A DNA stretch of 48,770 nt, filler included, from Dirinaria sp. TL-2023a (lineage: Eukaryota), in NCBI GenBank assembly GCA_051941275.1. It is 2 parts of 2 records of this genome, joined end to end, with 100 filler letters (N's around TTAATTAATTAA, not from the genome) between each part and the next. Parts side by side here need not be neighbours in the genome. Positions count along the whole stretch, not along the records: positions 1 to 24,346 come from JAVEBF010000191.1; 1 more part is not named here. One strand, given 5' to 3'. The position numbers and the translations under genes were made by a program. Under the pieces are notes generated by a model. It did not search any database. It saw nothing but the letters and a program-made list of their open reading frames with translations, and was not told where the DNA came from. Below, in pieces: positions 1-48,770 of this stretch (the stretch's first letter is position 1; each line of letters starts with the position of its first letter).

Positions 1-457
1 GTCGATGTCAGGAGACAAATTTGCACTTTCCTTTTTCGGCGAAGCAAAGGTTGTCAGCAGCGGAGGGTAATTTCTACGCCAGGAAAATCGCTTTTAGCTT
101 TCCTTCCATATCATAAAGGGACACCCAGATAGCAACAACGACATCATCAAATTGTTTGCTTCAAATACTGCCTCAATTAAGATGGGTGGGAGTTCAAAGT
201 ATCAGCGATGGGTATCGGAAAGCAAACAACCGTCTTCTGCTCCTTCTCTGAGAAAAATGGGATCGTGTCAGGTCTACGTTTGGAGGGTACAGGCGCGCGT
301 GGAGAAGCTTTTGGGTTTGTGGATCGTTAAGACTTCCTTACGTCCTTACTACGGAAAGACGACATTTGAACCGGGCGTAATGGCTGGCAGTCCCGTTCTG
401 AAGACAAAAGTGGTGGAGTTTGGGTATGCAAGCTACATTGACGTCACTCAAAGTCCT

Positions 458-1987
458 TTAATGAGACCCATTCACCTCCTCGACACCGATCCACTCAGCT
501 TCGATGATCCCCAACTTTGCCGCGGGGGGCTGCTTGATACCCAGGAGTCGGAATCCCGGGTCGGCCTCGTGAAAAAGGCGGTCCCAGTCCGCGGCTTCCC
601 GCTCCTTTGCATTCAGCATCTCGAGCATCGTCAAATCGTACGCGCTGGTGGATGTATACTTAGCTGAGGCTCTCGAGCACAGGCATGACATTTTTCTATT
701 CACGATGTTGGGGAAGAGGCAACTCACCGGATTTCTCTCTCCTTCAACAACGAGACTTCGCCGGGCTGCGGCACGACATACTCATGGAGGACGACCTTAG
801 CGCCTTTCTTCAATGCAGGTATCAGGCTTCGCAAGATTCGGATGGCGTATTGATCTGACCAATCGTGCAGGATCCATTTGAAGAAATACACGTCCGCGTC
901 CTTGACGGGCTGCTCCGTGAAAAAATCGTGCGCCATGAAGCTGACCCTCTGTTTCAGAGGCTCGGGCAGCTTCTTCGATTCGGCCTGCACAACATCCGGA
1001 CGATCCTGAACGATGATTTTAAGCTTCGGGAAATGATCCGCGAGTGCGATACCGAATGTACCGCTAGAACCTCCTATGTCGACGACGGTCGCCGCTCCTA
1101 AGTCGGCCCATGGATAGTTTTGGCAGATGTGGTGCGGTGAAAAACCAGGGTCTTGGGCCAAATTCGCCATGGCTTTGGCAAACCGTTGGCCGCGGGCGGG
1201 ATCCTTAGCGAGACAAGCGAAAAGAGAATCCGAGGTATTGTTTGCCAGCTGGAAGCCGGCCTGATTCGGTTCCTGCGAACCAGGCCACTTCACCATGGCG
1301 TCCACAACCTAGATCACCATATTAGACAAGCCAGCATAGACGCGGCTACAGCCTATTGTGCTTGAGTTCTGGTTGGCTTACGAACCTTCGTAGCGCTGGT
1401 CCAATTTTCCTCCGTAATTAATGCTATTGAATCCTCCATCCCCGGCTGAACGGCCAAGAACTTTGACGCTGCAGTATGCGCGACGACGCCGGGCCGTGGC
1501 TCGGCAAAGATATGGTAGGTCATTGCTGTTCTTATCAACCGGCGCGTGTCAGACTCGACAAGGCCGCAAGAACGAGCGATCTCGTCGTAGGTAGCTTCAA
1601 ATTCGAAGCTTTTGGCGATCTCAAATCGATTGACGGCATGAAGACTAACAAGAAAGTTGTGCTGGAAAATGTGACGTTGTTATCAGCGTCATAGTACAGC
1701 ACCAATCAATCGAGGGCAAGGACGTCGGTTTCGGGCGCCAAGCTTACGTATGGGGTAAATAAAGTACCCAATGGGCCTGCGATCAGTGCGTGAAGCTCCT
1801 CGGTCGCTTCCAAAATCCGTTGTCGAGATTCGGCTACGTCAAGAGGCAAAGGAATGAAGGGCGGTGTACCTGGGTCGAAGGACGGTGTCGGAAGAGCTTG
1901 AGCAGACAGATAACTATCGAAAGTAGTAGTATCGCTTGCTATCATGGAGGATAGCTCCTTGATGCGAGTCATGGTGCTACTACCCAT
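458..1987 (-). CDS. SAM-dependent O-methyltransferase (fungal OmtA/Methyltransf_2 type), 4 exons, ~427 aa
   Basis: Exons 1987-1748, 1661-1386, 1308-728 and 644-458 join in frame with GT-AG introns. Motifs VVDIGGSSG, IVQDRP, FMAHDFF, ILHDWSD, NAKERE. Confidence 0.93.
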
Positions 1988-2674
1988 GGTGAAAGATACT
2001 GTGTAATAATATCTGACGGGATCTAGTGATGTTGTTGGCTAGAAGACACGTCCAATAAATAAAGGATGGCGTGCACTACTGGATCAGCAATGTGAATTAA
2101 TCCTAAAGTTGCACCTGTCAACCGACTGCCTTTAGGCTCACGCGGGTCCGCTCAGGTCTTTCGCGCTCTTCGGCGCTCTTCGTTACAGTTATGCTATTCG
2201 ATTGGGTCCCGTTTGGATTGGCAAGTGCTTTTTGTACCAATTCGTACCTTATTGACCCCTCGGATAAACAATTCTCGATATCGTTTGACTTTAAAAGCAC
2301 TAATGTACCTGATATAATAATAAGTATAATAACGGCGTCTGTCGCGTATGTGATGTTTATGATAGTATGCTTTCCTGTTAGTACTCTCGAGATACAACTA
2401 TACGTTTGGTACCTATCCTACTAGTGGGGAATTTGTATTTTGTAGGGTTGTTTGCATGCGAATCAATCTAAACAATGAAGTGGTGATATTTGTTATATTC
2501 GGAGGTACAGTAGTATAACATATTACCCTTCGAAACAATCAGACGATAAGGTATCGTGTCCAAGTCCAAACAGGCCCTTATTGGGGGCTACCTTGTAGTA
2601 TGGATTTATCTTTAAAAATGATTCACAAGACCCGATTCTGAAGGGATTGAAGCCTAGTCGAAGTTATTGAAAAC

Positions 2675-5092
2675 CTATCCATTGAGGTAAAACGGATATC
2701 GGTCAAAAAGATTCTATTGATCATTAGACTATGAGCTTGACGTTCGTATACCTATTGAGAAAGGTCGACGATTAGCAGGTGCTTACCCAGTCAAAATAGT
2801 CTTGCAGATTCAAAGCATCATCGAAGGTATCCATCGCTTGCATGCCGTGGGTAGAAGCGCCTTGCTGGGGCGACTGAGGGACTACCATAAAGGATGGAAC
2901 TTCTAACGAGTTGCTCTCGTTGCTTGGAGTAGTAGCGGGGGTCGTGTATCCATAGACTGCCTTTATTTTGCTCTCCATGGATCTTAGCCCCAAACTAATC
3001 TTGCAAGCTTGATTGGAGCCGGCTTTCTGGGCGTCAAAAATCATGACGGATTTATTCAGTAGCTCTAGCTTTCGTTGAATGTTGCGTTCTGAGGATTGAT
3101 GAAGCCCTTGTGCCCGCTCTTGAAGAAGCACTAATGATAGGATCATTGCAGCAAGGAAGAAGTCAGTCGTGTTGAGCGAAGAGAGCATCCAACGTTCTTC
3201 ATGGAGCTGACCACCTGGTTTCGCTTCCTGATGCAGATCAGCTTGCACCTCCAACATAATCATGGAAGCATCCGCGCATTTATCGATAGTTTGTAGAGAC
3301 GGTAACCGTAGTGTGAGATTTCGTCGATGAAGTATGCAAATGCTCTTTTGGAACAGTATCTCGAGATTGGCCCGCATCATGATGACATAGGGCGTGTCGG
3401 CAAAAGATTGTGCCATGCTCCTTACTTTGAAGGGCGAAGGCACGGCCTCGTGGGTTTGTCGAACCTCTGCATCAAGCGCAGCGATCTTTTGGTCAGAGGG
3501 AGCCTTAAAGGATGACTCGTACTTGAGCAATTTTTCGAATGCGCCCATGAGCCTGGCTTTGATTAGAAAATACAACATCGGAGTTGCCTCCGTCTCCGGC
3601 CGTGCAACCGGTAGCGCAGTACTGGTTTCATCAAAATCCGAATCTTGAAGATTACGAGGTAGTGCTGTATCAGAATTGAGCGACTGCGTTGAGCTTGGAA
3701 GACCCATTTGATAGCTATTGAGAAGATCGAGCTGGCGTAGAACAGCCCAGCAACGCCGCCTCATTTCCGCTTCGAAGACTGCAATATTGGGAAGGTGGTC
3801 GGGGTCACGGTGATAGCCCATGCGAAGTGCTTGACGCACAATCAAACCGAACAGCATCCACAGCTCACCCCCCGGCTCTGGACTGCACATGTACTTGCAT
3901 TGAGTGTATAAGAGTAATGACTCAACAACATACTTCTGAGGCTGTGTGAAGTCGCCAAAAATCATACATTGAACGGTGGCCTTGAGAAATTGGTTCTTGG
4001 CAAAGCCACCATCGAATTTTGGCTCAGGACTCCTCATTTCACTGAGAAGAGCCGATACAGATAGAATTGCATAGAGCTGGGCGATCCAAAAGACCGGAAC
4101 CTGATGGGGGTTCTTCCAGAATGCTTCGTACTTCTCCATTCAGTGATTATCTTGTAAGGGGAGTTTATGGGCTCACCGTTCTTTGAAAACTGTAGATGTG
4201 TATAATAGCTTTGGCACTTTAGCTCTCTGGGTAGGTTTGAGGAGATGGGATACGCACGGAAAACGGCGTATTTCAGGTTAAAATATTTGGAAAGGTATCT
4301 GTCTACCTCCTCCCTTGGTGGTAAGCTTGAAAGCACGGTTTCCAGACTAGGTGGCCGTCCCATAGTGAAAAGACTTATTTGTTCTGTCTCGGTCATCATT
4401 CGTGGATGGTTGTCGTCGGCACCAATCGACAGCTCGTCAGCGCTGGCATCCAACTCGGCTATGACGCGTTGTATCTTTGCGGGTCAGTGCTATATTCCAG
4501 TCACAGAGTACGTGGTACACATACATTGCTCAAAATCACCGTCCAGGTGGTCGGCCCCACAGTTGCAGGAACGTCTTCTTCCGGAGTCGATATACTTGTC
4601 GAGACATCTTCTGAAGAGGTACCGGACGCTGGGTTCGTGGTGGAATCGGTGCTATCCTGGATTGTATAGACCGTTACTGAAGTCTCGTATCGAACGGGAC
4701 ACTATTGCGCACAGGACTCTGCGTTTTCCCTTGGTGGATCTTTATCGCCTCCGCCACCAGATTTTCTAGACAATGTAATTGATTCCGAGTGTGCTCGTTC
4801 TTGTTGGTGCTATCGACAGCGATAGGAGTTTGCAGGTCCGCAGTGGTAGCATACGTACATGACGCGGCATCGCTACGGTTGGTACAGTGCTCACAGGGTT
4901 GAGCACGATTGCATTTTAGCCTATCGTGGTCAGTAAGTAATTTGACAGGTAAATATCGCCTCACTTTCTAACTCTGCACGGAGCACAAGAGAGAGGAGTA
5001 CGATGTCTCTTGGTGACCTTGGTAGATGGCGAGGGTCGTGGAGTGTAGCCGTCGAGGCGGAATCTGTGTTGGAAGGGAGGTTTCTCAGCCAT
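2675..5092 (-). CDS. Zn(II)2Cys6 transcription factor with fungal-specific TF middle domain (probable cluster regulator)
   Basis: Splicing out intron 4964-4921 gives CAPCRVRKLKCNRAQPCEHCTNRSDAASC. The large exon has ALRMGYHRDP / EAEMRRRCW / LPRNLQDSDF. A short last exon NLFDRYPFYLNG* ends at 2675 and is less certain. Confidence 0.9.
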
Positions 5093-6216
5093 GGCCTTCT
5101 GATGGCGCACCTTGACACGGGACAGTCTTCATGCGCAGTGCCAATGATTTACTTCTTCGAGCAAGACTCAGACAGCCTATTGGCAGTACGCAGCTAGGCG
5201 ACGTTGGTCATCATGTTTGGCGAGATGAACATCCATGGAGGTGAGATTTTGTTCCACATGCTGGAATGACTCGAATGGGTCCAACGAGGTCGGAATAATA
5301 CACGGACCGAACCCTACCAAACGTAACCCTGAATTGGTCTCCAACACAATCGTATCTAAAGGTACAGTACTCATACCTTCCCATGGCTCAGACCCAGTAT
5401 CTTCAGGGGAAAGCACACTTTCTACCAGCTCCAGGAAATTCCACTATTCTGGATAGATTCTAGATGCTCTTATCGGCCACCACAACATGTGCCACTCTGT
5501 GTGGTGCACTTGCCTGGGGCCACGACAATCACAAAGGATGAATACCTCGAGCATGCGCTTTCTTGTCAAACTTCTTGCTTTTAATTTCATTCGTCTGACA
5601 ATAGTTGTTCTGGGCTAGACCTGCGAATGATATATCGAAGGTGTGACTCCATGTTTAGCGCAGTGCGATTGGTAGTTTGGACACCGATGATGCGTCGTCA
5701 CACTTTGTCCAGCCTCTTTGAAGATTGAAAGGTGAAGTAAGCAACTGATCCTCGTACCCTTTGAAGCCCTTCTAGACTGTCGCGTCAGACTGAAAAGCGG
5801 AGATCTTAGCTCGGCATCCTTTCAAGGTCGAAGTAACGTCCTGCAGCCTGATATTTCCACCCTTGACACGCTCAGCTACGAATCGGACTCTCGCATAACG
5901 CACTGCTCCGAGATAGTTTCACAATGGAACGATCGGCTAGTGCGCTGCTAATTGGGGCAATATTTGAAAATCCGGAATTCGGTGTTTCCCCATGGAGTAA
6001 TTCTCTTAAGTCCGCAACAACCCCCAGGCTTTCAACATAAGGATAAACATCCAGCTTCGACTAGCCCGAATCCATATTAGTCTAACGATAGGCATCTGGT
6101 ACCGACGAGGCTGCTGACACGATTTGGTGATGCTCTAGAAAATCTACAACTTTTACCTACTATCAATTTCTCGTCTCTCCCCACTTACCGAGCAATTAGG
6201 AATCAAGACATCTACA

Positions 6217-8158
6217 ATGACAGACCTAAAACCTCTAAGTGAAATGGCCATGGGTCAGCCAGGCGAACACTCCTTCGAGGATAGAGATGAAGAGATGGAG
6301 CATGAGAATCGATCCAGACCAAACACCTCTCGACTTAAAGGCTTGAGGCTGGTAATCACGCTTGTGGGGCTCTGCTTTGCGGTATTCTGTGTCGCTTTGG
6401 ACAATACAATCATCGCAACTGCAATTCCGTACATTACAGATCAGTTCAAAAACTTGAACGATGTTGGATGGTATGGGTCGGTCTACCTTCTGACGACTTG
6501 CGCATTTCAACTTCTGTATGGAAAGCTCTATAAATTCTTTAGCATCAAAGCGGTCTTCTTGACCGGCCTTTTCATCTTTGAAGTGGGCTCTTTGATCTGC
6601 GGTGTCGCCCCTAGCTCTATATCCCTGATCATCGGCAGTAGGTGAAACCCGCGTTATTTTTGATCACCATCACTAATCTTTAGCAGGAGCTATCGCTGGC
6701 CTGGGCTCCGCCGCTGTACGTTTTATCAGTCTGACCTACCATACTAAATACTAAAAATACCAATTGTCAGATATTATCCGGAGCTATGATTATCATTGCG
6801 CATGTGGTAGCCATGGAACGAGTCCCTGTATTCATAAGCATGATTGGAGGCATGTACGGAATCGCTAGCGTCGTAGGGCCTCTGGTAGATGCTCATTCTC
6901 TATCGGCTTCCCCATCAAGCTGATTGTGGCTAGCTCGGTGGAGTTTTCACCGAAAAGGTGACGTGGCGGTGGTGTTTTTACATAAATCTACCCCTTGGGT
7001 GCGGGCTATAATCTTACAGAAAGACATGCCACTGATCATCGAGTAGGGGCTTCACGGCTGCTGGCCTTGTTTTCTTCCTGCGACTCCCCCCCAGAGATGC
7101 CCGGCGGGGATATCGTCCAGAAGAGGTCTTTAAACAACTTGATCCTATTGGCACTGTTCTCTTCGTTCCCGCGATAATATGCCTTCTTATCGCTTTGGTG
7201 AGTCCTACCGACACAGGCTGGTAAAATGAGGGCTCACTTTGATAGCAATGGGCCGGAACAACCTATGCCTGGGGCAATTGGCGCATCATTTTCCTCTTCA
7301 TTATGTTTGGCGTGCTTTTAGCTACATTCGTAGCAGTGCAAGTATGGCAAGGCGAAGCAGCAACCGGTATGAGTCCAGTCATACCAATAATATAGCTCAG
7401 CTGATCTCTAAACAGTCCCTCCACGCATCGCCCGCGAACGCAGTGTCGCCTTTGGAACGTGGTTTGCAATATGCATGGGGGGCACTTATTACGTCTTCAT
7501 ATATTATCTTCCCATATGGTTCCAGGCGATTAAGGGCGTCAGTCCTCTGCGATCCGGGATTGACACGCTGCCAATGATCTTGGGAAATGTCTTCGGAGTC
7601 ATCTCAGCCGGAGCTCTTACGACGCGGTTTGGCTACTATATGCCATGGATCTTTCTAAGTCTCATCTTTATGAGCATCGGCGCTGGACTTCTGACGACAC
7701 TGAAGGTCGACTCGAGCACAGCACAGTGGATAGGCTACCAAGTTCTCTTTGGTCTTGGCACTGGTTGGGGCTTTCAACAGACTGCCGTAGCCGCACAGAC
7801 TGTACTAGCTCTTGTCGATATACCCATCGGCACGGCTCTCATGGTATTCATTCAACTGCTCGGAGGTGCCATGTTCGTGACGATTGCTCAGAATATCTTC
7901 ACCAATCATCTGGTGAGCGGAATACTCGCCATACAGATTCCTGACTTAGATCCAAAGCAAATCGTTCAAAGTGGTGCCACACATCTCCGTAGACAGATTC
8001 CAGATGTCTACCTTCCACAAGTCTTGATTGCTTATGACGAGGCTCTCGTTAAAACCTTTCAAGTGGCTTTATGCCTGGCATGTCTATCGCTGTTGGGGGC
8101 TGTAGGAATGGAATGGAGGTCGGTGAAGAACAAACAGATCGTAGCTGCCGTTGCATAG
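6217..8158 (+). CDS. MFS drug/toxin efflux transporter (14-TM DHA2, AflT/GliA-like), multi-exon
   Basis: Motifs [27 protein letters not shown], spliced [35 protein letters not shown] and the C-terminal MEWRSVK. Confidence 0.93.
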
Positions 8159-9825
8159 CTATGGACCAGAGAACGCTACCGGTGCACCAAACAGGCATTT
8201 ATAGAAAGCATAAACTTATGTCCTATTAGCATTGACAGGCCCTGCATAAAGAACAGCTTCCTCTAGTTTCTCCCTCAGCTGTAAATGGTGACATAAGTGG
8301 AAAGGTCAAATCACGCCAATGAACGTTTGATGAAACTTCATAGCATATTTACGTCCATTCTACCAGGCAGAAATTTCGAGCCCGCGATTAGAGGCTAGAA
8401 TAGAGCCAAACGTCATTGCAACAGAGTTGAAAACTTTGACTGAGATATACAACACGATCGAGAGGATACTCGAACTATCATTGGGATAATTGATGGCGCG
8501 AAATCAAAACAGCCTCCAGTCGAGCTTTACTGATCTTCATCTACTTTCTTCATTCATTTACTTTCTTGTCAGAGTCAGGTTTACAGTGATTATGTTCACT
8601 TCGTCAACAGTATTTAAACTGTCCGCTGCTTTTGACATTCCAGGATACATCAATTGGAAAGATCATTTCTGAAATACTTTTTCAATGAGCTTTCAACTCA
8701 CAAGTGTATTGTATATGTAGATGCACGTACTCTCAGGAGCAGTAGTATGGTTATGAATTTTCCATGCCTTAACACGGTGTGCCAAGGAAGGCACGCTCGA
8801 TCGGGTTTAGCGCTGGCCATAGGGATTATTCCCGGCCCACACTGGGTATTTCTCTTGCACCCAGACCACCATGTAGTTGGCATCCTCATTATTATCCATA
8901 CACTTCACCCACATTATCAGACATTATTGGACCGGTCATTGTTAGTTCCTAACAATTATACTAACCAATGCATACAAATTTATCCAACGCCGCAATTAAA
9001 AGATCTATATGTTGTATCTTAATATGCAGACTATTTATGACCTCAGAAACAATTCTACGAAGCAAACCTGTGTTCACTTGGTAGCTTAGGGGAATGCGAC
9101 GATACTACTGCAAACGCTAAATTAAGTCAATACAGAGGTTGCCGACATAAGTCCTGGCAAGCGCCGAAAATTTCACTAGTGCAATCAGTCGATTATCGCG
9201 CGGGAGATGAGCCGGCAATACTGCTCAGACACAGCCCTTTGCTGGCTATGATGCGCCTGAGCTTCCCCAGGCTCAAGTCTGAGCTTCCACGAGCTCAGTC
9301 GCAGTCGCCTGAACGAAGCATTCTTGGCGTGCGCTTTCTTCGCTGGGACTCACGATGTCAGCCTCCGTAGGGACATGGCAACGCCGGACGCTTCCTGCAA
9401 AGATTACTTATCTTATTGAATCATATAATCTTTATCTGGGATAATTATTCATATAGTCTCTATCATGGACTACGGGGTAGCAATATAATGAATATGGTTC
9501 TGAGAACGGAAACATGCCGAATACAAAAGTTCTTGCCGGCCTTTCGTCAGTCGAGTCAACGTTGTGTCTCACACGATCAATTGTGCATTCGGTTATTTAT
9601 CCAGACATGGGGACTAATCTGAGACTTCCTACGATTTAAAAGGAGGTCCATGTAGCATGATGAGAATAGCACTTCGCTTACCTGCCACGCAGTATACTCA
9701 GTTCCGGGGCTGCTCGGGTCCTCAAACCTTGATGACGAGGATAGTTCCGAGTGTAAGTCAGCGATTGGGATTGAAGACTGCTTTTTCGTGACTGCCTACT
9801 TTGCATACCTTACACAGCCTTGAAG

Positions 9826-12800
9826 ATGGGAGAATACTCTGTTGGATTTCAGCGCGCTAGCATTGGCTTTACAGATGAGGGCAAGCAGAACATACGCAAC
9901 ATACCAGAATTAATTGATTATAACGCTAAGTTCAATCCCGACCACCTCTTTTGCGTCCAGGCCCAGAAGGCGTTGAACGATGGTTCCGCAGGCTTGCTCT
10001 ATGTTACTCACGGTCAGCTCAAACAAGCCATTCTCTGTTGTTCACGATGGCTTAAATCATTTTTGGATGAGCTGGCCCTTCCTAAAGCAACAAAAGAAGG
10101 CGTTGATAACCGCAAAGGTCCCCCAATCGCTCTACTGCTCGACAGTGACATCAATCTGCTTGTTCATGTATATGCTTTGATCAGCCTGAGTGTGCCTGTA
10201 AGTAAGGTCAGGGCGGTAAATCTAATGTAATATTAAGCTTAGAGTAAGACAATAGGCGCTTCTGCTCTCCGCACGCCTTAGTCCTGCCGCGGCAAGACAC
10301 TTGCTGGACAAAACGTCAGCTCGAGCGTTAATCCATTCGGCTCGTCTGGCATATACAGCAAAAGAAATCCGTGAAGAGTCTCCCAAGCAAGATGACAGCC
10401 AGATCAAGTTTCACACGGCATATGACTATCATGTCTGGTCCAACTCAATGAACGATGGCATTGATGAGAACCAAAGCATTTGCGTCTCGAATTTTGACGG
10501 AGGGGATAGCGATAGAAACGTTCTGATACTCCATTCTTCGGGAACGACAGGGCTACCAAAACCAATTTATACATCGCACAAGTATCTGCTTTCTTTCCTG
10601 ACATGTCACGCTTTCGACTCTGAGGAGTCGGCTAGCCATTTAAATTTATCTACACTTCCACTCTATCATGTGAGATCAATTGGATACACCAACTCGTCGA
10701 AAACGAAGCTGACAATAGGTTGGCAGGGATATGGTCTTCTCGCGCCAGCCTTGTCTTTAGGGATAGGCAAGACCTTCTGTATACCCATATCCTCCGTCAG
10801 TCCAACAGCCGCCTCTATACTCCGCTTGCTTGACTCAGTGAGTGCTCGATGCATGATGAGTGTCCCATCTATCCTGGAAGAGATCGCTAGTCTTCCAGAC
10901 TCAACGGGAGTGCAGAAGTTGGGTAAGCTTGATTTCGTCGCTTTTGGAGGCGGCAATATGAAGCCTGCGGTTGGGCATGCTCTGAAATTGGCTGGGGTCA
11001 AATTGCTCAATCACTTTGGCACTACGGAGAGCGGACCTCTGGCTCCGATCTTTATCCCGGGTTCCGATTATGACTGGCAATACTTTCGGCTTAGACGGGA
11101 TATTGAGATACGGGTCGAGCCCGCTTCGACATCGATTAGCAAGTTCAAATTCATCACATATCCGCCTGGATGGAACGGACCTTTCGAAATTCAAGACGAG
11201 TTCGTGACTAGTCCACAGAACCCCATGCTCGATTACCAACCCGTTGGCCGAACAGACAGCGTGATCGTCCTCGCCACAGGAGAGAAGATACAGCCTAACA
11301 TTCTTGAAACAGCGCTGAGTGAGCATCCACTGGTTATGGCAGCAGTGGCATTCGGCGATGGTCACTTTCAAATGGGTGTCATCGTACAACCTTCACAGTC
11401 GACGCCATCTGAGTGCTTCGAGGATTTTAAAGGGAGAATCTGGCCCACGGTGCACGAAGCGAACGAGCGTATGGATTCACATGCTCGAATTGCTTCCAAA
11501 GATGCTATCATTATTGTGCCTCACACCACGCCACTTCCTAGATCTGATAAAGGCTCTCTGCTGCGCAGAGAATTATATGCCATGTTAAGGTCTGAGATTG
11601 AACAGATGTATCAGCAGCTTGAATCTGCAAACTCCGTGGCCATGCTTGACCGCAATCGCGGCATAAAAAATCAACTGAAGGATCTCATACAAGACAAATT
11701 ACCCAAATGGAATGTCCCGGCACAGGACTGGACATTTTCGAGCGACCTTTTCGAGTTGGGAATGGACTCTCTACAAGCAATTGAGCTTCGACGTCTGCTG
11801 CTGCCAAACATTGAATCTGCAAGGCAAGTTCCTAGAGACTTCATTTACCGCCACCCGTCGGTCATGGAGCTTGCAGAAGCTATTGAAGCTACGTATCGCG
11901 AACAGAAATTCGATATATTAGTAGAGTCTCGGCAAGAGCTGGTTGACGGTTTTGTTGAGCGATTTAGCCTCCAGACACCGAAAAGGGATTTTGTAATCCT
12001 GTTGACAGGTAGCACAGGTAGTCTTGGAAGCCATGTCCTTGTCCATTTGGCAAGCCTTCCGATGGTCAAGGAGGTCATCTGCCTTATTCGTCCTACTACT
12101 AACCGGGATGGAAATACTCATGATAGACAGGACGAAGCTCTTCGAGACAAGCTCCTGCCGTCGTGCTCACCAGAGTTGCGCCTCAAAATCACCACAATAC
12201 AAGCAGTACTCAGTCATACACAGCTAGGTTTGACATCAGAAGAATACGACTCAATAGTCCGGCGGGTCACACATATTTTGCACACTGCGTGGCCAATGAG
12301 CTTCAAGTGGCGACTCTCGTCCTTCCAGTCACAGTTTCAAACGGTGCAAAATTTGCTCAGGATGGCCTTGGATGCTCGCGACGGTAGAGGAGACACGCGT
12401 ACTCGCAATCGAGTGAGATTCGTCTTCGTCTCCTCAATTGCCGTGGTAGGCGAATATCCAAGTTCTCGCAAGACTTATTCCGCTGTGCCAGAGACGCACG
12501 TAAGTGATATCACCTGTACAAACCAAATTGGATACGCCGAAGCAAAGCTAGTATGCGAGAAAATAATTGAGCGCGCGCGAGATAGCTTTGCTCCGGATCT
12601 TGAGGCATGCTGCGTACGCATTGGGCAGATGTCTGGTTCCCAACAGAGTGGGTTCTGGAACACAGACGAGCACATCGCCGCACTACTCAAATCTTCCATA
12701 GATATCGATGCCTTACCAGAGCTTGAAGGAGTGAGTAATTGTTCCACAACCCTGGATCTCCATAGCCATGTATGATTCTAATATCTGCCCAGACCCTCTC

Positions 12801-13392
12801 CTGGCTCCCAGTCGATGTTGCAGCCGCGGCTCTCTCCGATATATTGCTCTCACGAACAACGGAAGCGTTTACCGAAAATGAAAGCAGACACCAACCGCTT
12901 TCTCCAGTTTACCACCTCGAGAATCCTATCCGCTGGCCATGGAAGGATGTCTTCCATGTACTAGCTTCGAAAATCGTGCAAAAAAGTGTGAACCACGGTT
13001 CCCAATTGCCCTTCGTACCGTATCCGACTTGGCTAGATCGTATAGTACAGCTAGGGGAATCAATCGCCAATGGTGATGAAGGAGCTGCTGATGGCGCTGT
13101 GACGAGGAAGAATGCAGATGCCATACGACTTCCAGGCCTAGAAACGGCAACGACGCATGTGAGTACGAATGTGCGAAAGAAGACCCGCCCAGCATACGAA
13201 CTCGTCGACTTCTTCGCTGCAGACTTTCGACGGATGGCCTGCGGCTCGGTCGTTCTTGACACGCGCCTGGCTTTGGAAGCTTCAGCTTCCCTCCGAGCAT
13301 TTGCGACGACGGCCGACGATGCTGCCGTCAGGGACAGGATGCTGGAGGGCTATGTGGATTATTGGTATCGCTGTGGTTTTCTCGCGCCATGA
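9826..13392 (+). CDS. NRPS-like A-T-R enzyme (aryl-carboxylic acid reductase type), 4 coding exons
   Basis: A domain: LHSSGTTGLPKPI, FGTTESG, GRTDSVIVLATGEKIQP, LPRSDKG. T domain: DLFELGMDSLQA. R domain: LLTGSTGSLG, GYAEAKLVCE, RIGQMSGS. Introns at ~10198-10255, 10670-10726 and 12731-12792. Confidence 0.95.
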
Positions 13393-14217
13393 TTACCGCA
13401 GGGGGGACTCACCATCTTAGGCACTGTCGAAGAACCATCAATCCTTCGCTGACGCTCTGCTGACTTCAAACTTGCTATGCTTGTTGTACTTATCAGAGTT
13501 TTACTATGAGTTACCCCATTCTTTACCATTTTGTAGAGGTTAGAGAAAAAGGGCATTTTGTTCTCATTCGCGTTTGACCAGCAGGTCATTTTGATAGACA
13601 TCAGTCCACGCTGAATAAAGTACATACACTCTGAAATGAGAATGCTATAGAAACCAGTCTCATTGCTCTAGATACTTCTGTAAATTTTTCACTATTTCTT
13701 GTATCGAACGTGTTGAAAACGGCCTTAGCATAGGGCTGAGCCGAAGATTATCCAACCGGCCCGAAGTCAGACCGATGCATAATATCGACCATGTTGTTTA
13801 CCTCTATGCAGGCTAGCATAGATTTCTGTGATTTCTTTCATTATCCTTGCCTTTATGGCAACCTAGGTAGACGAGCATCTAATGCCTATACGGGAGCCTC
13901 GTTATGCCTTTAGGCAGATTACCAATAGTCAGCGTTGTTGAATGCTGTGTCTAATAGAACGCCACGATAAGTGACATGTTCTCTTTACATACGAACGGTT
14001 TGTCTTCAATTTTGTTGATCGCGCTAGCTCTACGACTGTCCAACACTCAAGCATTTTGGGCATTCTTGTGCCAGCTTTATACCCCCAAAATGAGCTCTTT
14101 TTCCAGAAAGACCCATGATTCTCCCATCGCCGCAATGCAACTGATCCCGCACGAATCTTAAAAATCAAGAGTCATGCGTTGTGTCATCTTACCGCTGCAG
14201 TAGAATCATTTGGAAGC

Positions 14218-15702
14218 TTACTGCCCGTCTTGATGTGGGGCCACTCCGTCTCTCTCTCGGACTTGAGGCCTCTCGAACCTCGCCTCGATCAACGATACAG
14301 CACTACCCTTGGGAGTTCTGGTGCCTAGGAATTGATACCCCTGGCCAACGGTGGTGAAGAGCTTTCGCCAATCGGAAGCTGTTCGCTCGAGAGAGTTCCA
14401 GCCAGTTGCCTGTATCATGTCCAGGTTCCTAATGTTGACGCAAGAAGTCAGCATGGTTGCTTTCTATCTATCCGTGTTAGGATTGAATAAGGTACTGGCC
14501 TTTTCTGCTTTTGAGTCCAAGATGTGTTGGCTACCTCATCTGGCAAAAACTCATAGATCACCACCCTCGAGCCGTTCTTCATGGCTGGGATCAGTCTCTC
14601 CAAGATTTGTGCTGCGTATTTGTCGGCCCAGTTGTGCAGGATGAAGCGAAAGAAGTAGACATCAGCATGCTTGGTCGGTTGCTCTGCAAAAAAATCGTGG
14701 GCTACAAATTGGACGCGACCCTTGAGCTCGGATGGTAACAGCTTAACGCCTTCGGCAACAGTACCTTCCAAATCTTGGACAACAAATCTCACGTGCTTCG
14801 TTGCGCGAGCGAGAGCTTGGCTTACTCCGCCATGACCTCCGCCCACATCAACAACACAGGCCCCGGGAACATCCAGAGCCTTCCAGTCGTAGGCGTTGAT
14901 GAGATGCTTAATGTCATAGAGGCTGCCTTGCGTCATGAATCTCATCCCTCCACCAAAACGACGTGATCTCTCCGAGTTGCGAGCTAACCGTTGGTAGAAA
15001 GGGTCTGATGTCTGTTCTGCAATATTAAACCCAGTCTCGGTCGGTTCACTGGACTGCGGCCATTTCTGCATAGCCTCGAGCACGTGTACAGATCCTGGCG
15101 CAATGTCGTCCAATAAAAATCCGACAGTATCCTGCATGCCTTCGCTTCGCTTCAAGAGAAGTGAAGCTGCGCTATGGCTTACGAAGCCTGGGCTTGTCTC
15201 TTGGAAGAATCGATTGATTGCAGCATGTTGCACGAAACGGCGGACTAGTGTTTCATCGAGACCGCTGGAACAGGCCAGTTCTGAGTAGGATACAGCACCA
15301 TCATCCGGCACGTGCATGGCCAGCTGGTAATGATATATGAAACGGAGACTGAGAGCATCCGTGAACTACGAGTACATCCGATTAATCTTCCGGAAATAAC
15401 GCAAAAAAAACAGCGGAAGAAGCTAAGCGCGCAGTAATCATTTAAGGCTTTATGTTCAGGGGTTGGGAATCGCTCACGTTGAACAGAATTTCATAAAATT
15501 GGCCAACCGGTCCGTTTCCGAGTTGCTTCAGGTTTTGGCACCCATCCACAAACTCCTTTCGGCATTCTTCCACATCTTCGGGCAAATCAGATAGCGTGTC
15601 GCGATCAAATGAAGAAGACGGAAGGCCTTTACTAGCGGTGAAAGCGTCTAGACGCTTCGCTAGGGCGAGAATTCCTTCAGCTTGTTGAGTCAACGACGCC
15701 AT
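14218..15702 (-). CDS. Second SAM-dependent O-methyltransferase, 3 exons, ~433 aa
   Basis: Exons 15702-15478, 15365-14500 and 14428-14218. Motifs VVDVGGGHG, VVQDL, VAHDFF, ILHNWAD, NSLERT. The second intron needs a GC donor. Confidence 0.92.
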
Positions 15703-16327
15703 TTTACATCTAGTCTAACTACGCCGGTGGGCCTGGCTCATGTGAGACTTATAACTATCGTGATCTCGTGGTCACCTAGCTTTTGAGCGCCCCAGGCGCG
15801 GGCGAAATCATGCCCAACGAAAATGATCCCGCGGACCTGCGTGCGCTGACTCAGAACCAATGGCGGATTAGCCGAAAATTACCTGACTTTCAACCTGGGC
15901 CTTAGACCCTTACGTCCGTACAGCCTCGTGTTGTGGCCAGATCTGCTGCCAGGCATGCTGCAAGATCGTCGGAGTTTTTCCTGCAGTAGGATCCAAAGTG
16001 GACGCAGGAACAGCGTTAAGCTTTCATGCAGTCCAGTCGCACGTGTTCTCTGCGGACGTGGACCATCAGCCATTCCTGAAGGCTTTCTGAATCCTACGCT
16101 TCATATTGAAGACTGCTGAGGATTGAAACAAATGACCCCCAAATACGAAAAGTGCCTCGAGCTGACCCGAAGAGGCGTTATGGTTGCAACCTTTAGCCCA
16201 GGCGGAATGGCAATGAAGCGGCAAAGCTCGGCCACAGATTCGAGCAATTCTTGTGGAGCAAAGTTATAAGAGCAGTGAGTTTTCCTGGATTACTATGTTC
16301 GAATGGTCCACGCGGAGCTCAGCTAAT

Positions 16328-18389
16328 ATGACAGGCATAGTAAGGAAGATAGTAAAGGCTGCGACTCTCGCTAGTCTCTTCTATTCTAGTTGTCAAGCCC
16401 GACGACTGCTGGGCTCATCCTTCGGCGGACCAGGTAATGTAACTTACGACTATGTCGTAGTCGGTATGTCATGGGTTTTATGATTTGTCCTGGAATGAAG
16501 TGGACTAATGCAGGTAGGCGGAGGAACTGCGGGCCTCGCCATCGCTACTAGGCTTGCGCAAGGCCAGCATACTGTGGCTGTCATTGAAGCTGGCAGCTTC
16601 TATGAAATAGGAAACAGCAATTTCAGCCAAGTTCCCATCTACGCTGCCGCCTTCACAGCCAAATCACCCTTGCAGAAGTCTCCTCAGGTTGACTGGGGTT
16701 TCGTTACTACTCCTCAGCCGGTGAGTAATACTTTTTCCGGCGCTAAAGCTCGGCGATCACTAATCGATGAGTCGTTAGGGCTTTGATGGCCAATCGCCCC
16801 TGTATACACGTGGCAAATGCCTAGGAGGTAGCTCGGCAAGGAATTATCTATCCTACCAGATTGGTCCCAGTAGCTCGTATGATCTATGGGCGCAATTGGT
16901 CGAAGACGATGACTACAGATTCCACAACTTCCAGCGATACTTCCAAAAAAGTCTTAAATTCACACCACCTTCGAACTTGCGGCCTGCTAACGCGACTCCT
17001 TCATACGACGCAGCTAGTCTTGGCAGTAATTCTGGGCCTCTTTCTGTGGCGTTTAGCAACTACGCAATGGCTTTTAGCTCTTGGGCCCGCCTCGCGCTGG
17101 ACCAGTTAGGCTTTCCACGCATCAGAGGTTTCACCAGCGGCAACATTCTTGGACAGTCATACCAGCTTTTGACGCTCAACGCGACGAACATGGAACGAGA
17201 CTCCTCTGAAACCTCCTTTCTGCAGAAATTGGGCTTGTCTAATCCAAATTTGATTATCTATCCGTCAACTTTGGTGAGAAAGGTACTTTTTGACGCGAAC
17301 AAGAAGGCGACTGGTGTCATGATAGATTTTGGAGGAGAGCCATTCTTGTTGTCTGTCAACAAGGAGGTGGTACTTTCAGCAGGCGCGTTTCAGTCTCCAC
17401 AACTCCTCATGGTTTCCGGAGTTGGCCCCAGTTCCACGCTGAGAGTGTACAACATCCCAGTCGTTGCTGACTTGCCAGGAGTTGGGCAGAACATGTGGGA
17501 TCACGTGGTGGGGGGGCCCTCTTACAGGGTCAACGTACTTACCACTACTGAGCTCAGCATCAACCCTCGATTCGAATCTCAAGCTGTAGAAGATTATCTC
17601 TCCCAACCGCCTAGCGGCATGCTCACAGATGGCGGATCCGACTTGCTAGGTGAGTCTTTCACATCCTAGAAGGGGGTTTCCTTACTTGTCGGTTAATATC
17701 GTAGCGTTCGAGATCCTTCCGAACCGTACTCGTAGGCCGCCATTCCAGCAGAACGTCTCCTTTTCATCGGACTGGCCTGATGTTGAGTACATCTTCACAT
17801 CTGCTTTCCTGGGTAATCTCACCACGGGAGCACAGCCTGTGGACGGGTACAACTATGCCAGTATCTCCATGGCCCTGGTGGCACCCTACTCCCGGGGCAA
17901 TGTCACCATCAACTCTGCAAATGCGGCGGAACCCCCCGTCATCAACCCCAATTGGCTCACTGACCCCCGTGATCAAGCAACCGTCATCGCAGGCTACAAG
18001 CGTGCAAGGCAGATTTTCCAGAGCCGTGCGATGGCTCCCATACTGATAGGGAACGAGTATTTTCCAGGAGCTGCGGTGCGAAGCGATGCGCAGATCCTCG
18101 ACGTCATCAGACAGAGCTTTACTACGGTCTTCCACGCTTCGTGCACGTGCAAGATGGGCGTCAAGAGCGATCCCGCGGCCGTTGTAGACTCCAAAGCGCG
18201 TGTCTTTGGAGTTTCAGGCTTAAGAGTCGTGGATGCTTCATCATTCGCGGTGTTACCTCCCGGTCATCCTGTCTCTACAGTTTGTAAGTACAGCCAGCAT
18301 TCGCGCTCAAGATGTCGGAGGAGGGGCTGACTGTATGCGCAGATGCACTTGCAGAGAAAATTGCTGCGGACATCCTGAGCGGGAATTGA
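16328..18389 (+). CDS. GMC (AA3) flavin oxidoreductase with a signal-peptide-like N-terminus, PatE/PkfF-like
   Basis: RRLLGSSFG..YDYVVVGGGTAG across an intron, VIEAG, GKCLGGSSARN, SAGAFQSPQLLMVSGVG, VGQNMWDH, catalytic VFHASCTC and PPGHP. Last exon ALAEKIAADILSGN*. Confidence 0.93.
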
Positions 18390-19136
18390 GGACGAACATA
18401 GGGAGGAGTAAAGGAGTCGTTTGATGAACAGAACGCGAGTGGTTTTTCAGCGTATGTACGAGTACTGTAAGCAGGCGTCGGGAGAAACGGTAGGGTGAAA
18501 GGGTTTTCCATTCTGACTACATGTATTACTGAAGTTTCTGTACATCAATAGCAGTCGTCAGCCACCAAGTTTTCAAATAAATCTTATAAATCAGTGGGAA
18601 ATCGGAAATCGTACCATCGGAATCATGTTATTCGGGTACGCTAGCAGGGGCGATCTGCATCAAGCCATGCAGATTGAAGTGCGAGGAGAAACAGGTATGG
18701 AGTGCTTCCTTCCTTCCTCCATCTTTCACCCATACGTACATTATCACTGTATCTTGGCTGCCTAAAGCAAGGTCCGTAAGGTCGGGAGGGGAAACCCCAA
18801 TTAGGTAATTATCTCCTACTCACACTCTCCCGCTGAACGGACTTAACTGATGTGGTGCGCAGCCTTTGTCGGCAATCCGCGTCCAAAATTGCCTGTTTCG
18901 GCACTTTTATTAAGTCCGAGCTCCGAGCAAGGGGAAAAAGTATCCGAGTCAGCCTCTAATGCACATGTCAAACTCAGGTCCATTTACTATCCCAATGTAG
19001 CTCTCTAGGTTGAGCATGACGTGAAGTTCTCCTCGAGCACACCGTCATCATCATCATCACCACAACCGCTGTCCAACACGCATCTCGCCTTCTCCCCCTC
19101 GCCATCTCAAATTCTTCTCAACGCCCATTCGAGATC

Positions 19137-20347
19137 ATGCCTCCGCCATTTGATCAGATCTTTCCACCCTCCCCAACTTTCACGGAACATCATGCCGGCG
19201 ACCAAGGCGGTCGGGTGTTCTTGATCACCGGAAGCACCTCCGGAGTCGGCTTCGAGCTTGCTAAACTGCTTTATGGCCTGAACGGAACCGTCTACGTCGC
19301 AGCGCGCTCCCCGGAAAAGATTAAGCAAGCCATTAAATCGATCAAGAGCCAAGTTCACACCAAGGCTGGCCGCGTGGAAGCGTTGGAGGTGGATCTGGCG
19401 AACCTGGCATCGATCGGGCAGTCGGCTCGCGCATTTCTCGCAAAAGAGGACCGGCTCGATGTCCTTGTGCACAATGCCGGTCTTATGACGCCCCCGGCTG
19501 GCAGTAAAACAAACCTAGTGAGTTTTGAAATCGTTGCCGCACAGCGTATCCAGACCTGGAGGCTCACTGATGATGGGGTGGTAGGGACATGATCTCGAAA
19601 TGGGCACGAACTGTCTCGGGCCTTTCCTCTTCAACCATTATCTTGAGCCGACCCTCAAGAAAACGGCGGCATCGTCGGAAAACCGCCTTGGCGTCCGAAT
19701 CGTCTGGGTCGCATCAATGATAGCCGCGTCGGTACCAAAAGGCGGCATCACGATGAATAACGACGGAAGCCCCAAGGTCATCAAGGTACGCAAACGTAGA
19801 AAGAAAAATCGGTATGCGCACAGGTACTGAGGCTAGTAGAACGCGATGGAGAATTATATGCAGAGCAAGGTCGGCAATGTCTTCCTGGCCAAAGAGACGG
19901 CTCAGCGCGTCGACAATGATGGCATTATAAACGTGGTAGGTTCACCGAAAAGCCTGCTTTGGGATATCAGCATCAACTGATGACGTTCAGAGCGTGAATC
20001 CAGGACTGCTGAAGACGGGGCTGCAGCGGCATGTTTCGGCCCTTCAACGCATGATAATGGTAGGACGCGACCCTCTTCCTGTCCTCTGGATACTTGTCCA
20101 CCTTCTTAGAGCCTTTGTGTCTGATCCCTTCCATCAGAATCTCATGTTGAAAGACCCCAAATACGGCGCATACTCGGAGTTGTTTGCCTGTCTCTCGCCC
20201 GAGGTCACCCGCCAGGCCGGCAGCCCCTTCATCCTCCCGTGGGGTCGCTTCGGCGAGATTCCGGACCATATTCAGCAGAGCATTGATGAAGGAAAGGCTT
20301 CTTCTTTCTATCACTGGTGCGACCGAGAAACCAAGGCATATCAGTAG
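19137..20347 (+). CDS. Short-chain dehydrogenase/reductase (retinol-dehydrogenase-like), multi-exon
   Basis: Motifs ITGSTSGVG, LVHNAG, MGTNCLGPF, catalytic NYMQSK, VNPGLLKT and FILPWGR. Confidence 0.92.
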
Positions 20348-21201
20348 GGACGGGGACGGGTTTGGGGTCTGAGTACGGATGCATGCAAGTTACAATCAGC
20401 ACTTTAGCAGGCGCAGTAAATAGGCCACATCACATAATACCCAATTTTTGCGAACTGATGGATTCCCTGCTTTCGCGGAGATTCTTGGGTTTGTGAGTTT
20501 GTCGGGTAGCTTGTAGATTTCCGATTCCGATGCAAAATCCCCCAGTCGACAGCACGTGACCATTGAATCCGTCCTCCCATCTTGGTTTAGCTTCATTACC
20601 GGCAACTTTACCATACATGTATACAACGAAGCGAAATCTCAGTGCCAAGAAATCACTGTAATTTTTTGAAAGTCGACGTCATACCCTGTAAGACCTGTGA
20701 AGGGTGATGCATGCAGAGACCAAGTCGTTCAGCGAGTGCAAATCATTAGTGCAGTGATGCTCTTGGGTGTCTCCCCAGGCCACTATCCTATGCGATCCGG
20801 AGGACGACCGATGGATACCATGGACAGTAGTATCTGCCCTGCAGGTCAATGCGCGCGCACACGCAATGCTGAATCAAGACATTTGCCCCTGATCAGGCCA
20901 AGCACTCCAAACAGATCCGGATGGTAGACAATCACCAATCAAACCGTCGTCCGTGAGTTTAGTCAATCGATCGAACAATCTACGGAAAATGTCTGAGGAA
21001 TTCCGGTGTCTGTATGAACGAGGCCGAAGCAGGCTGGATGCAGATACGGACCTGCGTGGGTTTACTCGCGCCACCAAACTTTCAATGCTCGTTGCCTGTT
21101 CGCCATACTGCATTGAAGCTCTTAGTATTGCAGACTTATGATTTCCCTGGGTATGACATGCTCATCATCTGTTGTGTCTTGCAGTCTCGCTCTTGTGTGA
21201 A

Positions 21202-23062
21202 ATGCAGTATCTGAGTCTTGGAGCGCCTTTGGCTGGCATCTTGTTCGTCTTGTTCTGGGTCTTCCGGTCGTTCTTCAAGCTCCGAGATGTTCCTGGGCCA
21301 TTCCTGGCATCGTGGACAAATTTTCCCCGTTTGTGGTGGGTTCTAAGCAACCGGGCTCATGACATCCATATCCAGCTGCATCGCCAGCATGGAAAATTGG
21401 TGCGATTTGGCCCGAACATGGTGTCAATATCGGACCCCGCGGAGATCCCGACGGTATACGGCTTCAGCGCGGTTTTTCAGAAAGTAAGCGACCGTTGGCC
21501 TGGGTCAGGTTGGTTTTCAGAACTGATTTGACACGGCATAGTCCGATTTTTACCATGTCCTGCTTCTTTACGCCAGAGGAAAGCCAGTACCTACGATTTT
21601 TGCAACACAGGATGAAGGTTTGCACCGAACCTTACGGAAGCCCATTGCTGCCATGTACAGCATGAGTCAGGTGGTTTCATTCGAATCGCAGGTGAACTCT
21701 ACAATGGACTACTTCTTCCAGCGCCTGGACGCCTTATTCGCCGACGGGAATGCGGTCTGTAATTTGGCATTCTGGCTTCAAGCTTTCGCATTTGACGTTA
21801 TAGGCGAAATTACCTTTTCAAGGCGTATGGGATTTCTCGAGAAAGGCAAAGATATAGAGGGCATCATGGCGTCAATCTGGAAATACTTCTTTAGAGCCGC
21901 CCCAGTAAGTTCTCTATCTAACGGCTGTGTCCCTCCATCCTCTCTGCATCGGATGTGCAAAAAAGTTCTCTGAGCATACATATACTTAATACTGTCAAAA
22001 TCAAAATGCAGCTTAATGTCAAATCTCACAAAGATTCAATTCTTAGGTAACCCAGATGCCATGGTTGGATCTAGTATGGACCAAAAATCCAATAAAACAG
22101 CGTCTGCGCAGAGCTAAGCCAAACCCGATTGTGGCCTTCGCAACCGCGAGAGCCCAGGAGCGACAGAGTCAGATGGAGAAAGCCCCATCCGCTAAACAAG
22201 CTGTGGAAAATAAAGACTTCCTGTCTCGATTTCTTGAGGTGATTCAAAAGGATAAGCAAATTCCGCCTTTTGCACTTACCGCCTGGACTACGTCCAATGT
22301 CACTGCCGGTAGCGACACAACAGCTATTCTCCTTCGCTCTATATTCTACAGCCTCATGCGGCATCCTCAGTCCATGCGTTGTCTGCTTGATGAGATTGAT
22401 CAGGCTGCACAGGTAGGCGCGCTCTCTCGGCTGGTGACCTGGAAGGAAGCTCGCGCACTTCCATACCTTGATGCGTGCATCAAGGAGGCCGCTCGTCTGC
22501 ATCCCCCTTTTGGGCTACCTTTTGAACGGGTCGTGCCTTCAGGAGGCGCAACTATATGCGGTCGCCGCTTCGCAGCCGGGACTGTCGTTGCTATACCTGC
22601 GTTCGTTGTCCATCGAGACGTGGATACTTTCGGCGGCGATTCTGACGAGTGGAGGCCTGAGCGGTGGTTTTGTGAAGAGTCCAAACGGCGGCGTATGGAG
22701 AATTCGATGCTTACTGTAAGTGAAGGACCCAAGCTCTGCCCTTGGAGTGCCGCTAGTTGAATTGAAATGGCTGATAAGTTGTGCCGGCCCCTTTAGTTTG
22801 GTGCGGGCCATAGAGCTTGCTTAGGGAAAAATATCTCTTACCTTGAGATCTACAAATTGGTGCCGAGCATGTTGAGGAAGTATGAGGTGAGTCAAATGCA
22901 GAGGGGAAAGACAGCAGCAATGCTGTTGACTGATGATGACTGATATTCGTCGCACAGATTACCTTTGCAAACCCAGCCCAGCAAGAGTGGGTGGTGAAAA
23001 ATCGATGGTTGACTCACCAATCCAATTTCAATGTGAAACTACGGCAGCGGGTGGTGGACTGA
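21202..23062 (+). CDS. Cytochrome P450 monooxygenase (MpaD/CicH/PkfB-like), 5 exons; start codon uncertain
   Basis: N-terminal TM segment, then VPGP, VRFGPNMVS, FAFDVIGEITFS, AGSDTT (I helix), KEAARLHP (ExxR), WRPERW, heme FGAGHRACLG (~22797-22826). Last exon ends RQRVVD*. Confidence 0.93.
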
Positions 23063-23580
23063 GATGGATCTTGGTACCATCACGCTTGTAGGACTGGCTT
23101 GTCTGAGGGGATCTATCCCATACCTCGAAAAGGTGTGCTTTTCAAATGTAGAGCTCGATAGGGCAATGTCTTTCATACCTTCTTATCCGCTATGCGCGTT
23201 TCACGAAGCTACCACGACGCTCTTTATCGACTTGAAGACTTTTTTCCCTGGGTTTGAATACCTAATGCACTGGCTGTCGTTCTATGTAGTAGCTTTTTTA
23301 GAATTACTAGAAGCTAGTACGTGTATTCTTGCTAGTGGTATGGAATGCAGCAGGTCAGGTAACGACATTCGGCGCAGACAAAAAATTTCTTGAAAGGTAT
23401 ATGGGTTATGACAAATCCTTTTTCATAAGGATATACCTAGCTAACCCTTGGTTCACCGCTATGTTCGCCTTCAATAGGGCAAGTCTCAAACGGCAAAACC
23501 CTTGATCCATCAACGGAAAATGGCTGTCCCAGTATCATCAATTCCTTCAATTGATCGTCCAAAAATCTCAACCCGTTCCC

Positions 23581-24246
23581 TCATTCATCCTTACCCTTCT
23601 TCCCATACGAATGGGCCATCCTGTTCAGCATATGCTTCTCCACCGTCAAACCTTCATCCTCCTCACTCCCATCCAACGCCTTCAGCTCACAGTCTAGATT
23701 CCCATCAAAGAAGAAAACAATACTATACCTCTCTCCCAGGCCCTTATGCACGACCCGGTGCAAGCTACTCTTGTACCTCCCGCCCGTCCACTTGCTCAGC
23801 ATATCCCCGACATTGACCACGTACGCATCCGGGTTCGGGGTTATCTGCACCCAGCGCTCCTGGAGCGCATCGTACACTTCCAAGCCGGGGTTCTCGTCCG
23901 TGAGAAGGAGGGTGACGGCGCCGAAATCGGTGTGCGCGCTGGCCCCGAACTGGGGCTTGCTGGTCGCGGCGGTGGCGGGAGGGTAGTGCAGCAGGCGCAG
24001 GGGCGCGGCGGGCGTGTTGGAGACGAATTCGTCGAAGATGTCCGGGCCGTAAGGGAGTGAACGCGCGAGGAGCGAGAACACCGTCAGGGTCAGCGAGTAG
24101 ATGGCGGAGTAGTAGCGCTCGCAGGGGGACCGGAACTCGTCGGCGGAGAGATGATGTTCCGCTGGCCAGACGTTGGGACCCATGAAGAAGCGCTTGGAGA
24201 GGGTACGTGGATCGTTGGGAGGAATGTCGGCGCCGATGTAGAAACC
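23581..24246 (-). CDS. 2-oxoglutarate/Fe(II) dioxygenase (IPNS-like family); only the last exon is visible, the 5' part is lost in the gap
   Basis: Acceptor ccag|GGT at 24246 opens GFYIGAD..GPNVWP, LRLLHYPP, AHTDFG (HxD), VVNVGDML, SSLHRV and RYS. Confidence 0.88.
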   Translation of the reverse strand, partial: GFYIGADIPPNDPRTLSKRFFMGPNVWPAEHHLSADEFRSPCERYYSAIYSLTLTVFSLLARSLPYGPDIFDEFVSNTPAAPLRLLHYPPATAATSKPQFGASAHTDFGAVTLLLTDENPGLEVYDALQERWVQITPNPDAYVVNVGDMLSKWTGGRYKSSLHRVVHKGLGERYSIVFFFDGNLDCELKALDGSEEDEGLTVEKHMLNRMAHSYGKKGKDE

Positions 24247-24346
24247 CTGGGAGAGGGACGTGTCATTATCGTTAACTTCTGGGCGTGAAGCTCATTCTCA
24301 AATTGATTCTACGGGCGATTGCTGACAATATAAACAAGGGGAGAGG

Positions 24347-24446
24347 NNNNNNNNNNNNNNNNNNNNNNNNNNNNNNNNNNNNNNNNNNNNTTAATTAATT
24401 AANNNNNNNNNNNNNNNNNNNNNNNNNNNNNNNNNNNNNNNNNNNN
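24347..24446. other. Assembly gap or contig linker (N44-TTAATTAATTAA-N44)
   Basis: Exactly 100 nt with a central self-complementary all-frame stop spacer at 24391-24402. G/C homopolymer-rich ends flank it. Confidence 0.97.
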
Positions 24447-24535
24447 AAACCCCCCCCCCCCCACCCCTCCGAAATGCGGCTTTCGTCAATTACATAGGTA
24501 CCTCCAACAGCAAACAAACAAAATCGATTGTAAAA

Positions 24536-25887
24536 CTACGGCCACCAACCCCTCTTCTTATAGCTCTCAACCACTTCCCGGACTTGCTCCACGCCCAAGC
24601 GTTCCACCTGCAGAGACCACCCCAGCTCCTTGGCCGCCTTCGCGCGATTGAGACACAGGTCGCAATCCTTGAGGAGCTCCTTCTCCATGAAGGGGCTCAG
24701 GGGCCCGCTCTCGGCGATGCCCTTTTCCTTGAGCAGGTCCGCCCACGGCTGGAGGATCTCCTCGTTGACGTCCTCGACGACGGAGTCGAGGTTCAGCTTC
24801 GCAAAGGACGAGATGAACGTGTTCTGGAAGCCCGTCTTCAGCTCGAAGATGTTGCTGAACAGCGTCGCCAGCGTGCCCTGGCTCGTGTCACCCGCGTCGA
24901 CGATGTTGAAGGCGCGGTCCGCCGCCGTCGTGGCGCGGGAGGGCGCATGTTGCGCGCACCACGACGCTGCGGCCCAGGCCGCCGTGCATACGTCCGAGAT
25001 GTGCACCGTGTTCACCCGCAGGTCTTTGCCCCACAACCACTTCAGTTCCTTGCCCCGGCTCTCGTATACCCGAGCGAGGCACAGCCCCCGAGCCAGGAAG
25101 CCAACGTCGTAGGGACCGTAGACGTGCGCCAAGCGCAGAGTTGCGTAGTGCAGGTCCTGCTCTTGGGCTAGTTTCTCCAATCCTTCTTCGGCTTGAAGCT
25201 TGTATTTCGCGATCTTGAGCCATGGCTTGTAGGTCGATGTCTCTGAGCAGCCGCCGGCGGAGATGGTGGAGGAAGACGGAGGCTTGTAGACCATGCCTGT
25301 GGAGAACTCGATCAGGGCGGGGGTTTTGCGGCGCGCGCATTCGCGGGCGAGGTTCAGGGACAGGGCGAGGGAGCGGGCAGAGTAGACGGATTCGTCCTGC
25401 GAGTAGCGGGTTTCTCCGCCGCAATTGAAGACATAGGTGTATTCTTGAGCCGTCTTCGGGGTGAAGATCCGGGAGAGGGATTCTGTTTTTCCGCCACCAG
25501 GCGTTTCTTAGCTTCACCCTAGGTAGATTTGTTCTCGGAGTGTAGAGGGCGGAGATAGCGTACGCTCACGGCTGGCATCTGCTTGCATGAATTTGTCCTG
25601 CGAGCATGCTTCGGAGAATTCAGGCGCAAGGCGCGCGAGTTGTGGAAGGACCTTGTCCACCAGGCGAACTTCGGACGCAAGGTTGTTCTGATGGATGTGC
25701 AATGCGAGGAAGCGTCCTACGTAGCCTGCCATTGCGTATATATAAGTCAGTCATGTTGATCCACTTCGAGATGGAAGCACAGGATAGTACCAAGACCTCC
25801 AACGATCAGCACCGCAGGTTTGCCCGATGTGGATGATCCTGGCGCCGACGTCGACGGGACACTGTCCTCCTTCGAGACTGCTGCCAT
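24536..25887 (-). CDS. NAD-dependent epimerase/dehydratase family protein, 3 exons
   Basis: Spliced N-terminus KPAVLIVGGLG|YVGRFLA (Rossmann GGxGxxG), then FNCGGETRYSQ, STGMVY, LRLAHVYGPYD, NTVHISDV. Confidence 0.9.
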
Positions 25888-27080
25888 GGAGATTCGCAAG
25901 CTCAATGTAGTGTAGGGACAGTGAATTGATTTTGCGCACGCTGCGGATAGCGTGGCTCAAGTGGGTGTTATCGTATACTGGGAGACAACATGAAGACGAT
26001 GGGGTCGAACAGCTGGAATATATACACGTTTAGGAAATCGCTGATGGGACAAGAGTCGGCATTGACTGAAGACTGGATATGGCAAGAGGGAAGCCGCAGG
26101 TTGGAGACAATAATGATGTCTGCAGGAGCAGCAGCGCGCACTTGGACAGGCGTGTGTCTCTGTCGAATCTGCGATTCACCAGATTGGGAAGATTGGGAAA
26201 CTCGGACCCCAACGGGCTGGGGCCAGTCAGCGATAGAGATTTGAAGGCCGAGAACAGGAAAATTGCAGCTCAGACAGCGGCGTAGTGCTAGCATAAGGTA
26301 GCTCAGGAACCCGTCTGGGGAACCGTGGGAAGCCATGGGAAGCCATGGGGGGTTTCGCGGTCGATCATGACGTGGTGAGTCACGCTTGCCCAATTGCCAG
26401 AAAATACTAAGGCATCAGACTTAATGTAATGAAATGAGATGCTCGTTTCACTCCTTCACGCACCCCAAACACCACCACTGGACAGGGGCAACCATGAGTC
26501 CATGACTGGGAATCGTCGAGTCATTTTACCCCCAAATTTCTTTTCATGCCAGTCCGTGGGATTCTACCTAGGTACTCCGGATCCCCAAATGTTTCATGGT
26601 TATGCACAAGCATTCATTGTGTGGTGTTTGGTGAGATGCAATAATCAGCCTCATATTGCATGTGCAGCAGGCAGGCAAGCAGGCAGGCCGGCCTGCATCC
26701 GAAACTTCTACAACCATGCAATGGGAACCGAGCAGCGCTGCGGACAATGCACGCCTGCATGGAAATCACGCACCTCAGCTCTCTTCACAGCATCTGCTAC
26801 TGAAAGCATGACGACTTGCAATTATCAAAATACTGGTCTATCAAATCACTGACGAGCGTTCTATCAAAAATTCCATAGCTGGCATCCCGTCAAAACTTCC
26901 CGGCCCTGGCAGGCTGGCACATCCATGCGGTCGGACACCTGCTGTGCCCCACGAATTGAAACGCTTTTGCTCCTCATGTTGGGTAAACATGCTCGAGCGA
27001 TTGCCAATCAGGCCATGGCTATGCGATGCTCCTAACGCTCCCCAAAGCAGGAGGTCTCCAATGCGTTTTGCAAGCGATGC

Positions 27081-30000
27081 TCAGAATACCCAGTCTTCAT
27101 CCACCGACTTGATCGCCCAGTTAAACTTCTCCCGCAGGGTCTTGGAAAAGAACCTCTCAATCGGCACGTTGAACTTCTTCGAGAAGACGACTGTGAGCCG
27201 GGGATCAATATAGTTCTGCGAACGGACGTTAGTAACCGACGTAGGAAAGGATGTGGCAGAGGTACGTACAATCTTCGAAGTGCCGAGAGCAACTTCCTTG
27301 TTGCCCTCCTTATCCTCCGCCTGTACCAGCATCGTCTGGATACGCTGATCGAGCTTCTCGATTTGTCCCTCGAGTTTCTCAACCGTCGGCCCTTTACCTT
27401 CCGCCTCCACTTTCCCCGTCTTGTTCTCCTTTTTGAATTTCTTCGCAAGCTCGTTAGCAGCTCCGAGCTTTTCTTCCAGCTCTTTAGCCTTCATCTCCTT
27501 TTCGCCTTCCGCCTTGAGCTTTTCGTTATCCTTGGCAAATTTCTTCTCAATCTTAGTGCGCTGCTCTTGCACGAGGTAGTCCTGGTGTTCGTGGATCCAC
27601 TCCTCGTCCAAATCATCTTCAAGCTGAAAGTAGTCGGCGCCCTTCTGCTTTTTGGTTCTCGGTTCAACGTCAATCATCATCTGCTTTATACGCCACTTTT
27701 GATATTTGAGGCCTTTGATACGATCTGCCAGTTTTTCCATCTGTGACTCGTGTCCGGCCGCCACCGTCCGTTTATGATTGCAGAGAATTGCCACCTTCCG
27801 ATTGGCGGCATTATAATCCTTGACTTTCTCTGGGATCGTGCCTGTGGATTCCATATCACGAAGGAGTCTCGACATGGTAAATGAAGCATTGTAGGTACGA
27901 AAGACTTTGGCAGTGAGACCCGGCATGTAATTCGACAAATGCCTGTTCAATCCATCTGTAGTCAGGCGATCGAAGATTTCGTCCCCGTCGCCCTTGGGGG
28001 CCTTCTTAAATATCTTCAGATTCTTGAACACTTGAGCGTCAACCTCGACCTCATCATAAAAGCGAATACTGTCTTTGCCAAGGAAATCAAAGATGACTTT
28101 GTTTGGTGGTTTGAGTGTGACGTGCTCGAATTTGAGTGAGCAACATCCGACTGTGTCAGCTTCGTCGTCACCTTTCTCATTACCAGCCCGAAGCGCGAAT
28201 TTATCAATGAGATAGACAGCTGTTGCACGTTGGCGGTTGGCCATGACTTCGTGCTTGAGTTCAGAAGTATAGTCTGCGCGGATACGGTCGATGTGCTTCT
28301 TGAGCTCCCTCGCCTTCTCAAACTTTTTATAGTCGCTTTGACCCTTGACATCGGAATTGGCGGCAAGCATCACATATTTATATGCGCCGTTGATGTTCTC
28401 TTGCCACATAGCAAGCCAAGTTCCTTCTTGATCGTGCTTGATGTCTTTCCAGCGATGACCCTCAGGCGGTACTGGTACAGTAGCCTCTTTGCCGATATTG
28501 ATCGTGATCTGCTCAGGGTCGACGCGAGCCTTAACTTTCCCGGTCTTGGGATGTTCACCACGGCCACGAAACAAACCAGGAGGCTCAACACGGAAATTAC
28601 CAACTTTTTGCTTGCGACCGTCCCATAAACAATACATGTATGGAGCTTCGGCAGCATCCTTTTCTGCCTTAAGCCTTTTCTTTTCAGCGGCTGGTAAAGC
28701 CTTTTTCTCGGTACGCTGGGCATCATAGTAATCGAAGATGGGCTGGAAGTCACATTTCGAGAAGTCCTTGATGTTGACCTTTTGTCCGTCCCTATCGACT
28801 GCGCCACCCGTCTCCTTCAGCACTTTCTGAAAGTCGGCAAAAAAGTTCTTCTGAAACGTCGGATTTTCAACATTGTGCGTTGAGTTCAGCATAGCTCCAA
28901 AAAATCCAGCAACTTCTTCAGCTTCTGGGGCCATTCTCACGGGCACGCCGTTATAGCGCATACAAACGTTCTTCGGTAGGGGCTGGTACTGGGGAGGAAA
29001 GACGACACCAGCGTGTTCGAGCGTAGTCCATTTGCTCGTCCCGTCACCCTGTGTTGGATCTTCCCACCATCTGTACTCCTCTTCCTGTTCCTCAGCTTCC
29101 TGATCCTGCTCAGTCTCTTCGTTTTTGATCCCTTTACCTTTCGTACCCTTTCTGGAGCTGGAGGCTTCCGCTTTGGTCTTCTTAGCCGCTGGCTTACGTG
29201 CAAGGGGTTCGTCATCGGAGCTCTCCTTCTTCACACCATTGCTTGCTCTCTTTTTGGATATGCTAGTCCCTCCCGCTCGGTCTTTCTTGATTCTTTTCAC
29301 GTTGGGCTTGTCCACATCATCATCAGCTTTTCTCGCCTTCTTCTTGCTTGCCAGCGCCGACTGTTCTTCTCGCCGAAGAGCCTTCGCTTCCTTTTCGGCA
29401 ACTTTTTCGATCTCATGCTTCTCTTTCGCCAGTTTCTTACCCAAAGGAGTATCAGAGTCATCAGATTCGCCAACAGCTGCTGGTGTAATCTTTGGAGGCT
29501 TCTTCAAGGCTGTGGCGTGACTTGCCTTCGACTTCTTCGAGATCAACGGAGCATCATCGGACGCAGATTCAGAGTGAGCCTCCGCTTTCGATACACGGCG
29601 TCGTTTGCTCTGCGATGCATCAGCGGCCTATCTTTCGGTGACAGCCGTAGAGTAACCTACTAAAGGCTTGTCATCTTCGTCGTCGTCACTTGTCTCCTTG
29701 TAGGTCTTCCCATTGCCGATGCTATTCCGCACTTTTCGCTTCGCTATACCATTCGGTGCGCGTGGATGTGTGCTAGGCCCGTCTACATCCATCTCCTCGA
29801 CTGGACCATTTCGAATTGAGATGCCTGGAGCTGCGTTCTTACCGGCCGGATTGGCTTTGTCCATGGCGCTATCGACGCTTTTGGAGATGACATCCTTTGA
29901 TTTTGAAGTAGCACCTACGAGAAGAGGGTGTCAGACATCAGGCACGAGATCTAAAGTATACGCGCAGAATATCTGAGATCAAGTCTCTTGGTTCGGGCGT

Positions 30001-30138
30001 TGCCGTGGATGCTGAGAAGCGCAGAGTACTTCGCAACTTCACGGAGGGTGTCTGATTGTACGAACCGTTAGTGATTGCATTATTGGACTTGATGCCCTTT
30101 GCCAGGGGCACGTCGTCGTCGGAGTCCGAGGAGCTCAT
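27081..30138 (-). CDS. TOP1: DNA topoisomerase I (type IB)
   Basis: Motifs KWTTLEHAGVVFPP, EPPGLFRGRGEHPK, FALRAGNEK, FDFLGKDSI, AKVFRTYNAS, ILCNHKR, catalytic SKI|NYIDPR. The acidic/basic N-terminus MSSSDSDDDVPL is spread over upstream exons. Confidence 0.98.
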
Positions 30139-30818
30139 GTTGGCAGGTGTTGGGCTTGAAGATAGTGACAGGCGACGATTTCTGGGCCAAACGGACGCGA
30201 CAAGTCAACAATGTGGCGCAAAGAATATCCACGAGGTGCCCCTTATGAGTTGAGGTCGCAATGAAAGAAAAAAGGACATGAAGAACAACGAGTGTTGGGG
30301 GTGGCTAGGTCTAAGGGATGTGGTTAATCATCAATACGAAGCGTGTAAAGTGGATAATGCGTGGTGTGACGAACCGCAGTAATCAAGTAATGAGTAGTAG
30401 GTGAGGCAGTGGTGGTGAGGAAAGGGAAGAAATAATAATAATGGAGTGGAAGTCAGTCAACCTTAAGTCAGGCTCAGGATTTCCATCGATCGGGAACTTG
30501 GTGGAATCTACCTGACCTGGACTTTACCACTCTGGTGAAACTCTGCGGAATTTGCGGTAAACCAGCTTGCGCTCACTGATTGGCCCGAGGGTCGCTGTTA
30601 TGCGAGCTAGCTGGATCGAGCCTAGCCAATAGCCATCGAATAAGGTAAGGTAGGGTTGGAGAGAGTGAGATGAAGGTGAATTACAGGAGGACGAAGTGTG
30701 AATTCACCCACTTTACAGATACCTCATGTTGTGGAACACAGTCATTCATCAGCAATAAAAGCTCCCGATTAAGAGGCGTGCCTGCAATCCCGTCGAGTTC
30801 TCTGGCTGCCTCTCCGCA
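30139..30818. promoter_or_regulatory. Divergent TOP1/ATP3 promoter with two CCAAT boxes
   Basis: Head-to-head genes 680 nt apart. ATTGG at 30579-30583 and CCAAT at 30626-30630. Hap/CBC regulation of respiratory genes is established in fungi, but site function here is inferred. Confidence 0.45.
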
Positions 30819-31985
30819 ATGCTGTCAAAGGCTGCCCAACCTGCCCTCCGAGCTGGCCATCTCCTTTCTGCACGGTATGCCTGGCTCACATGCACAGCAT
30901 CAGTCAATTGAGTCGATCAATTGCACAGTGGTCCATCGCGATTCATCGTTCACAAGCTCATTGATTTTCTCTAGGTTCGCAGCGCCGAGGGCTGCCAATT
31001 ATGCCACGCTCCGCGAGATCGAGGGTCGACTCAAATCCATCCGCAATATCGAGAAGATCACCAAGACAATGAAGATCGTAGCCTCTACTAAGCTAACAAG
31101 AGCACAAAGAGCTATGACGGAGTCTCGAAGCTATGGAGAAACCTCAAATACAGTCTTCGAAAAAGCTGAAACAAAAGCTATCGAGGGCGAGGGAAAGAAA
31201 ACGCTCCTCATCGTCTGCAGCTCTGACAAAGGCCTCTGTGGAGGTATCCATTCAGGGTTGTCCAAGGCCACTCGGAGAATGCTGGAGAATAAGCCGGACG
31301 CAGATATCGTTGTTATTGGGGAAAAATCGAAGGCCCAGCTAGGGCGATCGAGCGGCAGAAATATTGTCATGAGCTTTGCCGGTATCGGCAAGGATGTGCC
31401 GACGTTTGCAGACGCTCAAGCTATTGCGGACCAAGTCTCGTTGCTCCCGGGGGACTATAGTGATGTCCAAATCATCTACAACAAGTTCATCAACGCCCAG
31501 AGCTACGAAGCTACGCCCATTGAAGCTTTTTCCGAGGAATCGATTGCCAATTCTCGTGGGTTACAGCCATGGACCTATCCAAAAACTGGTGTAATATTCT
31601 AATTGATTGACAGCCAATTTCGCCGCTTTCGAGATCGACGATGCCGTGCTAGCAAATCTCCGTGAATACGCTCTTGCCAACTCTCTGTTCTGGGTAAGCG
31701 GGAAATAGGTAGTTCTTGGTTAGTATTGAGCTGATATGTCAACAGGCTCTAGCCGAAGGCCATGCATGCGAACAATCGGCACGACGGAACGCCATGGATG
31801 TAGGTTTTATCTGAGTCCGAGAAGCAGCCGCCCGCTAAGCTGACGTTTCATCTCAGAACGCTTCGAAAAACGCTGGTGATATGATCAACAAGTTTCAGAT
31901 TCTTTTCAACCGTACACGGCAAGCTGTCATCACTGGGGAATTGGTGGAGATTATTACTGGAGCAGCGGCATCGGAGGATGCTTAG
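30819..31985 (+). CDS. ATP3: Mitochondrial F1 ATP synthase gamma subunit
   Basis: Presequence exon [13 protein letters not shown], then [38 protein letters not shown] and spliced [34 protein letters not shown]. Confidence 0.98.
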
Positions 31986-34900
31986 CCTCTTGTATACTAT
32001 TCCGTCCTATGCATCATAACAGTTCGAGGATAAATACTTAAAGCGTACTTCTTCCCATCTTCGGAATTGATGTTCGGCGTTCGTTTCGTGAACTCCATGG
32101 GGCAACTTGCCGAGCCTGCTTCTCTTATCTTACCACAGCCGCAGGCTTGCTTTGTGAGCTGGTGCTCGCAGAAATACTTACCAGCTATACTCACGTTTGA
32201 TTGGAGCATGTCGCCATCTAGAAAATCAATAGCACGTATGGATTGCTCCCTCTAATACAGTACGCCGGATCCTTGGTTTGATACAACGGTTTTCACGGGT
32301 CACGGAAAGAGCGTAAGTTACATACAATTCCCTCGGTCAAGTAGGTAAGGGTTAGAGAACGATTCGAATGTTGACATGAGAGTCTTAGGTTTTCCTCCCG
32401 GATATGACATCTTACACAACACAAGGACAAGATGAGGTATTCAGCTTGCGAGATATTCGCTCGTTGCTTTAGTGAGCCGACCGTAAGGATACTGAATATT
32501 TGAATGTCAAATTCTCAATACCACGACCAGTATGTTGATTGTCGAACCCAGCTGGCTTTCTCCGTACAAACAGGCTACGTCATGTTATACTGAAGGACCC
32601 AAAAGGAACATCTACAGCCCGCTTCTGACTCTTATGAACGCGACTAACAGACGCCCAAGATAATGACAAACTGCCCAGCTAGCTTTCGCCTAGAACTATT
32701 TCTACGCCATGATATCGAAACTAGGTACAAACAGCTCGCGTACCTTGGGAGTATCCGCAGATGCTGCTGCAGCTTCTCGAGAGTGTGGCAGCCGGGAATC
32801 GGTCGTGCCTGTTTTGGGCACAACACCATACATTATCTAATTCATAAAAAAAAAGCGCGCTTGAAATCGAACAACGGAGCGAAACTGTTAGCTCTGGCAG
32901 ATGCAACCCATGTAAGCCGAGGACAAGGTAATAGCTCACAAAATAGAGCACACCCATGTGACTTCTCAACTCTACTCATCTATCCAACGGTTCAGTTCTC
33001 ACGGATGTGGACATCGGTCACCCCATTTGGTTCCTCAGGCTATCTCGTACACTATCGAAAATTCTACGATATAGAATACTTTCCTTGGTTTCCATCGATG
33101 CACTATTTCGATCTCTTGGCAATAGCACGCTCGATTATTATGGTATCGATGATGTCTCACTCTTGGACCAATGATTATTGCTGTTGCTGGTAGATATTTG
33201 TCTCACTGGATATACTCGGATGAGAAAATGCGACTGCCGGCGTAGCACGTTGAAGCAGGCCAGTGTATGACAGATTCCTTTGAAAACCGTCCTGTCATGA
33301 GATGATCCGGGGAATACCGGCTTCTCATGTCGGACTTGAAGGAGAGAGCCGCATCGTGCAGTCTCTGTCCGTTCCGGAAAAGTCGGGGTATGTGTGCTCA
33401 ATCAAGGCTGGCGTTCTAGAAGCGTTTCCTTGTACGATCAATAGCAGGCATCCATAGCAAAGCTGTCATCGAGAGACGCTATTGGTGAGAGCAATGTAAA
33501 TCCGATGTGCCTAAAGTGCGACTCGGGCTGTTCGCATACTGACTCGAGGTCTTGCAGGGCACTTCAGAGCAGCTGGTACCTTGTTCCACACCGGTGGGTG
33601 CGAGAGAAACTCAATATACGAGTACCAATGCTTGGATTGTGCAGGCTAAGACCAATGGATTATTCCATCCCACTCTGTCCGAGGACCTTGCAAATAAGCA
33701 TCGAGGGATTTATGGGGGGATGCATTCCACTGCCGGGACGAGTACATGGGCTCGCCGCGGGTCTGTGTGGGCTTTGGTAGACTGACACGAGGCTGCCATC
33801 AGCTGGCTGGTCCAAAGGCCGCTGCCAGTACCCTGCAAGACTGCAAGAGAAAGAAGTTCATGTTCGACATCGGTACTCTAAAAGTCGAGATCTGCAAAGG
33901 TAGTAGATTGAACCGTCCGCTTGGAAAACCACTCATTATTGCACTCATTGCAATCCTGCAGCCGGGCGACCGAGGTTGAGCCACATGGATGACATTTCGG
34001 AGGAATTTGGTGGGAAAGGGGAAATATTGGCTTCCTCAGACTTTGAAAAAGTGGGTATGGGAAGCGCTATCGATAAGAGAGCATCTGGATCCTAGTGTTC
34101 TAAGGTGGTAGTAAGTAAGTAAGACTGTTTCAGATTATTGGAGTGACACACTGGAAATCCTATTCCATTTGCCGTACACACCACCGCTTCCGGAAATGGC
34201 GCCGTCCATGGCAGCTCGACTTCACCGTCTTACGCGTCGTCAGCCGAAAGCTGACAAGGACACGACATCAAAGCAACCAGCGCCTGCATTGCACGCTGTC
34301 AGTACAGGCCAAACTGTGAAACTACAGTACTCCGTACAGGACACATTAAGGCTCACAGCATATGTACTGTATCCATGTTAGTACCAACAGCCATCTAGAA
34401 TCGTTTGCATGGTCCGAGCGTACAGTACTGGTACCGACTACCTTAGTAGCTGTACCTTAGTAACTGGACCTTAGTAACTAAGGTACTGTACTCCGTACCA
34501 AGCGACGCTTACCCCGGCAACTGTAATCGAACTTCTCCTTCTCTTCTCCAAATCTCCTTGAAATACGTACGAGTACGCGCTGAGCGGCGCATCGCAATCG
34601 CAGCCTTCAGACAGACTTTTGACACACATCACCCTTCGCGCGAAAGCGATTGCGAGATTCATGGCAAGCGTAACCGCTGTTAAGGAGTGTGCCTGAGGAG
34701 ATGTTAAGGTACACCCATGCCACTTGTCGCATCTTGCATGAGACCGGATAGGAATGGTCGGTTTTGGCGCGCAATCAGCCTTGAGAGCAATACACCCATC
34801 TCTCAAGCTACTGTTCCTGGATCCCGTCAATTGACACTTTTTTCATTACGGCCCGGCGTGCCCTGGGTAAAGGTGCATGCATCTCAGCGATCCCATGTGC

Positions 34901-35333
34901 CTCTAACTTTCCACCGATGCAGGTTCTGTGCGCTGCTTGTAGCTCACGCAAAGGAATTGGTCGAGGCGCTGAAGGATGCTTTCACTACTCAGACCCTTGA
35001 GATGAGCTTGGATCGGATTGGTCTCGAACACACAACACTTACAATCTGATATAAGATGGCTGCTAATCGAACCGTTTCACGTTCCCATCTCTCGTTGAGT
35101 CACCGCCCACCATTCCCTCCTTACTTTCTTCTTCTCTTTCTTCTACGACTCTCCTTGAGCTTCTGTTCTAGCTTCAAGTCATTCTTTCGAGCAGCATTTG
35201 GCCTGCATCAATCATTCTTTCCGAGCATACGCTCTTCCATTCTTTCAATTCTTGAATCTATTCACATTCTTTGGGTTGGGACCTACCTTCTTTGAAATCT
35301 CGCCCTTGCACATTGCTATCAACACTCTTTACC

Positions 35334-36707
35334 ATGCATTTCTCCGCCACTTGCGCGCTTTACTTGACGCTGGGCGTTGTATCAGCCATTCCTCGCCAGC
35401 ACCCTCGCCAGAATCAAGCCAGTCGGCCTTGTTTCCAGGACAACCCACTACGTGCCCTCGAAGGGCTCTCTTCTGAGGCATCCGTTTTCTGTCCCAAATA
35501 CCTCGCTACTACTGGCGTTGCACTCCCTAGTCAGTTCTCTCAATGGCAAGGTCCTCGCTTGACCAGCGCTTGCAGCTGCTTTGAGAAGACTGCTGCTCCG
35601 GCCAAGCCTACTACCACTTCCTCGACTAAACGTCCTCCCAAGGCTACCAGCCCAACCACAACATCGACGACTGTTGCCCCGCCTGTGACCCCGCCGGCTG
35701 TACCGAAGACCACCAGTTCATCTACGTCAACCACGTCAACCACATCTTCTACATCCGTACCCGTGGTCGCTAAAAGCACCGGCGGTAGTGCAAAGCGTGG
35801 TCTTGTGTACGACTACAGTTCGAAAAACTCGTTCTTCAACTTCTTCTCCGGCAGCCAGTACGTCGGCTTCGGCTCGAACTGGGGTGACTCGCGCAACACT
35901 AATGGTATTACACTACCCAATACATGGAATTTTGTTCCAACTTTAAGAGTGGATGGCAACCTGCAGAGCAGTACCTGGAACAGCAATGCCAACGCAGCGA
36001 TCAAGAGCGGCGCCAAGTACCTTTTCGCGTGAGTGTCGCCCAGCATGTCAATGATCATTTGTACACAGGCACTAAAAAGAGGTCTGTATAGGTCGAACGA
36101 GCCGGACAACGCTGGCCAAGCCAACCTCAGCCCTGCCAATGCAGCTAAGGTCTACAAACAGTACATGCAACCGTTCAAAGGGCAGGCTCTCCTAGCGACC
36201 CCAGCTGTCACGAACGGGGGTGGTCAGACCGGTCTGAACTACCTAGGGGAGTTCGTAGGCAACTGCACCGGATGCCACTTCGACATAATCAACATCCATC
36301 ACTACGTGCAGCGCTCAGATATGAGCGTCGACCAAGGCGTCGCCGCGCTGAAAGCGTACATCCAACAGAATGTTCCCGCGCTTCAAGCCAAATATCCCAG
36401 CCTTCAAAATTTGCCCATCATGATTGGCGAGGTGAGTGGAAACTCGCAGAAGCTGCCACCGCAGCTGTTAGATAGCCATTCGCTGACATCTGCGCATTAG
36501 TTCTGGCTCTGGGGCGCCTCGACGTCGGAGGGTGGAACTTACCTCCAGGAAATCCTGCCCTACCTCGACTGCAACCCGAACATCATCGGCTATCAAGCCT
36601 TCGGCGGCCTCTGGCCCGGCAACTTCATCACGAGCGACGGCACCGGCCTCACGCCGGCCGGAACGGCCTATAAGAGCTACTACAAGTCTTTGTCTACCTG
36701 TAGCTAA
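35334..36707 (+). CDS. Secreted GH128 beta-1,3-glucanase-like protein with an N-terminal Cys module and a Thr/Ser/Pro linker, 3 exons
   Basis: Signal peptide MHFSATCALYLTLGVVSA, then AKRGLVY, FVPTL, NEPD (acid/base), TPAVTNG, INIHHY, IMIGE|FW (nucleophile) and LTPAGTAY. Confidence 0.85.
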
Positions 36708-37089
36708 AAAGCCTGTGTGGCTCCAAGGTTCGTTAAGACATCATTTCACCACTGCAAAAACGGGAATGGGAGAAGGAGGGGGGCCATGCAGGTTGGACGG
36801 GCAAAGCAGGAGCGCGCGGGCGCCGGAGGGCTGGGGAAAACCGGTCCATGGTTAAAGGCTGCATGTGGTGGTTGGAGAAAACGGCAAATTTTTTTTCTTT
36901 CTTCCCCCATCATTTTTTTTTCCTTTCTATTTCGTGTAGATATTTTATTATCCGTGGGCTAAAAGAAACTCAAATGAGAAATTTTTTTGTTGCTCCTGCC
37001 TTTTCCAAAAGGAAGGAGGGGACAAATAAAGTTCCTTTTTTTCCCTTTCTTCCACGATGATTTCATTGAAATTTGACACAAAAAAAAAG

Positions 37090-37118
37090 GAAAGAAAAGA
37101 AAAGAAAAGAAAAGAAAA
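37090..37118 (+). repeat. (GAAAA)n microsatellite in an A/T-tract-rich region between convergent genes
   Basis: Sequence gaaagaaaagaaaagaaaagaaaagaaaa is directly visible. Confidence 0.85.
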
Positions 37119-37882
37119 CGGTGATTCATATCTATGACGATTTGGTGCGTGAATCAAACATTTTTCCTTTTTCTTCCTCTCCCCTCCACTATTAGCGCAG
37201 AGATCATCGAAATTTAGAAAAAAAAAGTAAAATTGGATGGGGTTCTTGTCGATGACGATGATGATGACGCGGGTGTGTGTGAAACATATTCTTTCTTTTC
37301 TTTTTCGCGCCTTCGGCGCTAATGCACGTAAAGTACCTTAATCTTGCGAGCTCAGAAGGACGTAACTCTCGGCGATAATCATGATCCTCCTGAGGTATTG
37401 GTTGGTTCTGGTTTTGGTGGAGGGAGGAGTGGCAGGATGAAATTCAAGGTAAGATATATGATATAGGGACATTGAAGTAAGGTACCTAGGGAGGTGGGTA
37501 GGTAGGTACAGGTAACTAGGCGTGCGTCGAGAAAAAGTTTTCGGTTGGTAGGTGCCTGAGGGCCTCTGACTCTCTCTCGATCTAATTCCACCTTGTATTT
37601 CTGGAAATTTTTGTTGGGTATGGTATGGTAAGTTTACATTTATGTGCGAGATTGGGATAGGGGTTGGAAGAGCTACTTGAAAAGCGTGAAGGAAAAAAAG
37701 TTTTTTGGGCGTTTTGAAAATTGTACATGGCTGTAAGTATGCATTTGTCTGAGGAGGAAAGATTCATGGAGTGGGAAGGGTCTCATTTTTTCTCTCTCTA
37801 CGATATGTCTATTCAATACGAAAGGGTCCTGGTCAATCTACTCTTACATGAATATCGAGCTACGCTTCCTTTTAAAGGCTAG

Positions 37883-39457
37883 CTATGATGAGTTTGATGC
37901 GCCGCTTTTATGGTTGTACTGGATATCGTCGACGGCTTTGCGGATAGCATCCACGTCGTCGGGGACCTCGAGCAAGAGCCGTTCCAAGAAGTCGATCTTC
38001 GATCTGAGATGCTCTTCGCCGCCGCCGTTACCCGCGTTTGAGCTTGCGGGCTGCAGAAGTCGTTGCTTGCCCTTGGACAGCGCGGCTCGAGCTTGCCGAT
38101 GGGCTTCCTTCTTCGGCGCTTCAATGGCTTCTTGCAAGGGGAAAGCCGACTGTTGGGTTCCTTGTTAGAAATACTGAAGACCGGTAAGATGACGTATGAC
38201 TCACTTTCCGCAGATTTTGATAGGCGTCCTTGATGGTTTCTGGGTCATCGCTATATTCGTCCAGGCTTGTCATTAGCTGCTTTACGTGCTTTTCAACCTG
38301 CTCAAGCTCTCCGCTATCTATGGCTCTGCTGTGCGTGGATAGCTGCTGTTTTGTTCTTGCCAAGAGCTCGCTAGCCGGTTCCATGAAGCTTTGAGCCTCC
38401 GAACGCTCTTTGGCCAAGACATCAAGTTGGTCAGCCCAGAAGATCTTCGTCTCGTTGAGGTGGTTCGTGTACTCGAGCTCGAGTTCCCATTCAGGTAAAT
38501 GCTTCTCAGCGCGGTCAAGCCAAACTCGCATCCTCGGGCCACGATTGGGCACACCTGCGAAATGAACGAGCAAGTCTCCAGGCAGTATCTGAAATGGTAG
38601 TGTTCTCGAGCCGTCGTGCTCGGGTTGGTACGCATTGAACCACCGTTGGGGTACGATTACGAAATTTCGCCTGAATCGCTTCTCCTTCAATAGTACTTGG
38701 AGGGCTGACTGATCCCGAAATCGGAGCTCTTCGTCTGGTCGAAATATTCTGTAGGCGATGACTGACGATAGAAGCTCAACCGACCATGGATGCACCTTCA
38801 GGAAGAAAATGCCATTATTGAGCCCGTTCGGGTCTGCAGTTGTCAAAAGATGCAGATGTGGAAACTCGTCGGGCGGGAGGAAAATGTCCAGAGGAAGCTT
38901 TGGATTTGTCACTACAGTGTCTGCATCTACCCATCTGCGAATGGTCAATGCGGGTCAATCAATTATTGAGTGATGGCGTACAATAGCCATTTCAGCCGAC
39001 GCGCTTCCGGCTTACGTAATTCCTCCAACAGGATTGCCAATAGGTATACTGGCTTGTTCCAGATGCCGTCCAGTATTCCATGGCGAAGGACGAATAGTGG
39101 GTACCCAAAGCGCCTGTTATGCGCCTGATGGGACTGGATAGCGCGGACGTAAGTAGGATCCTTGCCGTGAAACAGGATAGTCACTTTTGCTATCAAAGAC
39201 TCAGAATCGATAGACTTGTCGCGCTGTGGGTAAGTGATCAGATCGTGAGGAGCGTCATATCTATAGCTAGAGAACTTGAGCTGACTGGAGTAGCCGAGTA
39301 GGAAATTCTTTGTTGCTAGAGAGACAGAGCGATCCAAGCTTTCGGGGTCAGCGAGCCATCTACTCGCCAGAAAGATGAAATAAACAGCAAGCAAGGTACT
39401 CAGCACCCTGAGGCATGGCTTGCCGCCGACAGGAAATTGTCCGAAACGTAGAACCAT
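37883..39457 (-). CDS. Glycosyltransferase family 34 (MNN10/GMA12-like) type II membrane protein with a long charged C-terminal extension, 3 exons
   Basis: N-terminal TM, then YVRAIQSH, GIWNKP, spliced WLL|WVDADT (DxD), GLNNGIFF, RDQSAL, PQRWFNAY and GDLLVHFAG. Confidence 0.88.
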
Positions 39458-40986
39458 GGAGAAACCATGTCAAAGAGAGAAGCCATGACGGTGGTGAAGA
39501 GATGGTATTGCAAACTCAATGATTACATTCTTCACGGAGACAGCGAGGAACGCGCAGGCAAGGAGTGGTATGTTGTTTCTTCAGCCTTACACATCCTTAC
39601 AACTCACGACGTACTCGTACGAGTACAGTAGATATGGGAAACTGCGGAGGCTTGGCTGGTGATAATTTGGAGATCTCGATGCCAGCTTTCAAATCATATG
39701 TATTGGTAATGTATGTAGTAGTGCGACAGGTTTACGGTACGCTAGCACGTCAGACGACAGACGCCATGTAAAAGCAATAAAAGCCACTACCAGCGGGAAC
39801 GACCTACAGGCTACATATAATAATTGATTCGACGCCGACTCCAAGCCAATTGGCCCCGGGTTAGCCGAGCGACGGAAGACCAATCGGCCCATCGGCCATC
39901 GGCCCATCGCCCACACAATTACTTTAAGGTATCCTCCCTCATTATTTTGACTGGAGCTTGTCACCATCACTTCATGGGCTCATGCAACCTTCGGGCTCGG
40001 GCTCTCTCGCTCCTGGGTTTCAGTGCTGATCTCATGATCCCTCATCATGTCATGAAGTCACGACAGACTTGGCCGCGGTCTAAAGGCAGGCAAACCCGTT
40101 TCACTGCCAGTCGAGTGCTGCGCGCGTCGTTCAGTGCAACCAACCAGCACTGAGGAGCGAAAAAGCATCCATGCGACCGAATAAATTAGCCACCTCACCA
40201 CCTCACCACCTCACCTTACACCCTCTCGACAATTCCAGCCCTTCCGTTAGGGCGTTGCACCGCTGTATTGCCAGCGGGGATTAACATCCTTAATTTTCCC
40301 GCTTGCACGGCTTTTTCGATAATAGAATATCGCCAGGAGGCGCTTGGCGATGGACTACTCGCATTTGAGGCCTCGTGGGAACCGCATTGGGGGATCTCGA
40401 ACAATTAAGCTCGCATGCAGCAGCAAATCAACTGGGGCGCAGGCTACCTTCCCTTGCTAGCAAGCTGTCATGGGCCGTTCATTGGCATTGATTTGGGCCT
40501 AGTCACATCTGCAGGTATCAAATTGCGGTAAGGTGCAGCTGAGCCAAGCCGCTGTAGATGGTTAGCGCTGGAAGCCGAGGTGGGCACTAGCGATTGAAGA
40601 TTGCCTCGAAGGCTCGAAGCTCCCGATCAGACTGATCTGCCGTCTGCGCGGATCTTTTGCGTTTTGTCAAGTCCTGCGGTCCAATTAATTTTCGGGCTTC
40701 CGGACTCTCTGACCATTACGCCACTGCTATCCCCCTCCTGCGACCATGGCCAAATTACCACTAAGCAGCTTCTTTTTCGCCTATATTGCTTTGTCTAGAC
40801 CGGTCACCGAGTACCAAAGGCTTGCTTCTGCCGATGTACATAATCAATCAAGCCTGCCGCCGCCCACGTGGAATTCAATCCAAATCCTTACCATTATTGA
40901 ATATCTACGGCTCTATATCCCAGGCCTTGTTCTCGCTGTCAAGCGACTAGGTCACACGCAAGGAGAGCTTGGGTACTGCTCTAACA

Positions 40987-43273
40987 ATGGCACGTTCCAC
41001 TGCGGATGACTGCCATCGGCCGTCTCTACGGCAGCAATCGTTCACTGAAAACGTGGCGAGTAATCTAAAGACAAGATCAGCCAGGGCCAGCCCATCACCC
41101 TCACGGCGAGGTCGCATAGCGAAATTGGAGAGCTTTCACCTATCACCGTCCAGTAGGGCAAAATCAGTTGATCGGATCACTTGCAAATCCAGCACCACTC
41201 TAGGTCAAATTACCTTTCGAGCTGCCAATATCAAGCGCTGGGATGGCAGACGACGTACTACTGTCATCTGGGACGGCCTGCGGAAGGTATGTTGGTTTGA
41301 ATGATACTCTCTAGCACAAGCCAGATGTTGAGCTAACACTTCTTGACCATCAGGATAGCGAGCTATGGTTCGCCGACGGGGACTGCCTTGTACACTTTTA
41401 CGGCAGAGGTCAATCAAAACGAGGCGCCTCGTTGAGGGTGCCGTTCGCGAAAATTCAATACAGCAACTGCATGCCGCTTTTTCAGCGTGCTGCTCTTCAT
41501 AGTGTGTCCCAAACGCCATCACCAACCTCGTCTGAGGAAGGCTCTCCTGTGCAAGACACACACCGCGTGGACTTCGAACTCTACCTACCAGCGCCTCCTC
41601 ATCTCAGTCGAGAGGATGCTTTCCGCTACCATCTAACTACTCGAAACTTTTTCGCATGGATGTTCGAAAAACCTGTGGTCGGTCATCGTCTTGGCGAATC
41701 CCTGGTCGCACTTTATGAAAGGATGAACGAGTACAGGCCTTGTGAGGAACAAAACAGGGACGACATCTTGGCATACATTGATGGCCAAGAATACTCTGAC
41801 TTCCGTGATTGTCCGGATCACGCTTTGGCTGTATTACACTTTGCAGAGAGGTTTGAGATTCGGGAATTGTGGACCGATGCCTTTGTGCATTGTGCTGGCA
41901 TGAACAATGAACTGGCATCCAGTGCTGAATTCGAGGTTTGTGCTTCGTTAGCAATCATGTGGAAACCCTCTGACTCATTTCAGTCCACCTCACGAATGTC
42001 AAAAGCCTTGATAACCAGAGCTCATCTCGAGATGGACCTTCGCTTGGAACACGCGGGCCAAGCTCTTAGCAACTTCCTTGAGGATGATATGTCGGGTTCC
42101 TACCTTGGTCTTAGTCAAGATGCTCGAACGCATTTGGAACGCTTCAGGTCGTTCCTCCATTCATTCTACGTACAGAAATATGGCTATTGGCCGCCGCCTC
42201 AAACAAAGCGGCATAGCAAAGCACTTCCCAAATCGATCTACCGGGTAATGTATATTGAAATCCGGAATCTGTACGAATACTTGGTTGATCCGGCCTCGAC
42301 TGATTCATTTCAAAATAATCGACTGGCTGACGGCGGTGTTTGTGTTCTGCAAAACATCAAGACCTTCGACAAACGGCATAAGTACATCACACTGCCTCAC
42401 GCCCTCCCGCTTCTACCTCAACTTCCTCGCGAGATGGCTGGTCAGAAATCTCATGGCCTGGCCAAGTTCTTTGGCAGCAAGCAACTAAAACTGGACCGTC
42501 GTCTTGCAGCATCAGCTGCTTTGTCCGCGGCTACGAATCCGAGCGACATCTCAATCATGAAATGCCGCCTCGTTCGTGAGTACCTAAAGTTTGAAAAAAA
42601 TTGGTCAATGAACGAAGAGGAGCGTATTACCTGCGCAGATGCTCGCAAGGTTCGTTGGATTCTTGTCTACGCGATGTTGCAGACCCTTGTTTCCGTTACA
42701 CGAGCTCCGAAAGAGGTCAGAGATACCGAAGGTGTAGACTACCCACTTTGCTGCCAGATCGCTGGCACACCGCCATGGACATTGGGCAAGAGGCCGCAGC
42801 CATTCGATGAGGGTTCGCCGAAGCCAACCACGACCATCAAACCCGACACCGATTACTTTACTCCCAAGCCTGCTTCGTCGCCTCTCGTCAGACCTCAGCC
42901 TGTTATTGCCTTGCCTCACAAAATCTCCTTCCCCGAGGGCCTATCTGTTCATTCACCCCAGCCCCAGAAAGCTGTCTCCTGCGATATGCTTCTCAACGGC
43001 TACCGTCTTAGCACAAATACTGCCGGCATAGACTCAGACCCGAGCACTCCGTCGTCCACTGATAAGGAAGGCAGCAGCGGCTGGGACTCAAACTCTGACA
43101 GCGACACTATGGAACATGCCAGCGTGAATGGAAGTGTCAGCTTCTACGGAGATGATGAAGACACAAAGCAGCCGCATGCGAATGCAGCTATATACGTCCC
43201 AAAGAAGCTGTCCATCAGCAGCTTCCAGCAAAGCGCCCTCAATCCCGAAGTGGAACGCTACATACTTTCTTAA
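40987..43273 (+). CDS. Conserved fungal hypothetical protein (DUF8004-like), 3 exons
   Basis: Long continuous ORF. Spliced VIWDGLRK|DSELWFADGDCLVHFY, YHLTTRNFFAW, LWTDAFVHCAGM, FLHSFY..GYWPP, DARKVRWILVY. The family label is from recall only. Confidence 0.75.
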
Positions 43274-44979
43274 TCCCTTGAAATTGCGTTTCCTTTGCTA
43301 CGTCAACTGGTTTTGTAAGCGATGGCGTCGGTGGAGCATTTCAATACCCTTTAAAAAAGCGGATCTCAAGGTAGTTTTGGGGTTAGAATATTAGCATCAC
43401 GATGGACCAACAGTGAACATCGGACGAATCTAATGTATTTTTTGACAAACAATTTTGGGAGCCAATAATAGCTGATGCTGTTGAGCATCGTGGCTTGCAA
43501 TGGTAGAATGAGGTCTTGCCGGCAAGGCAGGCACACTACCTTAGGGTTTACATGTTGAGTGACCAATTAGATTCTAGGGTTATTTGAGCCCGATTCTAAG
43601 GAACCTCACGCTCATGCTCTCTCTAGATCGACTTGCTCAATTCATGCTACCTATTTTGAGTCAACGAAATGATACCGAAGCTACCTTAAGCGACCCTGGC
43701 ACTGGCAGCCCGCGGCAACTTGAAAACCTTCAGCAGTGGCTAGTCTTTACAGTAGCAGCTCCAAACCTTCACTCTCCTACTGTGAAAAGACCAACCAATC
43801 AACCAGAACCAAGTTGTTGCTCATGTGTTTAACGTTTTGAGTCACCTGATGTTGAAAACCCGCAAGGGGTTGATTGTTTCTGCGTTTAGGCAAGAACTGC
43901 ACACCGAGTCATGGAGGTTCCCGTGGCCCGTTATCAAATTATCAACATTGGAGGCGCGCCGCAAGAGCAACCGCTGCCATCGTTAGCAGCTTCGGTTGCG
44001 AGCTGTCCTTCGCACTTACCCATTGCTGAGGTTTAGGCTTTCTGTTTCCGACAGCTGGTGTAGTTAGGGAAGACGAGTTCATCGAAGAGTATCGTATCAC
44101 TTTGAGCAAAAGCAAATCCCAGGCTATGACACGGCTCTATGCAGGCAATGCTTCAACACTTCTAGGCCTGCAGAACGAGGAGTGAAATCTCCATTGAGAT
44201 GGTTCAAACCATTTCTCGAATCATACGTGCTGATCCGTTTTTATTGTCCCTAGGGCAGAACGTTGTATGTGATGCGGAAGGTAGTCATATCTACAACTAC
44301 ATGCATAGCAGCCAAGTGATGTGTGAGAGACGAATTGGCCGGCATCAGTTGGCTGTATAGTCATACTATCCACAGCCCATTACGCTCCTAGCACAGGGTC
44401 CGGAAAATAAGTTGAAGGTATTTATTGTTGAGTCTAACCAGGTTTTTTGTTCCCTAAACATCTTCGCGGTTACTAATCATCAGTAAAGAGACACATTTGA
44501 AAACATTATAGCTATGCTCAAGCTGGCATCTAGACCTTGAAGGGTCCTGGTCATTCGCGATGTTTCTGGTTGGCCGCTTGCTCCCAATGGCTTCTTTGCG
44601 GAAAGCGTTATCATGTGGAAACAGTGCGCAGACAGTTGCCCAACTTCGCAGTCGAGCGGCTTGATATGGCTAAACACATGGACCATTATTGGGGACTTAA
44701 GTCGTTTGGATGAAATTTATTAGTGGAATGCAGACAGTTTGTTGCCGCACACGGAGAATGTTACTACTCCAAAATAGCAGGAATGTACGCGTCAAACGCG
44801 TCAATAGCTATTTATGAGGAAAGACTCCATATACTCTATTATCAGGTTTATTTCATGCTCTTTTTCGTGTCCAAAAGATCTCGTGCAACCTTCGTTGCTA
44901 CTGTTTTTCCTCAGTATTCTTATCGACGCCTTACGTAACTGCTGTTGTGTTCAAGCAGTAGCGCGTTTTCGAAGAAACC

Positions 44980-47900
44980 ATGCAGTGGCTTAACGCTGCC
45001 CTCGCTGTGCTCGGGCTTACATCCACCGTTCTTGCTCAAGGTAGCGTTGGTGGAGATCAGTCAGTCTGTTCCGCATCGCAGGATTTCACTTATTCAGGCT
45101 GCTACGGCGACGACCAAAATGGGCGTCACGCTGGTTTCAATTGGCAATTCAGTACAAGCTCGACGGATGTGAAAACTTACCCAGGGTGGAACGGCTCAAT
45201 GACTGCAGTGTATTGTCAAACGGTCTGTCGTGGTCATGGTTTCAAATATGCTGCAGTCTATGGGAACGAATGCTATTGTTCACCGACATTCCCACCGCCA
45301 ACCATTACCGGCTCCACCTCTTCGGGACCAGGCGCACCAGCCGGCAATGCTCCAGGTACTACAACTTCAGCTGGAGCGTGTGCTTCCCCTTGCCCTGGTG
45401 ATTCATCACAACAATGCGCTGGAGGAGGTGCTGCAGCAGTCTATTCTGACCCTTCGTTCACGAGCGCCACAACACAAGCCGGAAGCGCGAGTAACTACAA
45501 ATACTTTGGATGCTATGACAATCAAAATCCCGGTCCGATGTTCGTGAGCTCTCTCTCAACAACCAGTACTGTGAACTGCGTCAACTACTGTGGCCTGATG
45601 GGATATCCTTTTTCGTCTCGCTCCGGTACTGACAGCAACACCGGTTCGACCTGTGGTTGCGGTAGCGAGATCCAGTCCGGTGTCCAGCTTCCAGAAAGCA
45701 GCTGCAACGCATATTGCAATGGCACTATGAACGCACAGTAAGCTCTCTTCTCAGCCCTCGGAGGATCTTGCATACCTTGCTGTATTTTAGTAGGACTGAC
45801 AGGGGAATCAGGGGAGGTGCATTCGCATGCGGTGGCAACGGCGCTTACTCAGTCTTCTTAAATACCGAGCTTCAAGGCTGTTACAGTCCGAGATACCCTG
45901 GGACTGACGCTACTCACACCTATGTCGCTCCGGCAGATGCAGGCGTGGCGCCAGATGCGGACTCGTCCTCAACTTCATCGGTGAGCTACTTTCAAACTTC
46001 TGAGTGGCCGATATACTTTGGTGCTAGGCCCTGTGACAATTTTAGAGAACCCAATGCACTTGCGCTGCAGCTTTCGATGCCACTTTCAAGCCCGTGCTAA
46101 CTTGAATTCCTCAACAGGGCAGCTCTTCCTCAATTGGAACGGTAAGCATGCAACCAAGCTCTTCCGCGTGATGCAGATTCCACATCCTTCCTACGTCGTG
46201 CCTCAGCTGTGGATGCTCAGTAGATAATCCATATTACATTTAGTCTCCTCTAGTAGCGAGGCTGGTTGCAGTCGCACAGAGCTCGTCCTCGTCTGGTTCT
46301 ACCACCTTGGCGCCGGCAAGCTCTACAGTAAGTCCTTGTCCACCCAATGTGTGGAACGAGCGTAGGGACGAGCCTAATATCATCAGCGCAACCTCCTTCC
46401 AACTTCTGTTGCATCCTCTTAAATTCTCCAAAGAGCAATGCTGATAACAGTTTTAGAGTGATTCAACTTCGTCGAGCTCTGCCACTGCCTCACCAGTGGT
46501 GACAACAGGCACCACAGCCGTAACATCCGTGATTACCACGTGCGTAAACCTTTTCTCAAGATATTTCCAACTGTTCATCAGTTCGCCGAGTAATGCAATC
46601 CGCTTTGGAACTGGGGTTGGACGTTGAATGAAACTCGCTAAATTATGTTTACTCTAGGACGACGGTCGTGTCTACTACGAGCGTATACACTACCCAGACA
46701 TCGTCCACAACAGTCGTATCTAATAATGAAGTTTATGTCACGAGGACCGTCACCACGCAGGTCAGTACTGCCCCAGAATTCTTAGAGTGGTGCTGTTCTG
46801 CAATCTTGGGCTAAATCGAGTCGGGCATCGCAGCAAACGGTTACCACAACCATGCCAACCACTGTTACAGTGACAACCACTACAACTTCTTTGTCTACCA
46901 CTACTGCAACTGTTCAGACAACTGAAAGCGAATATTTTACGACGACGCAGGGCGTCACGAGGGAACCGACAACGACGTATTTCCCACCCCAATCCAATGC
47001 TTCAAGCTCAAGGTGAGTTTTTGATTTCACTGGGTGGGAATAAAGTAGGGAATGCTAATTTCATTCTTGAAAGTACAAAAACAAGGCATGGCTCTCCGTC
47101 TATCCTATATTTTGGGTCGAATAGACATTAACGTGTATTAATCATAGCTCAACATCTTCGACAACCACAAGTTCCACGTAAGACCCACATCATACATACC
47201 TGCCTCACTCGAAGATTGCACTTACATGCTTTGCAGATCTTCTTCTTCAAGCTCCTCCTCAAGGTGAGTTGTATCTACCACAATACAAGATCGATCATGC
47301 TAAAAAAATGAAGTAGCTTGCTCAGCCTGCCAACGAGTATATTAAACTCGACATCTCCAACCTCGAGTTCCACGTAAGATCCACCTTCATACGTACCTGC
47401 CTCATCCGAAGATTGCACTTACATACTTAGCAGATCTTTTTCGAGCTCCTCCTCAAGGTGAGTTGTTTTCCACATAATACATGACTGATTATGCTAAAGA
47501 GCTGAAATAGCTTGATTAGCCTGCCTACAAGTATATTAAGCTCGACATCATCAACAAGCACGAGCTCCACGTAAGATCCGCATCATGTGTATCTACCTCG
47601 CTCGGAGATTCCACTTACATGTTTTGGCAGCTCTACCTCTTCAAGCTCTTTCTCAAGGTAATCGTATCCGCCATAACACAGGAGTGATCATACTAAAAAG
47701 ATGGAATAGCTTGTTTAGCCTGCCAACGAGTATACTAAATTCGACATCTTCGCCAACCACGAGCTCCAGGTAAGATCCACTTCATGCATACCTTCATCAC
47801 TGTATTTTCCACTTACATGCTTTAGCATTTCTACTTCTTTGAGCTCCTTCTCGAGGTTATTTGTGTCCGCCATAACAAAGGAGCGACCATGCTAAAAAAT

Positions 47901-48645
47901 GGAATAGCTCGATTAGCTTGCCAACAAGTATACCGACGTGCGTAAATGGCCTACTGCACATTCTAATCTTAGCTAACGCTTCATCACAGGACGTCGTCGA
48001 CAAGATCCTCAAGGTACGAACCATCCTCGAGCAACCGGCGGGGGGGGGAAGGCCCGAAGCGAAGTACATGATTAGGGATTATTAGTACTGATAACATGCA
48101 ATAGTTCTTCGACAATAACTACGCCAAAAACAACTTCTTCAAGGCGCGTAGCTTTCTCGTCTCAGCTCGAGCTTCGCTTCGCACGGGATGCTGACCAGGT
48201 TGGACAGCTCTTCGTTGTCTTTATCTCCAATCATCTCAACCCCGACGACTATAAGTTTAAAGTAAGTTCACGATCTTTTATCCAGACTACAACGCTATCT
48301 CACCCGGTACACACTAGCTCCACGATCAGCTTTAGCACACGCTCCTCCACGACCCCCTCCACGAGCTCCAACACCACCTCCTCCTCCACTTCTTCCACGA
48401 CCAGCTCCACCAGCTCCAGCTCTTCCACGACCAGCAGCTCCACGACCAGCTCCACCACCTCTTCCACCACTTCTTCCACCACCACATCTCCCAGCATCTC
48501 CAGCATCTCCAGCATCCTCTCTCCTTCAGCCTGTACCCCGCGAACAGTGACCATCACAACCATAGAAACAGTAACCATGAGCAGCAGCAGCGGCAACAGC
48601 AGCCCCAACAACGCATTATCCCTCCGGCGCCGACAGACGGCATAA
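44980..48645 (+). CDS. Secreted protein with two WSC-like domains and a mucin-like Ser/Thr tail, ~21 exons, ~730 aa
   Basis: Signal peptide, then WSC-like Cys patterns (YSGCY..MTAVYCQTVC..YAAVYGNECYC..CASPCPGDSSQQCAGG; YFGCY..CVNYC..CGCG..CNAYCNG..CGG). All hand-called exons stay in one stop-free S/T-rich frame to TAA at 48643-48645. Confidence 0.82.
47148..47937 (+). repeat. Four diverged tandem copies of a ~197-bp unit (intron A - exon - intron B - exon)
   Basis: TCCA(C/G)|GTAAGA recurs at 47178, 47374, 47571 and 47770 (spacing 196, 197, 199). Each unit has CACTTACAT, CTC(A/G)AG|GT, CTAAA..TAG|CT and TGCC..AGTATA. Confidence 0.93.
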
Positions 48646-48770
48646 TTAAAAAGAATCAAATTCTAAACAGACCGAAAAATTCTGGAACTTGTGTTTTGAA
48701 ATGAGGGGTTGATGCTCGATGTTGCTGTTGCTGCTTGAGGACGTAGGTACTTTATTACTTTTTACAAGGG

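Follow-up and report, generated by a model that had tools for sequence, protein, structure and literature searches.

A candidate cichorine/zinnimidine-type tailoring cluster around a CicB-like carboxylic acid reductase in the lichen-forming fungus Dirinaria sp. TL-2023a

Gene content of the locus

The window analysed here, a stretch of 48,770 nucleotides from Dirinaria sp. TL-2023a, joins two contigs by a non-biological linker (Table 1). Positions 1-24346 are the entire contig G000:C191 (C191 below), a fact that the preliminary description had overlooked; since C191 is a whole contig with only linker beyond 24346, the cluster that it carries is open at both ends. The second contig, C192, begins at 24447 with DNA unrelated to the C191 cluster, and since it is joined only via the linker, nothing to the right of 24346 counts as a neighbour.

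Between 458 and 23062 lie, in order, genes for an O-methyltransferase (OMT1), a Zn2Cys6 transcription factor (TF), an MFS exporter, an A-T-R reductase, a second O-methyltransferase (OMT2), a GMC oxidoreductase, an SDR and a cytochrome P450. Direct examination bears out this eight-gene set as originally described: the genes are contiguous and intact, with no internal stops after hand splicing. The 31 introns predicted in the hand-spliced models are GT-AG in all cases but one, which is GC-AG; the family assignments are borne out by Pfam, and the catalytic motifs are in place. The original gene list was incomplete, as it passed over a ninth gene, encoding a 2OG-Fe(II) oxygenase, that is cut by the contig end. 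Its 5' half lies beyond that end and was absent from seven DIOX_N loci, each of which has a 3' half of its own; together with the open ends, this indicates that adjoining DNA either is not in the assembly or was overlooked. Atlas searches returned family names only.

Table 1. Features of contig C191 and the adjoining linker (positions along the window)
Feature	Position	Strand	Description	Basis
OMT1	458..1987	-	Class II O-methyltransferase, 427 aa, 4 exons; pathway membership uncertain	PF00891
TF	2772..5092	-	Zn2Cys6 transcription factor, 691 aa, 6 exons	PF04082; six Cys read from gene model
Footprint	5985..6013	.	29-bp non-coding footprint upstream of MFS gene, candidate regulator site	Conserved in L018
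MFS	6217..8158	+	MFS exporter, 547 aa, 7 exons	PF07690, last-exon match below curated cut-off
A-T-R	9826..13392	+	A-T-R carboxylic acid reductase, CicB-like, 1129 aa, 4 exons	Pfam A, PP-binding, NAD_binding_4
OMT2	14218..15702	-	O-methyltransferase, 433 aa, 3 exons, one GC-AG intron	Relatives cluster with A-T-R
GMC	16295..18389	+	GMC oxidoreductase, 622 aa from first ATG	PF00732 and PF05199
SDR	19137..20347	+	Short-chain dehydrogenase/reductase, 318 aa, 5 exons	PF00106; TGxxxGxG and YxxxK present
P450	21202..23062	+	Cytochrome P450, CicH (CYP5077)-like, 502 aa, 5 exons	Sequence identities
2OG	23581..24246	-	2OG-Fe(II) oxygenase 3' exon, TropC/TraH/SpoC-like, possible ninth member	Cut inside intron by contig end
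Linker	24347..24446	.	N run, 12 bases, N run; non-biological	C191 end at 24346, C192 start at 24447

The carboxylic acid reductase

The A-T-R protein is 42.7% identical to CicB over its full length, and the A4-region and A5 motifs of the two proteins align. In a tree constructed without amino-acid reductases it falls inside a 48-row ingroup that contains CicB (SH-aLRT 100), apart from two paralogues from its own genome. An alignment-based AlphaFold model has a mean pLDDT of 84.7 (a single-sequence fold reached 36), and its R domain resembles that of the N. crassa CAR structure 8AEP; the alignment-based fold backs the predicted domains and does not reveal the substrate. The protein carries His at position 358, which matches a residue of ATEG_03630 (His358) with a presumed role; a literature search found no paper on that role, and no conclusion is drawn from it. 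CicB reduces aryl acids and belongs to clade VI of the CARs, whose members take varied benzoic acids (PMC9605436), and the A-T-R has the architecture of these fungal aryl-acid CARs with its motifs intact. That the enzyme instead reduces an amino acid, in the manner of LnaA or HqlA, with the cluster making a piperazine or similar compound, is very improbable: the 43% full-length identity and the A-domain motifs common to CicB argue against it, as does the fact that amino-acid reducers form clades of their own (PMC9605436), and no support for it was found, the tree being one without such reductases.

The methyltransferases and the regulator

OMT2 is 57–63% identical to OMTs that are clustered with an A-T-R and a P450 in Delitschia, Loekoesia, Talaromyces and Aspergillus, with values of 57–59% for the OMTs of related A. 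keveii and T. marneffei clusters, and on these comparisons it appears to be the methyltransferase that accompanies the A-T-R. The name cicE was absent among the 120 of 244 OMT2 matches listed. OMT1, by comparison, is 35.5% identical to OMT2 and ~46% identical to the best full-length proteins compared, and its best PDB match is GedA (E 4e-26). The proposal that the product is doubly O-methylated is unsupported, as OMT1 borders the contig edge and falls outside every related locus, and the zinnimidine (zin) pathway needs one methylation. There is in fact a substantial minority chance that OMT1, perhaps together with the TF, is part of a different cluster continuing to the left of the contig, in which case the product would be methylated once. 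This boundary would suit the outermost position of OMT1, its distance from OMT2, its GedA-like nearest structure, linkage evidence that, coming from searches seeded with other genes of the set, concerns OMT2 throughout, and the requirement of zin for one OMT (PMC12268544); the spacing of OMT1 and the TF, however, is normal for a cluster, and the TF shares the narrow close clade of the A-T-R. Among 150 TF relatives listed, two representatives reach 64% and 69%, one partial sequence 51%, and the others ≤44%.

Conservation in relatives

The close clade comprises 17 proteins at 65–81% identity. A metagenome scan yielded seven loci, one of them from this clade (L018, 8.6 kb); viral contigs contributed none, with 0 of 83 candidates. 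L018 retains all three of MFS, A-T-R and OMT2, with the MFS orthologue adjoining the A-T-R in inverted orientation and OMT2 adjacent, and it constitutes the close-clade linkage evidence, with GMC, SDR, P450, TF and OMT1 lying outside its reach. Differences between L018 and the Dirinaria genes are 0.47–0.52 at third positions and 0.04–0.15 at second positions; the three linked genes are under purifying selection. The non-coding footprint that precedes the MFS gene is 93% identical to L018:1959-1987 (E 5e-8 in a promoter-only comparison). An 8-base motif occurring six times against 1.4 expected was rejected because it had been chosen post hoc and some 8-mer proved just as widely shared in 147 of 500 shuffles and in 242 of 500 randomly drawn sets of real segments; no CGG-type repeat stood out.

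Farther afield, 18 of 120 listed A-T-R matches lie on a contig of the same length as that of an OMT2 match, and 8 of 119 do so for a P450 match, and locus tags of cluster homologues are adjacent in Delitschia, T. marneffei, Loekoesia, Gyalolechia and Lecanora. The A-T-R/P450/OMT trio recurs in many ascomycetes, and the novelty first attributed to the locus was overrated, the module being widespread.

Supply of the aromatic acid

No PKS is present on C191, which covers 9.8 kb to the left and 11 kb to the right of the A-T-R and is open at both ends, nor is there an NR-PKS in the 8.6 kb of L018. Thirteen NR-PKS loci elsewhere in the genome, examined wholly or partly, could not be linked to the cluster; none overlaps C191 at its ends, and a DNA search using the first 1500 and last 200 bases of C191 returned no overlapping contig. 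The cluster may therefore have no PKS of its own and depend on an NR-PKS at an unlinked locus for its orsellinate or 3-methylorsellinate; candidates include the atranorin-like enzyme on C27 and the NR-PKSs on C19, C313 and C852. This arrangement, which is compatible with the pathway favoured below, is less likely than not, considering that both contig ends are open with adjoining DNA missing or overlooked, and that the other three CicB-like genes of the genome sit about 0.5–10 kb from an NR-PKS, as is the rule for CAR genes of clade VI (PMC9605436).

The lack of a PKS on the contig and the varied benzoic acids accepted by clade VI CARs (PMC9605436) would also suit detoxification or salvage, in which phenolic acids from lichen depsides or from the substrate are reduced and methylated. 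This role is improbable, as the characterised homologues encountered are all biosynthetic, and an exporter and an oxidase suit product formation.

Comparison with characterised pathways

The cluster is neither cic, zin nor pkf itself; it is a variant of a known cluster type whose chemistry is well known from moulds, with no product tied to the lichen version. Like the cic cluster of A. nidulans, whose pathway yields hybrid products in that host (PMC11802603), it combines a CicB-like A-T-R with a CicH-like P450, an oxidoreductase, an OMT and an SDR (the analogue of AN6450), with no prenyltransferase seen. It differs in having an MFS exporter and a Zn2Cys6 factor in place of the ABC transporter and Myb regulator of cic, and it has two OMTs and an adjacent 2OG oxygenase, while a PkbA-type NR-PKS is absent from the open-ended contig. 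The P450 is 55.2% identical to CicH over its full length, 53.9% to KIA75594, 47–49% to MpaDE-like fusions and 43.6% to PkfB, so that its earlier label, MpaD-type, fits loosely and CicH is the closer relative; the P450 tree does not resolve at its base, and the chimeric P0240 forms a long branch in it. The pkf (aspernidine) cluster of A. nidulans likewise has an SDR and a GMC-type oxidase (PkfF, a choline dehydrogenase). Its pathway prenylates, whereas no prenyltransferase was seen here. Reduction in pkf is performed by the R domain of the PKS (PMC12268544), in contrast to the free A-T-R of Dirinaria. The description of the Dirinaria product as non-prenylated is drawn from the lack of a prenyltransferase on a contig whose two ends are both open, and is tentative.

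A functional parallel, which supplies the mechanism, is the zin pathway of Alternaria alternata, reconstituted in 2025, in which ZinF, ZinB, ZinE, ZinA and then a flavin oxidase convert an acid to an aldehyde, O-methylate it, reduce it, hydroxylate the methyl group and oxidise the product to o-phthalaldehyde, which goes on to a phthalide or isoindolinone (PMC12268544). By description, the Dirinaria A-T-R, OMT, SDR, CicH-type P450 and flavin oxidase correspond to the functional set ZinF, B, E, A and D. The distances from CicB and CicH, 42.7% and 55.2%, are also the same as those of ZinF and ZinA (40.6% and 54.6%; PMC12268544 Table S5). The proposed chemistry class is thus upheld by these identities and by the same enzyme types in zin; double methylation and non-prenylation lack such support. 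Among the genes of the open-ended contig there is no prenyltransferase (ZinC), no PKS and no ZinD-type flavin oxidase, the GMC being the sole oxidase. This GMC, set against ZinD, which is the only oxidase reconstituted and has no homologue in cic or pkf (PMC12268544) and which we infer to be BBE-type, is a point against the favoured pathway. Further points against it are the lack of a PKS on C191, the absence of the name cicE from the OMT2 matches listed, close-clade linkage that reaches no further than MFS, A-T-R and OMT2, the 25% identity of the SDR to that of a zin-like locus (L022), and the named relatives of OMT2 and the P450, which include Aspergillus clusters that we presume to be of the ustethylin type, with an open aryl aldehyde as product.

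Ustethylin-type chemistry is accordingly to be considered, though it is rather unlikely: after aldehyde formation the 2OG oxygenase and P450 would oxidise two different alkyl substituents and OMT2 would methylate, giving an open, multiply oxidised aryl aldehyde and no phthalide or isoindolinone. KIA75587 (40.8% identical to the A-T-R) and KIA75594 lie on one A. ustus contig and are presumably UttJ and UttC. The TropC-like 2OG gene adjoins the P450 gene, and it has a 56.5% paralogue in another cluster of the same genome (C19), along with a GMC (47–51% identical to the present one), a P450 and an A-T-R. The A-T-R, 2OG, P450 and OMT of utt (PMC8055633) are all matched in type on the contig, the 2OG gene being partial and a possible member. 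Against this, the A-T-R is placed in a separate subclade from KIA75587, the GC3 of the 2OG gene is 0.79 as opposed to 0.50–0.66 across the eight genes, its linkage was not seen elsewhere, and a diol/dialdehyde route fits the SDR and GMC, which, like the second OMT, set this cluster apart from utt.

Proposed pathway and its implications

We therefore favour, at a probability of roughly 60%, a functional tailoring cluster of a lichen-forming fungus that would work like the cichorine and zinnimidine pathways, with a simple phenolic acid probably converted to an aromatic dialdehyde that is reactive, or to the products of its ring closure. By analogy with the homologues, which suggest the substrate, the reactions and their order, an NR-PKS encoded off this contig would supply orsellinic or methylorsellinic acid, which the A-T-R would adenylate, load onto its T domain and reduce to the aldehyde. 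OMT2 would methylate a phenol, the SDR would reduce the aldehyde to a benzyl alcohol, and the P450 would hydroxylate the ortho methyl group to give a 1,2-benzenedimethanol for export by the MFS protein. The GMC, probably secreted, would then oxidise the diol to a lactol or o-phthalaldehyde, the latter ending as a phthalide or, with an amine, as an isoindolinone; the TF would regulate the set. The GMC has an N-terminus that by eye is signal-peptide-like and a His/His active site, and its Atlas neighbours include a cluster auto-named xptC.

A more speculative, and doubtful, extension is that the genes form a satellite cluster that lacks a PKS and is conserved within one group of lichen fungi. 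It would tap the orsellinate or 3-methylorsellinate monomers of depside (atranorin) metabolism and export an inert benzenedimethanol, which the secreted GMC would arm outside the cell by converting it to o-phthalaldehyde, a compound that reacts with amines, with H2O2 as co-product. This would be a branch of lichen chemistry, for defence or for trapping nitrogen, that has not been described before. Cultures of Dirinaria applanata are reported to contain atranorin, divaricatic acid and sekikaic acid (PMC11433509), none of them of the phthalaldehyde, phthalide or isoindolinone type, which counts against the favoured pathway.

Few lichen clusters have so far been tied to products. The present one is intact, under purifying selection and common to a close clade, and its homologues have been reconstituted in yeast; it is therefore directly testable. 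It could show whether a GMC performs the diol-to-phthalaldehyde step, which has merely been proposed, from deletions, for CicC and PkfF (PMC12268544). Should a PKS lie just off the contig, the locus would be one more cluster of the cic/zin/utt type with modest structural variation; if it is truly without one, it would imply cross-feeding from depside metabolism.

Gene content and contig ends

Hand-built models bear out the eight genes that the preliminary description had placed in an NRPS-like reductase cluster: all translate with no internal stop, and 30 of their 31 predicted introns (models from DNA alone) are GT-AG, the remaining one being GC-AG. A Pfam search confirmed the gene families, and inspection of the sequences found all expected catalytic motifs in place. 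The public model of the carboxylic acid reductase (A-T-R), P0001 (1148 aa), retains a 57-base in-frame intron; its residues come out disordered (pLDDT <50) in a predicted structure that is otherwise good, which supports splicing it out in our model.

Contig C191 in full occupies window positions 1-24346 (assembly 27.7 Mb, 3105 contigs), so that both cluster ends are open; a search of the assembly found no overlap of either contig end with another contig. The P450 is followed by a ninth gene, which encodes a 2OG-Fe(II) oxygenase (2OG) with best matches SpoC, TropC and TraH (E 5e-44 to 2e-41); its 5' half was not found among the 7 DIOX_N loci of the assembly. Linkers of the kind that joins C191 to the unrelated contig C192, which begins at 24447, can create false neighbours in windows from this assembly.

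Features of the window
Feature	Position	Strand	Remark
OMT1	458-1987	-	427 aa, hand-built model
Zn2Cys6 TF	2772-5092	-	691 aa, hand-built model
Footprint upstream of MFS	5985-6013		29 bp, non-coding
MFS	6217-8158	+	547 aa, hand-built model
A-T-R	9826-13392	+	1129 aa, hand-built model
Intron retained in P0001	10670-10726		57 bases
OMT2	14218-15702	-	433 aa, hand-built model
GC-AG intron of OMT2	14429-14499	-
GMC	16295-18389	+	622 aa, hand-built model
SDR	19137-20347	+	318 aa, hand-built model
P450	21202-23062	+	502 aa, hand-built model
2OG oxygenase	23581-24246	-	cut within an intron by contig end
Linker	24347-24446		N run, 12 bases, N run
NAD-dependent epimerase (Pfam)	24539-25565	-	C192, no relation to cluster
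Resembles DNA topoisomerase I (by eye)	27084-30204	-	C192, no relation to cluster

Closest characterised proteins

Over full length, A-T-R is 42.7% identical to CicB of the cichorine (cic) cluster, and the P450 is 55.2% identical to CicH (CYP5077A1), against 43.6% to PkfB of the aspernidine (pkf) cluster and 46.9% and 48.6% to two MpaDE-like fusions. By these identities the earlier label MpaD-type is loose and CicH-type more exact; the base of the P450 tree is unresolved. The A-domain motifs of A-T-R align closely with those of CicB, whose fungal CAR clade reduces orsellinate-type acids, amino-acid reducers falling in other clades (PMC9605436). Identity and this source together would exclude an amino-acid reductase; our tree contained no sequence of that kind.

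OMTs from Delitschia, Loekoesia, A. keveii and T. marneffei share 57-63% identity with OMT2, and none of the best 120 of the 244 OMT2 matches is named cicE. OMT1 shares 35.5% identity with OMT2 and about 46% with the best full-length proteins from an OMT2-seeded search. The database protein P0141, in the cluster of the Lasallia pustulata homologue P0028, was deposited under the name 'carboxylic acid reductase' and in an expression vector, so that an assay of some lichen member of the family may already exist.

Relation to known pathways and predicted chemistry

The cluster probably works like cic and the zinnimidine/zinniol (zin) cluster and is a member of neither. It is not cic, zin or pkf itself because, respectively, the transporter and regulator differ (cic has types other than MFS and Zn2Cys6), a ZinD-type oxidase is missing from C191, and pkf, unlike C191, has no free A-T-R. 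Among protein database matches (MIBiG lay outside their scope) none amounted to a near-complete, high-identity counterpart of a characterised cluster. A literature search, with subscription journals mostly outside its coverage, found no lichen fungus reported to have such a cluster or an isoindolinone pathway.

According to PMC12268544, the zin pathway begins with ZinF, which converts 3-methylorsellinic acid into its aldehyde; this is O-methylated by ZinB and reduced to the alcohol by ZinE. ZinA then hydroxylates the methyl group in the ortho position, and oxidation by ZinD yields an o-phthalaldehyde and H2O2, the former trapping amines as isoindolinones; the SDR in reverse gives phthalides. 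The same text proposes a GMC-type oxidase, without reconstitution, for CicC and PkfF, and gives identities of 40.6% (ZinF-CicB) and 54.6% (ZinA-CicH). The window shares the functional set, and its A-T-R and P450 are equally distant from CicB and CicH, whereas its oxidase differs, being GMC. By analogy, A-T-R would reduce an aryl acid to the aldehyde as ZinF does, an OMT would O-methylate (ZinB), the SDR would reduce the aldehyde to the alcohol (ZinE), the P450 would hydroxylate the ortho methyl (ZinA), and GMC would replace ZinD in oxidation to the o-phthalaldehyde, leading to an isoindolinone or phthalide. We assign these zin-like reactions, all predicted, a probability of roughly 0.6. The GMC N-terminus resembles a signal peptide by eye, which suggests that the reactive step would come after export, as with PatE of patulin biosynthesis. 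Lichen phthalides are known, e.g. 5,7-dihydroxy-6-methylphthalide, there from alectorialic acid (PMC12113121).

The main rival product, an ustethylin-like open aldehyde, would draw in the 2OG gene that the window also carries (the route is treated in PMC8055633); we judge it improbable. For the doubly O-methylated product proposed at first no support was found, and no prenyltransferase lies on C191, a contig open at both ends.

Polyketide supply and other clusters of the genome

SAT and KS searches of the assembly (matches/candidates 23/23, 32/35 and 44/50) found no NR-PKS on C191 and 13 on other contigs (each locus retrieved in full or partly). The genome's three further CicB-like genes (38-47%) each have an NR-PKS at a distance of about 0.5-10 kb (C19, C313, C852), and for this reason the prior favours a PKS in unassembled DNA adjoining C191; supply in trans is rather unlikely.

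The C19 cluster (900-39800; L035-L038) repeats the GMC, 2OG oxygenase, P450 and A-T-R set beside a hydrolase, a reducing PKS and an NR-PKS with two ACPs, a C-methyltransferase and a hydrolase domain; tblastn found no OMT in it. C313 and C852 (L040-L042) hold two further A-T-R and NR-PKS clusters, apparently without C-methyltransferase, the former also with a CicH-like P450 and a factor of Myb type; the C852 PKS is incomplete, and its other half may be the PKS fragment that ends C930 (L072). On C27 (11076-27356; L056, L057) an NR-PKS of the C-methylating kind, a P450, a small methyltransferase and an MFS are arranged as in the atranorin cluster (atr1-4); their order and domain content point to an atranorin-like cluster. 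Database entries identical to the A-T-R and P450 proteins are labelled as from a MAG of Dirinaria sp., a lichen genus; D. applanata cultures make atranorin (PMC11433509).

Distribution and conservation

Longest contigs of exactly equal size, a proxy for linkage that on megabase contigs is no proof of adjacency, pair A-T-R with OMT2 in 18 of the 120 A-T-R matches listed (17 of these pairings involving the best 80 OMT matches) and A-T-R with P450 in 8 of 119 among the matches listed. By locus tag or accession, homologues are adjacent in T. marneffei (TMatcc_006602/606/610), Loekoesia (Q9225_000713/718/721), Delitschia (KAF2205447/52/55), two Gyalolechia, Lecanora helva and A. ustus (KIA75587 and KIA75594, which we take to be the ustethylin proteins UttJ and UttC). 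A ZinADEF cassette is reported from four fungal classes (PMC12268544), and the module is, judging from sequence matches, widespread. The metagenome locus L022 (2169-14800), with A-T-R, SDR, FAD oxidase-like, prenyltransferase-like and OMT genes (ORFs, by eye), looks like a zin-type cluster; in L019, L021 and L024 (8900-21887) A-T-R stands beside a PKS reading frame of 2007 aa, apparently starting at KS, followed by a CicH-like P450.

The A-T-R query retrieved 17 ENA, Logan and JGI proteins at 65-81% identity, the next match being at 52%. In a quick tree of 50 rows, window A-T-R, its counterpart in locus L018 and nine of the 17 form one clade (SH-aLRT 100, stem 0.57) among A-T-Rs of Ramalina, Loekoesia, Gyalolechia and Trapelia (unstarred support 93-94), a placement from which we infer that the clade comes from lichen fungi. 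At A-T-R residues 356-363 (exon 3), Phe replaces the A5-motif Tyr in 18/18 close-clade proteins; most relatives have Tyr, and Phe also occurs in several distant matches, hence is not unique to the clade. OMT2 has a corresponding tier at 82-91% identity, whose members share longest contigs of equal size with A-T-R clade members (27311, 127868, 15778), and the TF has two representatives (64% and 69%).

The sole close locus obtained (1 of 7), L018 (8.6 kb), covers MFS (inverted), A-T-R and OMT2; OMT1, TF, GMC, SDR, P450 and the 2OG gene lie outside it. The footprint upstream of MFS is conserved there (L018:1959-1987), and the regulator of the cluster may act on it. Between window and L018 exons, differences by codon position are 0.20/0.15/0.47 in A-T-R, 0.14/0.09/0.47 in OMT2 and 0.09/0.04/0.52 in MFS, a third-position excess that is a mark of purifying selection on these genes.

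Follow-up and report, generated by a model that had tools for sequence, protein, structure and literature searches.

The micro-exon array lies within a single gene at positions 44980-48645 (+ strand) of the window, by which we mean the whole 48,770-nt stretch of DNA that was analysed. In the predicted model this gene has 20 exons and encodes a product of ~729 aa, which would be a secreted protein in which a signal peptide and two WSC domains are followed by a long Ser/Thr-rich tail. The first-pass annotation had regarded it as a WSC-domain gene, and this is borne out by the match to Pfam PF01822 (E 2.7e-12, 47.2 bits versus a cut-off of 27.8, in two stretches) and by the WSC cysteines, which are invariant in alignment A2. 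The N-terminus, MQWLNAALAVLGLTSTVLAQG, was judged to be a signal peptide by eye and by hydropathy rather than by a dedicated predictor. The tail comprises ~430 residues, with 64% Ser+Thr from residue 300 to the end, and is presumably O-mannosylated; the protein ends with a short conserved Cys-x3-TVT(I/V)T...basic motif. The product had also been described as a stalk, a term that implies an anchor, but the only hydrophobic segment is found at the signal peptide. The Kyte-Doolittle 19-residue mean peaks there at 1.44 (next 1.26), and no transmembrane segment was detected in the sequence reaching up to the window end 125 nt past the stop, beyond which a further exon is conceivable. A GPI-type hydrophobic C-terminus, as expected of GPI-anchored fungal mucins or adhesins, is likewise absent from the last 40 residues, which end ...SSSSGNSSPNNALSLRRRQTA and are polar and basic.

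Homology searches with the ORF of exon 1 gave 346 homologues at E<=0.001, the closer relatives by protein search being P0151 (85% identity) and P0152 (70%). Homologous proteins of greater length did not appear at E<=0.001 among 7999 candidates, which is weak evidence, and no solved structure matched by sequence at E<=0.01. Rfam returned nothing at gathering score within 44500-48770, and Pfam nothing in the three longest minus-strand ORFs of 47715-48659 or in ORF 48076-48642. For the gene model we made use of a related metagenome locus from another organism (L008). The exons upstream of the array and the first intron are as follows.

44980..45737, + strand: exon 1, covering the start codon, the signal peptide, the first WSC domain and the larger part of the second; phase 2 end (ORF and Pfam)
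45738..45811, + strand: intron 1, 74 nt, GTAAGC..CAG, phase 2, within the second WSC domain
45812..45980, + strand: exon 2, where the second WSC domain is completed and the Ser/Thr tail begins (homologue alignment, L008)
46118..46141, + strand: putative exon 3, 24 nt, phase 0-0, picked by the splice-aware search; L008 is without a counterpart intron
46244..46327, + strand: exon 4, acceptor uncertain (46244 by eye versus 46280 by search)
46457..46539, + strand: exon 5, phase 2 end, GTGCGT donor; intron position and phase common to L008
46658..46760, + strand: exon 6; position and phase (0) of the next intron common to L008
46834..47012, + strand: exon 7, Thr-rich, conserved, ending ...EPTTTYFPPQSNASSS; phase 2 end, AAG/GTGAGT (the slash marks the splice site)

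The peptide across the intron 1 junction matches P0010, P0014 and P0016, and the position and phase of this intron are common to the L008 model. The peptide of exon 5 resembles the tail of P0016, and exon 7 is strongly conserved both with exons 4-5 of L008 and with a further related locus, L007. Downstream of exon 7 we distinguish the following features.

47074..47085, + strand: candidate 12-nt exon, AAG acceptor, GCATGG donor; unsupported
47148..47932, + strand: 199-bp genomic tandem repeat, 4.0 copies, 78% matches (TRF, repeat families, alignment A1)
47148..47177, + strand: micro-exon, 30 nt, phase 2-2, 3' part of exon A of unit 0; donor GTAAGA
47237..47263, + strand: micro-exon, 27 nt, phase 2-2, exon B of unit 0; donor GTGAGT
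47317..47373, + strand: micro-exon, 57 nt, phase 2-2, exon A of unit 1, peptide LLSLPTSILNSTSPTSSS; alternative in-frame acceptor 47326
47434..47457, + strand: micro-exon, 24 nt, phase 2-2, exon B of unit 1; tandem TAG/CAG acceptor 47428-47433
47511..47570, + strand: micro-exon, 60 nt, phase 2-2, exon A of unit 2; alternative in-frame acceptor 47541
47631..47657, + strand: micro-exon, 27 nt, phase 2-2, exon B of unit 2; weak donor GTAATC
47710..47769, + strand: micro-exon, 60 nt, phase 2-2, exon A of unit 3
47826..47855, + strand: micro-exon, 30 nt, phase 2-2, exon B of unit 3; very weak donor GTTATT
47908..47937, + strand: micro-exon, 30 nt, phase 2-2, with a truncated fifth exon A copy as its first 25 nt; donor GTGCGT
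47990..48013, + strand: micro-exon, 24 nt, phase 2-2, branch AGCTAACG upstream; donor GTACGA
48105..48143, + strand: micro-exon, 39 nt, phase 2-2, non-canonical donor GCGCGT; dropped by the search at penalty 10
48208..48261, + strand: micro-exon, 54 nt, phase 2-2, branch TGCTGACC upstream; consensus donor GTAAGT; retained at all penalties
48318..48645, + strand: last exon, Ser/Thr repeats followed by ...ACTPRTVTITT...LSLRRRQTA; stop TAA 48643-48645

The basic arithmetic of the array, as it had been proposed earlier, proved to be correct. All 13 internal segments are multiples of 3 (12, 30, 27, 57, 24, 60, 27, 60, 30, 30, 24, 39 and 54 nt), and all introns from 47013 to 48317 are in phase 2, the segments forming one open frame with 46834-47012 and 48318-48645. 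The intron at 48262-48317, located 3' of the last listed micro-exon, is also in phase 2 and had been overlooked. The peptide is Ser/Thr-rich as claimed: the 12 exons that remain without the 12-nt one amount to 462 nt and 154 residues with 71% Ser+Thr, whereas the remaining two frames of the same exons contain 3 and 8 stops and encode 3-4% Ser+Thr. The 13 introns contain 12-22 stops in each frame and encode 14-20% Ser+Thr. Overall, 19 introns were counted in the 3.7-kb gene, 15 of them in phase 2, of which 13 are consecutive in the tail, and the micro-exons account for 462 of the 2190 coding nt, or about a fifth.

With regard to the splice sites, the 3' dinucleotide of the 13 segments is GT in 11 cases and GC in two (47086 GCATGG and 48144 GCGCGT), and the 5' flank is YAG in 12 cases and AAG in one (47074). 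The 12 short introns within 47178-48317 all have the form GT/GC..YAG, and in 11 of them a branch-like A precedes the 3' splice site by 10-13 nt; this distance is 12 nt in the intron following 47148..47177 and also in the homology-verified intron 1. The short introns measure 52-91 nt, mostly 52-64 nt, and the first intron 135 nt; the array lengths agree with those of five likely introns in neighbouring genes (55-63 nt, GTRAGY donors). Four donors are weak (47658 GTAATC, 47856 GTTATT, 48014 GTACGA and 48144 GCGCGT), and reading through the first two leads to a stop within 1 and 15 codons, respectively.

A splice-aware search recovered 12 of the 13 exons together with the stop at 48645. The exon tentatively placed at 47074-85, with its AAG acceptor and GCATGG donor, was never picked at penalties 4-10, and it is most likely part of one 135-nt intron spanning 47013-47147. 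It should be underlined that the search leans toward Ser/Thr exons, since its codon table was trained on the gene's own Ser/Thr exons and its splice weights were assumed values; the shuffles were treated by the same procedure. All of 200 dinucleotide shuffles allowed the last exon to be reached along an open GT/GC-AG path, so the existence of a path carries no meaning on its own. The log-odds score of the path does discriminate, being +65.8 for the real sequence versus a mean of ~-71 and a maximum of -45.4 for the 200 shuffles. Strong intron-like sites, defined by a GTRAGH donor, a length of 45-70 nt, a branch-like motif and YAG, were found six times on the + strand and once on the - strand, compared to 0.18 ± 0.41 (maximum 2) in 500 shuffles, though the six are not independent because they are copies of two intron types. 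Their density of 4.6 per kb in the array versus 0.22 per kb in the remaining window marks the array as unusually rich in introns for this genome. The acceptors that the search selected at 47326 and 47541 were set aside for the upstream ones, which represent the first YAG after the branch; the two hydrophobic residues gained from the upstream acceptors (LL, LI, LF) show only conservative variation between copies.

Most of the regularity of the array is due to the 199-bp tandem repeat, which covers eight exons and part of a ninth and had not been noticed before. Exon A, intron A, exon B and intron B follow one another in each unit and measure 57-60, 56-60, 24-30 and 52-53 nt, respectively, and the copies diverge by ~16-23%. 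Further copies of the unit or of both intron types were not found by blastn in the window or in eight related loci. Across the units, the exons vary in length only in steps of 3 nt (57/60/60 and 27/24/27/30), and the introns by 1-4 nt (59/60/60/56 and 53/53/52/52). The exon at 47317..47373, for instance, is 3 nt shorter than its counterparts in units 2 and 3 owing to a deletion that leaves the frame intact. The least secure exon within the repeat is 47826..47855, whose acceptor lies 3 nt upstream of its unit 2 position and which the search drops at penalty 8; the neighbouring 47908..47937 is lost at penalty 10 only.

The differences between the copies carry a coding signature. Across 178 codon pairs, the copies show 57 synonymous and 48 non-synonymous differences in the proposed frame, giving a pN/pS of 0.30 (the comparisons, made pairwise among 4-5 related copies, are not independent), compared to 1.03 and 0.92 when the same bases are read in the two remaining frames. 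When the three full units are aligned as genomic sequence without regard to frame, there are 5/27, 6/27 and 11/27 variable sites at codon positions 1, 2 and 3, respectively, and 35/105 in the introns; the excess at position 3 versus positions 1+2 is modest and rests on few sites (one-sided Fisher p=0.048). This alignment replaced a protein-guided MAFFT alignment of the same units (10, 10 and 15 variable sites, p=0.15), in which exon B was misaligned. The exon A motif [ILVF][ILVF]S[LI]P[TA][ST][IVL] occurs in 2 of 162 collected proteins (P0016 and P0107), or in 3 with a looser pattern, and we give it little weight because matches are so scarce and the majority of these proteins are truncated.

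A comparable architecture is found in L008, the model protein of which is 61% identical to that of the array gene (368/599 aligned residues). The two have three intron positions in common as well as the C-terminal motif, the end of the last exon aligning with the L008 sequence ...CPPCTAQTVTVTA...KARARRAMV, in which KARARRAMV is the protein end. In the L008 model 12 of 13 introns are in phase 2 and nine consecutive symmetric phase-2 exons (72, 15, 33, 12, 36, 75, 84, 15 and 30 nt) are present, although these figures describe a predicted exon model in a relative and not the array gene itself. In variants of L008 (L002, L003 and L005), the five indels that fall in predicted exons (15, 30, 12, 12 and 12 nt) all have lengths divisible by 3, versus none of the indels in predicted introns (six rows, four distinct: 8 nt at 9164 in L002, L003 and L005, plus 1, 17 and 1 nt in L005). 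The tail introns also change faster than the tail exons (56/619 versus 27/520 sites, p=0.008), and codon positions 1, 2 and 3 show 7, 5 and 15 changes. Between variants 6.5% apart, 13 of 13 donor/acceptor pairs are kept, the only change in a donor hexamer being GTATGT to GTATGC, and the variation in length consists of in-exon indels of 12-30 nt, not of exon number. In L007, which is 47% identical in exon 1, the corresponding stretch is one continuous exon of at least 95 codons, and hence the fragmentation is not general to the family.

Judging from the sequence, we consider it about 75% probable that the array is genuine, that it forms the constitutively spliced 3' half of one secreted WSC gene and that it has grown by module duplication. 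On this account twelve exons of 24-60 nt would encode 154 residues of the tail between ordinary short fungal introns, and we infer use of the junctions. The shared phase 2 does not have to be a layout designed for exon skipping. Where a peptide consists almost solely of Ser and Thr, an upstream exon with the usual ...AG/ or ...AC/ end would place the intron within a Ser AGY or Thr ACN codon, which amounts to phase 2; the uniformity would thus arise because the introns sit inside such codons, and one phase for all introns makes every internal exon a multiple of 3. The codons split by the 13 tail introns are eight Ser (AG/Y), four Thr (AC/N) and one Asn (AA/C), and AG/C is seen in 6 of the 9 tail introns of L008. 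The number of exons would have grown at the DNA level, through tandem duplication of the 199-bp two-exon/two-intron module about four times, after which the copies diverged.

The 3' end could in principle be built differently, with 48105-48645 as one terminal exon or with 48105-48143 as part of an intron at 48014-48207, but we regard this as rather unlikely. ORF 48076-48645 is open through both last introns in the frame of 48105-48143 (58 stop-free codons), the donor at 48144 is GCGCGT, and at penalty 10 the search drops 48105-48143 and uses the 194-nt intron; this exon could be skippable or be the start of an unspliced terminal exon. The read-through peptide (RRVAFSSQLELRFARDADQVGQLFVVFISNHLNPDDYKFKV...), however, is unlike the remaining tail, and the sites at 48262 (donor GTAAGT) and 48188-48207 (branch and acceptor) conform to consensus. 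Use of either of these two sites requires for 48208-48261 the frame originally given to it.

It is quite unlikely that the micro-exons act as cassettes whose regulated skipping yields Ser/Thr spacers of varied length, as a fungal counterpart of schistosome micro-exon genes (MEGs), for which exon skipping is documented. Any subset of the exons can be removed without a frameshift, the donors at 47658 (GTAATC), 47856 (GTTATT) and 48144 (GCGCGT) are weak, as often in facultative exons, in-frame alternative acceptors exist at 47326, 47541 and in the TAG/CAG pair 47428-47433, and 1-3 exons are dropped by the search with rising intron penalty. Against this, the phase uniformity is already accounted for by the Ser AGY and Thr ACN codons, the homologue variants keep all 13 splice-site pairs and vary in length inside exons, and introns of 52-64 nt are typical of intron definition, under which the usual error in fungi is intron retention, not exon skipping. 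Tuning of tail length by splicing, which builds on the multiple-of-3 arithmetic only, is unlikely. In a concrete form of this idea, which we find equally hard to favour, the weak-donor exons 47631-57, 47826-55 and 48105-43 would be skipped or included by condition to give graded O-glycosylated spacers on secreted WSC lectins, and the 199-bp duplication would add steps over evolution. If the exons were cassettes, the locus would represent a convergent fungal counterpart of the schistosome genes and a live case of introns being gained, through duplication of a module, in an 'intron nursery' that encodes Ser/Thr sequence.

Finally, it is improbable that the gene ends after 47012 and that the array and the downstream ORF are a decaying or mis-joined tail, untranslated or degenerating and with relic splice sites: the unspliced reading does stop at TGA 47014-47016, several donors are degenerate and the low-complexity stretch 48300-48660 is open in all frames of both strands, so that the downstream ORF alone proves little, but synonymous change between copies is in excess in one frame only, exon length differences preserve the frame, the region scores far above shuffles, and the C-terminal motif at 48530-48645 is conserved with L008 and reached there via a similar exon chain.

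Read as a constitutively spliced gene, the locus most plausibly encodes a secreted WSC lectin with putative glucan binding. Secreted fungal lectins of this kind include WSC3 of Serendipita indica, the extracellular polysaccharide matrix of which is described as enriched in WSC proteins (PMC9252488, PMC9024836). Like SiWSC3-like lectins, the array gene product has a signal peptide and WSC domains and is without a transmembrane segment; compared with these descriptions, it has in addition the ~430-residue Ser/Thr tail and the C-terminal Cys/TVTIT/basic motif. Yeast Wsc1-type sensors of cell-wall integrity are described as having a cysteine-rich WSC domain, a glycosylated Ser/Thr region, a single transmembrane domain and a cytoplasmic tail (PMC9024836). 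The N-terminal WSC and the Ser/Thr-rich region are shared with the array gene, which differs in having two WSC domains and neither a transmembrane domain nor a cytoplasmic tail.

The likeness to schistosome MEGs suggested earlier is formal only. According to one account, these genes have secreted products and series of very short exons, the lengths of which are mostly divisible by 3 and which are hard to annotate automatically; introns range from 100 to ~5000 bp, and micro-exons make up most of the coding sequence (PMC10526429). The array agrees with regard to the very short symmetric exons (twelve, 24-60 nt, phase 2-2), the predicted secretion of the product and the difficulty for automatic annotation, whereas its introns of 52-91 nt and the small share of coding sequence in micro-exons set it apart, and there is no sequence similarity.

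Iterated exon-intron modules are also known from repetitive structural proteins, as in the 54-bp exons of collagen and in the spider flagelliform silk gene. The array resembles these in its tandem genomic module, in which exon and intron are iterated together, and in its frame-preserving exons; they are animal genes with longer introns, whereas the present module belongs to a filamentous ascomycete and fits two exons and two introns into 199 bp. The copies at our locus lie head-to-tail, contain complete exons and introns, and keep the frame, as expected of tandem duplication of an exon-intron module. Intron gain in fungi is usually discussed in terms of dispersed introner-like elements. Such elements are characterised as near-identical introns that have recently arisen and are dispersed among unrelated genes (PMC4457414). 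The array has in common with them the recent origin of several near-identical introns, but its introns are strictly tandem and duplicated with their exons, with no dispersed copy in the 48.8-kb window and the eight loci.

Genes of filamentous ascomycetes usually carry few introns, and the present one, with 19 introns in 3.7 kb, stands out as an outlier, the more so for the 15 of them in phase 2. The locus would offer a concrete, datable case of fungal intron number growing via tandem duplication of an exon-intron module, as well as a simple rule by which Ser/Thr composition and the exon-end consensus force phase 2. Our literature search, subscription journals being outside its scope, returned MEG and intron-gain papers but no precedent for such an architecture in a fungus. 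Many database relatives end at ~260 aa, and the tails are seemingly frame-shifted in at least 5 of the 28 sequences examined (P0005, P0010, P0011, P0014 and P0024). Automatic annotation fails on this family, giving shortened or seemingly frame-shifted models, and secreted WSC/mucin-like proteins are therefore probably under- or mis-annotated in fungal secretomes.

The run of micro-exons lies in a plus-strand gene that extends from an ATG at 44980 to a stop codon at 48643-48645; the model has 20 exons and a 2190-nt coding sequence for 729 residues. Exon 1 accounts for a hydrophobic N-terminus and for WSC domains (two stretches matching PF01822, E 2.7e-12), in agreement with the first-pass annotation, which had placed the run in a WSC-domain gene; from about residue 300 on, Ser and Thr make up 64% of the protein. 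That annotation listed 13 symmetric phase-2 exons between 47074 and 48261, of 12, 30, 27, 57, 24, 60, 27, 60, 30, 30, 24, 39 and 54 nt. The dinucleotide 3' of these segments is GT in 11 cases and GC in two (GCATGG after 47085, GCGCGT after 48143), and the 5' flank is YAG in 12 and AAG for 47074. Joined to exon 46834-47012, whose last codon is cut after its second base, and to the last exon 48318-48645, they chain into a single open frame, with introns from 47013 to 48317 in phase 2 throughout. The layout thus stands, except for the 12-nt exon 47074-47085, which is doubtful in view of its AAG acceptor, its GCATGG donor and its not being used by our splice-site search at penalties of 4-10. The other 12 exons (462 nt, 154 residues) encode the Ser/Thr-rich peptide that had been claimed: 71% Ser+Thr in the proposed frame, with only 3-4% and 3 and 8 stops in the other two frames. 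Within the 13 introns, each frame contains 12-22 stop codons. With the one exception named, the observation of a micro-exon run is confirmed, and we put the probability that most of the array exons are truly spliced, as predicted from the sequence, at about three in four.

The search employed our own dynamic-programming gene finder, with codon log-odds trained on the four large Ser/Thr exons of the gene and splice weights that approximate the ascomycete consensus. When 47013-48317 was dinucleotide-shuffled 200 times, an open GT-AG path to the true last exon was found in all 200 shuffles; the bare existence of such a path is not more than chance. The real array differs from the shuffles in path quality rather than path existence, since it scored +65.8 bits and the shuffles averaged about -71 and did not exceed -45.4. 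At intron penalties of 4 and 6, 12 of the 13 listed exons were recovered, as was the stop at 48645; exon 47826-47855 was lost at a penalty of 8, and 47826-47855, 47908-47937 and 48105-48143 at 10. The gene finder favoured acceptors farther downstream, at 47326 and 47541, that keep the frame. Strong intron-like sites numbered six on the plus strand, being copies of two introns and hence not independent, and one on the minus strand (shuffles 0.18 ± 0.41); their density elsewhere in the window is 0.22 per kb. Of the 12 short introns lying between 47178 and 48317, 11 have a branch-like motif whose A is 10-13 nt away from the 3' splice site; in intron 1 of the same gene, which is verified by homologues, this distance is 12 nt. 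Five likely introns of neighbouring genes, with GTRAGY donors, measure 55-63 nt, the size class of the array introns.

Four donors are weak (GTAATC at 47658, GTTATT at 47856, GTACGA at 48014 and GCGCGT at 48144), and the exons that end at these donors may be skipped or decaying. The 3' structure of the gene has alternatives, because the frame at 48076-48645 (189 codons) runs open through both final introns of the model and through one exon assigned to a different frame; chance (roughly 6% for 58 codons) or an isoform with a retained intron could account for it. Tandem TAG/CAG acceptors lie 3 nt apart at 47428-47433, where intron A of unit 1 ends, and use of the upstream one would add 3 nt (CAG), one in-frame codon, to the exon. 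The 91-nt intron 48014-48104, the only array intron much above about 60 nt, contains a 9-G run at 48040-48051 in the G-rich stretch cggcgggggggggaagg. The gene region encodes nothing further; it gave no Rfam matches, and minus-strand ORFs over the array gave no Pfam matches.

The first-pass annotation had not included a tandem repeat at 47148-47932, with a 199-bp period, 4.0 copies and 78% matches, each unit of which comprises two exons and two introns.

Parts of the 199-bp repeat unit
Exon A, 57-60 nt per unit, peptide S-L-x-S-L-P-T-S-I-L-x-S-T-S...
Intron A, 56-60 nt per unit, GTAAGA...CACTTACA...YAG
Exon B, 24-30 nt per unit, poly-Ser
Intron B, 52-53 nt per unit, ...TGCTAAA...TAG

Copies of types A and B account for eight of the listed exons and for the initial 25 nt of another, 47908-47937. 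The array would have grown by tandem duplication of this two-exon, two-intron module, with some six to eight introns added in this lineage. The closest mechanism is that of animal repetitive-protein genes, in which exon-intron modules are duplicated in tandem. No further copies were found beyond the array in the window and eight homologous metagenome loci, including L008 (see below), and in this DNA the copies do not behave like introner-like elements, which are dispersed according to PMC4457414, whereas the array copies are confined to the tandem array. A literature search of incomplete coverage did not find such an arrangement described in a fungus.

The repeat copies have diverged in a way that is consistent with coding exons, although few sites are involved. 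Between copies, exon identity is about 84% and intron identity 77-81%. Pooled pN/pS between copies is 0.30 in the proposed frame (57 synonymous and 48 non-synonymous differences, 178 codon pairs), compared with 1.03 and 0.92 for the same bases in the other two frames. A frame-blind genomic alignment of the three full units gave 5/27, 6/27 and 11/27 variable columns at codon positions 1, 2 and 3 (one-sided Fisher p = 0.048) and 35/105 in introns; a protein-guided alignment gave a weaker codon-position signal (p=0.15). Exon lengths vary among units by multiples of 3 only and intron lengths by 1-4 nt, and the acceptor of exon B in unit 3 is shifted 3 nt upstream relative to unit 2, with the frame maintained.

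Exhaustive protein search with exon 1 returned 346 homologues (best 56% identity), and a word-indexed search closer ones, namely P0151, from a 28-kb contig, at 85%, P0152 at 70% and another at 60%. Many homologues are about 250-270 aa long, the length expected when a gene caller ends at the stop codon within the first donor site. Among 28 database models read, at least five longer ones (P0005, P0010, P0011, P0014 and P0024) carry long tails with many N, D, H, F, I and V residues, such as FNIVPNVFNIVPY and NDDNSTHNDDDNNTH, seemingly Ser/Thr repeats in the wrong frame. This suggests that the Ser/Thr tail of the family is systematically mis-annotated in public models.

Scanning metagenome contigs with alignment A2 yielded eight loci (L001-L008). 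L001-L004 and L008 are mutually about 98% identical, L005 is 93.5% identical to these, L006 shows 72-87% identity and L007 is a more distant gene. For L008 the same gene finder produced a 14-exon model with 12 of 13 introns in phase 2, in which ...REPTTTFFP is followed by nine successive symmetric exons (72, 15, 33, 12, 36, 75, 84, 15 and 30 nt). Its acceptors are CAG throughout, and the donors that follow these nine exons include two GTAAGT and one each of GTAAGC, GCAAGT and GTATGT. The window and L008 proteins are 61% identical (368/599 aligned residues), share exactly the position and phase of three introns, and both end in Cys-x3-TVT(I/V)T and a basic stretch. Three phase-0 introns are specific to the window and one phase-2 intron to L008, and the 199-bp repeat is absent from L008. 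In L007 the counterpart stretch is unbroken, a single exon with at least 95 Ser/Thr-rich codons. Since L008 is fragmented, L007 is not and the intron sets differ, the fragmented tail is predicted to be real in at least one related lineage, yet fast-evolving and not family-wide.

Variation among the L008-like loci fits the exon-intron model. All five indels that fall in predicted exons have lengths divisible by 3 (15, 30, 12, 12 and 12 nt), whereas none of the four distinct indels in predicted introns does (8, 1, 17 and 1 nt). Between L005 and L008, 27/520 sites differ in tail exons and 56/619 in tail introns (p=0.008), changes at codon positions 1, 2 and 3 number 7, 5 and 15, and 13 of 13 splice-site pairs are retained.

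Three longer phase-0 introns (137, 102 and 129 nt) and two small exons (24 and 48-84 nt) occupy 45981-46456, with an ambiguous exon 4 acceptor (46244 or 46280). The matching stretch of L008 is one continuous exon, and introns of this Ser/Thr region were gained or lost in a lineage-specific manner. Past the low-complexity tail lies a C-terminal element, Cys-x3-TVT(I/V)T with a basic stretch (RRR or RARR) that is followed by a few residues before the stop; the end of the database protein P0035 (...CSGASTVTITASS) is similar, and that of P0021 loosely so.

Conserved C-terminal element, by sequence comparison
Window 48530-48645; L008 10630-10757

The usual exon end is ...AG|. AGY codons are the only Ser or Thr codons that contain AG, so that an intron in pure Ser/Thr coding sequence is pushed to phase 2. 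A run of same-phase introns makes all internal exons multiples of 3, and their skippable symmetry would therefore need no selective explanation. The 13 tail introns split eight Ser (AG|Y), four Thr (AC|N) and one Asn codon (AA|C), and six of nine L008 tail introns split AG|C. The phase-2 uniformity would then stem from codon composition without selection for skipping; if true, this rule would lead one to expect phase 2 to be over-represented genome-wide where the coding sequence is Ser/Thr-rich. Regulated exon skipping is possible, but the homologue keeps its splice sites and varies in length within its exons, and we consider it quite unlikely that the array exons serve regulated length tuning. 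Compared with L008, the near-identical loci L002, L003 and L005 carry in-frame 12-30 nt length polymorphisms inside Ser/Thr exons (positions 9023-9071 and 10311). Natural populations vary in tail length through repeat slippage inside these exons.

Neither a transmembrane segment nor a GPI-type signal was found in the model protein by hydropathy and inspection of the C-terminus, because the signal peptide is the sole hydrophobic peak and the C-terminus (...ACTPRTVTITTIETVTMSSSSGNSSPNNALSLRRRQTA) is polar and basic. Identity as a GPI-mucin thus fails, and so does that of a Wsc1-type sensor, which has a transmembrane domain and a cytoplasmic tail as outlined in PMC9024836. The product looks like the secreted WSC proteins of fungal extracellular matrices described in PMC9252488. 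Of the earlier interpretation, the phase-2 micro-exon WSC gene therefore remains, whereas the sequence gives no justification for an anchored stalk. The likeness to schistosome micro-exon genes is only formal: symmetric micro-exons and a secreted product are common to both, but long introns and a coding sequence mostly in micro-exons, as specified in PMC10526429, are lacking here.

The genes nearby, which also include those for a fungal transcription factor, topoisomerase I and ATP synthase gamma, are of a kind ordinary in filamentous ascomycetes.

Neighbouring features
10256-12775, plus strand, NRPS-like enzyme with AMP-binding, PP-binding and NAD_binding_4 domains
14448-15365, minus strand, O-methyltransferase (ORF match)
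16779-18330, plus strand, GMC oxidoreductase (ORF match)
about 21157-22760, plus strand, cytochrome P450 (ORF match)
24536-25507, minus strand, epimerase/dehydratase (ORF match)

The ORFs at 9775-25507 may jointly form a secondary-metabolite cluster.
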